A stretch of 64,000 nt of DNA, taken from contig CAWJRG010000009.1 of assembly GCA_963845185.1 (NCBI GenBank), positions 64,001 through 128,000 on the forward strand. The letters are read 5' to 3'. This stretch comes from an uncultured bacterium (GTDB lineage: Bacteria > Oederibacteriota > PGYV01 > CAWJRG01). Below are positions 1 through 64,000 of the stretch, piece by piece (within the stretch, counting starts at the first letter, position 1; the number at the start of each line of letters is the position of its first letter). A program made the position numbers and the translations under genes. Below the pieces are notes generated by a model. That model saw nothing but the letters and a program-made list of their open reading frames with translations. It did not search any database and was not told the DNA's origin.

Positions 1-1
1 G

Positions 2-2983
2 TCCGGCATTATTTCAGTAATTGCTGGATGGCTGTTGCTTTTGAAAAAACAGGTAATAGTCCAGGAGTGGGGAGTTGCTATTACAATACTGGGGGTTATA
101 CTTTTATTCCTTGTGCTGCCGGAAAACGAAGATAAAAAACAAAAAGATGAGAACGATGTCCTTTTTACGGGGATAGCAGAGGCGTATAAAAAGCTTAAAC
201 ATCCATTGCTTTATGCAACAGCATTTAAAATTTTACTTTTAACAGCTGCTTTCATATTATTTAAAACGGGCAATAAATTGGCTGCGGGGCCGCAGAGCAT
301 GGAGGCATTGATTTTTTACTCTCTGGCGCTGATATGCGTATTTTTTGCACTGCCGCTTTTCGAACTTCAAAAAAAATATTACAAAAGCGGATATTTTAAA
401 ATATTAAGGCTGGGTCTGGTGCTGGTTTCATTTTTTATATCTTACAGCGCACAGCAAATGATGGCTGCTGAAAAACCATATGAGGCAATATTATGGTATT
501 TAGCAGCCGCTGCAATTTTTATTTTCGCATTCCCTGTGCATGCCGGTGAAAAAGAAAATTTTACCGGGCAGGAAAAAATCCCGTTAAAGTTAGAGATAAT
601 TTATTTACTGGCAATAATTTTGCTGGGCGCATTTTTAAGGCTTTACGAGCTTGATATCAGGCCTTTCGGGATAGAAAATGATGAAACGGGCGGGTTTATA
701 GAGCACCTTTTAGGAAAAATGCATGGAAAAATGATTTTTAACGTAGGCAATTACGGCATACAATTTCATATAACAAACTTTTTTGTTGCACTTTTTGGCA
801 TAAACAGGATAAGCATGAAATTAGTAGGGGTTGTGGCCGGTATTTTAACAATACCCGCGGTTTATTTCATGATAAGGAAAGTAATAAATGCCAGGACCGC
901 GGTTTTTGTCACGACAATTTTTGCGTTTTTGCGGTGGGACGTGCATTATTCCAGATCCGGCCATGCAACCGCGATATTGCTGCTGGTTGAAGCGCTGGCA
1001 TTATATTTTTTAGCAAGGTCGATTGAAAAAAGGGATAAATCAAGTTATTTCCTTTGCGGGCTTACGATGGGTTTGGGCTGGCACGGGGTGCTTACAGCAT
1101 GGTTTATCTCAATAATCCCTTTTATTTATTGGGGAATCAAATCATTGGCTGAAAAGGGTTTTTTCCGCAAGAACATTATCGGATTTACGGCTTTTATCCT
1201 CGGGTTGTGGATTTTTGGGTCAATGATGCTGCATAATTATTTTTTATCGACTGATATTTATTTTACGAGACTGCATGAGGTCTCGGTTTTCAGCAAAGAC
1301 AACAATGCGCCTGAAAATATAGGCTCGGGCATAATAGACAATGCGGAAAAAGTTCTTCTTATGTTCAATTACAGGGGAGACCAGAGGGAAAGAAACTCGG
1401 GCGGAATGCCTTTTGACCCTACGGTTGATTTTGTAAGCGGAATGTTTTTCGCCTTGGGATTTTTTTATGCTGTTTATTACAGCAGGTACTGGCTGTTTTT
1501 TATTCTTCTTATCATTTTTTTCTCGCAGGCTGCCGGTTCTATTTTTTCCATAGAAGCGCCAAATGCCATGAGGACTTTCGGCATGCTAATACCCGTACTG
1601 GTATTTATCGGCGTTATTTTTGACAGGTTATACACCGCTTTTAAAAGCGTACTGGGACCGAAGCTTGAAAAAGTATTTTACCCGCTTTTACTTGTGATAC
1701 TGTTATTTTTTATTATGAAAGACAATTACAATGAGGTCTTTAACAGGTGGATAACCGGCCTTGACGAACTGCCGACAGCGGCCGGATTATATTCGGAAAA
1801 GCTGGGAAAAACTTACAGGATATTTCTGGACACGTCGCTTTATTACCCCGAACACCCGCCTTACAGATTCTACAGATGGGACTACAAGGTAAACGGCTCG
1901 GACAATGCGCTTGACGGCCTCGAGGATTTGAACGCTATCAATGACGAGAACTTTGCCGTACTGCTTAATTCAGATACGTGGAAAACGCTGCCTTTCTGGC
2001 TGAAAAAATTCCCGGCAGCAAGGCATGAAATCATTGACCACGCATATTTTAATAAAAAAGTCAAAGAAGGCGGAGGGCTGGGGAAATTCTTTGATTCAGT
2101 ACTTGTCGGCAATAATGAGATAAAGGCAATGAAGGGATTAAAAGCCGAGTATTATTATGCCGGAGGCACAAAAGAAACTGCAGAAAATGATTTGCCGGAA
2201 TTTTCGCCGGAAAAAGCAAATAAAATCCCATACAGGGCTGTATGGACAGGCTCAGTCATGTTCCCGTATTATTGCACGGGTTACATGATTAACAGAGGTT
2301 CGGTGCCTGTAAGAATAGCAATAGACGGGCATCCGGTTAAAACAGGAATAAGCATGCGGTATAAATTTGCAAGGGGCAGCCATAAAATACGGATTGAGGC
2401 TCAAAGACGGCTTGAATCAGACACATTGAGGCTTTATATGGAAATTGAAAAAATGCCGGGCTCGAAAATAGAGGGGGCAGGCGTTGCCGATATGGGCAAG
2501 AACACTTTGTACAACTTCAGCGTTGAGGGCCTGCATGGTTATTATTACGATATGACGGGAATGTGGGATAAAAAATCACTTGTCGACGAGGAAATAAACC
2601 CCTGCCTGTGGTTTAATGTAAGAGGCACGGACGACCTGCCTGCCATAAAATGGCAGGGGACAATAAGCATTGATAAGAGCGGGTTATACAGCATTTACGC
2701 GAGCCGCAGAGGATACGTAAGGATAGAAATAGATAACCAGCAATACTGGGACGGCGGCCTTACTGCCGACAACAAGAAACAGATAGACGAATATTTCAAG
2801 AACAGCATGGCGAAAAAGACTGAAAGATTTTATTTGAATAGAGGAAAACACAAAATTCAGGTTTATTCGTACCGTAACGGCCTTGTAAACCTGTTATGGG
2901 ATGCGGGAGAAGCGGATAAAAGCGATTCGTTCCTGCCTCCTGATATCCTGGAGCCGGACTATCAGATAACGGACTATAAATAG
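2..2983 (+). CDS. GT-C fold glycosyltransferase (GT39/ArnT-PMT_2-like) with C-terminal PA14-like domains; 5' end lies upstream of the window
   Basis: Many TM helices; LRLYELDIRPFGIENDE motif typical of GT39-like enzymes; C-terminal WTGSV / IKWQGTISIDKSGLY..GKHKIQV are PA14-like; frame is open from base 2. Confidence 0.75.
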   Translation, partial: SGIISVIAGWLLLLKKQVIVQEWGVAITILGVILLFLVLPENEDKKQKDENDVLFTGIAEAYKKLKHPLLYATAFKILLLTAAFILFKTGNKLAAGPQSMEALIFYSLALICVFFALPLFELQKKYYKSGYFKILRLGLVLVSFFISYSAQQMMAAEKPYEAILWYLAAAAIFIFAFPVHAGEKENFTGQEKIPLKLEIIYLLAIILLGAFLRLYELDIRPFGIENDETGGFIEHLLGKMHGKMIFNVGNYGIQFHITNFFVALFGINRISMKLVGVVAGILTIPAVYFMIRKVINARTAVFVTTIFAFLRWDVHYSRSGHATAILLLVEALALYFLARSIEKRDKSSYFLCGLTMGLGWHGVLTAWFISIIPFIYWGIKSLAEKGFFRKNIIGFTAFILGLWIFGSMMLHNYFLSTDIYFTRLHEVSVFSKDNNAPENIGSGIIDNAEKVLLMFNYRGDQRERNSGGMPFDPTVDFVSGMFFALGFFYAVYYSRYWLFFILLIIFFSQAAGSIFSIEAPNAMRTFGMLIPVLVFIGVIFDRLYTAFKSVLGPKLEKVFYPLLLVILLFFIMKDNYNEVFNRWITGLDELPTAAGLYSEKLGKTYRIFLDTSLYYPEHPPYRFYRWDYKVNGSDNALDGLEDLNAINDENFAVLLNSDTWKTLPFWLKKFPAARHEIIDHAYFNKKVKEGGGLGKFFDSVLVGNNEIKAMKGLKAEYYYAGGTKETAENDLPEFSPEKANKIPYRAVWTGSVMFPYYCTGYMINRGSVPVRIAIDGHPVKTGISMRYKFARGSHKIRIEAQRRLESDTLRLYMEIEKMPGSKIEGAGVADMGKNTLYNFSVEGLHGYYYDMTGMWDKKSLVDEEINPCLWFNVRGTDDLPAIKWQGTISIDKSGLYSIYASRRGYVRIEIDNQQYWDGGLTADNKKQIDEYFKNSMAKKTERFYLNRGKHKIQVYSYRNGLVNLLWDAGEADKSDSFLPPDILEPDYQITDYK

Positions 2984-3026
2984 CCCGGAGCCGGCTCATG
3001 CATGAAAAACAAAAAGGAGATTTCAA

Positions 3027-3980
3027 TTGAACGAGCCTGTTTCAATAGTAATCATAACATTTAACAGGTATTCCTATTTAATGGACTGCCTTGATTCTGT
3101 GTGCAAATCAGACTATAAAAATATTGAAATAATAATAGTCGACGACAATTCGAATGACGGGACAAAAGGCTTAAACGGGGATAAAATAAAGGAAATATTC
3201 AGCATTCCCGGCACTGCGGTCATTGTGATTCATAACAGCGTAAACCTGAAACTGGCGGAATCCCGCAACATGGCGGCAAAAACAGCAAGGGGGAAATACG
3301 TGATTTTTATTGATGATGACAATATATTCGGGCCCGATATGATAGGAACGCTGGCAGGTTTCGCTGACACGCATCCTGAATTTGGAATAATAGGCCCGAG
3401 CATGTATTACAGCGATGGCGGCAAGCTTTATATGAATTATCAAAAAATAAACCTTTTCACAGGCAGGACGCGCGGCATCAAAAACGAGGGCAGTAAAAGA
3501 GAATATTTCGAAACAGACGGCGTGCCGAACGTATTCCTGGTTAAAAAAGAAGTTTTCAATAAGGCGGGTTATTTTGACACTAAGCTGATGCTGACCTTTA
3601 TAGAGCCGGACCTTGCTTTTAATGCCGCAAAATACGGTTATAAAAGCTGCATGCTGAAAAAAATAAAAACATTCCACAGGATAAATGAACTGGATAATTT
3701 CACGCCCCGCGGCATGAGCGGGCAGGGAAGCCACCATGCGCAAAACGCGTACTGCCTTATCAGGAACAGGATGGTAATTGTTGCAAGGTACGGGAACAAG
3801 CTGCAAAAACCGGTTTACTTTTTATTTTTTTCCTGGCTTTGGCCTTTGCTTTATTCCATTATTATGTTAAAATTCAAAAGGATTTACCTGATTAAGCTTT
3901 ATTGGGCAGGGTATAAAGACGGGATAAGATATTTTTTGACCGGAGAATTAAAAAACAGCGCGACGGAGCTGATAAAATGA
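3027..3980 (+). CDS. Glycosyltransferase family 2
   Basis: VSIVIITFNR, IIIVDDNSNDGT, RN..A..ARGKYVIFIDDD motifs. Confidence 0.92.
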   Translation: MNEPVSIVIITFNRYSYLMDCLDSVCKSDYKNIEIIIVDDNSNDGTKGLNGDKIKEIFSIPGTAVIVIHNSVNLKLAESRNMAAKTARGKYVIFIDDDNIFGPDMIGTLAGFADTHPEFGIIGPSMYYSDGGKLYMNYQKINLFTGRTRGIKNEGSKREYFETDGVPNVFLVKKEVFNKAGYFDTKLMLTFIEPDLAFNAAKYGYKSCMLKKIKTFHRINELDNFTPRGMSGQGSHHAQNAYCLIRNRMVIVARYGNKLQKPVYFLFFSWLWPLLYSIIMLKFKRIYLIKLYWAGYKDGIRYFLTGELKNSATELIK

Positions 3981-4936
3981 AAATACTTGTAACCGGCGGG
4001 GCAGGATTTATAGGCAGCCATACGGTAGCTGCGCTTTTAAACAGAGGCGAAGAAGTAATATGCGTGGATAATTTCAATGATTATTATGACCCGCATATAA
4101 AAAAGAAAAACATAGGGCTTTTTCTTAAAAATAAAAATTTTAAATTATATAGGGAAGATATCACTGCATTCAAAAATATTGAAAAAATATTCAAAAAGGA
4201 AAAACCGCGCAAGGTATGCCATCTGGCGGCGAGAGCAGGAGTGCGGGCGAGCATTGAAAATCCTTTCATTTACCAGGAGACGAATGTGAAGGGCACGCTC
4301 AATATGCTCGAGCTTGCGGGAAAATACGGGGTGGAGAATTTTGTGCTTGCTTCATCATCGTCGGTATACGGCAACAGCAAAGAAGTGCCGTTCAGCGAGG
4401 CCCAAAATGTTGACAACCCCATAAGCCCTTATGCTGCAACAAAAAAGGCATGCGAGCTTATGGCTTATGTTTACAGCCATCTATACGGGCTGAACTGCAC
4501 CTGCCTCAGGTTTTTTACGGTATACGGGCCTGCAGGGCGGCCCGACATGGCGCCGTATCTGTTTACGGATGCCGTGTACCGCGGAAGGGAAATAAAAAGG
4601 TTCGGCAAAGGCAATACGAAGCGCGATTATACTTTTGTAAGCGACATAGTATCAGGGATACTTGCCGCCATAGATAAAAACTTAAAATACGAGATAATAA
4701 ATCTTGGCAATAACAAGCCGGTTGAACTCAATTATTTCATTTCTGTCATTGAAAAACTGCTTGATAAAAAAGCCAACATAAAGGAATATCCCAAGCAGGC
4801 GGGTGATGTTGATATCACTTACGCCGACATATCAAAGGCGAAAAGGCTGCTCGGGTACAGCCCGAAAACAAAAATAGAAGAAGGCATGCAAAAATTTATT
4901 GAATGGTATCTTGAGAACACAAAAAAGAGCATATAA
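3977..4936 (+). CDS. NAD-dependent nucleotide-sugar epimerase (UDP-glucuronate 4-epimerase-like)
   Basis: TGGAGFIG, HLAARAGVRAS, ASSSSVYG, YAATKK, RFFTVYGPAGRPDMA; ATGA-type overlap with the GT2 gene. Confidence 0.9.
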   Translation: MKILVTGGAGFIGSHTVAALLNRGEEVICVDNFNDYYDPHIKKKNIGLFLKNKNFKLYREDITAFKNIEKIFKKEKPRKVCHLAARAGVRASIENPFIYQETNVKGTLNMLELAGKYGVENFVLASSSSVYGNSKEVPFSEAQNVDNPISPYAATKKACELMAYVYSHLYGLNCTCLRFFTVYGPAGRPDMAPYLFTDAVYRGREIKRFGKGNTKRDYTFVSDIVSGILAAIDKNLKYEIINLGNNKPVELNYFISVIEKLLDKKANIKEYPKQAGDVDITYADISKAKRLLGYSPKTKIEEGMQKFIEWYLENTKKSI

Positions 4937-4938
4937 TT

Positions 4939-6783
4939 ATGTGCGGAATACTCGCGGTTGTAAAAAGGGGGAAAGAAGTAAACAAAGAGATTTTTTCAGT
5001 AATGCTGGACACGCTGTCAAAACGCGGGCCCGACAACAAGGGCGTTTATTTTGAAAAAAATCTTGCGCTGGGCCACAGGCGGCTGTCCATAATTGACCTT
5101 TCCGAAGCCGGCAGCCAGCCCATGTGGAACGAGGATAATACAGTTGCGGTCTTATGCAACGGCGAAATATATAATTTTCTCAAACTGGAAGCTGGTTTAA
5201 AACAAAAACATATTTTTAAGGGCAAGTGCGACACAGAGGCACTGGTGCACGCGTACGAAGAATCCGGCCAGAAAATGGTGGAGTCCGTAGAAGGCATGTT
5301 CGCGTACATTGTTTATGATAAAAAAGCCCGCGAACTTGCCATAGCGCGCGATCATTTCGGCAAAAAGCCGCTGTATTATTTCCTGGACAACGATTATTTT
5401 GCAATAGCTTCTGAAATCAAGGCCCTGATAGCCGACCCGGAAATAAAGAAAAGGCTGAAAATTGACACGGCCGAGCTTGCCAAATACCTGTTTTACGGGT
5501 ATATACCGTCCCCCGGTTCCATATTCGATAAAATTAAAAAAGTCGAACCTTCCACAACATTTAAATTTAACATTGAAAAATGGTCAATAACCGGCTATTA
5601 CCGTTATTGGCATCTTGGGACAGCTCCTGCGGAAAAGAACCTTGACGAAAAAGCCGTACTGCAGAGGACAGAAGAGCTCATAAAAGAGGCGGTTAGAAAA
5701 AGGCTGATGTCTGACGTGCCGCTTGGCGTGTTCTTGAGCGGCGGGGTGGACAGCTCGCTCGTCACGGCAATGCTGTCGCAGGTATCGCAAAATGTGAACG
5801 CTTTTACAGTATGTTATAAAAATTCGCCCGAGGCAGACGAATCGGCATATGCGGAGCGCGTGGCGAAAAAACTGGGCGTCAATTACCACCTGTGCTATTT
5901 TGAAGATGCGCTTGTAAAAGAAAACTTCATCGAAATCCTGGATTACCTTGACGAACCAATGGCTGACGCGGCTATCATACCGCTGTATTACGTGGCAAAG
6001 TTCGCGCGGGATAAAATAACAGTTGCCTTGTCCGGCGACGGCGGCGACGAGATATTCGGGGGTTACGGCAAATACCAGGCGCAAAAAGCAATAGAAAACT
6101 ACAGATTGTTCCTGCCTTTTGCCTCGGCGGCAAAATTCCTGCTGCCCAGAGGCAGCTCTTATTATAAGCTCCTGGACTGCGTTAGGCTTCCTTTTGCAGC
6201 GCGGCAGTTTATTTTCGGAAGCGGGTCGCTCCTTGCCGGGGAGGCAGGCAGGCTGTTAAAATCAGGGAGCATTGATATAAACAAGGTTTTTGAAGAGGCA
6301 ATAAAATACGCTGATGAATTCAGGCAAAACGACGTCATTAACAAGGCGCTTTACCTTGACTGTAAAATACAGCTTCCCGACTGGTACCTTGTGAAAGGCG
6401 ACAGGGCAACCATGGCAGTATCGCTTGAAATGAGGAACCCGTTATTGGACAAGTCTCTTGCTGAATACGCGTTTACCCTGCCGGGCTCGTGGAAAATCAG
6501 GGCGGGGCAGACCAAGTATATAACCAAAAAAATCGCTGAAAAATATATTGACAGGGACATACTTTACAGGCAGAAAAGCGGGTTCGGCGTGCCGCTTGAC
6601 AAATGGATAAGAAATGAGTTAAAAGACCTGTTCGGCGAATATTTGCACAAGGACAACGGGTATTTTAACATGGCTTACGTGAAAGAGCTCCACGACGCGC
6701 ATATGTCGGGCAGGGCGGATAACAGGTTCAAGCTGCTGAGGATATTCAGCTTCAATTACTGGAAGGAGAAATATTATGGATAA
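4939..6783 (+). CDS. asnB: Asparagine synthase (glutamine-hydrolysing) family amidotransferase, probably glycan-amidating given context
   Basis: MCGI N-terminus, RGPD, GHRRLSIID, RDHFGKKPLYY, LSGGVDSS, SGDGGDE. Confidence 0.9.
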   Translation: MCGILAVVKRGKEVNKEIFSVMLDTLSKRGPDNKGVYFEKNLALGHRRLSIIDLSEAGSQPMWNEDNTVAVLCNGEIYNFLKLEAGLKQKHIFKGKCDTEALVHAYEESGQKMVESVEGMFAYIVYDKKARELAIARDHFGKKPLYYFLDNDYFAIASEIKALIADPEIKKRLKIDTAELAKYLFYGYIPSPGSIFDKIKKVEPSTTFKFNIEKWSITGYYRYWHLGTAPAEKNLDEKAVLQRTEELIKEAVRKRLMSDVPLGVFLSGGVDSSLVTAMLSQVSQNVNAFTVCYKNSPEADESAYAERVAKKLGVNYHLCYFEDALVKENFIEILDYLDEPMADAAIIPLYYVAKFARDKITVALSGDGGDEIFGGYGKYQAQKAIENYRLFLPFASAAKFLLPRGSSYYKLLDCVRLPFAARQFIFGSGSLLAGEAGRLLKSGSIDINKVFEEAIKYADEFRQNDVINKALYLDCKIQLPDWYLVKGDRATMAVSLEMRNPLLDKSLAEYAFTLPGSWKIRAGQTKYITKKIAEKYIDRDILYRQKSGFGVPLDKWIRNELKDLFGEYLHKDNGYFNMAYVKELHDAHMSGRADNRFKLLRIFSFNYWKEKYYG

Positions 6784-7864
6784 AAAACACCTGGAAAAGA
6801 TTGCATGCATTAAATGCGGCGGTACGCTGGAAAGCAGCTCTGCTGCAGATGAATTAACAAACGGAATAATAAAATGCAGGGATTGCGGCGAAAGTTACCC
6901 GGTAATCAATAATATACCGAGGCTTTTAACCGGCAATTTAATGGCGCGGTGCCTGGCATATTATTACAGGGCCATAAAAAATGAGCCGGAATTAACAAAG
7001 TATTACGATAAATACATGCAGGATAACCAGGGCCTGGCAGGGTCAAAAATAGAAAAATTAAAGGCTGAAACCCAGAAAAGCTTCGGCTACGAGTGGAGAA
7101 TGTGGAAAAAGCTTCCTGATTTTGCGGAAAATCACTTCCTGAAAGTTATGGGAAAAAACGCGGATTTTTTTGCCGGGAAAACGGGTTGGGACCCGGCAAT
7201 AGGCATAGGCAAGGAACTGCAAAATGCATTACTGGCGGTAGGGGAAACCGGGTTCATGACAGGAAGCGATTTGTCTTATTCGGTCGACATAGCCTATGAA
7301 AGGTGCGGAAAAAATAAAAACCTGCTGATAGTGCAGGCTGACCTTTACACTGATTTTATCAGGGACAACAGCCTTGATTTTGTTTACATGGTCGGCCTGA
7401 TACAGCACCTGACCGGGCCTGAAAAAGGCGTCGAGCAGGCTTACAAAAAAGTGAAAAGGGGCGGGTATTTTGTCGGCACAATTTACCAGAAACCGGCAGA
7501 CTTCATAACAAAAATGGTGGTCAACATAATCCTTTTCATGCGGATATTCACCTTAAGGCTGCCTTTGCCTGTTGTTGTCCTGATAAGCCGCATCTGCGCA
7601 ATTCCGGCATATTTATTTTTTAAACTGCCGAATTTTATTCTTAAGAGGACGACTTATGTAAAACAAATGGAAGATTTATACTCTGCGCACCAGACGCAAA
7701 AAAGGAAGCCTGACCTCGACCTGCTTGCCCTGAACTGGTTTGACCACTTTACCGCGCCTGTAATCGGCTTTTACAGCGACGAACAAATAATGGGGATATT
7801 AAAAAACATACAATTAAACGATTTTCAGCTCCAGTACGGGATATTCAGGGGATTTAAAAAATAA
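6776..7864 (+). CDS. Trm112-like Zn-ribbon fused to a class I SAM-dependent methyltransferase-like domain
   Basis: CIKCGG..CRDC..YPVINNIPRLL; SFGYEW; degenerate motif I (DPAIGIG); LDFVYMVGLIQHL..KRGG. Confidence 0.7.
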   Translation: MDKKHLEKIACIKCGGTLESSSAADELTNGIIKCRDCGESYPVINNIPRLLTGNLMARCLAYYYRAIKNEPELTKYYDKYMQDNQGLAGSKIEKLKAETQKSFGYEWRMWKKLPDFAENHFLKVMGKNADFFAGKTGWDPAIGIGKELQNALLAVGETGFMTGSDLSYSVDIAYERCGKNKNLLIVQADLYTDFIRDNSLDFVYMVGLIQHLTGPEKGVEQAYKKVKRGGYFVGTIYQKPADFITKMVVNIILFMRIFTLRLPLPVVVLISRICAIPAYLFFKLPNFILKRTTYVKQMEDLYSAHQTQKRKPDLDLLALNWFDHFTAPVIGFYSDEQIMGILKNIQLNDFQLQYGIFRGFKK

Positions 7865-7940
7865 TATGGAAGAATAAATTAAACTGCCCTGCCATGCAAA
7901 AATTTTTTATTGTATGGCTTCTGCCTGCCATTCAGAATAA

Positions 7941-7976
7941 GAGAACCCTTCAGCCATGTAGGAGAAGGGCTTTTTC
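7941..7976 (+). terminator. Possible intrinsic terminator after the glycan operon
   Basis: CCCTTC..GAAGGG stem followed by CTTTTTC. Confidence 0.35.
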
Positions 7977-8314
7977 ATTGTAAGGTCCAGGTTTTTCCTA
8001 TTATACACATAGTTCAAAATACCTTATTTAACTGCATGAAAGCGTAAATTTATCCGGAAAGGCGAGTTTTTTGAAAATTGTAGATATATAAAATAATATC
8101 TATAAAATATGCGCAGTTATTTATCCAACCAGTTGAGAAATCAAATATATCAGAATTCACATTGACAAAACGAATTTTCTGTTGTTGTATATCTAAAACG
8201 CCTTTAAGATGTATGGGCGTTTCAAATAAAGGGGCACATCGCACAGCATCCGAAATGACGCGGGAAAAACACAAAAATAGGAAGTGATTTTATGCATTCA
8301 CTTTTTCTGTTAAT

Positions 8315-8413
8315 AGATCGTTTACTTGCCCAAGCCGCCAGCAGGCGCAGGCAAAGTATTACGAGATATTATACCCGCTCAAGTCCGAGGCAACAGCCGA
8401 GGACAAGCGGTAT
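8315..8413 (-). repeat. Two-hairpin intergenic repeat element, copy A
   Basis: Minus strand ATACCGCTTGTCC..GGACTTGAGCGGGTAT followed by CGTAA-TACTTTGCC..GGCAAGTA-AACG; shared with five other copies. Confidence 0.8.
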
Positions 8414-8453
8414 CAAGATATAATGTATGAAACTTACAAAGAGGGGGGTAACA

Positions 8454-8738
8454 ATGCAAAAAAAATTTAAACTTCTGATTTTCTTCATTTTATTATTAAC
8501 TTCTTTATTCACGAGCCGTGTTTCTGCCGGAATACTTACTCCGACTCCTACAGTAACGCCGACACCGCCAGCTGCGGTCACGGCGGCTTCAGCAGCGTTA
8601 CCATTAAATCAATATCCATTCTATCAGTACATAGACAAGCAGGGCAAAAAATGGTACGTAGTAAACGGGAAAAAATATTCTTTTATTGCCGTAACACCTA
8701 CACCTACGCCCGTAATCACGCCTGTGCCGGAGGAATAA
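8454..8738 (+). CDS. Small secreted Thr-Pro-rich protein, 1 nt upstream of the giant gene
   Basis: GAGGGGGG RBS; signal peptide; TPTPT tracts flanking a small YQYIDKQGKKWYVVNGKKY core. Confidence 0.7.
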   Translation: MQKKFKLLIFFILLLTSLFTSRVSAGILTPTPTVTPTPPAAVTAASAALPLNQYPFYQYIDKQGKKWYVVNGKKYSFIAVTPTPTPVITPVPEE

Positions 8739-8739
8739 A

Positions 8740-11700
8740 ATGAAAAAAATACTATTTGCAATGGTATTTTTGCCAATAACATTTTATGCTTTTGGACAAA
8801 ACCTTACATATACAAATACAAACGGCATGTGGGAATGGGATAGTAATGTAATTGGATATTATCAGCTTGGGACAAGTTCAATGATTGAGACCGTAAACGG
8901 ATATAACGCCTCGGTCGTAGGCACGTTAAGTTATTATACAAGCGGACCGAATGTGCCGCCAAATGCGTGGACATCGGGAAGCTGCACAAGCAGTGGGAAT
9001 TTCGGCGACTATATAATGTGGCAATCGGCCGTGAATTTCGTTTACGGGCCTTCCTCGACACAGCCGTTTTCAATTGAATGGTGGATGTATCTTGTGCCGG
9101 AATGGACCGAGGGTACGGATGCGCAGACAATTTATGCCACCAGTGACTGGATAGGAAATAATGCCGGATATAATTTTATCATGGACTGGCAAAATACGAC
9201 ATACCAGGCAAGGTACTGGTACTGGAATTTTATCGGGCAATGGAGTGACATATCCACCAGCGATGAAACTACATGGGAAGACTGGGCCGTTACTTACGAC
9301 GGCCAGGGCAATGTAAATATTTATAAAAACTGCAATTTTGTGAGGACGCTTCCCGTGTCGTCGGCGGAAAATGTATTTTACGAAATGTACAGCAATGATC
9401 CGAATGAATTTGTGATGTGGCTGGATTATTCCCAGGGTACCGAACGGCCGTTCACGGGGTATCTGGCTGATATAATCGTATCGAATGTCGCAAGAGTATG
9501 CGTGTCGCCGATACCTGTAACCCCGACGTTTACTGCGACAAATACATCTACGTATACGCCCACATTTACCGTAACAAACACGCCGACAGATACAATGACA
9601 CCAACTTATACAAATACGACGACATATACACCGACATGGACGCCGACATATACCGTGACGCCTACAAATACGCCACTACCGACTATTTGTATAGCATCAC
9701 CGGTACCAACTCCTTGTTTTATTTCAATCTGGGGCAGCGGGGGAATAGACAATGGGCTGTTTGGAAGCCCGTGGGGACTGGCAGTAAACAGCAGCGGCGA
9801 CGTGTTTGTAGCGGATTATACCAATGATTTAGTTGATGAACTCGGTCCGTCAGGAAACATTATGAATCAATGGAACGGCAATATAGCCGGAAGCGGCAAC
9901 GGGCCGTTTAGCGGGCCTGCCGGAATATCATTTGACAGCCTCGGGGACGTTTATGTTGTGGACTCGGATAATAACAGAGTCGAAGAGTTTAACAGCACGT
10001 TTACAACACTTATAGCACAATGGAATGGTTCCACAAGCGGTAGCGAGTTTAATTTCCCTCTTGGTGTAGCAGTAGATAGTAACGGAATGTATGTTGCAGA
10101 CTATGAAAATAACAGAATCGTAGAATTCAACAGTACAGGAGGATATGCGGGACAATGGAACGGTTCCGAAACCGGCAGCGGGCCGCTTGACGGCCCTGCT
10201 GCGGTAGCCGTGAACAGCGTCGGGGACGTTTATGTTGTAGACTCGGGTAATAACAGAATCGTAGAATTCAACCTTGGAGGAGCATATATAGCGCAATGGG
10301 ATTACGCCGGCCCCGGTAACGAGATGTTTAATTATCCTCTTGGAATAGCAATAGACGGCAGCGGAAATATGTATGTTGCGGATACGGATAATAACAGTAT
10401 CGAAGAATTTAACAGCGCAGGATGTTATACAGCACAATGGAGCACCGGAGCAAACACCAGCCCATGGGGAATAGCAGTAGACAACAGCGGTGACGTGTAT
10501 ATTTCGGATGCGGATAATGCAATAATCGAAAAATTCGGCCCGTGTGCGACATTTACAAATACGCCGACAAATACGTTTACATGCACCCCGACAGGTACCG
10601 CTACATTGACGTTGACGGGCACACCGACAGCAACGCCGACAGGTACAATAACCGAAACAAACACACCGACAAACACTCCGACGGCAACGGCGACATGGAC
10701 GCCGACAAATACGCCGACAAGTACGCAAACATATACAAATACACTGACGAGTTCACCAACATATACGAATACGCCAACAAGTACACCAACAAATACACCG
10801 ACAAGCACGCAAACATATACGGATACCCCGACGTGGACAGTTACAAAGACATCAACAAGTACACCGACATATACAGATACACCGACTGCAACCCCGACAT
10901 ACAGCCCAACTTATACGCCAACGTGGACGCGAACAAATACTTTGACTACATCGCCTACTTGGACGCCAACAAATACGAATACGCTGACATGGAACCCGAC
11001 AAATACAAGGACTTCTTCATTTACAAACACGGTTACACCAACTTGGACGACGACAAACACGCCGACAAGCACAAATACGCCTACATACACATTTACGCCG
11101 ACAAACACAAGAACACAGACAAATACGCTGACGAATACGCCTCTGCCGACAAACACATTCCCGCCGACATTTACAAATACCGTGACAGGAACGATTACGC
11201 CGACATATACAAATTCCCCGACATACACAATTACACCATCGTCAACAAATACAGGGACTTCGACATTTACGCCGACAAATACACCAAACTATACGCACAC
11301 GATTACGCCGACGAATTCACCGACATATACGAACACGCCGACAGGCACAAGGACACCGACATATACATATTCCCCGACAATAACAAAGACATCAACAAAT
11401 TCGCCAACAGGAACGCGTACACCTACATATACAACATCCCCGACAATTACAGTTTCACCGACGAATACGCCAACAGGCACAAGGACGTCTACATATACAT
11501 ATTCACCAACAGTTACAAAGACATCAACATGGACGCCGACAGGTACAAGGACACCGACATACACAATATCACCAACAATTACAATGACACCGACGATAAC
11601 GCTGACAGGAACAATAACATATACATATACAAATACGCTAACTTTCACTATTACACTTACTGTTACTTTAACGTTTACTGTAACGCCGACTATAGAATGC

Positions 11701-14700
11701 AATTATAATGTCTATAGCGATGCAACCGAAACTTATGTGGAATATGACGAGAATGGTAATTATTTAGACCAAGGAAACGCCGTCATAGTTACAGAAAAAC
11801 CAACTAACTGGACACTACCATGCGGCGGGGGAAACTGGATTTCAACTAATAACCAAGGTTCAACTGGCACAAGCGACACAAGCGGGAATAGGTTGGATTT
11901 TTCAAAAACTATTTCAATAGCACCTGGAATATATAATGCGTATATTTTAATGGCAGGCGATGATAATTTTAATATGACTATTAATGCTCCTTCCTATACT
12001 TTCTCTGATGTCGCGTATTGCGACGGTGAGCCCAACTGTGCCCCTGGCATGGGCGGATCATGTTATTGCAGTTGTGAGTATTTTACAGCTAATGGCGTTC
12101 CTGGCGGGACAATTAATATAGAAACCGAGGCTATCGATGTATATGGCTCTGATTACGGGGAGTCGTATTCAATTTGTTTCCAATTGGTGGCTACAGTGAC
12201 GATAACTCCGACATCCACAATATCGCCGACAATAACGCAGACTTATACAATAACGCCGACTTTTACGATTACAGGCACATTTACTCCAACTGCGACATCG
12301 ACCGATACGCCGACTACAACGCCTACATACAGCCCGACATGGACAGGGACATGGACGCCCACGAATACGCCGACGAGAACACCGACATGGACGCCGACAA
12401 ATACGCCGACTTCAAGCCCGACATTTACACTGACCTCGACGTACACATACACGGTGACGGATACATACACATTTACTTACACGGATACAAGCACGTATAC
12501 AGACACGCCAACATATACGATAACGCCTACGTATACAATTACTGTAACATTTACCAGGACAGCAACGCCGACATGGACACCGACAAATACGCCAACTTCA
12601 AGCCCGACAATCACAAAGACATCTACATATACGTACACGGTAACAGATACTTACACGTTTACTTATACGGATACAGCTACGTATACAGTGACGCCGACAT
12701 ATACGAAAACGCCTACCTGGACACCGACAATAACTGTAACGTCTACAAATTCACCGACATATACGAATTCACCGACAATTACAGATACAAGGACAGATAC
12801 GATGACACCGACACGCACCTACACCATAACCGACACTTATACATTTACGTATACCGTGACGCGTACAGATACGCCAACCTGGACGCCGACCATTTCGCCG
12901 ACACGTACAATAACAAAAACTTTCACGAACACGCCGGTAGTTTCAAGGACATGGACTGGGACAAGCACGCCAACGTATACAATCACGAGGACATCGACAG
13001 TTACATATACCATAACCGACACTTACACATTTACCTTTACCGTGACGCGCACAAACACGCAGACAATAACGCCGACTATAACAAAGACAAATACCAATAC
13101 ACCGACAAAGACAATATCGGCGACGTACACAAACTCACCGACGCTAACAGTTTCGTACACCATGACAGATACATATACATATACTTATACGGCAACACCA
13201 ACCAGAACACAGACGCCGACAAATACAATAACAATGACAATTACTGTTTCGCCTACGCCTACAATATCGCCGACAATAGCGATAAACCTTGTAATAATCA
13301 GTATAACAGTATCGCCGGCAAGCGCGGCAAGCGGGCAGGATATAACAGTAGTGATGCTGGTGCAGAATATAGGACAAAATACCGCGGATAACGTAGTACC
13401 GTCCAGGTTGTCGCTGTCCGGAGAAGGAAAGGCTGTACTGGTAAGCGGGCCAAGCCCTGCAAGCACGATAATAGCGGGAGGAGGCGCGCAGGCATCGTTC
13501 ACATGGGTGTATGCTATTGTAATATGCAACAATATGACATTCAGCGGGACAGTAAGCGGCACTGACGCGGTGGACGGAGCTGGCATGACAAGTGCGCCGG
13601 CAACAAGCAACGAATTCACATGCGCAACACCGACAATATCAGCCACATATACGCCGACAGCGACAAAGACCAGTGTCCCACCATGTTTGCAATATGAACT
13701 AAGTATGTACGGTACTACAACTGGGGACTCGTTTTTGATTGATTCAAGTAACAGGATAGTGATAACAGGGGGAATATCTACAGGAGGATTTGCAATTGAA
13801 AGGTTGTTTTTAAATGGTTCGCATGATACGAGTTTTGCAAACGCTGGTTATTACAATATATCATCGGGAACACTCATGAAGAGTCACGTGGCAATAGACT
13901 CAACCGGTGAAATAATAATTGCAACAGGCGCATGGTGGCAAAATGGTTTGGCAAATACCGGGGCAGCAATGCAGATATGGAAAATAAAAAGCAATGGCAG
14001 CGGCCAGGATTGGAATGTGTCGGTAAACGGATTGGCAGGAACCGGTTTGGACAATGGCACCACATGTGGCAATGGAATTGCCATAGACAGTTCAAACAAT
14101 ATTATTGTAGCGGGATGTCATTATAACGCTTCAGGAAACTGGGATGCTGTCGTATGGAGATTCCTGCCTAATGGCACGCTTGATACAACAAATTTTGGAG
14201 GAGGCAATGGCTATGTTGTTTTGGACAATATTGCGGGGACAGGGAGTAATGATTACGGCTGGGATGTGAAAATTGATTTAAATGGAAACATTGTTCTGAC
14301 GGGGATAAGTCAAAGTCAGGATTACACAACAACAGAAATGTTTACTGCCAGACTTCATTATGACGGAACAAAAGACAATACTTTTAGCGGAGGTCTTATT
14401 ACATCTCTTGTAGGTTCTGGTTCTGGTGGATATGCATTAACTATAACTGCGGATAATAGCGTAGTAGTTACAGGAGCAACAGGAGGTTTTAGTACTTTCG
14501 GTGTAGGCGGAGGCATGGCGGTATGGAAAATAAATAACGACGGTTCACCCAATACAAGTTTTAACGGCGGTTATAATACTTATAATCCAGGAAACCATAT
14601 GTACACTGGAAACTCTGTTGTTTTAGATAATTGCGGAAAAGTACTGATTGCAGGATTAGAGTCGGGTGTAGGGAACAATTCCTCTCAAGATATGGTAATA

Positions 14701-16377
14701 TGGAGATATAATTCTAACGGTAGCCCGGATAATACCTTTAATGGAGGAACAAATATTTATAACTTAAACGCCGGGGCAATGCCTGGCTATTGCATAAAAT
14801 ATGTTTCATCATCCGGAGAAATATTAGTATCAGGGAACACAGTTGCAGGTGTTGAATTGTGGAAATATGAAGATTTATGCGCGTGCAACGTTGACACACC
14901 AACTATTACACCAACACCAACATTTACTCCTGCATGTGTACCTACATGGCAGTATGTAGGAACAGAGGGTTTCTCGTCCGGCAGCGTGGAATTTACTTCA
15001 ATGGCCATGTACGGCATAACTCCATATATGGCATATATGGATTCCGGTGATAGTTCATATGCAAGTGTAATGCAATACTCATCAGGTGGAGGTTGGAGTT
15101 ATGTGGGAGGAAGTCGTGGAATTTCAGGGGTACCTGCACTTTACGAATCATTAGCTGTTGATAGCGCTACTGGAAATTTATATCTTGCCTTCGCAAATCC
15201 AGCGCAATCATGGGCATTGACAGTTATGGAATGTGTATCAGGAGTATGGAGTACATTAGTTTCTACCAGCTGTCAAGTCGGCACAACAACTCCTGATTGC
15301 ATCTCTGTATTTGTATACAACAGCATTCCTTATGTCGCATTCCAGAATATCAGTTCAAATGGTAATAAGGCCAAAGTAATAGAATATAATTCATCTGGAC
15401 CGTCATGGACGAATTTAGGCTATGCTTCTTCTGCAGAGGCGGATTATTTATCTTTAAATGTTGTAAATGTTGGCGGAACAGGAGTGCCTTATCTTGCATA
15501 TAAAGATAAAAGTATCTCAAATAACGGGCTCACTGTAATGGAATATTCGGGAACCCCAACTCCAAGCTGGAATAACGTCGGTGGAACAGGTGTATCGAGC
15601 GGACAGGCAAATTATATCTCAATGGATGTTATTGTGAATCCTTCAGGAACACCGGTACCGTATGTGTCATTCAGCAATCAAACAAGTGGAATCGGGGAAG
15701 TTATGGAATATAATAATTCAAGTTGGGGCATAGTGGGCAATAACCCATTTGCAACATCGACAAGTATTGGTTACACATCGTTGTTCGTCTATAACAATAT
15801 TCCTTATGTGGCTTATGAAGACAGCTCTCATAGCGGTAAAATGACTGTTATTAATTATACTGGAGGGACAAGCTGGAACACACTAGGAAGCCAGGATTTT
15901 ACTTCCGGTGATGCTCAATCAATAACGCTGCAAATAGACAGCAATGGAGTGCCTTATGTAGGATATGAGGATGGCGGTGATTCTAATTACGCATCTGTAA
16001 TGACCTTTTCATGTTCAGGAATGGCCGGAAAGGAAAATTATACTGGGCTTTTATCAAAACCAATACCTACCTCGACAGTAGTATACGAAAGTCTTGATGC
16101 AAAAAATGTATATTGTTTTCCAAACCCGAGCAAAGGCGAGACGACTATAAGGTTTCCCCTTGCAGAACCTTCAGACGTAAAATTAATTATTATGGATATA
16201 AACGGTAAAAGGGTATGGACGCATGATTTAAGCTCCAGCGAGACGCTAGCCGGAATAAATAAAATAATCTGGAACGGTGTTAATGATTCGGGTTTGCAGG
16301 TATCAAACGGAGTTTATTTGTTTGTGATTGAAGCAGGTAATAAAAGAGTTGAGAAAAAAATAGCAATTATAAAATAA
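8740..16377 (+). CDS. Giant secreted Thr-rich multidomain protein (LamG-like, NHL repeats, Cys-rich beta domain, Ig-like, delta-60-like repeats, PYVAY propeller) with FlgD/T9SS type A-like C-terminal domain
   Basis: Signal peptide; FSIEWWMY..AVTYDG..FTGYLADI; repeated PxGIAVDxxGxVYVADxxNNR; RFLPNGTLDTTNF-type repeats; tail NVYCFPNP..IMDINGKRV..WNG..VSNGVYLFVI..KKIAIIK; long (Thr-X)n linkers. Confidence 0.85.
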   Translation: MKKILFAMVFLPITFYAFGQNLTYTNTNGMWEWDSNVIGYYQLGTSSMIETVNGYNASVVGTLSYYTSGPNVPPNAWTSGSCTSSGNFGDYIMWQSAVNFVYGPSSTQPFSIEWWMYLVPEWTEGTDAQTIYATSDWIGNNAGYNFIMDWQNTTYQARYWYWNFIGQWSDISTSDETTWEDWAVTYDGQGNVNIYKNCNFVRTLPVSSAENVFYEMYSNDPNEFVMWLDYSQGTERPFTGYLADIIVSNVARVCVSPIPVTPTFTATNTSTYTPTFTVTNTPTDTMTPTYTNTTTYTPTWTPTYTVTPTNTPLPTICIASPVPTPCFISIWGSGGIDNGLFGSPWGLAVNSSGDVFVADYTNDLVDELGPSGNIMNQWNGNIAGSGNGPFSGPAGISFDSLGDVYVVDSDNNRVEEFNSTFTTLIAQWNGSTSGSEFNFPLGVAVDSNGMYVADYENNRIVEFNSTGGYAGQWNGSETGSGPLDGPAAVAVNSVGDVYVVDSGNNRIVEFNLGGAYIAQWDYAGPGNEMFNYPLGIAIDGSGNMYVADTDNNSIEEFNSAGCYTAQWSTGANTSPWGIAVDNSGDVYISDADNAIIEKFGPCATFTNTPTNTFTCTPTGTATLTLTGTPTATPTGTITETNTPTNTPTATATWTPTNTPTSTQTYTNTLTSSPTYTNTPTSTPTNTPTSTQTYTDTPTWTVTKTSTSTPTYTDTPTATPTYSPTYTPTWTRTNTLTTSPTWTPTNTNTLTWNPTNTRTSSFTNTVTPTWTTTNTPTSTNTPTYTFTPTNTRTQTNTLTNTPLPTNTFPPTFTNTVTGTITPTYTNSPTYTITPSSTNTGTSTFTPTNTPNYTHTITPTNSPTYTNTPTGTRTPTYTYSPTITKTSTNSPTGTRTPTYTTSPTITVSPTNTPTGTRTSTYTYSPTVTKTSTWTPTGTRTPTYTISPTITMTPTITLTGTITYTYTNTLTFTITLTVTLTFTVTPTIECNYNVYSDATETYVEYDENGNYLDQGNAVIVTEKPTNWTLPCGGGNWISTNNQGSTGTSDTSGNRLDFSKTISIAPGIYNAYILMAGDDNFNMTINAPSYTFSDVAYCDGEPNCAPGMGGSCYCSCEYFTANGVPGGTINIETEAIDVYGSDYGESYSICFQLVATVTITPTSTISPTITQTYTITPTFTITGTFTPTATSTDTPTTTPTYSPTWTGTWTPTNTPTRTPTWTPTNTPTSSPTFTLTSTYTYTVTDTYTFTYTDTSTYTDTPTYTITPTYTITVTFTRTATPTWTPTNTPTSSPTITKTSTYTYTVTDTYTFTYTDTATYTVTPTYTKTPTWTPTITVTSTNSPTYTNSPTITDTRTDTMTPTRTYTITDTYTFTYTVTRTDTPTWTPTISPTRTITKTFTNTPVVSRTWTGTSTPTYTITRTSTVTYTITDTYTFTFTVTRTNTQTITPTITKTNTNTPTKTISATYTNSPTLTVSYTMTDTYTYTYTATPTRTQTPTNTITMTITVSPTPTISPTIAINLVIISITVSPASAASGQDITVVMLVQNIGQNTADNVVPSRLSLSGEGKAVLVSGPSPASTIIAGGGAQASFTWVYAIVICNNMTFSGTVSGTDAVDGAGMTSAPATSNEFTCATPTISATYTPTATKTSVPPCLQYELSMYGTTTGDSFLIDSSNRIVITGGISTGGFAIERLFLNGSHDTSFANAGYYNISSGTLMKSHVAIDSTGEIIIATGAWWQNGLANTGAAMQIWKIKSNGSGQDWNVSVNGLAGTGLDNGTTCGNGIAIDSSNNIIVAGCHYNASGNWDAVVWRFLPNGTLDTTNFGGGNGYVVLDNIAGTGSNDYGWDVKIDLNGNIVLTGISQSQDYTTTEMFTARLHYDGTKDNTFSGGLITSLVGSGSGGYALTITADNSVVVTGATGGFSTFGVGGGMAVWKINNDGSPNTSFNGGYNTYNPGNHMYTGNSVVLDNCGKVLIAGLESGVGNNSSQDMVIWRYNSNGSPDNTFNGGTNIYNLNAGAMPGYCIKYVSSSGEILVSGNTVAGVELWKYEDLCACNVDTPTITPTPTFTPACVPTWQYVGTEGFSSGSVEFTSMAMYGITPYMAYMDSGDSSYASVMQYSSGGGWSYVGGSRGISGVPALYESLAVDSATGNLYLAFANPAQSWALTVMECVSGVWSTLVSTSCQVGTTTPDCISVFVYNSIPYVAFQNISSNGNKAKVIEYNSSGPSWTNLGYASSAEADYLSLNVVNVGGTGVPYLAYKDKSISNNGLTVMEYSGTPTPSWNNVGGTGVSSGQANYISMDVIVNPSGTPVPYVSFSNQTSGIGEVMEYNNSSWGIVGNNPFATSTSIGYTSLFVYNNIPYVAYEDSSHSGKMTVINYTGGTSWNTLGSQDFTSGDAQSITLQIDSNGVPYVGYEDGGDSNYASVMTFSCSGMAGKENYTGLLSKPIPTSTVVYESLDAKNVYCFPNPSKGETTIRFPLAEPSDVKLIIMDINGKRVWTHDLSSSETLAGINKIIWNGVNDSGLQVSNGVYLFVIEAGNKRVEKKIAIIK

Positions 16378-16422
16378 GAATTTGTTTGTAGATAAGGGAT
16401 CAATTAACAATTATAATAATTA

Positions 16423-16454
16423 TTAATGAAAAAAATGTTCCTTTATGTTAAATT
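16423..16454 (+). promoter_or_regulatory. Conserved 32-bp motif upstream of DUF2723 gene 1 (extended -10-like TG-T-TAAATT)
   Basis: TTAATG-A-rich..ATGTTAAATT with identical spacing at 22457-22488 and 35989-36020. Confidence 0.55.
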
Positions 16455-16491
16455 ATTAATGCAAAGAATTTTATTAACATAAGAGGAAAAA

Positions 16492-18828
16492 ATGCTGAAA
16501 AAATACAAAGACCTAATATTGTTGTTAATCTGTCTTATTGCTATATTCCAATTATATCTTTACACTACATTTCCAGCCTTCAAAAATGACGATTCTCCTG
16601 AAACAACTACCAGCGCATTTACCCTTGGAATAAGCCGCCCGCCTGGTTATCCTCTGTTTACGATGCTTGGAAAGACATTTTCGTTATTACCTTTAGCTTC
16701 CCCGGCGTTCAGAATAAATTCATTGTCAATTTTTATATCAGTTATCATTTTATATTTAACTTATTTCTTAATTCGACGTAATATGAGTTTTATTTTTAAT
16801 TATGAAAAAAAACTGATAAATATATTTTCAGTCTTTGTGACGGCTTTTTCTTACATATATTGGAATCTGGCAATCGAAGCAAAAGGTGGAATATATATGC
16901 TTAATCTTTTGTTTCTGGCAATACTTCTTTATTTAAGTATCGAACTTTTTAAAACGTTTAACATTAAACAGATGTATTTAATGTCGTTTATATATGGCCT
17001 TTCACTTGCAAATCATTGGCCAAGTACCATAATACTTTTACCTGTTTTTGCCTATTTTTATGTAAAATATCGGCAAAAACTAACATTCAACAGAATGTTT
17101 AGTATTTCATTATTTTCGATACTGGGAATAAGTCCGTATATTTATTTGCCAATAAGAAGCAATGCCGATGGTATTTTTATTTTCATAACAAGATCAAACA
17201 CATGGGAAATGTTCTGGTGGACTGTTTTAAGGGGAGTTTATACTAATTTTCAGATGCAAACAATGGCGCCTTATATAGACCAGATAAAAGAATTTGTAAC
17301 TTTATTTTTAAACAATTTTACATTTATTTGGATTTTATTTTTATTTGGAGCTTATATAATATTCAAAAAAAACAAAAAACTTCTTTTTTTTTATTTTGCC
17401 GCTTTTTTAATAATTGTTTTTATGGTTGTGATTTATAACCGCAGTTCCAAAGAAAACTTGTGGGTACTTGAAAATTTTCTGTTACCGGCTGAATATCTTT
17501 TGATAATTCCAATAACAGCAGGAGTTTATTTTATTATTGAAATTTTGAAAAACAAAAAATTTTCTTTATTATTTATTTCTTTGTTTGTTTGTGCAATTCT
17601 AAATTTAGGGTTTAGATCTTTAAAAGCCAATTACCAAAGATATAACTATTTATCCTATGACTTTGGAAATAATGAACTAGTTACAATGGAAAAAGACAGT
17701 ATTTACATTCCTTTTAGTGATTTCTACGGCATGCCTCTTAGTTATTTGCAGATGGTGGAACATAAAACTGATGATTTTAACATATACATGCTATATAATT
17801 TATCAAATCAAGGAATTGCAAAAAAATTTGGCAGGGATTATTTAAAAAATGATAAAATTGAAATAAATATTGAGGATTTGACAGAAAGATATTATGGAAA
17901 AAGCAATGTTTATTTTTCAGATTACCGCAAAGAACTGATAAAAAATCCTGATAAAAATGTAACCTTAAAAATAAAAGGATTATTATTTAAAATTGCCAAT
18001 ATAAACGACTATATACCCCCGTGGATATTTAAAAATTATGCATATAGAGGCATATTTAATGTCAATAATGATTATGACAAAACGCTTATCTCGAAGTACA
18101 GCAGCCAACTTAATAATCAAGGTTATGATTTACTTATGATAAAAAAGTATGATAAAGCCATTGAAACATTCAAGTATGCATTGCTTTTTCCAGACAACCC
18201 ATATAAAATTAATACTTATTTTAATTTATTTACTGTTTATAAAGAGCTAAATGATGAAGATAATGAGATAAAATGCCTTAAATCAATGGTCAAGATAAAA
18301 CAGGATTATTTTAAAGCGTATGAAATTTTAGGCATGATCTATTATAATGAAAAACTTTGGATTCCTGCAAAAGTAATGTTTGAAAAAGCAGTGCAATATG
18401 ACAGTGAAAATAGCGTTACGTTTCAACAATATGTAAATCAAATAGGTGATGCAAATACATATTCACAATATAAAGTGCTATCCGACCAGGCTGCTGCATT
18501 TGTGACTTCTGGCAGGTATTTAAAAGCACTTGATTTATTCGAATTTTTACTTGAGCAAAATTACGCAACGGGTGAAGTATATAAAAATATGGGGATATGT
18601 AATTTAAAAATCAATAATTTTGAAGAATCATTAAAGTATTTTCAGAAAGCATTGGAAATGGATAAAAGTGTCGAAAATTTTATCAATATCGCTAATACAT
18701 ATAATAAACTAGGACAATCGGATAAAGCATTAAATACCTTAAGAGAAGAAATGCAAACCGTTGGCAATGACCCTCAACTGGTGAATTTATATAATCAAAT
18801 TGAACAAACGAAAAATAAAACAAAATAG
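16492..18828 (+). CDS. DUF2723/TMEM260-like GT-C membrane glycosyltransferase with C-terminal TPRs, copy 1
   Basis: DDSPE..LGISRPPGYPL, AIEAKGGIY, GLSLANHW, YIYLPIRS; multiple TMs; TPR tail. Confidence 0.85.
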   Translation: MLKKYKDLILLLICLIAIFQLYLYTTFPAFKNDDSPETTTSAFTLGISRPPGYPLFTMLGKTFSLLPLASPAFRINSLSIFISVIILYLTYFLIRRNMSFIFNYEKKLINIFSVFVTAFSYIYWNLAIEAKGGIYMLNLLFLAILLYLSIELFKTFNIKQMYLMSFIYGLSLANHWPSTIILLPVFAYFYVKYRQKLTFNRMFSISLFSILGISPYIYLPIRSNADGIFIFITRSNTWEMFWWTVLRGVYTNFQMQTMAPYIDQIKEFVTLFLNNFTFIWILFLFGAYIIFKKNKKLLFFYFAAFLIIVFMVVIYNRSSKENLWVLENFLLPAEYLLIIPITAGVYFIIEILKNKKFSLLFISLFVCAILNLGFRSLKANYQRYNYLSYDFGNNELVTMEKDSIYIPFSDFYGMPLSYLQMVEHKTDDFNIYMLYNLSNQGIAKKFGRDYLKNDKIEINIEDLTERYYGKSNVYFSDYRKELIKNPDKNVTLKIKGLLFKIANINDYIPPWIFKNYAYRGIFNVNNDYDKTLISKYSSQLNNQGYDLLMIKKYDKAIETFKYALLFPDNPYKINTYFNLFTVYKELNDEDNEIKCLKSMVKIKQDYFKAYEILGMIYYNEKLWIPAKVMFEKAVQYDSENSVTFQQYVNQIGDANTYSQYKVLSDQAAAFVTSGRYLKALDLFEFLLEQNYATGEVYKNMGICNLKINNFEESLKYFQKALEMDKSVENFINIANTYNKLGQSDKALNTLREEMQTVGNDPQLVNLYNQIEQTKNKTK

Positions 18829-18840
18829 TAGGTAATCTAG

Positions 18841-19269
18841 TTATTTCTTCACATTAGCCGTATTTGAAGTTCCGTTCGTATTACTTTCAAGCTGCTTTAC
18901 CCACGCGTTATATTCAGGCTCGACTTCTTTCAAACGTTCCCTTGCTTTTTTCACCCACTCACTTTCCGGAGGAGTAAACAAATCAACGACAGTCTTGTAA
19001 GCTACATAAGCGTTTTTGAGGGAATTGTCGTCCATAAGGAACTCATATTCAAGTTCGGTTATTTTCTTTTTATCAAGTTCGTCTTTGTAATAAGCCGCTT
19101 TTGCGTCGGGATTCTTGTAAAAATTAAGGAATTTCTCGCCTTCCAGATATTCATGCTTTGCCCTTCTCATAACATCTAAATCAGCCAATGCGAAAAATAT
19201 TATTAATGTAATTACTACCAATCCGGCTATAAAAAGATATTCCTTGTTCTTTTCCTTGTTTTCAAACAT
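18841..19269 (-). CDS. Hypothetical single-TM protein with a TPR-like helical domain; paralog of 38443-38877
   Basis: TAAGGAGG RBS before ATG at 19269; near-identical protein at 38443-38877. Confidence 0.8.
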   Translation of the reverse strand: MFENKEKNKEYLFIAGLVVITLIIFFALADLDVMRRAKHEYLEGEKFLNFYKNPDAKAAYYKDELDKKKITELEYEFLMDDNSLKNAYVAYKTVVDLFTPPESEWVKKARERLKEVEPEYNAWVKQLESNTNGTSNTANVKK

Positions 19270-19285
19270 GATTTCGGCCTCCTTA

Positions 19286-19380
19286 GAGCCCGTTGATTTT
19301 GCCAAGCGTCAACAGTGAAGGCAAAATTTTACGGGGTCTTATACCCGCTCAAGTCCGGTTTCTATACGGACAAGCGGTAT
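19286..19380 (-). repeat. Two-hairpin intergenic repeat element, copy B
   Basis: Runs from the stop codon of the 19380-19604 gene to the RBS of the 18841-19269 gene; closely similar to 48442-48541. Confidence 0.85.
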
Positions 19381-19604
19381 TACTCGTCCCAGCCTATCAA
19401 TATACCGACAGCAACAAGTATGTACCCGCCTATTATAAGTATCGGCGATACGGCTCCTACCCAGTTAGACGCATCTGCGTTTACTTTGGTCAGGATATAG
19501 TACCCAAGTACCAGAATAGCTATGGCCACGCCTATGACATAAAGGCCGTTTTTGTTTTTGCCTGCAACTTTTTGCTGGTTTTCTACCGGCTTATTTTCTT
19601 CCAT
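19380..19604 (-). CDS. Small two-TM membrane protein (DUF3098-like)
   Basis: TAGGAGG RBS; two hydrophobic helices with the SPILIIGGY motif; family assignment from memory only. Confidence 0.6.
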   Translation of the reverse strand: MEENKPVENQQKVAGKNKNGLYVIGVAIAILVLGYYILTKVNADASNWVGAVSPILIIGGYILVAVGILIGWDE

Positions 19605-19617
19605 TGTAACCTCCTAA

Positions 19618-19714
19618 GAGTCCGTTGATTTTATTGAGTGCCTACAGCGAAAATAAAAACTTACGGAATCTTATACCCGCTCTAGTCCAGACAGCAGGTC
19701 AGGACAAGTGGTAT
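19618..19714 (-). repeat. Two-hairpin intergenic repeat element, copy C
   Basis: ATACCACTTGTCC..GGACTAGAGCGGGTATAAG-ATTCCGTAA..AAAATCAACGGACTC directly before the RBS of the 19604 start. Confidence 0.85.
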
Positions 19715-19730
19715 ATTATTTTATGAGCAA

Positions 19731-19759
19731 ATTATAAGATGAAACTTATAATCTGTCAA
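19731..19759 (-). promoter_or_regulatory. Sigma70-type promoter for the minus-strand small genes
   Basis: TTGACA-17 nt-TATAAT on the minus strand; homologous promoter at 38910-38938. Confidence 0.75.
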
Positions 19760-19783
19760 CAGCTCGAAAGACGTTTGAAAAAA

Positions 19784-22392
19784 ACAGCCACGCCGACTTT
19801 GACAAATACCCTGACGCCGACCGGCACATCGACATATACTTTTACAAGCACGCCGACATATACTATAACAAAAACCACGACGCCGACTTATTCCATTACG
19901 GTTACATACAGCAAAACAGCCACCTATACGCCTACACGGACGGCAACGCCTACAAACACCCCGACAGGGACTCCGACAAAGACATCGACGGTTTCACATA
20001 CATTCACGCCTACAAACACAAAAACATACACTCCGACGCGGACTCCGACAAATACGCCCACAAAAACAAATACCATGACAAGCACGAAGACGCCGACATA
20101 TACGGCTACAAGGACAATCAGCGCGACATATACAGCGACCCCGACAATCACAAAGACAATACCGCCCACGTCAACCGCAACATCCACTATTTCGCCCACG
20201 GCATCGGCTACAAGGACAATCAGCGCCACATACACAAAGACCCCGACGTTTACCCCTACATTCACAATAACTTTAACAAAGACACCGCCACCCACAAGCA
20301 CGCCCACATATACCATAACCGTGACATACACATTCAGTTTCACCGACACGGCGACTTACACCATCACGGACACTCCTACAATAACGCTTACATCCACGGT
20401 TACACCGACATTTACCGTAACTCCGACTTTGACAATGACAAAAACAACCACACCTACATATTCGATAACAATGACCTGGACATTTACTTATACGGCCACG
20501 CCGACAAATACAGAGACAAATACGCCGCTACCCACGCAAACGGCCACGCAGTCGGAGACTTATACGAATACGCCGACATGGACGCCTACAAATACACCGC
20601 CGCCAACAGGTACTCCGACATATACAATAACGGCAACATACACATATTCATTTACGTATACGGCGACAAACACGATAACATCTACGCGGACAATCACGCT
20701 GACAGATACGATAACTCAAACATTTACCATATCCCCAACCCCTTCCCCCAGTCTTACTATCACAGACACATATACAATAACGGCAACGTATACATTCTCA
20801 TATACTTATACAGGCACGCCTACAATTACGATAACTCCTACAATATCACCTACATCATCAATAACGCCCGACTACTCGCCTACGATAACGCTGACAATAA
20901 CTTTGACAAATACGAACAGCCCGACTCCGACAAAGACCAGTGTCCCGCCCGCGCCGACGGCGACAAGTACTGCGTGCGCTATGAGCTGGCAGGATGTGGG
21001 TGCCCAAGATTTTTCCTCGCCTTACACAGCAAATTTTTTATCTTTCGGCATAGATAGCACAACCGGAATACCATATGTGGCGTTTTATGATACTAATGAC
21101 ACTCAGGAAATATTAGTAATGAAATATGTTGCGGGTTCTGGATGGATACAGGTAGGTAATGCGGTAGCATCATTTCAACTAGGTTTTAATAATATGCTCT
21201 CAATATATGTCTATAACGGAACAGCATATGTCGCGTATGTAGATGTATCAGATAATAGTAAAATTACAGTAAAGGAAAATACAGGAGGAAGCAACTGGTC
21301 GGTGGTAGGAACAGCCGATTTTACAAACCAATCTTCAGGAGATATTTGTTTAAGTGGAAATGGCGCGACGCTTTATCTTGTATATCAAGATGGAACGAAT
21401 TCTTATAAAGCAACAGTTTGGGAATATACGGGGGGAAGTACTTGAACCCGTTGGGTACCGCTTCGACTGGGGGAACAACATATATATCTTTATCTGTATC
21501 CAATGGAACGCCGTATGTAGCATATTCAGATGGAACGAATTCAAATAAAGCAACAATAATGGAATATGCAGGAAGCAGCACTTGGACATCATTAGGCACC
21601 GCTTCAACGGGACAGGCAAATTCTGTATCTTTATATGTGTCGGGAGGAGTACCATATGTGGCTTATCAAGACACTTCAAACAATAGTGAAGCAACGGTGA
21701 TGGAATATGCAGGAAGCAATAATTGGACATCGTTAGGAACCGCTTCGACTGGAGGAGCATCGTTTATATCTTTATATGTCTATAATAACACTCCGTATAT
21801 TGTGTATTCAGATAGTAATAACAACAATGAAGCAACGGCGATGGAAAATACAGGAGGAAGCAACTGGTCGGTGGTAGGAAGCGCAGGATTCTCAGGCTCT
21901 TCAGCAGGCCCTACAGAATTTGATTCCTTATATGTCTATAACGGAATACCATATGCGGCGTATCAGGATAATAACGGATTTTCATCAGTAATGGAATATA
22001 GCTGTCCTGGCGGAGCAAGCCCGGGTGTCGTGAAAGCTGCAAGTCTTGTAAAAAATGTATCTACACCTACACCAGAAGCAATGAATATAAACAATACATA
22101 TAATTTCCCGAATCCATGCAGCAGCCAGACAACAATAAGATTCTCTTTGTCTACACCAACTAATGTTAATATCGGGATATACGATATAAATGGACATAAG
22201 ATATGGAGTAAGAGTTTAAGTGAAGCTTCGGTAAACAGCGGCGTAAATTATATTATTTGGAATTTGCGAAACGATCAAGGTATGGAAATATCAAATGGCG
22301 TATATCTTCTCGCTATTCAAGCGGAAGATAAGACTGTAAGAAAAAAAATCGCGGTTATACGGTTAGGAAGATGTAGCACAAAGGCGATGTAG
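19784..22392 (+). pseudogene. 5'-truncated Thr-rich protein with PYVAY propeller and FlgD/T9SS-like tail (ORFs 19739-21445 and 21418-22392 joined by a 1-nt frameshift at about 21444)
   Basis: No signal peptide; the nominal ATG at 19739 lies inside the divergent promoter; adding one G restores EYTGGSTWNPLGTAST matching neighbouring repeats; tail TYNFPNP..KKIAVIR runs on past an out-of-frame TAG at 22364. Confidence 0.7.
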
Positions 22393-22526
22393 AGCTCGTA
22401 TTTGCGAGATAAGGAGCAAAGCCCATTATCTTCTACAACAAATAATTTACCAAATTTTAATGGAAAAAATATTATTTCATGTTAAATTAATAGATAGCAG
22501 TATATAATAATTAAAAGGATAATTTA

Positions 22527-24521
22527 ATGTGGAAAAAATATAAAGATACTATAATATTGCTATTATCTTTAATTGCCATATTTCAATTATATCTTTACAC
22601 CACATTTCCTGCTTTTAAAACTGACGATTCGCCTGAGACAATAACGTCAACATATACGCTCGGCATACAGCACCCGCCCGGATACCCGCTCGACACCCTT
22701 ACCGGAAAAATTTTCACCCTGATACCGTCCGGTAACCTGATGTACAGGAGTAATTTTACTGCGTTGTTTTTCCACATATTAAGCTCAATGTTGATTTTCT
22801 TCTTTGTGCTAAATTGTTTTGCATCAGAAAAAGAGCCGGAACCAAGGGACAAATATTTTGCAGTTTTATCATCGTTATTATATTTTTTATGTTTTACACC
22901 TTTTTCACAGGCTTTGTCAGCCAAAGGAAGTATTTATACCATCAACGCTTTTTTCACTGTCCTATTTTTTTTCGCCCTGTTTAAAATACCGGAATCAAAA
23001 AAATATGCTTATTTTTCGGCGTTTATTTATGGGCTGTCCATGGGCAACCACTGGCAAAGCATGGCTGTTATTTTTCCGGCTATGCTCTTTTACCTTATAA
23101 TGAAACGAAAATACGTGAAATTTAATATTATAATAAAGGGCCTGGTTTTCTTCTTACTCGGAGCATCGGTGTATTTATTTGTGTTTATCAGAAGCTGGAA
23201 TGCTCCGGTTTTCGCATGGGGAGACATAAGGACAATAAAGGATCTATTCTGGCTTATTGGCAGGGAGCAATACAGGTTTGCCGAATCTACACATTCCATA
23301 GCCGATACTTTACGGCTTTTATGGTTTTATCTGGGAAATATACTGGTAAATGAATATATTTTCTATGGTGCACTGCTTTTTATCCCGGGCGCGTATTTCC
23401 TGATAAAAAAACAAAAGTTTGAAGGCGCGGCAATAAGCATGGCGTATTTATGCATATTGGCAGGCATAGTTTTAATTTCAACGCCAAAGCCGACAATCGA
23501 ATGGGTCATAAAGCCGTATTTTACGTCGTCCTATATTTTTATTTCTGTCCTTGTGGCAGCATGCATTTTGGGCCTTATTGGACTTATGAAAAAAAGCACG
23601 GAAAAATCACAAAATAATATATCCTTGGCAGTCATTGCCGCGGTTGTCATATTATCCCTGTTTCACATGCCGGATTATTCAAGAAATTTTATAGGTTATG
23701 ATTACGCGGATAATATAATAAAGACATTACCGGAAGATTCGTTATTTATTGCCGAAGGGGATTTGAATATAAACGGCACTTTATATAAACAGCTTGTTGA
23801 GAAAAAGGAGCTATTGGTTATCAGCCCTCTTTTGCTTGAATACGACTGGTACAGACTGCAGACGGCAAAAAATTATTACGGCAAAATAATAATGACGCCT
23901 AAAGCAGGAAACGGAGTGGAGGATTTACATAATATAATAATGGCAAACAAGAGCAAAAGGATATATTACTCAAATTCATATACAGCAGAATGGCAGAGGC
24001 TTGGGTTTGCGCCTATGGGCATAATCAACAGGGTGTTGACAGGGCAGAAAGATAAAACCGCTGCAAACGGGAACTATTTCCAGATGTATTCCTACAGGGG
24101 CATCATAGGCGATAAAGTAAATTACGACGAGTCCACGGACCTTCTGGCTGTAAAGCATTATTCGTGGAGTTTTATTACCCTGGCGGAAATGCTGAAAAAC
24201 TCCGGGAGCTACGCTGCGGCTGTCAAACTTTACAAATACAGCCAGGTATTTGAACCAAAAGATACGACCCTGGCAAGGATAGGCCTGTGTTATTATAATA
24301 TGAAGGACATGCAGAACGCGGAAACATTCTGGAAAGAGGCAATTGAATTAAACCCTCAAGCCTCTTATGCTTATTCATCCCTCGCTGCCGTTTACTTAAA
24401 CAGGGGAGAAACAGCAAAAGCTATTGAATACGTTGATAACGCCTTAAAATATGACAGCAATAATATAAACGCAGTACAATTGAAGATAATTATTAATAAA
24501 AGACAATCTGTAACGCAATAG
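22527..24521 (+). CDS. DUF2723/TMEM260-like GT-C glycosyltransferase with TPRs, copy 2
   Basis: DDSPE..LGIQHPPGYPL, GLSMGNHW, AEGD; TPR tail; more divergent than copies 1 and 3. Confidence 0.85.
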   Translation: MWKKYKDTIILLLSLIAIFQLYLYTTFPAFKTDDSPETITSTYTLGIQHPPGYPLDTLTGKIFTLIPSGNLMYRSNFTALFFHILSSMLIFFFVLNCFASEKEPEPRDKYFAVLSSLLYFLCFTPFSQALSAKGSIYTINAFFTVLFFFALFKIPESKKYAYFSAFIYGLSMGNHWQSMAVIFPAMLFYLIMKRKYVKFNIIIKGLVFFLLGASVYLFVFIRSWNAPVFAWGDIRTIKDLFWLIGREQYRFAESTHSIADTLRLLWFYLGNILVNEYIFYGALLFIPGAYFLIKKQKFEGAAISMAYLCILAGIVLISTPKPTIEWVIKPYFTSSYIFISVLVAACILGLIGLMKKSTEKSQNNISLAVIAAVVILSLFHMPDYSRNFIGYDYADNIIKTLPEDSLFIAEGDLNINGTLYKQLVEKKELLVISPLLLEYDWYRLQTAKNYYGKIIMTPKAGNGVEDLHNIIMANKSKRIYYSNSYTAEWQRLGFAPMGIINRVLTGQKDKTAANGNYFQMYSYRGIIGDKVNYDESTDLLAVKHYSWSFITLAEMLKNSGSYAAAVKLYKYSQVFEPKDTTLARIGLCYYNMKDMQNAETFWKEAIELNPQASYAYSSLAAVYLNRGETAKAIEYVDNALKYDSNNINAVQLKIIINKRQSVTQ

Positions 24522-24699
24522 GCGTAAGAATACCCCATTTAGGACGAGAGAACCTATGTAAATAAAGAATCTTTTTATTTATAATGTAAAACACTAATCA
24601 AGATGAACTTTAAATAAAAATATAAATCTCAAAGATTTTTAGAGTTTTATTTCTGCACTATACATATCGAGTATACTCACTATGACATCCATTTACCTA

Positions 24700-24728
24700 T
24701 TGACACGAAGGCTTTCTGGATATACAAT
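24700..24728 (+). promoter_or_regulatory. Sigma70-type promoter upstream of the C25 peptidase gene
   Basis: TTGACA-17 nt-TACAAT. Confidence 0.6.
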
Positions 24729-27700
24729 AATGGCCAATGAGTTATACTTTGTTCGAAATCAAGCGACAAAAACGTAAGGAGGTGGCTTTTGTCAAGGGAT
24801 CTGCAAAAAATAAAAAAAACTAAATGGAATAATTATATCTGAATTTGTATCTTATATTCATTAATTAAAATTTCAAAAAAACAGATGTGGGGTGAGCGTA
24901 TGAAAAAAATCATTGCGATTGTAAGTTTGCTTTTTGTATTTTGTTCATTCATGGCTGCGGCGCAGTATACTGTTAAAATCTCGGCGTCAGACATGACGTT
25001 CAAGAAAGTAGGACTTTATGACATAATACAGATGAAGGATGCCGTTTATAATAATTATAAAGAAGGGGAACCATTACTGCCTTTCAAGGTGGTGGAAGTG
25101 GCAATACCGATAGGCAAGAAAGTTTCAAGCGTGGAAGTGGTTTCAACCAGCAAGGAAGAATTAAGCGGCGAATATAACATACTGCCAGTGCAAAATTTTA
25201 AACTTGATGAAAAAGAATTCAATTTTACCGAGGGAAAACCGGAAATTTATAACTCGTCAAAAGCATATCCCGGGTATATTGTGGCAAATCCGCCAATATC
25301 AAAATATGAAGGGCCTTATAATATATGCTCCATATTAATCTCGCCCGTGAAATACATCCCAAAAAAGAAAAAGATAGTTCTTTACACAAGTATTTCGTTT
25401 AATTTAAACTTTGAATCAACGAAAAATCCGGCACCTGTAATCAATAAAATGACTACAACCGCGCTGAAAAGGAGAAAAGAGGAAATAAAACTCAGGATCA
25501 TGAATCCGGCCGACCTTGAAAAGTATAAGATAACACCAAAAAGCATAATTAAACCAGTAAAAACATGGAGAAAACATGACCAGACAGGGTTGGCGCAAAC
25601 GTTGGGTATTTTTTCTCCCAAACCTACAATTGATCCGAAAAAAGTCGATGTACCCATAAACGATTATACCGGTTCATATGATTTCGTTATAATAACAAAC
25701 CAGGCATTGGAACCCTCGTTTGAAGAATTTGCCAACTGGAAGATACAAAAAGGAATTACGACAGGTATTTTTACAGTAGACGATCCGGTAAACGGGATTT
25801 ATTACAAAGCAGATGACATAAATGGAAGTGGCCTTAAATTTCCAGGACAAAGCAATGGCGACAATCCGAGCCAAATCAGGGAATTTTTGCAATATATGTG
25901 TTTTAACTCCAACAGCAATAGCGTAGGCGAACTTGAATACGTTTTGTTGGGTGGCGACTTTAAAATAATTCCTCCACGATATACTGCCGTCGACTATTCA
26001 GGAGATGCCCCGTGGGACGCACCGTCAGACTTTTATTATGCCTGCCTGGAGCCGGCTCAATATACATCATCGACTGATACCGGAGACTGGATACTTGACA
26101 ACCCACTAAATTCGGTTTGGCCTACTATTAGGCAGTTAATCAAAACAGATAATGGCGGACCATGTCTTACGCCCACGCCAGATTTGACACCGGGGCATTC
26201 GGCAACATATCACTGCTGGACATGTGATCCGCAAGCGTACAATCAAATGTACTATTTACCCGACACAACAAAAGACAGCGTTGATGTCGTATCTCAGTAT
26301 TTTAGTTTTACAGTTTATGTGTCAAGAGCTCCTGTAACGAGCACTGATGATGTTAATGCATTTTGTACGAAAGCTATGAATTATGAACAAACATTCCCTA
26401 AAGGCCTGGTAAACAACGTACTTAACGATGGGGGACAGCCAATGGAGGAATATGGCGGATGGTCATGGTGGTATAATTATATATATCCATACATATCGCA
26501 GGATCCCAGTTCCAGGTTTGTATGGGAAAATAAATTATCAGAACCTGCGATAATGACAAATCCATATACAGGCGCTACCATATCGTTTATGGAATACTGG
26601 TTGGGTGTTTTTAATTACCCATTACCGCAGGGTCTTTTACCGCCAAATTCCGCATCTGAAGTATTAAATGATTATGAAAATGGTAATGGGGCACTCAACA
26701 ATAATCACGTTGGACAGCATTTATGGTTATCAGAGGGACATGGCGCGTGCGAGTTATGGGGGGCATATGACGCATGTTTTACCCGCGGTTCTATGAATGG
26801 TTTGTATGGAAAAAACACATATGGCATATTAATACTGACGGCCTGCGAAACAGGTGGTTGGGACGAATGCACTGTAAATAATCCACTTGTTGGTTTTATG
26901 AACAATAAAAACGGTGGTGGTATAGGTGCAATCGCTTTTGAAAGAACAAACTCAGGACAGCAGTCGCCAATTTTAAACCCGCAACTTGAAAGTATTTATA
27001 ACCAAAATTTAACATGGAATGGGAATCCCTATTTTGAATTATCAAAATGGTATTATGAAGCACAAAATCTGGTGCTTGCAGAATGGTGGCCTTCAACCAA
27101 TACAAATTTCCAATCTAGTTCAGGAAGCGGTTACAGGTATAATTTTTTAGGCTTTACCCTGATGGGAGACCCGACTTTACAGATATACACGACTGACCCT
27201 AATAATTTTGCCGTGGCTGTAAATAGCCCTGCAACAATAACTGCTGGACAGCAATTTACAGTGCAGATAACAGTGTCAGATGCGGGTACAGGTCTGCCTA
27301 TACAAAATGCAGACGTGTGCGTCATGAAAACGGATGAAATATACATAAATGAGATTAAAACACTCTCAAATGGTACTTATACAAGCGTACCCTTAACCGC
27401 TACAATGAATGGGCAGTTATGGATAACCGTATCGATGCATAATTACATTCCTAATGTGACAAGTATAAATGTGACAGGAGGTTTGACATCCACAAATACA
27501 CCCACGTATACTTATACTCCGACAATAACGTACACTCCCACAATCAGTCCAACGTATACAGATACCCCTACACCAACATCAACGGGATGTGCCATGGGCT
27601 GGCTAAATGTTGGAAGTCCGGGATTTTCTACGGGAACAGCAAATAATACATCATTATTTGTCTATAATAATACGCCATATGTGGCATATAAGGATGTAAC

Positions 27701-30700
27701 TGATTCGAGCAAGGCAACAGTAATGCAATATACAGGAACAACAGGATGGACGGTATTAGGAGCTGGAGATTTTTCAGCAGGCGAAGCGGATTATACATCA
27801 TTATTTGTCTATAACAATATTCCGTATGTGGCATACGATGATATAGTTAATTCAGGAGCGACAGTAATGTCATATACGGCAGGTGCAGGATGGTCAGCAG
27901 TAGGAAGCCTTGGATTTTCAGGAGCGCAGGTATCGTTTACATCATTATATGTCTATAACGATGGAACATCTAATGGAGTACCCTATGTGGCATATATGGA
28001 TACTGGACATACTTCTTATGCATCGGTAATGTCATATACGGCAGGTGCAGGATGGTCAGCAGTAGGAAACCTTGGATTTTCAGGAGGGACAGTAAATGAC
28101 ACTTCTTTATTTGTAGACAAGCAGAATAATTCACCTGTGCCATACGTTGCATATATGGATAATGGTCGCAGCGGGGACGCTACGGTGATGATGTATAATG
28201 GAGTAAGCTGGACAGCATATGGCAGTCCGGGATTTTCAACGGGGCAGGCATGGTTTACATCATTATATGTCTATAATGGAACGCCATACGTTGCATATAG
28301 CGATAATAGTTTAGGTAGTAAAGTGGTAGTTATGAAATATACAGGAAATGGAAGCACGGGATGGACGGCATTAGGAAATTCGTCGGGAATTTCTGCTGGT
28401 GGCGCATACAATATATCATTGTATATCTATAATGGGACACCATATGTAGCATATGGAGATGGAAGTATAGTAAATGGTGTGAATTACGCAACAGTCCAGA
28501 GTTATAATAGTGGTAGTAACTCTTGGTCCTGGTAGGAAACATTGGGTTTTCGGCAGGGGGAACAAATACTGAATCTTTATTTGTTTATAATGGAGCGCCA
28601 TATGTAGCATATGAAGATGGTGGGAACAACAACAAAGCCACTGTTATGAAATATGGTTGTCCTGTAGCAACAACGACAAATACGCCTTCGATTACATTAA
28701 CACAAACTCCAGATTTTACGCCGACAATAACGCAGACAAGTACAATTACACCAACTGCATGCAATGCTGTATGGCAAAATATTGGGAGTCCGGGGTTCTC
28801 GGGAACTGCAGTTAATACGTCGTTATTTGTGTCCAATGGAATGCCATATGTAGCATATGAAGATAACTCTAATTCCGGTAAAGGAACAGTGAAGTACTTT
28901 AACGGGAACTGGACGCAGGAGAGTACGACATTTTCAAATGGTACAGCACAATATCCTTCATTATATATGTCCGGTGGGACGCCTTATGTCGCATTCGTAG
29001 ATGACGCAAATTCAAGTAAGGCAATGGTAAAGAAATATAATGGAAGCTGGAGTTATTTGGGAGGTGCGGTTTCAGATGCTGGTGCACAATATACGGCATT
29101 GTGCATATCCAGTGGGATTCCATATGTAGCATATTCAGATAGTGGAAATTACGGAATGGTGACGGTGAAGTCTTACACATGGGCTGGGTCAGGTGGAAAC
29201 TGGACGCTAGTTGGAAACAGGGATTTTTCAATGGGAGCAGCTGATTATATTTCTTTGTGCGTATATAATGGAACACCCTATGTCGCATATGAAGACATGG
29301 GAGATTACTATAGAACCACGGTCATGAAATATAACGTAAACGGATTAACATGGGCTTATGTAGGACAGCCTGGATTCTCTAAAGCTTCAGTCGCCTTTAC
29401 TTCATTGGGAATAGATAACAACGGAACTCCTTATGTGGCATTCGTGGACAGCCAGGTTAGCGATAAGGCTTCGGTGATGAAATATGACGTAAACGGATTG
29501 ACCTGGGCTTATCTAGGAACCGAAGGAATCTCACCAGGCCCGGTAGCTTACACGTCCATGTTTATGTCGGGCAATACGCCGTATGTAGCATTCCAGGATG
29601 AAACAACAGGAAATTCAAATAAGGAAACAGTCATGAAATATGACGTAAACGGATTAACATGGGCGTATGTAGGAAGCCAGGATTTCTCTGCAGGAGGAAC
29701 ACAATATTCATCTTTGTTTGTGTATAACGGAGTACCATATGTGGCTTACCAAGATGCGTTTAATAATTATGGAGCTACAGTAATGAAATTCGACTGCCCA
29801 CAGCCAACGATGACGATAACGCCTGATTACTCAGCAACAATAACACTTACGTCTACGCCGACTCCTTCAACAACGCCTGATTTCACATTAACTATAACAC
29901 AGACATCAACGCCAACTTTTACATCTACAATTACATTGACATTGACAGATACAACAACATTAACGCCTGCTTACTCGCCTACAAATACGCCTACTCCGTG
30001 TTTCATGACTTGGCAGAATGTTGGTATTCCTGCATTTTCAAATGGAAGAGCAGATTATACATCTTTATTCGTATACGGCAGCGCACCATATGTCGCATAT
30101 GAGGACAGCAACGGCAAAGCAACAGTAATGACTTATAACGGAGTAACATGGACACCCGTAGGAAAAGCAGGATTCTCAGCAGATTCAGCACCGTATATTT
30201 CATTGTTTATAGATAACGGGACAGGTACACCATATGTTGCATATTATGATGGTAATTCCAGCGGCAGGGCAACGGTGATGGATTATGCCGGTGGTTCCGG
30301 TTACAACAATACGGGATGGTCATTCGTAGGAACAGCTGGATTCTCTGCCGGTGAAGCAAACTACACATCCTTATATGTCTATAGCAATACACCATATGTC
30401 GCTTATTCAGATTGGGCATATTCTGAAAGAGCTAGTGTGATGACATACAATGGAGTAAGCTGGACAGCATATGGCACTCAGGGATTTTCGGCAGGCCCGG
30501 CACTATATACATCATTATGCCTGGATAATACAGGAACTCCATATGTAGCATTTTCGGATTATGGAAACGGATATAACGGTAATGCCTCGGTCATGAAATT
30601 TGATACAAATGGTTTAACCTGGGCTTATGTAGGAAACGAAGGTTTCTCGGCTGGGGGAACTGCATTTACATCCTTATATATTTCTGGTGGAACGCCTTAC

Positions 30701-31270
30701 ATAGCATACCAGGATCTGGCAAATTCCAATAGAGCAACAGTCATGACATATACAGGAGTAAGCTGGACAGCAGTAGGGTCGGCAGGATTCTCAAATTCAA
30801 ATGGGGCAGTACAATATACATCATTAAGTATCAGTAATGGAACGCCATATTTGGCATATCAGGATGTTACAAATTCGAATGCAGCTACAGTGATGACGTA
30901 TAATGGAGTAAGCTGGACAGCATTAGGGAAAACAGATTTTTCACCCGGCGGTGCAAATTATACGTCATTGTTTGTGAATAATGGAATACCGTATGTAGCA
31001 TATCAGGATGTCCAGAATAATAATTATGCATCTTTGATGAAATTTGACTGCGGCTCGTCAAATACGCCAACGCTTACGATTACAATGACGCCGACAATAA
31101 CAATCACAGCAACGCCGGCACAGACGATAACCCCGCTGACAAATATGTCATTGTGGTCGAACAGGACAGTAGGCACCGGAAACCTTGGTTCTTATTATGA
31201 CAGGTATCTGCATACGGGAGCATGGATGAAATTTGGGAACAATTACCGAAGTGTGTTTTTGACAGGAGAG

Positions 31271-32546
31271 GTAATATGAAAAGAAGGCACCCCCAGGTAT
31301 AATGGTAACGTGGCGTGTGTTAGCACCCACAACATTAAAAACCTAGGAGGTGCCGTATGTTGTATCTTGGTGTGGACGTGCACAAGAACGTGTCTTATGT
31401 TACAGCGGTGACAAAAGAAGGTCAAGTCAGATTTAGAGGAGCTCTTTCAAACAGGACAGAGGATTTTAAGAAAATGCTGGCTGAGATTGGAGAGGAATGC
31501 GAAGCGGTAATTGAGACAACGTACTGCTGGGGAGTAGTGTACGACCTTTGGAGGAACTCGGCGTAAAGACAAAATTGGCGCATGCGCAGAAGCTGAGAGC
31601 GATAGCGGAAAGCCAGATAAAAAACGATGTAAGGGATTCGGAGATATTGGCCCATTTGTTGAGAGCAAATTTAATACCGGAAGTATATGTGCCGTCGAAG
31701 GAAATAAGGCTTAAGAAGAACATATTAAGAGAGAGGCAATTCCTGGTGAGCACACGGACAGCTGTAAAAAATAGGGTGCACCAGTTATTGACAAGGAACC
31801 ATATAGATACAAGCGTACACAGCGATTTGTTTGGGAAAAAAGGCAGGGACACAATAGAAAGAGTCGAACTGGTAAAAAGCGAACGTGAATTGCTGAACCT
31901 CGAGATGCATTTGGTGGACGAACTTAATACAGGAATAAAGGCAACAGAAAAACTTGCAAAAGAAATGACAGGGAAAGATAGATATGTGGAAATAATAAAG
32001 ACGGTACCTGGATTTGGAGAAGTTCTTTCAAAGGTAGTGGCGTTTGAAATAGTTGATATAAATAGATTCTCTAAGGCAAAACGATTAGCGTCATATGCCG
32101 GATTGGTTCCAAGCGAATATGCGAGTAATAAAACAATACATAGAGGTCCGATAATAAGGCAGGCAAACAAACATTTAAAATGTGCGTTTGTAGAAGCAGC
32201 TTGGACAGCGGTAAGAAGTTCTTTGTATTTTAAATCAATATACTTGAACGTAAAAAGCCGCAGAGGTTCAAACAAGGCAATAATAGCAGTTGCAAGGCAC
32301 ATGGCAGAAAATAATATTTAAAATGCTCAAAGAAAATCGTGGTTATGAAGAAAGGATATATAAAAAATATACTTATAGGCCGCTCTGTTTTCCCCTGAGT
32401 CAGTAAATCTTCTGGGCTGTGGGAGAGGTTAGAGGGCCTTAATTTGATTTGTTATAATGCCGGGTGAAAAGAACTGCGGCGAAGAGAAGGTTAATTAACA
32501 TTTTAGCCCTTATACTTGGATTTGTGCTTGACAAGCCTTTTCAGAG
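31271..32546 (+). mobile_element. IS110-family insertion sequence (IS1111-like ends), 1276 bp
   Basis: AGAG at both junctions (31267-31270, 32543-32546); subterminal inverted repeats TGAAAAG (31277) / CTTTTCA (32537); excision restores the host reading frame. Confidence 0.9.
31357..32406 (+). CDS. IS110 DEDD recombinase/transposase, with two 1-nt frameshifts (about 31547 and 32310)
   Basis: YLGVDVHK, AVIET, KNDVRDS (DEDD); TVPGFG..ASYAGLVPSEYAS; AGGAGG RBS. Confidence 0.88.
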
Positions 32547-33439
32547 AAGGGGAATAACGGTTTGACAAACACGGCGGAATATACCGACGACGGCACCACA
32601 TGGTACGCGAATTTAACTTATACAGGAAATCCGTTCCCGGCAATGCAGGGAGCTGCAATGTGTGCGGACGGCAGTAACTTCTGGATTTTTGGAGGGAAAG
32701 GTTTGGGAGATGTTCAACAGAACGGAATATACAAGTCTGTATCTGGGACTGTATGGGCAGCAGTTACGCCGGTTGCGACATTTACAGTAAGGTCATTCCA
32801 CAAAGCGCTGTATTACAACAATTATTATTATATAATTGCAGGAGACATCGGCGGAGTCAACGGCTTTTTGAAGGATGTTTGGAGGTCACATGATGGTAAG
32901 ACATGGACACAGATAACAAGTAACGCAGCATTCGGAGCCAGGAGACTGTTCGCGGCATTTGTATGGGATAACAGGATGTGGGTTGTAGGAGGAGAAGGTT
33001 CGCCGTCCAACAACGTATGGTGGTCGGTAGACGGGATAACATGGATAGAAACTGCAAGCGCAGGCGGTTATGATAATGCTTATTCATTACAGGGAATAAG
33101 TTATAAGAATGTGCCATATTTATTCACAAGCAGTGGCAATGTCTATGTTGGAACAATGTCTGATCTGAGCAATTGGTCGCAGATAACTACTACCGGTTAT
33201 ACGGATCCGATTAATTTTGCTTGGGTAGGAATAGCCGGCAATACAGGCAATCCGCATATGCTGGTAAGGGGCGGGGGCAACAATATGTGTTGCTCAAACA
33301 TAAATGACGGTACACCGAGTATAACACCGACAAGTACGTATACAAGAACATCTACTCCCACGAATTCGCCTTCGCCAACACGGTCGTTAACAAAGACACC
33401 GTCTGCAACATCTACGAATACACCTACAAGTACGCCAAC

Positions 33440-35400
33440 ATATACAATAACCTGTACGGCTACACCAGCATTGACAATAACTCCATTGACAAACATGTCG
33501 TTGTGGTCAAGCAGGACAGTAGGCACTGGAAATCTCGGTGCTGCGTATGACAAGGAACTGCACACAGGTGCGTGGATGCAGATAGGGGGAGTTTACAGAA
33601 GCATATTCATGACAGGCGGCAGCAGCGGAACGAGCTTGACAAACACTGCGGAATACACCAACGAGGGAGATGTATGGTACGCGAATGTAACATACACAGG
33701 AAATCCATTCCCTGCAATGCAGGGTGGGGCGATGTGTGCTGATGGTTCGTATTACTGGCTATTCGGCGGAAAAGATTCCAATAATAACCAGTTGAATGGC
33801 ATATACAAATCAATATCGGGTACGGTATGGGCAGCAGTTACGCCGGTAGCGACATTTACAGCCAGGTCATTCCACAAAGCGCTGTATTACAACAGTCACT
33901 ATTATATAATCGCCGGAGATAACGGTTCATTCCTGAAAGATGTGTGGAGTTCAAACGATGGAAAGACATGGTCGCAGGCAACAGCTAATGCGGCATTTGG
34001 AACAAGAAGGTTGTTCGCTGCATTTGTCTGGGATAACAGGATGTGGGTAGTAGGAGGAGAAGGTGCAGCGACAAACAACGTATGGTGGTCTTTAGATGGA
34101 ATAACATGGATAAAAACTGCAAGTGCAGGCGGTTATGACAATGCTTATGCACTACAGGGAATAAGCTACAACGGCGTTCCATATTTGTTCACGGACCAGG
34201 GACATATTTATGTAGGTACAATGTCTGATTTAAGCAGCTGGACGCAGGTGAGCACGACAAATTACACAAATCCCGGCAGTTTCGCCTGGGTAGGAATAGC
34301 AGGAAATACAGGAAATGCACATCTAGTGGTTGCTGGTGGCGGAAGCCAAGTATGCTGTGCGGAAATAAACGGAGGCACACCGACACTCTCGGCTACAGTT
34401 TCAAAAACATTAACAATATCCCCAACATGTACGAATACACCGACAAGTACGCCTACACACACAATAACCTGTACGGCGACACCTGCGTTGACGATAACGC
34501 CTCTGACAAACATGTCGTTGTGGTCAAGCAGGACGGTAGGCACTGGAAATCTCGGTGCTGCGTATGACAAGCAACTACATACAGGAGCATGGATGCAGAT
34601 AGGAGGCGTTTATAGAAGTATATTTTTAACCGGTGGCAGCAGCGGAACGAGCTTGACAAACACGGCAGAATATACAAACGAGGGAGATGTATGGTATGCA
34701 AATATAACATATACGGGAAATCCATTTCCTGCGATGCAGGGCGGAGCAATGTGTGCTGACGGCTCGAATTACTGGCTGTTTGGAGGGAAAAATTCCGGAG
34801 GAACCCAGTTGAATGGCATATACAAATCCTCAGATGGAAAAGTGTGGGCAGCGGTGACGCCGGTTGCGACATTTACGGCAAGGTCATTCCATAAGGCGCT
34901 GTATTACAACAACAACTATTATATAATTGCCGGAGATAACGGTTCGTTCCTGAAGGATGTGTGGAAATCCTCTGACGGCAAGACATGGTCATCAATAACA
35001 GCTAATGCAGCTTTTGGAATTAGGAGGCTGTTTGCGGCATTCGTATGGGATAACAGGATGTGGGTGGTGGGAGGAGAAGGTGTTTCGACTGACGTATGGT
35101 GGTCAATAGACGGTATAACGTGGATAGAAACGGCAAGTGCTGGCGGTTATGATAATGGCTATGCATTGCAGGGAATAAATTACAATGGCGTACCGTATTT
35201 GTTCACGGACCAAGGACATATTTATGTAGCTACGATGTCTGATTTAAGCAGTTGGACGCAGGTGAGCACGACAAATTACATAAATCCCGGCAATTTCGCA
35301 TGGGTAGGTATAGCCGGCAATACAACCAACCCGCACATAGTGGTAGCGGGCGGCGGCGGACAAGTCTGCTGTGCAGAAATAAATGGTGGCACACCAACAC
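33440..35400 (+). repeat. Tandem intragenic duplication, period 1017 bp (339 aa); an older third unit is split by the IS
   Basis: ACAATAACCTGTACGGC recurs at 33444 and 34461; translated units are near-identical. Confidence 0.85.
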
Positions 35401-35912
35401 TCTCGCCTACAATTTCAAAAACATCAACCATATCACCAACATCTACTATATCACCGACAAAAACTGTGACAATGACAATCACTGTTACAATGACAACTAC
35501 AATTGCCGCGGATATTTTTGCCGACAACCTAAAGAAACCTACGCTTACGCCGCAGGTGACTCCGCCTGAAAAAATATGTGAGAAGAATACGTACAACTTC
35601 CCGAATCCGTGCAATGGGCCGACAACAATAAGATTCTCCATGGATATGCCCGCAGATGTAAATATAGGAATATATGACATGAATGGCAAACTGGTTTGGA
35701 ACAAGAGCCTAAATGCAGGGGTGATTAATGAGGGCATAAACTATGTAATATGGGATTTGAAAAATGACGATGGTGTTGAAGTGTCAAACGGAGTATACTT
35801 TCTTGTGATCCAGGCAGAAGATAAGGTCGTAAAGAAAAAGATCGCCGTTATCAGGTGAGAGACAGAAAACAATAATGTTAAAACATTAAAGGCAGATTCA
35901 GTTAGTCAATAT

Positions 35913-35946
35913 AAGAAAGAGCGGATAGTAGTGTCCGCTTTTTCTT
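35913..35946 (+). terminator. Intrinsic terminator after the C25 gene
   Basis: AAGAAAGAGCGGATA-loop-TGTCCGCTTTTTCTT hairpin with T tract. Confidence 0.65.
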
Positions 35947-36055
35947 GTTTATAGCACGCATATTGTATTGCTATAAATTCTGAAATTATTAATGAAAAAC
36001 ACCTTCTTTTATGTTAAATTACTTCAAGTTTAATAAAAAAATAAAAAGGTCAAAA

Positions 36056-38431
36056 ATGCTAAAAAAAATTAAGGACGCTATAATATTATTAGTTTGTTTA
36101 ATTGGCATATTTCAATTGTATCTTTATACCATGGTTCCTGCGTTTAAGAGCAACGATTCGCCTGAAACAATAACTGCGTCATATACGCTAGGCTTTGGAC
36201 ATCCACCCAGTTATCCGCTATTTACAATGTCTGGAAAGGTGTTTTCGTTGTTGCCTGTCGGCTCGCCAGCCTTCAGGCTCAACTCATTTTCCATATTTCT
36301 TGCTTTGATGGTATTATTACTGTCTTATTTTATCATCAAACAAATTAGTTTCTATGTCTTCGGTTATGAAAATAAGATAATAAATTTTTTTGGCGTTTTT
36401 ATGCTTGCATTTTCTTATACCTTTTGGAACCAGGCAATTGAGGCAAAAGGCGGCATATATATATTTAATCTTTTTTTTCTAGCAATACTGATTTATTTGA
36501 GCCTGGAATTGTTTAAAGGATTTAATATTAGATATTTTTATCTTATGCCGTTCGTTTATGGGCTTTCGCTTGCCAATCACTGGCCGAGCATGATAATCCT
36601 TTCCCCTGTTTTTGGATACTTATTTTTTAGATACAGAGGGAAAATAAATCAGAAAAATATTATGACAATCTCATTGTTATTGCTCACCGGTTTAAGCCCG
36701 TATCTTTACATGCTGGCAAGAGGCGGAACAGACGGTATTTTTATTTTTACAGCAAGGCCAAATACATGGGACAATTTTTGGTGGACAGTATTAAGGGTCG
36801 GGTACGGCAACATCGAACCCCCTCCAACCTTACAACTATATGAAAATCAAATAAAAGAATTTTTCGCGCTTTTATTCAATAATTATTATATTCTGTGGAT
36901 TTTAATGTTTGCAGGCGGATATATCATGAATAAAAGGAATAAAAAACTTTTCTGGTTTTATTTAGGCGCAATTTTAATAATCATTTTTGCAGTCATTATT
37001 TACAATCGCACCGATGAAAGTTTGATGTGGGTTATCGATATTTTTCTTATCCCATCCCAATATATATTAATGTTATTTATTGTCACAGGCATATATTTAA
37101 TTCTAAAGCTTTTAAAACAAAAAATTTTCCGGTTCCTGTTTATATTTATTATTTTTATAACAATATTATTTATGGGATATAAGAATTTTGAAAAAAATAA
37201 CAGCAGGTACGATTTTCAGGCCTATGATTTTGGCTATAATATTTTAAAAACCATGGATAAGGATAGTTTATATCTTTGTGAAGGCGATTTTAATTATATG
37301 CCGTGTTCTTATATTCAGATGGTCGAAAAACAAAGACAGGATATAAAACTTGTAACCGTAGATCCTTTGCCTTTTAAGTGGGGAATGGATAATTTTACGA
37401 AAAAATATGGGAATATTCCGCTGAAGGAATTTGAACCTGTGTATAACTTGATTAGTATCATTAAATATTTTTCCGATAATAATATTGAAATATTTAAAAG
37501 TACTATTGCGCCACACATGGACGGATTAAAATTGGAATTAAATTTCAAACAAAAAGGATTGTTGAAAAAATATCTAAAAAATGACAAACCAATGTCGCCT
37601 GAAATATTCGAACTTTATTCTTACAATAGGGGATTATATGATAAATATATCGACTATAGCAGAATAACTTCAGAACTTGTTATGTGGTATCCTTATGGCA
37701 TGATGTCACAAGCTGATGATTTTTTATTTGAAAAGGAACCGGCCCAAGCAATACAACTTTATAAAAAAGCCCTGCTTTTCCCTTTTAAAAATGAAGTAAA
37801 AAATAGCGAATCGCATATTTATTATAATATGTCTTTTGCTTACAAATATTTGAATGATACAGATGACCAAATAAAGTATCTAAAAAAAACCATTGAAATA
37901 CAAAGAGATTATAACCAGGCTTACGAATTATTAGGCATGATTTATTACAATGAAAAGCTCTGGCCAATGGCAAAGGATATGTTTGAAAACGCAATAAAAT
38001 ACGGCAGTGAGAATAAGATGGTTTTACAACAGTATATAAATCAGATGGGATATATTGATATGCCAACACAACTTGAATCCTTATTTAATCAGGCTATTGC
38101 TTTATTGGCGGCCGGAAAGTATTTAAAGGCAATGGATTATTTTGATTTTTTACTCGAATACAGTTATAAGGCAAATGAAATATATAAAAATATAGGGGTA
38201 TATAATTTTAAAAACAATAATTTTGAAGAAGCATTAAAATATTTTCAGGAAGCAAGAGAATGGGATAAAACCGTAGGAATTTATGGATATATTGCATACA
38301 CATATTATAAATTAGGACAAACAGATAAAGCATTAGATACTTTAAAAGAAGGTATACAAACAGACGGAAACGACCCGCAACTGGTGAATTTATACAACCA
38401 AATTGAGCAGGCGGGAAAGAAAGAAAAATAA
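36056..38431 (+). CDS. DUF2723/TMEM260-like GT-C glycosyltransferase with TPRs, copy 3
   Basis: NDSPE..LGFGHPPSYPL, AIEAKGGIY, GLSLANHW, CEGD; start chosen by alignment to copy 1 (MLKK); shares GNDPQLVNLYNQIEQ end with copy 1. Confidence 0.85.
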   Translation: MLKKIKDAIILLVCLIGIFQLYLYTMVPAFKSNDSPETITASYTLGFGHPPSYPLFTMSGKVFSLLPVGSPAFRLNSFSIFLALMVLLLSYFIIKQISFYVFGYENKIINFFGVFMLAFSYTFWNQAIEAKGGIYIFNLFFLAILIYLSLELFKGFNIRYFYLMPFVYGLSLANHWPSMIILSPVFGYLFFRYRGKINQKNIMTISLLLLTGLSPYLYMLARGGTDGIFIFTARPNTWDNFWWTVLRVGYGNIEPPPTLQLYENQIKEFFALLFNNYYILWILMFAGGYIMNKRNKKLFWFYLGAILIIIFAVIIYNRTDESLMWVIDIFLIPSQYILMLFIVTGIYLILKLLKQKIFRFLFIFIIFITILFMGYKNFEKNNSRYDFQAYDFGYNILKTMDKDSLYLCEGDFNYMPCSYIQMVEKQRQDIKLVTVDPLPFKWGMDNFTKKYGNIPLKEFEPVYNLISIIKYFSDNNIEIFKSTIAPHMDGLKLELNFKQKGLLKKYLKNDKPMSPEIFELYSYNRGLYDKYIDYSRITSELVMWYPYGMMSQADDFLFEKEPAQAIQLYKKALLFPFKNEVKNSESHIYYNMSFAYKYLNDTDDQIKYLKKTIEIQRDYNQAYELLGMIYYNEKLWPMAKDMFENAIKYGSENKMVLQQYINQMGYIDMPTQLESLFNQAIALLAAGKYLKAMDYFDFLLEYSYKANEIYKNIGVYNFKNNNFEEALKYFQEAREWDKTVGIYGYIAYTYYKLGQTDKALDTLKEGIQTDGNDPQLVNLYNQIEQAGKKEK

Positions 38432-38442
38432 AGCAAATCTGC

Positions 38443-38877
38443 TTATTTTATTTTTTTTGCCGGCAATGTATTTGAAGCTCCGTTCACATCACCCTCAAGC
38501 TGTTTAACCCACGCGTTATATTCAGGCTCGACTTCTTTTAAGCGTTCCTTTGCCTTTTTCACCCACTCGCTCTCCGGTGGGGTAAATAAATCAACAACAG
38601 TCTTATATTGAACATAAGCGTTTTTAAGGGAATTGTCATCCATAAGGAACTCATACTCGTTTTCGGTAATTTGTTTTTTATCAAGCTCGTCTTTGTAATA
38701 GGTGGCTTTTGCTTCCGGATTCTTATAAAAATTAAGAAACTTTTCGCCTTCCAGATATTCGCGTTTTGCCCTTCTCATGACGTCAAAATCAGCCAGCAGG
38801 AAAAATATTATTAAAGTAATCATTACTAAACCGGCTATAAAAAGGTATTCCTTGTTCTTTTCCTTGTTTTCAAACAT
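38443..38877 (-). CDS. Hypothetical single-TM protein; paralog of 18841-19269
   Basis: MFENKEKNKEYLFIAGLV..; TAAGGAGG RBS. Confidence 0.8.
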   Translation of the reverse strand: MFENKEKNKEYLFIAGLVMITLIIFFLLADFDVMRRAKREYLEGEKFLNFYKNPEAKATYYKDELDKKQITENEYEFLMDDNSLKNAYVQYKTVVDLFTPPESEWVKKAKERLKEVEPEYNAWVKQLEGDVNGASNTLPAKKIK

Positions 38878-38909
38878 GATAGTTGTCCTCCTTATAATTT
38901 TATGGGCAA

Positions 38910-38938
38910 ATTATAGAATAGAAAATATAATTTGTCAA
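38910..38938 (-). promoter_or_regulatory. Sigma70-type promoter
   Basis: TTGACA-17 nt-TATAAT on the minus strand. Confidence 0.75.
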
Positions 38939-39203
38939 CAATCGTACTTCTGGATGATTTCGGGGAAGGGTTTTGAGGCCCTGTGCCGCTACGGCGGCCA
39001 ATATTATAAATTAATTTATGGATTTTTAACGTACAAAATTATCCTTTATATTTCATTTGATTGATTTAGCAAAATGACGGATTCTTCGGAAGTCAACCAT
39101 GATTTCAAAAAACAGGTTTTGAAATTCATCCTGTCCTGTCTGCAAAAAAATCAAAGACTTTATTAAAACTTTCCGGATAAGGCCTGAAAAAAAAGTTACC
39201 GGC

Positions 39204-39230
39204 TAAAGTTTACAAAATAATAACCGATAT
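39204..39230 (+). promoter_or_regulatory. Sigma28/SigD-like promoter candidate
   Basis: TAAA-15 nt-ACCGATAT versus consensus TAAA-N15-GCCGATAW. Confidence 0.45.
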
Positions 39231-39317
39231 ATAAACCAAAGGAGGCACTGGCACCAATGAAAACAGGCCTGATACGGAAAAATACCGCAAAATCAAAGGG
39301 GATAATCAAATTCGAGG

Positions 39318-39346
39318 TTGACACCCCAATGGAATTAAATTATAAT
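39318..39346 (+). promoter_or_regulatory. Consensus sigma70 promoter
   Basis: TTGACA-17 nt-TATAAT, 32 nt before ATG 39379. Confidence 0.75.
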
Positions 39347-39378
39347 TGTTATAACAAAACTCGGAAAGGAGTTTTACT

Positions 39379-40980
39379 ATGAAAAAAACACTCTTTCTAT
39401 TATTATTCCTGATACTGACAATCCCTTCATCACTGCTGCTGGCAGGCACCACTGGTCTTGTAAATGATTTTGAAGGGATTGATTCGGCAAACGGGCAGTG
39501 GCCTCCGACAGGAACATATAATGACATTTCAGCATGGGCAGCGGTATCGGTTTTTCCAAATCCCACACCTGTTTTCTGGCCATACTATCAGGACATAGCA
39601 ACACAGGGAGCTGACGCAGGTGCACCAGCTGCACCGCCAAATGGTAATGATATGATGAGAATTATATGGGATTACAGAACTTCTTATCTATGTTTAACCT
39701 TTACTTGTTTTGAGAATGCAACACAACCAAATCAAAAGAACTGGTCAAATTATGATTATATAAATTTTGTATTCGCTTCTAATCTGAGTGTTAATGGAAA
39801 GCCAAATGCTTCTCAATATGTAACAATTCTTGATGGAGCTGGAGGAGCAACTTCCGTTACTTTTACAACAATAAACAATGAACTGCCTATTATGGCCGTG
39901 ACTGATACAGCAGGAACTTGTGTGATGAATCAGCATCTGGCAGTATCAATGAATTACTTAGCAAATTATTATGATACTACTATAGGCAGATATTTTGACC
40001 CAACCAATATAAGTTCTTTTACAATAAATGCACCTGATATGACATATTCAGGTAATGAGATTGTCATGTATTATGATTATTTGACGCTTGGCGCACATTC
40101 AGGTTCAACGCCTTTTTGGAGTAATCCGCCTTCAGGGGTTACTGTTACTACTATTGGTACTATGCCGTTATGGACAAGTGTAAATATCAGCTGGACTGCA
40201 CCGGCTCCGACTACGGGACAATGTCCTATTACAGGATATCATATTTATAGGACAATTGGAAATGCAGGTTCAGCGGCTGGACCGTGGGTTTCGGTGGCAA
40301 TAGTACCTAATACTGTAAGTTTTACTCCAGATGCTTATCCTTATAATAATTTTGCAAGTACGGGAGGAACGTTTTGTTATAAAGTTTTAACATTGGATAA
40401 CGGGCCTGCAAACATAGGCTCGACAGGTTCAGGGGATATAATTTCAAACACAATAAATGCGACATTTGACGAGGCACCTTTAGCCAATGCAAATGCAGTG
40501 TGTATAACCCTTCCCCCTGTGCCGACAAACACTTCAACGCCTTGCCCTTTGTGCTCGCCGACAAATACACCTGCAGGTTGCGGGCCGCCAATTTGTACTG
40601 TAACTTTTACAGTTACTATGACGCCTATGCCGACCGCGACCGTCTGCGTGGGGTGCAATTTTAATAATGTCTATGTTTATCCCAATCCGTTTAATCCAAA
40701 TATGGGAACGCGGACATTTCATGTCGGCAATGTAGCAACTGGAACCAAGGTGTATATTTATGATATGGCAGGACAGCTTGTAAATGAGGGTGTGGTAGCA
40801 GCTACCAACGACCCGGCTTGTACTACATGTTACGAATGGGATGGAAAGAATAAAAACAATACTCTTGTCGTGACAGGGCTTTATTTTGTTGTGCTGGAAA
40901 GCGCGGACAACAAGACAACAAAAGTGCAAAGGGTTACTGTCTGTCACAAATGCAACCCTGTTTATATTCCGGGCCAATAA
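39379..40980 (+). CDS. Secreted protein: carbohydrate-binding-like N-domain, FN3-like domain, Cys/Thr/Pro linker, FlgD/T9SS-like tail
   Basis: Signal peptide; ISWTAP..ITGYHIYR..YKV; NVYVYPNPFNP..IYDMAGQLV..WDGKN..VTGLYFVV. Confidence 0.8.
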   Translation: MKKTLFLLLFLILTIPSSLLLAGTTGLVNDFEGIDSANGQWPPTGTYNDISAWAAVSVFPNPTPVFWPYYQDIATQGADAGAPAAPPNGNDMMRIIWDYRTSYLCLTFTCFENATQPNQKNWSNYDYINFVFASNLSVNGKPNASQYVTILDGAGGATSVTFTTINNELPIMAVTDTAGTCVMNQHLAVSMNYLANYYDTTIGRYFDPTNISSFTINAPDMTYSGNEIVMYYDYLTLGAHSGSTPFWSNPPSGVTVTTIGTMPLWTSVNISWTAPAPTTGQCPITGYHIYRTIGNAGSAAGPWVSVAIVPNTVSFTPDAYPYNNFASTGGTFCYKVLTLDNGPANIGSTGSGDIISNTINATFDEAPLANANAVCITLPPVPTNTSTPCPLCSPTNTPAGCGPPICTVTFTVTMTPMPTATVCVGCNFNNVYVYPNPFNPNMGTRTFHVGNVATGTKVYIYDMAGQLVNEGVVAATNDPACTTCYEWDGKNKNNTLVVTGLYFVVLESADNKTTKVQRVTVCHKCNPVYIPGQ

Positions 40981-41013
40981 ATTAATTGTATAAAAATTAT
41001 TAAGGAGATACTT

Positions 41014-42504
41014 ATGAAAAAAGCATTGTTGGTAATGTGTCTGTTGTTCGCAGGCATCAGTATATACGCTTCTGAATACGGCGGCGTTGTGGCAGCGCCT
41101 TACCTTAATCTCGGCGTTGGCGCGCGGCCGTGCGGCATGGGCGAGGCTTACATAGCCCTTGTTGACAATGTTGACGCTGTCTGGTGGAACGCGGGCGCCC
41201 TTGTGCAGGTTGAAAACCCCGAGTTTACTTTTATGCATAACCAGGCATTCGGCGGGACAAATTACGAGTATTTCGCTTTTGCAGAGCCTGCTTCACAGCT
41301 TGGCCTTGACATCTGGGGCACGATAGGCATAACAGCCCTGCTTGTGCGCGTTGAAGATATTACTTTTACAAAAGAAAATCCTGACGGGAGTTATTCGCAG
41401 GAATTCGCTGCTCAAAATAATGTTTACAGCTCAGGCGGCACTGTACTCGGCATAGCTTACAGCTGGCAGGCGGCAAAAATGTTCGCTGCAGGCGCCACAC
41501 TCAAATTAATCAACCAGCAGGTTGCTTCGGAAGACGGCTGGGTGCCGGCTATTGATATCGGCATCTTAACCCAGACCAATTTGACAGGTTTTAACCTCGG
41601 CCTTGTGTTCCAGAATATTAGTTTTACAACTTTAAACGGCGCGCCTCTTCCCATGAACCTGAAATTCGGCGTGGCGTACAAGCTGCCCCGCCTTTTTTCA
41701 TCCGAGCTTAACCCAAAGGATTTTTTAAACCTGGCACTTGACGGCATTTTGCCGATCAATCCGCCAAACCTGCCTTTTGGCCTGCAGGCCGGATTTGAAT
41801 ACGGCGGCAACCTTGATGACTGGGTACTGGTGGGAAGGGCAGGATACAGGTTTAACGGCAACCAATTCATAAGCGACCTGGGAGCTGTCGCGGGCATGAC
41901 CGTGGGCGGCGGCATAAGCAAAAACTTTTCAGGGGTTGACGCGGCAATTGACTACGCTTTCATACCTTACGGCATACTCGGCATGACAAACAGGATAAGC
42001 ATGACAATACTTGTGGGCCAGCCCACGCCTGTCCCGACAATGATTGGCCCGAAGCCGCCGAAAGTCGCTGCAGCAACCGCACAGACGCAAAAGGTGGTTG
42101 TGACCTGGAGCAATGAGCAGGCAGGCAAAGTAAAAGGATACAATATTTATATGAGCTACCAGGCAGGCGGCAAGTATTATAAGCTCACGCCAAACCCGGT
42201 GGATAAATACATGCTCGATGTCAAGCCTCTGAAAGCGGGAATAAGGAGCTTTTTTGTCGTGACAACAGTGGACAAAGCAGGCAGGGAGAGCAAGTACTCG
42301 AGCGAGGTATCAGCGGTCCCGAAAGGCGGGGGCGCGGGTTTTGTGCCGCCTCCATTGCCTTCAAAAACAACAAGCTATATCAAAGGCTCGGGCGCAAGCA
42401 AGAAAACATCAGCAAAGGGAAAAAGCTCAAAGACAAGCAAGACAAAATCAACAAAGTCAAGCTCGACCAAAAAGAAGAAAAAGAAGACTACAACGACGCA
42501 ATAA
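41014..42504 (+). CDS. PorV/PorQ-family outer-membrane beta-barrel with C-terminal FN3 domain and Lys/Ser-rich tail
   Basis: YLNLGVGARPCGMGEAYIALVDNVDAVWWNAGAL N-terminal signature; IDYAFIPYGILG..RIS barrel end; KGYNIY..VDKAGRESKYS FN3. Confidence 0.8.
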   Translation: MKKALLVMCLLFAGISIYASEYGGVVAAPYLNLGVGARPCGMGEAYIALVDNVDAVWWNAGALVQVENPEFTFMHNQAFGGTNYEYFAFAEPASQLGLDIWGTIGITALLVRVEDITFTKENPDGSYSQEFAAQNNVYSSGGTVLGIAYSWQAAKMFAAGATLKLINQQVASEDGWVPAIDIGILTQTNLTGFNLGLVFQNISFTTLNGAPLPMNLKFGVAYKLPRLFSSELNPKDFLNLALDGILPINPPNLPFGLQAGFEYGGNLDDWVLVGRAGYRFNGNQFISDLGAVAGMTVGGGISKNFSGVDAAIDYAFIPYGILGMTNRISMTILVGQPTPVPTMIGPKPPKVAAATAQTQKVVVTWSNEQAGKVKGYNIYMSYQAGGKYYKLTPNPVDKYMLDVKPLKAGIRSFFVVTTVDKAGRESKYSSEVSAVPKGGGAGFVPPPLPSKTTSYIKGSGASKKTSAKGKSSKTSKTKSTKSSSTKKKKKKTTTTQ

Positions 42505-42534
42505 ATTTGCGCAGTATATTATAGATAAATTAAG

Positions 42535-42562
42535 GCAGAGGCACGCAGTAGCGTGCCTCTGC
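42535..42562. repeat. REP-like palindrome
   Basis: GCAGAGGCACGC-AGTA-GCGTGCCTCTGC; related to 54134-54161. Confidence 0.65.
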
Positions 42563-42685
42563 AATTTAATGGTGACAAATAATTCTTGACAACTCGTTTA
42601 GTATTTCATAAAATCAACTTAATTTATTAGGTGGCAAATGATAATATTCCATGGGAAAAACAACAAAAGATTTAAATATAAAGAT

Positions 42686-42774
42686 ATACTGCATGTCCCG
42701 GACTTATAGCCGGGACTTAAATAAGATATCGTAATGTTTTGTTGTTGCATTCGATCCGACAGAATAAACACTAC
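42686..42774 (+). repeat. Two-hairpin intergenic repeat element, degenerate copy D
   Basis: ATACTGCATGTCCCGG..CCGGGACTT..AAGATATCGTAATGTTTTGT..ACAGAATAAAC, immediately before the TAGGAG RBS. Confidence 0.6.
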
Positions 42775-42787
42775 TAGGAGACAAATA

Positions 42788-43780
42788 ATGAAAAAAATAG
42801 TAATTGGTATTTTTGGTGTTTTAATAATAATTTTGACGGCGTGTTCAAAGAAAAACACCGCGTCAATCTTGCCTGCGTGGGAATCGTCGGTTATTTTACC
42901 GGGCACAAACTGGACACAAACGACGGCAAGTGCGAATTTCAGTGTAAGAGATGACCAGACAAGTGTAGTATACGAAAACAAAATTTGGATAATAGGCGGT
43001 GGCGGCAGTAGTTTAAAAAATGACATTTGGGATTCAAATAATGGCATAGAATGGGATCAAGTAATTGTAAATGCAGCATTTAGTGCAAGATGGGGCCATA
43101 CCAGCGTAGTTTATAATAATAAAATTTGGGTTATGGCTGGATATGATAATAATAGTTTAAAAAATGATATATGGTCTTCGGACGACGGCAAAGACTGGGT
43201 ATGTAATACAACAGCAGCGGCATTTAGTGCAAGATATAATCATACTAGTATAATTTATAATAATGAAATGTGGATAATAGCGGGGTTGGATAATAATAAT
43301 TATAAAAATGACGTATGGTATTCAAACGACGGAAAAAATTGGGGATGTACTATAACAGCAGCAGCATTTACTGCAAGACGAGGGCATACTAGCGTGGTAT
43401 ATAATAATAAAATGTGGGTAATAGCGGGGTTGGATAATAATAATAATTATAAAAATGACGTATGGTATTCAAGTGACGGCATAAATTGGACTCAGGCTAC
43501 AGGAACCGCAGCATTTAGTGCAAGGTTCTTTCATACTAATGTAGTATATGATAACAAAATATGGATAATAGGAGGATGGGACAACAGCAACAGTCTAAAA
43601 AATGATGTATGGTATTCAAATGATGGAATGAGCTGGATACGAGCAATAGCAACAGCGGATTTTAGCGCAAGGTATAATAGTACAAGTGTAATATATGACA
43701 ACAAAATATGGGTAATAGCCGGATCAAGTAAAAAAAATAATGTTTATTATTTTTTAAATGATATATGGTATTCTCTGTAA
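42788..43780 (+). CDS. Lipoprotein with Kelch-like beta-propeller repeats
   Basis: Lipobox LTAC; six repeats FSARxxHTSVVYxNKIWxIxG..KNDVWYSxDG. Confidence 0.8.
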   Translation: MKKIVIGIFGVLIIILTACSKKNTASILPAWESSVILPGTNWTQTTASANFSVRDDQTSVVYENKIWIIGGGGSSLKNDIWDSNNGIEWDQVIVNAAFSARWGHTSVVYNNKIWVMAGYDNNSLKNDIWSSDDGKDWVCNTTAAAFSARYNHTSIIYNNEMWIIAGLDNNNYKNDVWYSNDGKNWGCTITAAAFTARRGHTSVVYNNKMWVIAGLDNNNNYKNDVWYSSDGINWTQATGTAAFSARFFHTNVVYDNKIWIIGGWDNSNSLKNDVWYSNDGMSWIRAIATADFSARYNSTSVIYDNKIWVIAGSSKKNNVYYFLNDIWYSL

Positions 43781-43850
43781 TGCGCTTAAAATTATGGGTT
43801 TTATTGCATAATGAAAGTGACTTTTATAGATTGTGCGAAAAGGAGCAAAA

Positions 43851-45485
43851 ATGACAAAAATTGCAAGAATTTTTGTATTCTTTATTTTTATTATTATATT
43901 TCCTATATCAATATTTTCAAAATTTTATGTAGAGCTTGAGCCGAGTTTTAGTTTTCTTAATATGACTGATTATAATTCCTGTATTGACAGCGCAAATAAA
44001 GCAAATGACTCGCAAGGATATGTTTCAAAACTTGAAAAAATAAATTTTTCGTTCCTGCCTGATATTAATGTAGGTTTTTTAAGCGAAACAGACATGGGGT
44101 TATGGGGCTTTTACCTTAAAAACAACGCAATAATAAATTATGGAAGCGCAGGGAATGTTTTATCCTCCAGTAACACAAAAATCCGTACCTCGGATAGAAA
44201 TTTTACTGTATTTTATTCAGGGCTCGGCGCACGAAAATATTATTTTCCGGAGGAAGAAACTAAAATTAATGCTTATATAGGACTGGATGCAGGGGTTTAT
44301 TATTCGAAGAGCAATAGCATAAACGAAAATTCGTATTATTACGACGGCAGTCCTGCGTATTATGAAACAGAAGTATGGTCTTCTTTTTTTGCCGGAGGCG
44401 ACGCGGAAGCAGGCCTTGACTGGTGGTTTAATGACATATTAGGTTTGAATTTAAAAACAGGATACAGGCTTGGCATGGGTACTGTGCTTGTAAATACACA
44501 CAGCAATTTACAGGAATACGACGGGCTGCAACTTAAAAATAAAATTGATTACTCGGGTTTTTATATTGCAATAGGTACTATGTTTGCTTTCGGTATTCCG
44601 GGGCCGGATACAAGGAATACTGAATATGAAGTTAACGAAGATAAGCCATTTTCGGAATTAACTGCGGAATTTTATAATAAGGGTGTAAAATTATTTGATG
44701 AAGGGAACTATGAAGAAGCGGAGAAGCAATTTGAAAGCGCGGTAAAGCTTGACCCGGACAGCAAGCAGATAAACAGATACCTTACCGTGATAAGCAACCT
44801 GAAAGCAGAATCAAGCAAGCAAAACTCAATCGAAAAAAGGCTTGATGTTGCAGACAAATTAAGGGATGCCGGAAACCTGAGAGAGGCGCTGGTAAAATAT
44901 AAGGAATTGCTCGCTATTGACCCTGCAAACGAGCATGCGCTTTTTTATATCAAGGATTTTGCGGACAAATCCGTAAAATTCAGATCAAAGGCAGAAGAGG
45001 AATACGGCAAGAGTGACTTTAAGGCCGCTATACAGGATATTAATAAGGCGGCTGATTACGCGCCTGAGGATAAAGAGATAAGTGAAATAAAAGACAGGAT
45101 ATTAGAAAGTTTTTCTGGTAAAAAGGAAGCTGACAGGCTGTTTAACCAAGCGGTGGAGAATTTTCAAAAAGGGGAGTATGAGAAAGCAGTCGAACTGTGG
45201 GGCAAGGTTATAACAATGACGCCTGGAGACGAAGAAGCAAAAAAAGACTTGAAGATGGCGGAAAAAAAGCTCCTAGAAAAGGATAAAATAACAGGGGAGA
45301 GCGTGGAGAAAGCATTAAGCGAGGCAAAAGATATGCTCGACAAAGGCATATTGGATAAGGCAAAAAATAAATGCGAATATATATTACGCATGGATGCCGG
45401 CAATACCGAAGCAGCACAAATGCTCGAAAAAATAAATGAAATGGAAAATGTGAACAGTAGCGGAGATACCTTACAGAAAAGGTAA
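43851..45485 (+). CDS. Outer-membrane beta-barrel-like N-domain plus TPR C-domain
   Basis: Signal peptide; alternating beta strands ending SGFYIAIGTMFAFG; TPR helices. Confidence 0.65.
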   Translation: MTKIARIFVFFIFIIIFPISIFSKFYVELEPSFSFLNMTDYNSCIDSANKANDSQGYVSKLEKINFSFLPDINVGFLSETDMGLWGFYLKNNAIINYGSAGNVLSSSNTKIRTSDRNFTVFYSGLGARKYYFPEEETKINAYIGLDAGVYYSKSNSINENSYYYDGSPAYYETEVWSSFFAGGDAEAGLDWWFNDILGLNLKTGYRLGMGTVLVNTHSNLQEYDGLQLKNKIDYSGFYIAIGTMFAFGIPGPDTRNTEYEVNEDKPFSELTAEFYNKGVKLFDEGNYEEAEKQFESAVKLDPDSKQINRYLTVISNLKAESSKQNSIEKRLDVADKLRDAGNLREALVKYKELLAIDPANEHALFYIKDFADKSVKFRSKAEEEYGKSDFKAAIQDINKAADYAPEDKEISEIKDRILESFSGKKEADRLFNQAVENFQKGEYEKAVELWGKVITMTPGDEEAKKDLKMAEKKLLEKDKITGESVEKALSEAKDMLDKGILDKAKNKCEYILRMDAGNTEAAQMLEKINEMENVNSSGDTLQKR

Positions 45486-45609
45486 AAAATAAACTTAATA
45501 TCCTTTTATTTTAAATTTTTTTTAATCTTTCTGCACCTAATTTGTCTTTGTTAAATACTAACATCGAAAACTTAGATTGCCAATGCCAATTTAGTGGTTT
45601 AATTGTCTA

Positions 45610-45638
45610 TTGACTTTTTAATTTATAGATAATATAAT
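45610..45638 (+). promoter_or_regulatory. Sigma70 promoter of the hom operon
   Basis: TTGACT-17 nt-TATAAT. Confidence 0.7.
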
Positions 45639-45787
45639 CACAAACACCTAATAAAATTAAGGCAAATATGCGAATCAGCATAGCCAATAACTGAATTATT
45701 AAAGAAAAATATTTAAAAAGTCGCTTCCTGAACTATGGTTTTGTTTTACGGGAATTGCTATGATTTTTTATAAAAATTGAGGCAGAA

Positions 45788-47091
45788 ATGGGAAAAAAAG
45801 TTGTTAATGTAGGCTTAATCGGCTTCGGGACCGTAGGCACGGGAGTTGTTAAGCTCTTTAAAGACAACAGCGATATTATAAACAGAAAAGCCGGCATATC
45901 GGTGCGGCTGAAGTCTATCTGCGACATTAAGTTTAAAAAAGGGAAAAGCATTGGGCTCTTGAAATGCAGGCTGACGCGGGATGCCAGGATATTTTAAACG
46001 ACCCGGACATTGACATAGTCGTGGAGCTGATAGGCGGGTACAGGCCCGCGCTTGACTTTATACTGTCAGCCATGAAAAATAAAAAGCACGTGGTGAGCGC
46101 CAACAAGGCCTTGATAGCGAAATACTGGGAACAGATATGGACACAGGCCAAGAGGAACCGCGTTGAATTCATGGCAGAGGCAAGCGTCGGCGGAGGCATA
46201 CCGGTTATCATAGGCCTGAAGCACGGCCTGTCGGCAAACAGGATACTGAAAATAATGGCCATAGTAAACGGCACAACGAATTACATACTTACAAAAATGA
46301 CGCTTGAAAAAATGGATTTTGCCGCTGCCCTGAAAGAGGCGCAGGACAAGGGCTTTGCCGAAAAGATTGACCCTTCGCTTGACATAGACGGGTTGGACGC
46401 CATGCACAAGATAGTCATCCTCTCGTCAATGGCCTTTGGCAGGAGGGTGAAAGAAAGCGAGGTTTATGTAGAGGGCATAAGCAGGGTGGACAGCATGGAT
46501 ATAGAATACGCGCACGAAGAGTTCGGCTATTTCATGAAACTGCTCGCCATCGCGGAAAAAAGCAGGGACGGGCTTAACATAAGGGTGCACCCAACGCTGA
46601 TACCAAAGGACCATGCTCTTGCCGGCGTGAATTACGAGTTTAACGCCATAGAAATAACAGGAGACGCTTCGGGGAACATAGTTTTTTACGGCAGGGGCGC
46701 GGGCGAAATGCCTACGGCGTCGGCGGTGCTTTCGGATATCGTGGATATAGCAAAAGATATAGCGTCCGGCAATCCCGGGCAGATACATGAGCAGCCGGTT
46801 GGCGACAAAAAAATAAAAATAAAAAAGATAGGCGACATAAAATGCAAATATTACCTGAGATTTACTGTTGTGGACAAGGCTGGAGTGCTTGGAAAAATAG
46901 CCGATGTCCTGGGCAGGCATAATATAAGCATAAAATCAGTTATCCAGAAAGCAAGGGCAATACACAAGGAAGTGCCTGTTGTAATAATGACTTACGAGGC
47001 AAGGGAAGCGGATTTAAAGCATGCCCTTGATAAAATAGACGCTATGGATGTGGTGAAATGCAAGACAGTCTATTATAGAGTTGTTGAGTGA
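45788..47091 (+). CDS. hom: Homoserine dehydrogenase with ACT domain (1-nt frameshift near 45986, probably a sequencing error)
   Basis: GLIGFGTVG in ORF 45788; VELIGG, SANKA, EASVGGGIP, NGTTNYIL, YYLRF..DKAGVL in ORF 45964. Confidence 0.92.
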
Positions 47092-47208
47092 TTAGGGAAT
47101 TGTAGAGAAGGTCGTCTCTGGGTTTCTTGGTTAATTTAAAACTTAGAGACAAAAAGACCAAGAAACTAAGAGATTTCACAATTAACTCCGAACACTGAAT
47201 GGAGAAAC

Positions 47209-48276
47209 ATGGAAACGTATAAAGGCGTAATAGAGCGATACAGGAAATACCTGCCTGTGACAAAAAATACGCCAATAGTGACGCTTCTTGAAGGCAATAC
47301 TCCCCTGATCAGAGTGGACAAAATAGCAAGGATGGCCGGTGAAAATGTCGAGCTTTACGTTAAGTACGAAGGGCTGAACCCGACCGGTTCTTTTAAAGAC
47401 AGGGGCATGACCCTTGCGCTTTCAAAAGCCAAAGAAAAGGGCGTAAGGGCCACGATATGCGCGTCCACGGGAAACACTTCGGCCTCTGCCGCAGCTTATT
47501 CTGCCAGGGCGGGAATAAAAAGTTATGTTATAATACCAAATGGATATATAGCCCTTGGAAAGTTGTCACAGGCATTGATACACGGCGCCATGGTCATAGC
47601 AATTGAAGGCAATTTCGATGCCGCGCTGGGCATAGTGAAAGACATATGCGACAAATACCCAATAGAGCTTGTGAATTCATTAAACCCTTTCAGGATAGAG
47701 GGACAGAAGAGCGGCGCTTTTGAAATAGTTGACGTGCTGGGCGACGCGCCGGATTTTCACGCCATTCCTGTCGGGAACGCGGGCAATATAACGGCTTACT
47801 GGAAGGGATACAGGGAATATAAATCAGCCGGCAAAGCCAAAAAGCTGCCGAAGATGATAGGATTCCAGGCAGCAGGTGCGGCACCCATAGTGCGCGGCTA
47901 TCCCATAGAGAAACCTGAGACTATTGCAACGGCAATCAGGATAGGTAACCCGGCAAGCTGGAAACAGGCAGAAGCAGCCAGGGACGAGTCCGGCGGCCTG
48001 ATAGACATGGTTACCGATGACGAAATAATAAACGCGTACAAAATGCTCTCGCAAAAGGAAGGGATTTTTGTTGAGCCGGCTTCGGCAGCTTCGGTTGCCG
48101 GGGTCTTGAAATATGCCCGGCGCGGCTATTTCCCCAAAAAGAAAAAACTGCGCATCGTGTGCGTCTTGACCGGGCACGGGTTAAAAGACCCGGACAGGGC
48201 TTTAAAGAGCGTGAATTTTAAGCCGAGGGTTGTCAAACCCGACGTAAAAGCAATAATGAAATTAATTAAAAACTAA
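47209..48276 (+). CDS. thrC: Threonine synthase
   Basis: EGLNPTGSFKDRG, CASTGNTSASAAAY, PVGNAGN, TGHGLKDP. Confidence 0.95.
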   Translation: METYKGVIERYRKYLPVTKNTPIVTLLEGNTPLIRVDKIARMAGENVELYVKYEGLNPTGSFKDRGMTLALSKAKEKGVRATICASTGNTSASAAAYSARAGIKSYVIIPNGYIALGKLSQALIHGAMVIAIEGNFDAALGIVKDICDKYPIELVNSLNPFRIEGQKSGAFEIVDVLGDAPDFHAIPVGNAGNITAYWKGYREYKSAGKAKKLPKMIGFQAAGAAPIVRGYPIEKPETIATAIRIGNPASWKQAEAARDESGGLIDMVTDDEIINAYKMLSQKEGIFVEPASAASVAGVLKYARRGYFPKKKKLRIVCVLTGHGLKDPDRALKSVNFKPRVVKPDVKAIMKLIKN

Positions 48277-48438
48277 TACCGCTTGTCCTCGACGTAAACG
48301 TCCCGGACTGGAGCGGGTACAAGATAGCGTAATGTTTTGTCGGGTAGTTTTTATATTAGATGACTTATGGAAGCTACCCGCCAAATAGTCCACTGGACTA
48401 TTTGGCTGCCTGTACGGCTTGACAAAACAAACGCTATC
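48276..48438 (+). repeat. Two-hairpin intergenic repeat element, copy E, with extra nested hairpins
   Basis: First hairpin identical to copy F; second stem GATAGCGT..TGTTTTGTC / GACAAAACA..ACGCTATC encloses GGGTAG..CTACCC and GCCAAATAGTCCA-C-TGGACTATTTGGC. Confidence 0.85.
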
Positions 48439-48441
48439 ATA

Positions 48442-48541
48442 GCACCGCTTGTCCTCGACGTAAACGTCCCGGACTGGAGCGGGTACAAGTTTCCGTAAGA
48501 TTTTGCCTTAGCTGTTGACGCTCGGCAAAATCAACGGACTC
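48442..48541 (+). repeat. Two-hairpin intergenic repeat element, copy F
   Basis: Tandem with copy E; ends at the TAAGGAGG RBS of 48557. Confidence 0.85.
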
Positions 48542-48556
48542 TAAGGAGGAGACGAA

Positions 48557-49744
48557 ATGAAGAATATGGTTTTGACGGTATTACTTCTGGTATTTTCTTT
48601 CAGTGCATACGCCAAGAACGCTTTTGATTATTACAACGACGGCGTTGACAAGTATGACGCCAAGGATTATCAGGGCGCGCTTGCCTGTTTCGTAAAGGCG
48701 ATTAAAAAAAAGCCTGAATTCGCAAAGCCTTACAACAAGGCAGGGCTTTCTTACGCGGCAATGAACAATTTCGACCAGGCAATACTTATGTACAAGGAGG
48801 CGGTAATTGCCGACCCGAATTGCGCGGAAGCTTATTACAACATGGCAGTAGGTTACGAACTCGAACAAAAGCCGGCTCTCGCCGTGAAAAACTACACAAA
48901 GGCCATGGACCTGAACAATGACACGCATATATTTGTCAGGGCCTCGCTTAACCTTGCGATGCTGGACAGGGAAGAGGCAGAAAAGACAAAAAACCGCAGC
49001 AAAGACGACGATGCAATAACACTGTTAAGGAACGCGAGTATATATGAGCCGGATTTTGCCGAGCTTTACAATGAGGCAGGGCTGGTTTACCTGGATACGG
49101 AATTTTACGACAAGGCAGTAGAGCAGTTCCAGAAGGCCCTTGAAAAAGACCAGCATTATTCCGAGGCGTCCGTTAACCTGGCGGTTGCATACGAAAAGAA
49201 GGGAAACATTGCAAGGGCATTGAATCAATCGGAAGCCGCACTCAAGCTTGATCAGAATTTTCCGGGAGCGCAGTACAATTACGGCAACATGTGCATTTTG
49301 GACGGGTATTACGACAAGGCAATTGCGCACCTCACGAGGGCAACGGAGCTGAACCCGAAATTTGCAGAGGCGTATTACAGCCTCGGCAAGGCGTACATGC
49401 ATAAAAACATGTTCAAGGAAGCAGAGGATTCCTATAAAAAAGCCTTAAAAATAAACAAGACATTTACGCTTGCCAAACGCGCGCTCGGCACAATGGCAAA
49501 ACTTAAAAAGGATTTAAAAAGCCATATCAAGGCAAAACCCACGCCGGTTCAAGGGCAGGAAGGCGAAACAACAGCCAAGGAAGGCGAGGATAAAACAAGC
49601 GAAAACGGCGAAGCCGCGAAGACTGACGAAGGTTCCAAAAATGATTCTGGAGAAACCAGTGCAAAGGAAGGCGACCAGAGCCAGACGCAGCCCGATAACG
49701 GCGAAGAAGGGCAGGCAAAGCCCAAGGAAGAAGGCTGGGAATAG
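48557..49744 (+). CDS. Exported TPR protein with acidic low-complexity tail
   Basis: Signal peptide; repeated AEAYYN/SLG TPR motifs. Confidence 0.85.
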   Translation: MKNMVLTVLLLVFSFSAYAKNAFDYYNDGVDKYDAKDYQGALACFVKAIKKKPEFAKPYNKAGLSYAAMNNFDQAILMYKEAVIADPNCAEAYYNMAVGYELEQKPALAVKNYTKAMDLNNDTHIFVRASLNLAMLDREEAEKTKNRSKDDDAITLLRNASIYEPDFAELYNEAGLVYLDTEFYDKAVEQFQKALEKDQHYSEASVNLAVAYEKKGNIARALNQSEAALKLDQNFPGAQYNYGNMCILDGYYDKAIAHLTRATELNPKFAEAYYSLGKAYMHKNMFKEAEDSYKKALKINKTFTLAKRALGTMAKLKKDLKSHIKAKPTPVQGQEGETTAKEGEDKTSENGEAAKTDEGSKNDSGETSAKEGDQSQTQPDNGEEGQAKPKEEGWE

Positions 49745-49862
49745 GCTGCATATTAAATTTTAGGCTGAGATTTTTGAATTAAGAACAAAGATTGAACTCA
49801 AAATATGGTACTGATATAAAATCAATATCAAAATCACCAATAAAACATTTAATGGAGAAAAA

Positions 49863-51054
49863 ATGAAATATATTATACTGCTTGCCGACGGCATGGCTGA
49901 CAGGCCTGTGGAAGAACTTGGCAATAAGACCCCGCTTGAGGCGGCAAACACGCCTGCAATGGATGAGCTTGCCAAAAAAAGCACGGCAGGCATGGTAAAA
50001 ACCCAGGTAGAGGGCTATCCTTTCGGCTCGGACATAGGAAACATGACCATACTGGGCATGGACCCGCACGTGTATTATACAGGCAGGGCGCCGCTTGAGA
50101 CCGCTAATATGGGCATCAATCTTGAAGGCAACCAGGTCGCATTCAGGTGCAATCTTGTAACAGTAAAAAATAATATAATGGTGGATTACAGCTCGGGGCA
50201 CATAACAACCGAGGAAGCGAAGGTGTTAATAAAACTCCTTGATAAAAAGCTTGGAGGCAAGGATTACAGTTTTTATCCGGGCAAAAGTTACAGGCATATC
50301 ATGGTTATGAAGGGCGGCGATGAGGTCAAGACAACGCCTCCGCATGATATTTCGGGCCAGGATATAACAGCATACATGCCCAAAGGCAATAAAAGCAAGC
50401 AGCTGATACAGCTCATGCAGGATTCTGTTTTTCTGCTTGACGGGCACGAGGTAAATATCAAAAGAAGGGCAGACGGCAAGAACCCGGCAAACATGATATG
50501 GCTCTGGGGTCAGGGCAAAAAAATGGATTTGCCGAAATTAAAGGATAAATTCGGGATTACAGGAGCGGTCATATCTGCAGTTGACCTTGTGAAAGGCATC
50601 GGGATAATAATGGGCATGGACCCCATAGATGTGCCGGGCGCGACAGGGTATATAGATACAAATTATGAAGGAAAAGCCGCGTACGCCCTGCGCGCGCTTA
50701 AAAAAAATGATTTTGTGTTTTTACATGTTGAAGCGACGGACGAAATGGGGCACAATGGAGAATATCAACGGCAAAGTGCAGGCCGTAGAAAAGTTTGACT
50801 CGCTTATAGTAAGGCCGGTAATGGAAGGCATGAAAAAATTCGGCGAGTATAAGATAATGGTGACGTCGGACCACGCTACGCCGGTGAAGGTAAAAACGCA
50901 TACGGATGAGCCTGTTCCTTTCATGATTTTTAATTCTACAAGGAATACCGAAAACGGCCTGACGGGATTTACAGAAAAAGAAGTTACGGAAAAAAAGAGC
51001 ATCTATTTTGATAAAGGATGGGAATTATTCCCGTATTTTATCAGCGAGGCATGA
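49863..51054 (+). CDS. apgM: Cofactor-independent phosphoglycerate mutase ApgM family (the subfamily proposed as homoserine kinase); 1-nt frameshift near 50760
   Basis: DGMAD..GNKTPLE, GSD, YTGRAPLE, TPPHD, HVEATDEMGH then TSDHATP..THTDEPVP in the second frame. Confidence 0.85.
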
Positions 51055-51079
51055 TTATAATTCCGGAGGTTTATAAGCA

Positions 51080-52318
51080 ATGGCTTTGATAGTCCAAAAA
51101 TACGGAGGCGCTGCGCTTGCCACTCCTGAAAAAATACTCCGTGTAGCAGACAGGATAATAAAAACAAAAAGAAAAGGCAACAGCATGGTGGTTGTGGTGT
51201 CGGCGCCGGGCGATACGACGGACGATTTAATCAGGTTTGCAGGCGAGGTCGCGAAATCGCCGGACGCGCGCGAGCTTGACATGCTGATGGCCACCGGAGA
51301 GCAGAAGTCAATAGCGCTTATAAGCATGGCCCTGATAGATAAGGGCGTGAAAGCAAGGTCTTTCACCGGAGGGCAGGTCGGCATAGTAACGGACAGCAGG
51401 CATACAAAAGCAAGCATTTTAGGCATAAAAGGCATAGGTAAAATTAAACAGGCGTTAAGGCAGGGTTACGTGGCTGTTGTTGCAGGGTTCCAGGGCATAA
51501 CCAAAAAAGAGGATATAACCACGCTTGGCCGCGGCGGGTCCGACCTTTCGGCAGTAGCCCTTGCCAAAGCCACAAGCGCAGATGTGTGCGAGTTTTTAAA
51601 GGATGTAGAAGGCGTTTTTACAGCCAATCCGAAAGTTGTTCCTGATGCAAAAAAGATAAGCGAGCTTTCATATGACGAAATGCTTGAGCTGGCGAGCAGC
51701 GGAGCGGAAGTTTTAAACAACCGCTCTGTTGAAGTCGCGAAAAATTACGGCATTGTTTTACATGTAAGAGGCGCGTTTACAGACAAACCGGGAACAATAA
51801 TACGCAAGGAGGATAAAAAAATGGAAAAGATAGTGGTAAGCGGCATAACCTACAATAAAAACGAAGCAAAGATAACAATATTAAACGTTCCGGACAGGCC
51901 GGGCATAGCTGCCTTGATATTCAACAAGATAGCGGACAAGGATATAAATGTCGACATGATAATCCAGAATATAAGCCAGAAAGGCTCAACCGATGTCTCA
52001 TTTACGATTACAGCCGGAGATTTGAAAAAAAGCAGGAGAGTCCTTGAGGATATAGTGAAAAAGATAAAAGCAAAAGGTTTCATTGTGGACGACGGGATAG
52101 GCAAGGTCTCGATAGTAGGCGCCGGGATGAGGCAGCATACGGGCGTGGCGGCAAAAATGTTTAAGGCTCTTGCGGATGAGAAGATAAATATAGAAATGAT
52201 ATCGACGTCGGAAATTAAAATATCCGTTGTGGTAAAGCAAAAAGATATTGAAAAAGCAGTCAGGGTTATTCACAAAGCCTTTAACCTCGGAAAGAAAAAA
52301 ATATCAAAGGAAAAGTGA
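51080..52318 (+). CDS. lysC: Aspartate kinase
   Basis: IVQKYGG, VAGFQG, TTLGRGGSD, two ACT domains ending ISTSEIKIS. Confidence 0.95.
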   Translation: MALIVQKYGGAALATPEKILRVADRIIKTKRKGNSMVVVVSAPGDTTDDLIRFAGEVAKSPDARELDMLMATGEQKSIALISMALIDKGVKARSFTGGQVGIVTDSRHTKASILGIKGIGKIKQALRQGYVAVVAGFQGITKKEDITTLGRGGSDLSAVALAKATSADVCEFLKDVEGVFTANPKVVPDAKKISELSYDEMLELASSGAEVLNNRSVEVAKNYGIVLHVRGAFTDKPGTIIRKEDKKMEKIVVSGITYNKNEAKITILNVPDRPGIAALIFNKIADKDINVDMIIQNISQKGSTDVSFTITAGDLKKSRRVLEDIVKKIKAKGFIVDDGIGKVSIVGAGMRQHTGVAAKMFKALADEKINIEMISTSEIKISVVVKQKDIEKAVRVIHKAFNLGKKKISKEK

Positions 52319-52330
52319 GGTGGAATAAAA

Positions 52331-52558
52331 ATGGCAGAAAACAACAACGTCCCGAGCCAGAACCAGACGCAGCCGCAACCGGCAGCCCAGCCCCAGCAGC
52401 AGGCAGCAAACAATGCCGCAGGTGCCGCGGAACAAACCAGGCCAAAAGAAACAAAAAAAGTTGAGGAGTTCTCGCTTATGTGGCATTTGCGGGTACTCGG
52501 AGTAATATACCTGGTACTTATTGTATTTTACGTCATTTTAAAGGTAACTTTAAAATGA
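52331..52558 (+). CDS. Small Gln/Ala-rich protein with C-terminal TM helix
   Basis: GAGGTG RBS; ATGA overlap with cimA. Confidence 0.65.
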   Translation: MAENNNVPSQNQTQPQPAAQPQQQAANNAAGAAEQTRPKETKKVEEFSLMWHLRVLGVIYLVLIVFYVILKVTLK

Positions 52559-54126
52559 GCAAGAAAATTTTTATTTACGATACGACGCTGCGTGACGGGG
52601 CTCAAGGGGCAAAAATATCATTAACGGCCGAGGATAAACTCGTTATAGCAAAAAAACTCGACGAGCTTGGCGTGGATTATATTGAAGGCGGATGGCCCGT
52701 AAAGGGCGTAAATGAAAAAGACATGGAGTTTTTCAGGAAAGTAAAAAAACTGAAATTAAAGAGCGCAAAAATAGCGGCTTTCGGCAGCACGAGAAGGGTT
52801 AAAAATAAAGTAAACCGGGACCCGTTTTTAAATACTCTGATTGAGGCAGACACGCCGGTAATAACAATATTCGGCAAAACATGGGACCTGCATGTGCAAA
52901 AGGTTTTAAATACAACAAACGGGGAAAATTTAAAGATAATAAGGGAATCAGTCGGGTATTTGAAAAGCAAGGGCAGGGAAATCATATTCGACGCCGAGCA
53001 TTTTTTTGACGGATTCAGGGCAAACCCGGAATACGCGCTCTTGTGCCTGAAAGCTGCGGAAGAAGGCGGTGCCGACTGGATAGTGCTGTGCGATACAAAC
53101 GGCGGCACAACCGTAAGTGAAATGGACAGGATTACAAAAGATGTGGCTGAAAATGTGGAAATCCCCCTGGGAATACACACGCACAACGATTCGGAACTTG
53201 CGGTGGCAAACAGCATAATTGCCGTAAACAACGGGTATACCCAGGTACAGGGAACCATCAACGGGTTCGGAGAACGCTGCGGGAACGCGAATCTTGTATC
53301 GATAATGCCCATACTTACATTGAAAATGGATTACGAAACAATACCTGAAAAGAATTTCAAAAAGCTTTCGGAAGTATCGCATTATATATATGATATAGCC
53401 AATATCCCGCCGAATGACAGCCAGCCTTTTGTGGGTAAAAACGCGTTTTCACATAAAGCCGGGGTTCATGCGGACGCGGTGATGAAAGAAAAAACATCTT
53501 ATGAACATATGGAGCCTTCGAAAGTCGGAAATCAGAGGCAGATTCTTATTTCGGACCAGGCTGGAATGTCAAGCCTCTTATACAAGGCAAAGGAACTGGG
53601 CGTCAGGCTTAAAAGAGAAGAGGAGAAAACAAGAGCGCTTATACTGGACATCAAGAACAAAGAAGCCGCAGGATACGAGTATGAAGGAGCGGACGCGTCG
53701 CTTGAACTTTATATTAGAAAGTATGTCTCGGGGAAAAAAGCTTTTTTTGAGCTTGACGGATATAAAGTAATTGTGGAGGAACACAGGGGAGAGATTTTTA
53801 CCGAGGCGACCGTGAAAATAAAAGTAAACGGCGAGACCGCGCATACCGTGTCCGAGGGCAACGGACCTGTAAACGCGCTGGATAATTCCCTGCGCAAAGC
53901 CATTTCGAAATTTTACAAAAATATCAATGAAATCAGGCTTGTGGATTTCAAAGTACGCGTTATAGAAGGCTCTTCGGGCACAGGCGCGAAAGTCAAGGTT
54001 TTTATTGAAAGTTCCGACAAAAAGGATGTCTGGACAACGGTTGGCGTATCTGAAAATATGATTGAGGCTAGCTGGATGGCGCTTGTTGACAGCATGGAAT
54101 ATAAGATTATGAAAGACAAAAAATAA
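52555..54126 (+). CDS. cimA: Citramalate synthase
   Basis: DTTLRDGAQ, YIEGGWP, FDAEHFFDG, HTHND, GERCGNANL, GNGPVNALD, WTTVGVSEN. Confidence 0.9.
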   Translation: MSKKIFIYDTTLRDGAQGAKISLTAEDKLVIAKKLDELGVDYIEGGWPVKGVNEKDMEFFRKVKKLKLKSAKIAAFGSTRRVKNKVNRDPFLNTLIEADTPVITIFGKTWDLHVQKVLNTTNGENLKIIRESVGYLKSKGREIIFDAEHFFDGFRANPEYALLCLKAAEEGGADWIVLCDTNGGTTVSEMDRITKDVAENVEIPLGIHTHNDSELAVANSIIAVNNGYTQVQGTINGFGERCGNANLVSIMPILTLKMDYETIPEKNFKKLSEVSHYIYDIANIPPNDSQPFVGKNAFSHKAGVHADAVMKEKTSYEHMEPSKVGNQRQILISDQAGMSSLLYKAKELGVRLKREEEKTRALILDIKNKEAAGYEYEGADASLELYIRKYVSGKKAFFELDGYKVIVEEHRGEIFTEATVKIKVNGETAHTVSEGNGPVNALDNSLRKAISKFYKNINEIRLVDFKVRVIEGSSGTGAKVKVFIESSDKKDVWTTVGVSENMIEASWMALVDSMEYKIMKDKK

Positions 54127-54133
54127 TTTTTAA

Positions 54134-54161
54134 GTAGAGGCACGCTATGGCGTGTCTCTAC
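54134..54161. repeat. GTAG-type REP-like palindrome
   Basis: GTAGAGGCACGC-TATG-GCGTGTCTCTAC. Confidence 0.7.
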
Positions 54162-54181
54162 AATGAAAAACAGGTGATAAT

Positions 54182-55306
54182 ATGAAATCGGAAGTTTATT
54201 TCACCCGCGTTGGCGCGCAGAATTTTAACGACAGCATACTCGACAGGCTGGTCAAAATGTTTGACAGGGTCGGGGCGGGAAGCATAATAAAACAAAATGA
54301 ATTTGTGGCAATAAAAGCCCATTTTGGCGAGGAAGGCAACGTGAGTTTTGTCAGCCCTGTTTATTACAGGGCCATAGCCGACAGGATAAAAAACTGCGGA
54401 GGCACGCCTTTTTTAACCGATACCAACACGCTTTATGTGGGTGAAAGGAACCATGCTGTAAAACACCTGAATGTCGCAATAAAGCACGGTTTTTCTTTCG
54501 CGACCATAGGCGCGCCTGTAATAATAGCCGACGGCCTGTTAGGCACGGATTTCATAGAGGTTCCTGTAAATAAAAGGCATGTAAAAAAAGCAAAAATTGC
54601 GTCTGCGGTTTACTGGGCGGATTCAATGGTGGTCGTAACCCACTGCAAGGGGCACATGATAACAGGAATGGGAGGCGCCATAAAAAATGTAGGGATGGGC
54701 TGCGCGGCCAGGGCGGGCAAACAGGAACAGCATTCCGGCACGCATCCGAAAGTGCTGAATAAAAAATGCACGGGCTGCAAACTTTGCGCGGAGTGGTGCA
54801 ATTTTCAGGCGATATCAATAATTGACGGTAAGGCTTTTATTGACGAGAAAAAATGCTCGGGCTGCGGCGAATGCATAGCAGTCTGCAGGTTTGACGCGAT
54901 TGACTCGAGGTGGGATGCTGAAGCCCCGCTTATGCAGGAAAAAATGGTCGAGTACGCCTACGCTGCCCTGCAAAATAAAAAGGATAAGGTTGTATATTTT
55001 AATTTTGTTATGAATGTTACTCCTGAATGCGACTGCATGCCTTCGTCGGATAATTTTTTAATACCTGATATTGGCATTCTGGCGTCTTTTGACCCTGTGG
55101 CGATAGACGCCGCGTCAATTGACGTAATCAACAAGGCAAAAACCATAAACGAGAATGTAAGCGATAAAAAAGGTTATGATTTAAGGCACAGTGAAAAGGA
55201 TAAATTTAAAATGGTTCATCCTGATATAGACTGGAAGTACCAGATAAACTACGCGGCAGAACTGGGCCTCGGCAACAAGGATTATGAACTGCTGGAAGTA
55301 AAATAA
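54182..55306 (+). CDS. DUF362 family Fe-S protein with 2x4Fe-4S ferredoxin domain
   Basis: AIKAHFGE, TDTNTLY, HCKGH..GGAIKN, CxxCxxCxxxC twice, CDC, DPVAID. Confidence 0.88.
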   Translation: MKSEVYFTRVGAQNFNDSILDRLVKMFDRVGAGSIIKQNEFVAIKAHFGEEGNVSFVSPVYYRAIADRIKNCGGTPFLTDTNTLYVGERNHAVKHLNVAIKHGFSFATIGAPVIIADGLLGTDFIEVPVNKRHVKKAKIASAVYWADSMVVVTHCKGHMITGMGGAIKNVGMGCAARAGKQEQHSGTHPKVLNKKCTGCKLCAEWCNFQAISIIDGKAFIDEKKCSGCGECIAVCRFDAIDSRWDAEAPLMQEKMVEYAYAALQNKKDKVVYFNFVMNVTPECDCMPSSDNFLIPDIGILASFDPVAIDAASIDVINKAKTINENVSDKKGYDLRHSEKDKFKMVHPDIDWKYQINYAAELGLGNKDYELLEVK

Positions 55307-55340
55307 TTTCGGAGTTTAAGATTTTAAACGGAGGTCGATT

Positions 55341-56135
55341 TTGAACAACAAAGGCATCGGCGTATTTGACTCAGGGCTCGGCGGATTGACGGTTGTAAAA
55401 GAAATAATGAATCTATTGCCGAAGGAGCAGATATTTTACATGGGAGATACAGCGCGGTTTCCGTACGGGACCAAGACAAAGGAAACTATAGTAAAATTTT
55501 CAAAGGAAATAACCGCTTTCCTCTTAAGAAAAAATGTAAAAATGATAGTTGTTGCATGCAATACATCGTCGGCGTTGGCTTTAAAAGAGCTGAAAAAGGC
55601 TTTTAAAATAGATATTATCGGCGTAATCGAAGCAGGGGCCAGGTCGGCTGTGGAGGTTACGAATAACAGAAAAATAGGCCTTATTGGAACAAGGGCAACA
55701 ATAGGAAGCGGCGCATATCGGGAAGCAATAAGAAAATATGACCCGAAGGTTAAAGTGTTTGTGAAAGCAACTCCTCTTTTGGTACCGCTTGTTGAGGAAG
55801 GCTGGCTTAATAATAAGATAACAGAAATGATCCTTGCGAATTATTTAAAAGATTTCAGGGAAAAGCAGATAGACACGCTTGTTTTAGGATGCACACATTA
55901 CCCGCTCTTAAAACCGCTTATAAGGAAAATACTGCCAAAAGTAAATATAATAGACTCGGCAAGGGAAATGGCAAAAACAGTGCGGGCGCTGCTGGAGGCC
56001 CGTGATATGACAGCATCAAAAAATAACAGGAAAAAATCAGCTTTTTTTGTTACCGATACGCCGGAAACATTTAATAAAATAGGCAGGATGTTTTTAAAAA
56101 AGGACATGATAGAAGCACAAAGAATAAGAATTTAA
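55341..56135 (+). CDS. murI: Glutamate racemase
   Basis: FDSGLGGL, PYG, ACNT, LGCTHYP. Confidence 0.95.
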   Translation: MNNKGIGVFDSGLGGLTVVKEIMNLLPKEQIFYMGDTARFPYGTKTKETIVKFSKEITAFLLRKNVKMIVVACNTSSALALKELKKAFKIDIIGVIEAGARSAVEVTNNRKIGLIGTRATIGSGAYREAIRKYDPKVKVFVKATPLLVPLVEEGWLNNKITEMILANYLKDFREKQIDTLVLGCTHYPLLKPLIRKILPKVNIIDSAREMAKTVRALLEARDMTASKNNRKKSAFFVTDTPETFNKIGRMFLKKDMIEAQRIRI

Positions 56136-56156
56136 TCAATTTCAGGGGCAAAATTT

Positions 56157-56522
56157 ATGTACGAATTGATGATAAAAGATGATTTTTCTGCGGCCCACAG
56201 CCTCCGGCATTACAGCGGAAAGTGCGAACATTTACACGGCCACAATTATATTGTTGAATTATATATAGAAAAGGAAAAACTGGATAAAACCGGTTTGGCA
56301 GTGGATTTTGTGATTTTAAAGAAGAAACTAAAAAAAATTCTTAATTCCCTTGACCACAAATATTTGAACAAGGACTGCGCATACTTCAAGAAAAACAATC
56401 CGTCTGCGGAAAATATAGCTAAATTTATTTATGACTCAATGAAATCTCAAATAAAAGGAACTAGATCCATGAAAGTGTGCGTTAATGAATCGGAAAACGC
56501 GCGGGCTTGTTATTACGAATAA
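56157..56522 (+). CDS. queD: 6-carboxytetrahydropterin synthase
   Basis: FSAAH..CEHLHGHNY..DHKYLN..PSAENIA. Confidence 0.92.
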   Translation: MYELMIKDDFSAAHSLRHYSGKCEHLHGHNYIVELYIEKEKLDKTGLAVDFVILKKKLKKILNSLDHKYLNKDCAYFKKNNPSAENIAKFIYDSMKSQIKGTRSMKVCVNESENARACYYE

Positions 56523-56572
56523 TAATTTAAAATTGAGGATTATGCAGTATTTAATCCTTCCGGAGGAAATAA

Positions 56573-57301
56573 ATGCGCAAAGACGGGCGAAAGAATAATG
56601 AATTAAGACAGGTAAAGATAACCCGGAATTATACAAAATACGCCGAGGGTTCGGTTTTAATCGAGTTCGGGGAAACAAGAGTGCTTTGCAATGCAAGCGT
56701 TGCAAATGAAGTGCCTCCTTTTTTGAAAAACCATGGCACGGGCTGGGTAACCGCAGAATATGCAATGCTGCCAAGGGCAACAAATGTGCGTGTGCCAAGG
56801 GAAGGCGCCAGAGGAAAAATAAGCGGCAGGAGCCAGGAAATACAGCGGTTGATTGGCAGGGCATTAAGAGGCGTAACAGACCTAAAAAAAATAGGCGAGA
56901 GAACAGTGACCATAGACGCTGATGTTATTCAGGCCGATGGCGGGACAAGAACAGCAGCAATAACCGGTGCGTATATAGCTTTGCATGACGCTTTTGAAAA
57001 AATGATTAAAAAAGGGCATATAAAACAAAATCCTCTTAAAAATTATGTAGCAGCCGTAAGCGTAGGAGTTGTAAAAGGCGAGGTAATGCTGGATTTGGAT
57101 TACAGCGAGGATTCGTCAGCTGATGTCGACATGAATGTTGTGATGACTGATGAAAATGAATTTGTCGAAGTCCAGTCAACCGGCGAAAAGAAAACTTTTT
57201 CAGAAAAACAGTTGAGGGAACTTTTGAAAATAGCCAAGAAGGGTCTAAAAGAACTTATAATTATGCAAAAGAAGACGATAAATACCGTTTCGCGGGCTTG
57301 A
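56573..57301 (+). CDS. rph: Ribonuclease PH
   Basis: [28 protein letters not shown]. Confidence 0.96.
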
Positions 57302-57370
57302 ACTGCTTGAGGTAGTTATAAAATCATTATTCTGTCATACCGCTGTAAAACAGGAGGATAAGGAAAGTAA

Positions 57371-57991
57371 ATGGATGTAGTACTTGCCTCAAATAACAAA
57401 AACAAAATAAAGGAAATAAAACCAATTCTTAAAAATATGAAAATCCGCTGCTTTTCGCTTACTGAGGCTGGACTTAATATTAGTATAAGGGAAACAGGAG
57501 AAACACTAAAGGAGAATGCTGCGATAAAAGCCAGGGCAGTCCGGAAATATATAAAAGACAAGATAATAATTGCCGACGACACTGGATTGGAAGTTGATTA
57601 TCTGGCAGGCGCTCCCGGAGTATATTCAGCGCGTTTTGCAGGGCCTAAATGCTCATATTTGCATAACAATATAAAACTGCTAAAACTCATGAAAGACGTG
57701 CCAAAAAAAGAGAGAAAGGCGGTTTTTAAAACCGTTATATATATAATATTTCCAAATGGTTCCGAAAAATCCGTAACCGGCACAGTAAAGGGCTATATTG
57801 CGGAAAAAATGGCGGGAAACAATGGTTTTGGCTATGACCCTGTTTTTTATGTGCCGGAATTAAAAAGAACATACGCCGAACTCAGCCTGCTCCAGAAAAA
57901 CAGGATTTCACACAGAATGAAGGCAATAATAGCAGCAGGAAGCATGATAAATAAGTATAAAAGGGATGGTAGGATAAGGCCAAAAGGGTGA
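57371..57991 (+). CDS. rdgB: Non-canonical purine NTP pyrophosphatase
   Basis: ADDTGL, PGVYSAR, GFGYDP, KNRISHR. Confidence 0.95.
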   Translation: MDVVLASNNKNKIKEIKPILKNMKIRCFSLTEAGLNISIRETGETLKENAAIKARAVRKYIKDKIIIADDTGLEVDYLAGAPGVYSARFAGPKCSYLHNNIKLLKLMKDVPKKERKAVFKTVIYIIFPNGSEKSVTGTVKGYIAEKMAGNNGFGYDPVFYVPELKRTYAELSLLQKNRISHRMKAIIAAGSMINKYKRDGRIRPKG

Positions 57992-58123
57992 TTGAAAAGT
58001 TAATTCAAAACACTATTTACAAGGGGGAAATAGTTTATTTGCTTCTTATTCTAATAGTAAAAAAACTAAACTTTGCCTGCGGATTATCGTTTAAGACTTT
58101 CGCCGGATAAAATGATTTTTTTC

Positions 58124-58152
58124 TTGACAAATTTTTTTTAATACTATATTAT
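58124..58152 (+). promoter_or_regulatory. Sigma70-type promoter
   Basis: TTGACA-17 nt-TATTAT. Confidence 0.5.
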
Positions 58153-58221
58153 TTAATACATATCCAGGTTATGTAAGTAATTTTTTTATTTGAAACCAAT
58201 AGCACAAGTCTTGGAGGAGAT

Positions 58222-59262
58222 ATGAAACGCATAAGCTTAATAATGATATTATTTTTTTCCGCAACTTTGTTTTTGACATATAGCGCAGATAATGTTTATG
58301 CAAAAACAAAAAGGAAACATCATCATCTAAAGTCCTCAAAAAAACACACACAAAAGTCAATAGTTAATGGGAATTCATCGAGAAAGCTTGCAGGCGGGGG
58401 AACCGATTATAAAGTTGGGGCAAATATAATTGGAGTGGCTGACGATAATTTGAAGGAATTTACCTATATTGATATGGGTTCTACTCAAGGTGTTAAAAAC
58501 GGAGACAGATTTTTGGTACAGGGCAAGTATGGAAAAATAATGGTAGAGGTTGTTCAGGCTTTTTCTAAAATGTCTTCTGTAAAAGTAGTAGATAGCTGGC
58601 TTTTGGCAGAAGGGGATAAGGCTTCTTTTATCCCTGAAAGCATGTATCCAAGGGTTAAAGTAAAAAAATATAATATAGTTGAATTGACTAAACCAAGGCA
58701 TAAAAAATTGGCAAAAAAGAAAAAAACAGGATCTGCGGTTAGCGCACAAGCAGTTGTTGCACCAGCAGTACCCGGAGGGGCGGAAACGCCGCCGGCAGCA
58801 ACCGGGATGGAAGCGCCTCCTGGGATGGAAGCACCAGCACCTGCAGCACCGCAAGCATCAGGAGCGCCTGCAGCGCCACCCACGGCAGAAGCACCGCCGG
58901 GAGCGCCTGGAATGGAAGCGCCTCCTGGGATGGAAGCACCAGCACCTGCAGCACCGCAAGCATCAGGGGCGCCTGCAGCGCCACCAACGGCAGAAGCACC
59001 GCCAGCATCACCCGGGATGGAAACACAGGAAATGCCAGGCATGGAGGCTCCTCCGTCTATGGAAACAACAGAGCCGCCATCGCAGGCAAACGCAGGAACG
59101 GCTCCGGCAAAGTCTAACGCGAATTCAGCACCACCGGCTGCGGAACCCGGATCGCCAGGCTCTGCACCAGTACCGCCTGATTTATCAGGCGCGCCGGCTC
59201 CGGAGAGTACTGGAGGAACAAATGCTCCTGCAGCGGGGGAAGCATTACCGCCTTTACAATAA
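58222..59262 (+). CDS. Exported protein with basic segment, small beta domain (FlgT C-terminal-like) and Pro/Ala-rich tail
   Basis: Signal peptide; YIDMGSTQGVKNGDRFLV; low-complexity tail. Confidence 0.65.
   Translation: MKRISLIMILFFSATLFLTYSADNVYAKTKRKHHHLKSSKKHTQKSIVNGNSSRKLAGGGTDYKVGANIIGVADDNLKEFTYIDMGSTQGVKNGDRFLVQGKYGKIMVEVVQAFSKMSSVKVVDSWLLAEGDKASFIPESMYPRVKVKKYNIVELTKPRHKKLAKKKKTGSAVSAQAVVAPAVPGGAETPPAATGMEAPPGMEAPAPAAPQASGAPAAPPTAEAPPGAPGMEAPPGMEAPAPAAPQASGAPAAPPTAEAPPASPGMETQEMPGMEAPPSMETTEPPSQANAGTAPAKSNANSAPPAAEPGSPGSAPVPPDLSGAPAPESTGGTNAPAAGEALPPLQ
58804..59019 (+). repeat. Intragenic tandem repeat, 105-bp period, two copies
   Basis: GMEAPPGMEAPAPAAPQASGAPAAPPTAEAPP occurs twice. 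Confidence 0.9.
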
Positions 59263-59318
59263 ATATAAGGGAATTAAAATAGGATATTATTAAAATTTTT
59301 AAAAAGGAGCGTGGAAAG

Positions 59319-60023
59319 ATGAAAGCAAAATTTTTTACAAAAGGTTTGGTTTTTTTGATCGCTGTTATTGTTCTTAGCGGAACCTTATTTGCCGCAGATG
59401 CCCAAAAGGCAAAACAGTATCTGGATTACGGGAATAAATACCTCAGCGCAAAACAATATGACAATGCCATAAAGTACTATCAATACAGTTTAAAACTCAA
59501 TCCCACTGATTCCGGGTATTATGCCCTTGGTATGGCATATTATTATAAAGGGCAGAAGCCGGAAGCGCTGAATTCTTTTCAATATGCTTTGAAAACCAAT
59601 CCGAATAATGCCAATGCAAAAAAGATGGTTGATTATCTGCAAAAGAGCGTCGGAGGCGGCGGGGGCGGCAATACGCAGGCACAGCAATATCTTGCGGCAG
59701 GGACCAAATATTTAAACGCAAAGCAGTATGATTATGCCATAAAATATTATGAAGCAAGCATAAAGATTGAGCCTACATACCAGGCATATCAATATCTTGG
59801 GACAGCTTATTATTATAAGGGAGATAATGACAAAGCAATCGAAGCATTTAATAATTCTCTTAAATTAAATCCGGACAATCCTGCCGTAAAAGGTGTACTT
59901 GCAAAACTTGGGGCAGGAGGTGGAACAACAGAGCAACCGAGAATTTCGAGCCAGATGGGAGTGCATCCTTTATTGCTGGCTGCTATTTTTGCAGGAGCAA
60001 TAGCGGCTTTGTTTCTGTTTTAA
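59319..60023 (+). CDS. Exported TPR protein, internally duplicated, with C-terminal membrane anchor
   Basis: Two homologous AxQYL..KYLxAKQYD.AIKYY halves; hydrophobic C-terminus. Confidence 0.8.
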   Translation: MKAKFFTKGLVFLIAVIVLSGTLFAADAQKAKQYLDYGNKYLSAKQYDNAIKYYQYSLKLNPTDSGYYALGMAYYYKGQKPEALNSFQYALKTNPNNANAKKMVDYLQKSVGGGGGGNTQAQQYLAAGTKYLNAKQYDYAIKYYEASIKIEPTYQAYQYLGTAYYYKGDNDKAIEAFNNSLKLNPDNPAVKGVLAKLGAGGGTTEQPRISSQMGVHPLLLAAIFAGAIAALFLF

Positions 60024-60045
60024 TCAAATAGCAGTAAATAATATA

Positions 60046-60081
60046 AAAACAGGTGTGGGTAACAGTGCCCACACCTGTTTT
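60046..60081. terminator. Intrinsic terminator (bidirectional type)
   Basis: AAAACAGGTGTGGG-loop-CCCACACCTGTTTT. Confidence 0.8.
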
Positions 60082-60139
60082 AATTTAAGAAATAATTAAG
60101 TGAAAATTTTTTAAATAATTTTTTGTGGGGTATATCACG

Positions 60140-60898
60140 ATGGAAGGAACATCACCAAACAAACCGCGCCTTAAGCATTATGGCATAGGGCATATTAAAA
60201 GGCTTAAAGACAGGTTTATGCAGGATAAAGTTTCAAAATGCGAAATAATTGAACTGCTTTTAAGCTACGTGATAAAAGGCAGGGATGTAAAATCGCAGTC
60301 AAAAGAAATTTTTAAGTTAAGCAGGGGATGCTTTAAAAATGTTTTGGATATTGCAGGCGGAAATAAAAAAATCAAGGGAATAGGCGGGGAAACAGAAATA
60401 TTTTTTAGGTTAATTAAAAAATTTTTTGACTGCATGGAAGAGGAAAAGTTTGTAAACAAGAAATACTCGGTAAAAACACAAGGGGACGCAATTAAATATT
60501 TTAAAAACATATGTTTATCATCCGACAGGGAGGAAGTGCATGCCGTATTTCTTGACGCTAAAAACAAAATTACAGGCCATAAAAAGATAAGCGAGGGCAC
60601 GCTATCCCAGTCGCTCCTTTACCCGCGTGAAATAATAAAAGAAGCAATTTCGCGGGCGGCTTTAAGCATAATAATCCTGCATAACCATCCAAGCGGTGAT
60701 TCGTCACCTTCGGAAAACGATAAAAAGATAACAAAAAGAATGCTTTTCGCGGCAAGGGAAATGGATATTATGCTGCTTGACCATATAATAATAGGCACAG
60801 AAACAGGCGAAGGCGATAAAGGATATTACAGTTTTTATGAAGAAGGTTTGATTGATAAATACAGGGAAAATTACAGATATGTTATGGAAAAAGAGTGA
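60140..60898 (+). CDS. radC: RadC/UPF0758 JAB-domain protein
   Basis: GHIKRLKDRF, EIIELLL, YPREI, HNHPSG..PSEND, LLDHIII. Confidence 0.9.
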   Translation: MEGTSPNKPRLKHYGIGHIKRLKDRFMQDKVSKCEIIELLLSYVIKGRDVKSQSKEIFKLSRGCFKNVLDIAGGNKKIKGIGGETEIFFRLIKKFFDCMEEEKFVNKKYSVKTQGDAIKYFKNICLSSDREEVHAVFLDAKNKITGHKKISEGTLSQSLLYPREIIKEAISRAALSIIILHNHPSGDSSPSENDKKITKRMLFAAREMDIMLLDHIIIGTETGEGDKGYYSFYEEGLIDKYRENYRYVMEKE

Positions 60899-60987
60899 AA
60901 ATTTATTTTTAAGTGGAAGGCTTATTTAATTTTATTGGAAATGCGTTTTAAATATCATATGGGATTGCCTGCATCACCGCACCTGCT

Positions 60988-63252
60988 TTAAAATGCCAGG
61001 TTGTCTTCGTCTTCGGTTTCTTCGTGCGGCTTTTTTACCTTTGCTGGTTTTCCTGCCTTGCCTTTGACAGGCGTGCCCGTGGTATTTTCGCCGCTTTCCT
61101 CATCGGACGTGAAGTTATCGGTTGCGCCTGAGCCTTGTTCCAGGTCCTGGTTCAGGAAATTATTTACCTCAACGCCGCTATGCAGATTGCAATTTTCATG
61201 CGGTTCGGTGCCTTCAACAAATGGCGCATCTATGGGATTGGGGCAGTATTTTGTCGCAAGCATGCCGGTTTTACTGCAAATTTTCTTAAATATTATATTG
61301 TCAGGCACGGGAAATTCCTGGTTCTGATTTGGAAACGCGTTCATCATGAACTCGGCCCATAGCGGGGCGGCAATAACTCCACCGGTCATATTTTTACCGA
61401 GAGGCTCTTTGGTATCAAAGCCTATCCACACGCCGACAACAATGTCAGGCGTGAATCCAATAAACCAGGCATCAGTAAAATCATTTGTGGTCCCGGTCTT
61501 TCCCGCACATATTCCGTTATATCCCATGTTCCTTATTGTCTGGGCCGTGCCGCGGTTGATAACATTTTCAAGCATGAAAGTTATTATATATGCCGTGGTT
61601 TCAGGTATAGCTTCGCTGAGTTTTGGAGAATGCTGCTCTAGGACTTTTCCGCCGCTGTCGTTTACCGATAAAATCGAAAGAGGTTCGACATACATGCCGC
61701 CGTTTGCGAACGTGCAAAAGGAATTTGTTAATTCAAGCAACGACAGGCTTGACGTGCCGAGCCCCATGGTTAAATCAGCTATCAACGGGCTTTTTATGCC
61801 AAGGCGCCGAGCGTATTTTGCCACTGTATCTATGCCAATTTTATTTTCGAGTTTTACCGTAACCACGTTTTTGGAATGAGTAAGGCCGTTTAAAAGAATT
61901 GTAGGGCCTGAAAATTTTCCGTTGACATTTTCCGGTTTCCATTCAGAGCCATCGTCATTTTTAAAAACGATGGGGGAATCGAGGATAACGTCCGACACCC
62001 TGAATCCGTTGTCAATGGCCGAAGTGTAAACGATAGGTTTAAAAGCCGAGCCGGGCTGCCGTTTTGACTGCACGGCGCGGTTGAATTCACTTTTTGAATA
62101 ATCAATGCCGCCAATCATGGCCTTTATATAACCGGTATGCGGGTCTATGGCTATCAAAGCGCCCTGCAGGGGATATTCGAGTTTTTTATTGCGGTTTTTT
62201 TCAAACTGTTTCTGCAGTTCGTTTATGCGGGCATTGAATACTTCCTGTGCGGTATCCTGAAGGACTGAATCGATTGTAGTATAAACTTTCAGTCCTCCTT
62301 TGTATATTTCGCTGTTGCCGTATGTTGTCTCAAGCTGCTGCCGCACATATTCGACAAAATACGGTGCGTTTTTAACCTCCAGTTTATGAAGCTCAATAGG
62401 CGCTTTCTCAGCCGCTTCTTTTTCTTCCGGAGTTATGTAACCAAGCTCGGCCATTTTTTCAAGGACGAGATTCCTTTTCTCCGTTGCCACTTCCGGATGC
62501 TCATAGGGATTAAACTGGGAGGGGGCCTGGGGAAGTGCGGCAAGAGTGGCTGACTCGGGCAGGGTCAATTCGTCAACATGTTTGCCGAAAAAAGTCCTGG
62601 CAGCGGCTTCAACGCCGTAAGCGCCGTTGCCAAAATAAACCTGGTTGCAGTAAAGCTCCAGGATTTCCTTTTTTGTGTAATATTTTTCAACCTGCAGTGA
62701 AAGCAGGGCTTCCTTTATTTTTCTGGTGAATGTGCGTTCCTTTGTCAGGAATAAATTCCTGGCAAGCTGCTGGGTTATTGTAGAGCCGCCCTCAACTATT
62801 TTTCCGTGAACAAGATTATTGATGGAGGCCCTCATTATGCCTTTAACGTCTATACCGCTGTGCTGATAAAACCTGGGATCTTCCTTTGCTATTATGGCGT
62901 TCTGCAGATAAAGCGGAATCTGGTTTAATTTCACTATTGTCCTTTGCTCCGTGTAAAGCTGGGACACAAGGTTGCCGTTTATGTCATAAACAGCAGTGGT
63001 GAGGTTGGGTTTATAGTTGCGCAGGTCGGCTATTTCCGGGACTTCCTGCATATAGGCGAAAAAAATTCCCGCTACGGTACCGAGGATGATAAAGATTGTC
63101 AATATAATTCCAACAATAATCACTTTTACTGATTTATCCATGCCCGGTTTACGGGAAGGCGATGGTGCTTTTGGTTTGTTGGGCGGGGTTATATTTCCGG
63201 AACCAGAATCACCTGAAGCTCTTCCACTGTAAATGCTTCTATATTCAACCAC
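60988..63252 (-). CDS. Class A penicillin-binding protein (PBP1A family)
   Basis: EDPRFYQH, GGSTITQQL, RKIKE; QPGSAFK, SKN, KTG. Confidence 0.93.
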   Translation of the reverse strand: MVEYRSIYSGRASGDSGSGNITPPNKPKAPSPSRKPGMDKSVKVIIVGIILTIFIILGTVAGIFFAYMQEVPEIADLRNYKPNLTTAVYDINGNLVSQLYTEQRTIVKLNQIPLYLQNAIIAKEDPRFYQHSGIDVKGIMRASINNLVHGKIVEGGSTITQQLARNLFLTKERTFTRKIKEALLSLQVEKYYTKKEILELYCNQVYFGNGAYGVEAAARTFFGKHVDELTLPESATLAALPQAPSQFNPYEHPEVATEKRNLVLEKMAELGYITPEEKEAAEKAPIELHKLEVKNAPYFVEYVRQQLETTYGNSEIYKGGLKVYTTIDSVLQDTAQEVFNARINELQKQFEKNRNKKLEYPLQGALIAIDPHTGYIKAMIGGIDYSKSEFNRAVQSKRQPGSAFKPIVYTSAIDNGFRVSDVILDSPIVFKNDDGSEWKPENVNGKFSGPTILLNGLTHSKNVVTVKLENKIGIDTVAKYARRLGIKSPLIADLTMGLGTSSLSLLELTNSFCTFANGGMYVEPLSILSVNDSGGKVLEQHSPKLSEAIPETTAYIITFMLENVINRGTAQTIRNMGYNGICAGKTGTTNDFTDAWFIGFTPDIVVGVWIGFDTKEPLGKNMTGGVIAAPLWAEFMMNAFPNQNQEFPVPDNIIFKKICSKTGMLATKYCPNPIDAPFVEGTEPHENCNLHSGVEVNNFLNQDLEQGSGATDNFTSDEESGENTTGTPVKGKAGKPAKVKKPHEETEDEDNLAF

Positions 63253-63417
63253 TTTTTCGCTCCTTATACTTGATTTTTTTTTGAAAACAAACTCTATTTT
63301 AGTGTATTTTTACAAGGAATTCAACAGGAAAATGAGCAGAGGAAAATACAGCTTGAATAATAAACTGAAATTTGTTATATAATAGTGCATCAGTTTTATG
63401 ATTTTAAAATTACAAGT

Positions 63418-63494
63418 GGCGGCGTAGCTCAGTTGGTCAGAGCATACGGTTCATACCCGTAGTGTCGGGGGTTCAACTCCCTCCGCCGCTACCA
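63418..63494 (+). tRNA. tRNA-Met (CAT), elongator type
   Basis: Cloverleaf: GGCGGCG/CGCCGCT acceptor, GCTC/GAGC D-stem, TACGG-TTCATAC-CCGTA, GGGGG-TTCAACT-CCCTC, encoded CCA. Confidence 0.95.
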
Positions 63495-63660
63495 AGTTTA
63501 CGAAATCATTGGAAGTAATTGCCTGCGTCATGCCCAACTGCCGGAAATAGTAAAGGAGTTGAAGCGAGCGGCACGCGGGCGATAGGCCCGAAAAGCGAGC
63601 AGGAGCGAGCGACAGTGCCGCGAGGTGAGACTACGCAGGCCCGGGTTAGGGCCGAAGGAG

Positions 63661-63678
63661 TCAACTCCCTCCGCCGCT
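63661..63678 (+). repeat. 18-bp direct repeat of the tRNA 3' end
   Basis: TCAACTCCCTCCGCCGCT identical to 63473-63490. Confidence 0.9.
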
Positions 63679-63713
63679 GGCAAATTTTTTCACGTATAAT
63701 ACGAGGGGGAAGA

Positions 63714-64000
63714 ATGAATCTTTATGAAAATGTCAAAAAGATTATAAATAATTACATTACCCCAAACGACAGGATACTTGTTTGCGTTTCAGCCGGGCCT
63801 GATTCAATGGCGCTTCTTGACATTCTTTATTCTTTCAAAGAGGCATATAAACTGTCTCTGTATGTTGCGCATTTTAACCATAAATTAAGAGGCAGGGAAA
63901 GCAAAAAAGATGAAGCTCTCGCGAGAAAAGCGGCGGCCGGTTATAAGCTGCCTTTTATCTGCGGCCGCATGGATATAAGGAAAGAAGCCAAAAGGCAAAA
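63714..64000 (+). CDS. tilS: tRNA(Ile)-lysidine synthetase, 5' part (runs off the window; not in the ORF track)
   Basis: Manual translation MNLYENVKK..ILVCVSAGPDSMALL..VAHFNHKLRGRES..D; GAGGGGG RBS. Confidence 0.88.
   Translation, partial: MNLYENVKKIINNYITPNDRILVCVSAGPDSMALLDILYSFKEAYKLSLYVAHFNHKLRGRESKKDEALARKAAAGYKLPFICGRMDIRKEAKRQ

What the first reader, a model, noticed from the sequence alone, without database searches (positions are those of the whole stretch)
8740..38431. Three tandem modules: giant Thr-rich secreted protein plus its own TMEM260-like O-glycosyltransferase
Seen: three times in a row a very Thr-rich protein ending in an FlgD/T9SS-A-like tail is followed on the same strand, within about 110-200 bp, by a DUF2723-like GT-C + TPR gene (8740/16492, 19784/22527, 24900/36056). 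The cargo domains differ but the pairing is kept. Established: human TMEM260 (DUF2723) is a protein O-mannosyltransferase; as far as I know bacterial DUF2723 proteins have no assigned substrate. Inference: a substrate-paired bacterial mucin-like O-glycosylation system in which periplasm-facing GT-C/TPR enzymes modify the (Thr-X)n linkers before export. This differs from the cytoplasmic GtfA/B-SecA2/Y2 system for serine-rich repeat proteins.
Basis: partly seen in the sequence, partly recalled or inferred. Interest (0 to 1): 0.87.

Follow-up and report, generated by a model that had tools for sequence, protein, structure and literature searches.

The report
TMEM260-like glycosyltransferases beside Thr-rich proteins
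Three membrane sugar-transferases related to the human enzyme TMEM260 each sit just behind a threonine-rich surface-protein gene, but the pairing looks like a recent quirk of one genome that carries 25 such enzymes, not a conserved enzyme-and-substrate system.

Summary
Three intact PF11028 (TMEM260-like/DUF2723) GT-C + TPR genes each lie 114-197 nt behind a Thr-rich gene with a FlgD_ig/Por_Secre_tail domain. Two of the three "cargo" genes are broken in this assembly: cargo 2 by a 1-nt frameshift, with no signal peptide; cargo 3 by a frameshift and an IS110 insertion.

The enzyme assignment is strong. The profile matches solved human TMEM260 at E 4.8e-87, the model (pLDDT 93) has a GT-C fold, and the catalytic Asp is conserved.

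The "substrate-paired" reading is not supported:
- The genome has 25 paralogues, and only 6-7 follow a tail gene (about 1.3 expected).
- Outside this genome the adjacency is rare: 1 of 96 loci in ten relatives and 1 of 34 metagenome loci.
- Copy numbers of the two families do not correlate over 41 genomes (rho 0.09).
- Tails and enzymes show no co-phylogeny.
- The junctions share duplicated or recombined blocks, so there are at most about four independent origins.
- Each enzyme gene has its own family-specific promoter-like cassette.

PorV-like barrels follow tail genes in 24 of 32 cases, so the method does detect real pairing.

Most likely these are periplasmic protein O-glycosyltransferases from a lineage-specific paralogue burst, acting in trans. 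Their acceptors are unknown. The scan has already noted bacterial TMEM260-like loci in other genomes.

The parts
35..2983 (+). Context: 982-aa membrane protein with a PMT_2-type GT-C domain
   Evidence: Pfam PF13231, E 1.2e-10. No match among solved structures by sequence.
3027..7864 (+). Context: GT2 glycosyltransferase, NAD-dependent epimerase/dehydratase, Asn-synthase-type amidotransferase and methyltransferase, directly 5' of cargo 1
   Evidence: Pfam. By PDB sequence search the GT2 is generic (SpsA/GalT1-like), not specifically a polyprenyl-phosphate sugar synthase.
8740..16377 (+). Cargo 1: intact 2545-aa secreted protein with signal peptide, NHL propeller, long (T-x)n linkers, DUF5122/delta-60 propeller, 'PYVAY' repeats and a FlgD_ig/Por_Secre_tail domain
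   Evidence: Thr 20%.
16428..16454 (+). Promoter-like motif GAAAAA-N-TTyrTGkTAAATT, about 38 nt before the start of GT-C #1
   Evidence: All 7 genome-wide matches to the pattern lie before PF11028 genes. Sequence shown.
16492..18828 (+). GT-C #1: TMEM260-like, 778 aa (11 TM helices + alpha/beta domain + TPR). Arg replaces the conserved His at position 49.
18841..19305 (-). 154-aa single-TM protein of no known family, convergent with GT-C #1. One of only 3 copies in the genome, each at the 3' end of a PF11028 gene.
19739..21445 (+). Cargo 2, first piece: (T-x)n region (Thr 33%) plus the start of the 'PYVAY' repeats. No signal peptide.
21418..22392 (+). Cargo 2, second piece, after a 1-nt frame break near 21441: 'PYVAY' repeats plus Por_Secre_tail
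22463..22488 (+). The same promoter-like motif before GT-C #2
22527..24521 (+). GT-C #2: TMEM260-like, 664 aa. A chimera: the promoter and first ~55 codons are of the 14-member clade type, and the body is sister to C5:99757.
24900..28535 (+). Cargo 3, first piece: signal peptide, Propeptide_C25 + Peptidase_C25, CarboxypepD_reg, 'PYVAY' repeats (the ORF opens at 24885)
28523..31279 (+). Cargo 3, second piece, after a 1-nt frame break near 28527: 'PYVAY' repeats, TP linkers and the start of the first Kelch unit
31265..32553 (+). IS110-family insertion element interrupting cargo 3
   Evidence: Pfam Transposase_20 and DEDD_Tnp_IS110. Five copies at 99.8-100% identity in the genome.
32562..35858 (+). 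Cargo 3, third piece: three Kelch-propeller units separated by TP linkers, then FlgD_ig/Por_Secre_tail (TIGR04183, 35.7 bits against a cut-off of 23)
35994..36020 (+). The same promoter-like motif before GT-C #3. It is preceded by a terminator-like hairpin (GCGGA-8 nt-TCCGC-TTTTT) after cargo 3.
36056..38431 (+). GT-C #3: TMEM260-like, 791 aa, about 50% identical to #1 (52% in A1; 50% in A3)
38443..38877 (-). 144-aa paralogue of the small single-TM protein, convergent with GT-C #3
39379..40980 (+). Fourth tail-bearing protein of the window (533 aa). It is followed by a PorV-like barrel, not by a GT-C.
41014..42504 (+). PorV-like outer-membrane barrel family member (496 aa), 34 nt after the tail gene
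   Evidence: jackhmmer links it to the family hit by NF033710.

Best explanation
The three genes encode intact bacterial members of the TMEM260 (PF11028/DUF2723) family. Each has an 11-helix GT-C core, an alpha/beta 'palm' domain and a C-terminal TPR domain.

Inferred from homology with the solved human enzyme: the N-terminus is cytoplasmic, and the catalytic loop and TPR domain face the periplasm. The enzymes take a sugar from a polyprenyl-phosphate donor and put it on Ser/Thr of extended stretches of Sec-exported proteins, and the TPR domain recruits the acceptor.

Shown here: the row of three is not a conserved enzyme-substrate cassette. It comes from a lineage-specific burst that gave this genome 25 paralogues. 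New copies carry a private promoter-plus-5' cassette, exchange domains with one another, and have several times ended up behind rapidly duplicating giant Thr-rich tail-bearing genes.

Inferred: the enzymes act in trans on a pool of exported clients. The Thr-rich tail proteins are the most plausible client class but are unproven, and the neighbour is not a dedicated substrate.
For: Family and fold.
- PF11028 hits at E 1e-22 to 1e-24.
- The profile of 64 homologues matches solved human TMEM260 (9rql) at E 4.8e-87 over profile positions 14-515. A single sequence gives E 3e-22.
- AlphaFold model: pLDDT 93.2, pTM 0.90.
- GT-C fold: Z 26.1 to ALG12, 24.9 to ArnT, 24.8 to Pmt1-Pmt2.

Active site.
- D34/E37 align with TMEM260 D52/E55, R247/Y250 with R264/Y267, and D410 with D441 (residue roles from passages of PMC10214176 and bioRxiv 10.64898/2026.03.17.711096).
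- All 25 paralogues keep D34, E37 and Y250. D410 is kept in 24 of the 24 that reach that position.

Burst.
- 25 copies here against 0-16 in 40 relatives.
- A 14-member clade is almost entirely own-genome.

Pairing not conserved.
- 1 of 96 evaluated loci in ten well-assembled relatives has a tail gene directly upstream.
- 1 of 34 evaluable metagenome loci has one, plus one Thr-rich giant without a tail.
- Copy numbers of PF11028 and PF18962 give Spearman rho 0.09 over 41 genomes. One genome has 32 tails and 0 GT-C; another has 3 tails and 16 GT-C.

Duplication and recombination.
- Tails of cargo 2 and cargo 3 are 67% identical, while their GT-Cs are about 30% identical.
- GT-C #2 is a chimera whose positions -74 to +164 match the other clade at 72-83% nt identity.
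- The TM core, palm and TPR of #1 and #3 each have different nearest paralogues. The nearest TPR to #1 belongs to a paralogue with no cargo neighbour.
- Tail blocks and the 5' cassette recur together at similar divergence, leaving about four junction origins at most.

Separate transcription.
- A family-specific promoter-like motif has 7 of 7 genome matches before PF11028 genes.
- A terminator-like hairpin follows cargo 3.

Positive control for the method: PorV-like barrels follow tail genes in 24 of 32 cases.
Against: - Within this genome the adjacency is enriched: 6-7 of 25 against about 1.3 expected, p 0.0015 uncorrected.
- It occurs only among lineage-specific duplicates, 0 of 9 core orthologues. 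That pattern is also what recruitment of new enzymes to new clients would give.
- The expanded clade descends from an orthogroup that, here and in at least six relatives, lies three genes from a small Thr-rich tail protein and a PorV-like barrel.
- Within the same order, copy numbers do correlate (rho 0.58 over 23 genomes).
- No donor, sugar or acceptor is shown. Core paralogues sit beside Wzy_C/TPR, YfhO-like and GT4 genes, so some family members may act on glycans rather than on proteins.
- GT-C #1 has Arg where 24 of 25 paralogues keep the His that contacts mannose in TMEM260.
Confidence: 0.6

Rival explanations
1. Each GT-C/TPR enzyme is a dedicated O-glycosyltransferase for the (Thr-X)n linkers of the protein encoded just upstream, a cis-encoded enzyme-substrate pair comparable to pilA-tfpW.
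For: - Enrichment within the genome: 6-7 of 25 against 1.3 expected.
- The arrangement is seen at five further PF11028 genes at four loci on two other contigs.
- It arises only in new duplicates.
- Two sporadic cases exist elsewhere, L061 and L128.
- Precedent: TfpW is a GT-C with a periplasmic TPR domain, encoded directly after its substrate gene (bioRxiv 10.1101/2020.04.19.049825, passages).
- The TPR domain of TMEM260 selects the acceptor peptide (bioRxiv 10.64898/2026.03.17.711096, passages).
Against: - Not conserved: 1 of 96 and 1 of 34 loci outside this genome.
- About 147 of 154 tail genes have no adjacent GT-C.
- No co-phylogeny. Similar cargos (tails 67-78% identical) sit beside GT-Cs whose TPR domains are under 30% identical. 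The nearest TPR to #1 belongs to a paralogue beside a GGDEF-type gene (motif read by eye in the translation; no family search run).
- Two of the three cargos are disrupted while all three enzymes are intact.
- The genes are separate transcription units, each enzyme with its own promoter-like cassette.
- Junctions share ancestry, which cuts the number of independent events to about four.
Confidence: 0.15
2. The enzymes are not protein glycosyltransferases. They add sugars to a lipid-linked or cell-surface glycan (LPS, capsule or S-layer glycan), and the TPR domain serves as a scaffold. Their position next to surface-protein genes is then incidental.
For: - The fold is as close to ArnT and ALG12 as to Pmt1/2 (Z 24.9, 26.1, 24.8).
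- Conserved core paralogues lie in operons with Wzy_C/TPR, YfhO-like and GT4 genes.
- A PMT_2-type GT-C and sugar-nucleotide genes lie just upstream in the window.
- No acceptor is known for any bacterial member.
Against: - The only sequence-level relative with a solved structure is a protein O-mannosyltransferase.
- The palm Asp that lies next to the acceptor Thr in TMEM260 (D441) is conserved in 24 of 24 paralogues.
- The palm + TPR architecture that binds peptide in TMEM260 is retained.
Confidence: 0.2
3. Pure hitch-hiking. The GT-C copies next to giant genes are functionally redundant or decaying duplicates produced by recombination in a repeat-rich, IS-active region, and the adjacency has no biological meaning.
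For: - A truncated paralogue (C5:468901, 334 aa) and a TPR remnant upstream of C11:119005.
- A recently active IS.
- Mosaic genes.
- The His-to-Arg change in #1.
Against: 24 of 25 paralogues are full length, and catalytic residues are kept across 25 copies despite 30-50% divergence. This indicates purifying selection on most copies.
Confidence: 0.05

Closest known systems
Human TMEM260 (PF11028; PDB 9rql/9rqm/9rqn), ER protein O-mannosyltransferase of IPT domains
   Same: - Sequence homology across the GT-C core and palm (E 4.8e-87 by profile).
- 11-TM GT-C + alpha/beta domain + TPR architecture.
- D52, E55, R264/Y267 and D441 equivalents conserved.
- The TPR domain lies on the same side of the membrane as the active site.
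   Different: - Bacterial, and 25 paralogues instead of a single gene.
- The TPR domain is longer: about 250 aa in #1 and #3 against about 140 in TMEM260.
- No IPT/TIG domain was reported in the neighbouring proteins.
- The R355 equivalent is not conserved.
- #1 has Arg at the H67 position.
- Donor, sugar and acceptor are unknown.
TfpW of Pseudomonas aeruginosa group IV strains (pilA-tfpW)
   Same: A GT-C enzyme with 11 predicted TM helices and a periplasmic TPR domain, encoded immediately downstream of the gene for the protein it O-glycosylates on Ser/Thr (bioRxiv 10.1101/2020.04.19.049825, passages).
   Different: - In TfpW the gene order is conserved across species. Here it is not.
- The TfpW substrate is a pilin, not a giant tail-bearing protein.
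- I did not compare TfpW by sequence with these proteins, because no TfpW sequence was available from a tool.
Eukaryotic TMTC1-4 and POMT/PMT families (client-class-specific O-mannosyltransferases)
   Same: - GT-C enzymes using lipid-phosphate mannose. TMTCs also carry TPR domains.
- Several enzymes divide protein clients between them (PMC10214176 passages; abstract of PMC11292533 in the listing).
- Pmt1-Pmt2 is a top structural match (Z 24.8).
   Different: No significant sequence match to PMT or TMTC chains in the PDB search (one search returned TMEM260 only). Client partitioning among the 25 bacterial paralogues is hypothetical.
GtfA/GtfB-SecA2/Y2 system of serine-rich repeat adhesins (own knowledge, not checked in a call)
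   Same: Giant Ser/Thr-rich surface proteins encoded next to their glycosylation genes.
   Different: That system is cytoplasmic, uses nucleotide-sugar GT-B enzymes and has a dedicated Sec paralogue. Here the enzyme is a periplasm-facing GT-C, and the linkage is not conserved.
T9SS type A C-terminal domain cargo with PorV (Bacteroidota)
   Same: The tails match Por_Secre_tail (PF18962; TIGR04183 above its cut-off for cargo 3). PorV-like barrels are present.
   Different: - PorV matches are all below the family cut-off.
- There are 32-41 barrels, and most are paired with a cargo gene.
- SprA_N was not found, but the control genomes were silent too.

Membership tests
TMEM260-like (Pfam PF11028 / DUF2723) | Match to the family HMM above its gathering score | tested here: met
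   80.2, 82.2 and 87.2 bits against a cut-off of 24.2.
TMEM260-like (Pfam PF11028 / DUF2723) | Sequence homology with experimentally characterised TMEM260 beyond the Pfam domain (GT-C core, variable module, palm) | tested here: met
   9rql_A: profile E 4.8e-87 over profile positions 14-515 and chain residues 30-548. Single sequence: E 3e-22 over residues 16-430.
TMEM260-like (Pfam PF11028 / DUF2723) | GT-C fold with about 11 TM helices | tested here: met
   Model pLDDT 93.2. Z 26.1, 24.9 and 24.8 to ALG12, ArnT and Pmt1-Pmt2, with 362-434 residues aligned.
TMEM260-like (Pfam PF11028 / DUF2723) | Catalytic Asp of the first extracytoplasmic loop (TMEM260 D52; D52A is inactive) and the donor/acceptor contacts E55, H67, R264, Y267, D441 | tested here: met
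   D34, E37, R247, Y250 and D410 are present in all three window enzymes. H49 is present in #2 and #3 but is Arg in #1. Residue roles come from passages of PMC10214176 and bioRxiv 10.64898/2026.03.17.711096.
TMEM260-like (Pfam PF11028 / DUF2723) | Extracytoplasmic Rossmann-like palm plus TPR domain | tested here: met
   TPR Pfam hits. An alpha/beta segment at 387-525 and helical repeats at 527-777 in the model. The palm was not searched as an isolated domain.
TMEM260-like (Pfam PF11028 / DUF2723) | Protein O-mannosyltransferase activity with a polyprenyl-phosphate-mannose donor | not testable with these tools
   No biochemical data. A dedicated polyprenyl-phosphate sugar synthase was not identified, and the GT2 at 3027-3980 is generic by PDB search.
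Substrate-adjacent GT-C/TPR cassette (pilA-tfpW type) | Enzyme gene immediately downstream of the substrate gene, with the order conserved across related genomes | tested here: not met
   1 of 96 loci in ten relatives and 1 of 34 metagenome loci. In the own genome, 6-7 of 25.
Substrate-adjacent GT-C/TPR cassette (pilA-tfpW type) | Enzyme and substrate co-diverge | tested here: not met
   Tail groups do not follow the GT-C tree. TPR similarity does not follow cargo similarity.
T9SS type A CTD cargo (PF18962 / TIGR04183) | C-terminal sorting-domain match | tested here: met
   PF18962 at 31.3, 34.6 and 32.9 bits against a cut-off of 27 for cargos 1, 2 and 3. TIGR04183 at 35.7 bits against 23 for cargo 3.
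T9SS type A CTD cargo (PF18962 / TIGR04183) | N-terminal Sec signal peptide | tested here: inconclusive
   By eye, cargos 1 and 3 begin with a basic stretch followed by a hydrophobic stretch, and cargo 2 does not. No signal-peptide predictor was run.
T9SS type A CTD cargo (PF18962 / TIGR04183) | Core T9SS machinery (SprA translocon, PorV) in the genome | tested here: inconclusive
   SprA_N: no match, but nothing rang in the control genomes either. PorV model: 40 matches, all below the 250-bit cut-off.

The most novel reading that the evidence does not exclude
This bacterium uses a battery of 25 TMEM260-type enzymes as client-specific periplasmic O-glycosyltransferases. Newly duplicated copies, whose palm/TPR modules are shuffled by recombination, are recruited to individual giant Thr-rich surface proteins. 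That would be a bacterial counterpart of the eukaryotic division of labour among POMT, TMTC and TMEM260, caught in the act of expanding.
Probability: 0.15. Interest if true: 0.8.

Novelty: new member of a known kind. Interest (0 to 1): 0.42.

Why it matters
In the papers I could search, bacterial TMEM260-family enzymes have no assigned donor, sugar or acceptor. A genome with 25 intact-looking paralogues gives a rich set of natural variants. They have conserved catalytic residues, shuffled acceptor-binding domains and a private promoter, so they could be used to work out what the family does in bacteria and how its TPR domains choose clients.

The negative result also matters. Gene order in one repeat-rich genome is not evidence of an enzyme-substrate pair. 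The same method shows that the conserved partner of tail-bearing proteins here is a PorV-like barrel.

Tried and rejected
- Genome-contig scan with the three window enzymes (A1) returned only 2 loci, because the search patterns were too specific.
- The 64-sequence alignment A2 was too diverse for a metagenome scan (error). I built a closer 12-sequence alignment A3 and ran it instead.
- Foldseek against 'pdb' was dominated by TPR proteins, with PglB and STT3 only at TM-score about 0.4. The all-against-representatives search gave the GT-C matches.
- The careful IQ-TREE search did not finish, so the quick tree was used. A FastTree with relatives followed (no support values examined).
- Sequencing runs: none was listed for window 22400-25400, and no RNA holder was listed. 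The frame breaks, the IS insertion and expression could therefore not be checked, and read laying was not used.
- SprA_N search: no match, but the control genomes were silent too.
- PMT_2 protein at 35-2983: no solved relative by sequence.
- GT2 at 3027-3980: not specifically DPM1/GtrB/ArnC-like.
- NCBIfam has no model for the GT-C part and gave only TPR hits below cut-off.
- Complex prediction was not run: enzyme-substrate pairs with low-complexity acceptors are poor cases, and the report does not claim binding.
- 'One segmental duplication explains all' was considered and rejected. The three window enzymes are 30-52% identical, and tail-adjacent copies fall in two clades.
- 'Pure chance' was also rejected for this genome.

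Full report
**What is there.** The window is G000:C9:64001-128000 of a 3.5-Mb, 11-contig genome that is 99.4% complete.

Three ORFs match Pfam PF11028 (TMEM260-like, formerly DUF2723) at E 2e-22, 5e-23 and 1.5e-24, each followed by TPR repeats:
- GT-C #1, 16492-18828
- GT-C #2, 22527-24521
- GT-C #3, 36011/36056-38431

Each lies on the + strand, 114, 134 and 197 nt behind a gene that ends in a FlgD_ig/Por_Secre_tail domain.

- Cargo 1 (8740-16377, 2545 aa, 20% Thr) is the only intact cargo.
- Cargo 2 is in two frames, 19739-21445 and 21418-22392. Against the protein's own repeat pattern the break reads as a single-base loss near 21441. It has no signal peptide and no in-frame extension upstream.
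- Cargo 3 is in three pieces. There is a single-base loss near 28527.
- Cargo 3 is also interrupted by a 1289-nt IS110-family element at 31265-32553, of which the genome holds five copies at 99.8-100% identity.
- The frame breaks may be real mutations or assembly errors. No sequencing run was listed, so I could not tell.
All end in the same '...PYVAY.D...' repeat region plus tail (translations), and the tails of cargos 2 and 3 are 67% identical.

**What the enzymes are.**
- A profile of 64 homologues (A2) matches the solved human TMEM260 chain 9rql_A at E 4.8e-87, over profile positions 14-515 and chain residues 30-548. GT-C #1 alone gives E 3e-22, and TMEM260 is its only PDB hit.
- The AlphaFold model of GT-C #1 is confident (pLDDT 93.2, pTM 0.90).
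- It has a GT-C fold: Z 26.1 to ALG12, 24.9 to ArnT, 24.8 to Pmt1-Pmt2 and 23.1 to Pmt4.
- Residues 1-380 hold the transmembrane helices, 387-525 an alpha/beta domain and 527-777 TPR-like helices.

The HMMER alignment pairs active-site residues as follows:

| GT-C #1 | TMEM260 |
|---|---|
| D34 | D52 |
| E37 | E55 |
| position 49 | H67 |
| R247 / Y250 | R264 / Y267 |
| D410 | D441 |

From passages I read, D52A abolishes TMEM260 activity (PMC10214176). The other points come from bioRxiv 10.64898/2026.03.17.711096:
- D52, H67 and Y267 contact the mannose, and R264 the phosphate.
- D441 lies next to the acceptor Thr.
- The TPR domain is necessary and sufficient to bind the acceptor peptide.
- The enzyme acts on extended peptides.

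All 25 paralogues of this genome keep D34, E37 and Y250, and D410 is present in 24 of the 24 that reach it. The His is kept in 24 of 25, and the exception is window GT-C #1, which has Arg.

Membership in the TMEM260 family is therefore well supported. Donor, sugar and acceptor remain inferences.

**How special is the pairing?**

*Within this genome.*
- There are 25 PF11028 genes.
- With an HMM I built from the window's tails and iterated over the genome's ORFs, I found 154 tail-bearing genes among about 3017 called genes.
- Six PF11028 genes lie directly downstream, same strand, of a tail gene. About 1.3 are expected; hypergeometric p = 0.0015, ignoring shared ancestry.
- A seventh follows a tail gene after a 600-nt gap, and an eighth is the second gene of a tandem.
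- The other 17 sit beside ordinary genes. By my reading of their translations these are ParB-, UvrC-, RecN- and RNase Y-like genes and ribosomal protein S12; no family search was run on them. Others sit beside Wzy_C/TPR, YfhO-like and GT4 genes.

*Outside this genome the pairing almost vanishes.*
- PF11028 occurs in 39 of 41 genomes of the same order or phylum, at 0-16 copies. The own genome's 25 is the maximum.
- In ten well-assembled relatives, including genomes of 3, 5, 20 and 30 contigs, I fetched 100 of 102 matches and could evaluate 96. One (L061) has a tail gene directly upstream, and that gene is not Thr-rich. A handful have tail genes two or three genes away, or downstream.
- Of 48 metagenome loci, 34 could be evaluated. 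One (L128) has a Thr-rich tail gene directly upstream, and one (L106) has a Thr-rich giant without a tail. Some of these loci duplicate DNA from the genome set.
- Copy numbers of PF11028 and PF18962 do not correlate over the 41 genomes (Spearman 0.09). The value is 0.58 within the order and -0.58 in the other orders. Counter-examples are 32 tails with 0 GT-C, 60 with 1, and 3 with 16.

**Is it duplication?** Not one recent duplication. GT-C #1 and #3 are about 50% identical (52% in A1; 50% in A3), and #1 and #2 are 30%. Tail-adjacent copies fall in two clades, interleaved with non-adjacent ones.

The junctions nevertheless share ancestry:
- The tails next to GT-Cs fall into group A (C1:72327, C5:311776), group B (C1:87793, cargo 2, cargo 3; 66-78% identical), cargo 1 (about 50-55% to many) and one divergent tail.
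- At the DNA level, tail blocks and the GT-C 5' region recur together at similar divergence within groups A and B.
- GT-C #2 is a chimera. Its positions -74 to +164 match the other clade at 72-83% nt identity, while its body matches C5:99757 at 69%.
- In #1 and #3 the TM core, palm and TPR each have different nearest paralogues. The nearest TPR to #1 (68%) belongs to C5:4156, which has no cargo neighbour.

That leaves at most about four independent junction origins, and the enrichment statistic is correspondingly weak. Similar cargos (2 and 3) sit next to enzymes whose TPR domains are under 30% identical, the opposite of what a client-specific TPR would predict.

A tree that includes relatives (FastTree) shows three things:
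- The 14-member clade is almost entirely an own-genome expansion.
- It is sister to the C9:977113 orthogroup.
- The tail-adjacent state occurs only in lineage-specific duplicates, 0 of 9 core orthologues.

**Transcription.**
- A 26-27-nt promoter-like motif (GAAAAA-N-TTyrTGkTAAATT) ends about 38 nt before the start codon of all three window enzymes.
- All 7 genome-wide matches lie before PF11028 genes, and looser versions precede two more.
- A terminator-like hairpin follows cargo 3.
- The enzymes therefore look like separate transcription units with a family-specific control element, not operon partners of the cargo.

**Positive control and real partner.** The PorV model (NF033710) gives about 32 sub-threshold loci. 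Of those 32, 24 lie directly downstream, same strand, of a tail gene. A jackhmmer family seeded with window gene 41014-42504 gives 25 of 41. In the window itself, the fourth tail protein (39379-40980) is followed by such a barrel, not by a GT-C. The method therefore detects genuine pairing, and the pairing with the GT-C is much weaker.

**What still speaks for a link with Thr-rich tail proteins.**
- The in-genome enrichment.
- Its restriction to new duplicates.
- A conserved cluster, seen here (C9:973313-981395) and in at least six relatives: Wzy_C/TPR, then PF11028, then a sigma-54 response regulator, convergent with a PorV-like barrel and a small Thr-rich tail protein.
- The mechanism of TMEM260, which acts on extended peptides selected by its TPR domain.
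- A PMT_2-type GT-C and sugar-modifying genes directly 5' of cargo 1, although the GT2 there is generic.

**Verdict.** These are new, uncharacterised bacterial members of the TMEM260 family from an unusually large paralogue burst. Most likely they are periplasm-facing protein O-glycosyltransferases acting in trans. The dedicated substrate-pair model is possible but disfavoured (about 0.15), and a non-protein acceptor cannot be excluded (about 0.2).

**Literature.**
- 'DUF2723' occurs in one paper of the library.
- None of the 15 listed of the 27 papers holding 'TMEM260' + 'bacteria' addresses a bacterial member, judging by title and abstract in the listing.
- Searches for bacterial GT-C/TPR O-mannosyltransferases gave TfpW as the nearest bacterial analogue (passages read).
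- Supplements were not consulted.

Earlier notes of this scan describe TMEM260-like loci in 45 other genomes and cargo/PorV-like pairs in at least 8. I treated these as leads only.

**Organism.** The only two named hits of the genome-contig scan, at 38% identity, are labelled 'uncultured Spirochaetia bacterium' and 'candidate division FCPU426 bacterium'.

Noticed in passing
window 39379-42504; genome-wide: Tail-bearing genes are usually followed by their own PorV-like outer-membrane barrel. Of 32 loci hit below cut-off by the PorV model, 24 lie directly downstream, same strand, of a tail gene. A jackhmmer family seeded with window gene 41014-42504 gives 25 of 41. SprA_N was not found, but the control genomes were silent. 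The scan has noted such pairs in at least 8 other genomes.
   Followed up: partly
window 16428-16454, 22463-22488, 35994-36020: A 26-27-nt promoter-like motif is specific to PF11028 genes (7 of 7 genome matches). Together with the first ~55 codons it is shared at 72-83% nt identity by paralogues that are otherwise about 30% identical. This looks like a mobile 5' cassette or gene conversion.
   Followed up: partly
window 18841-19305 (-) and 38443-38877 (-); G000:C10:331971-332399: A 142-154-aa single-TM protein with no Pfam or NCBIfam match occurs in exactly three copies. Each is convergent with the 3' end of a PF11028 gene. It could be an accessory subunit.
   Followed up: partly
window 31265-32553: An IS110-family element of 1289 nt, with five copies at 99.8-100% identity in the genome, so recently active. 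Here it splits the first Kelch unit of cargo 3.
   Followed up: yes
window 35-7864: A PMT_2-type GT-C (982 aa), GT2, NAD-dependent epimerase/dehydratase, Asn-synthase-type amidotransferase and methyltransferase run in a row on the + strand, directly upstream of cargo 1. This may be a separate lipid-linked-sugar glycosylation module. The GT2 is generic by PDB search.
   Followed up: partly
L152 (G000:C9:972900-982500) and relatives L024, L030, L041, L044, L059, L132, L134, L136, L137: A conserved cluster: Wzy_C/TPR (O-antigen-ligase-like), then the PF11028 enzyme, then a sigma-54 response regulator, convergent with a PorV-like barrel and a small Thr-rich tail protein. The 14-member paralogue clade descends from this orthogroup.
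   Followed up: partly
window 16492-18828, residue 49: GT-C #1 has Arg where 24 of 25 paralogues, and human TMEM260 (H67, a mannose contact), have His. This may mean a changed sugar specificity or lost activity.
   Followed up: no
L151 (G000:C9:571500-581200): A YfhO-like membrane protein is followed by two tandem PF11028 genes, downstream of spermidine synthase and an arginase-family (agmatinase-type) gene. The arrangement with the ~786-aa upstream neighbour (YfhO-like in this genome; matched in relatives by length only) is conserved in relatives.
   Followed up: no
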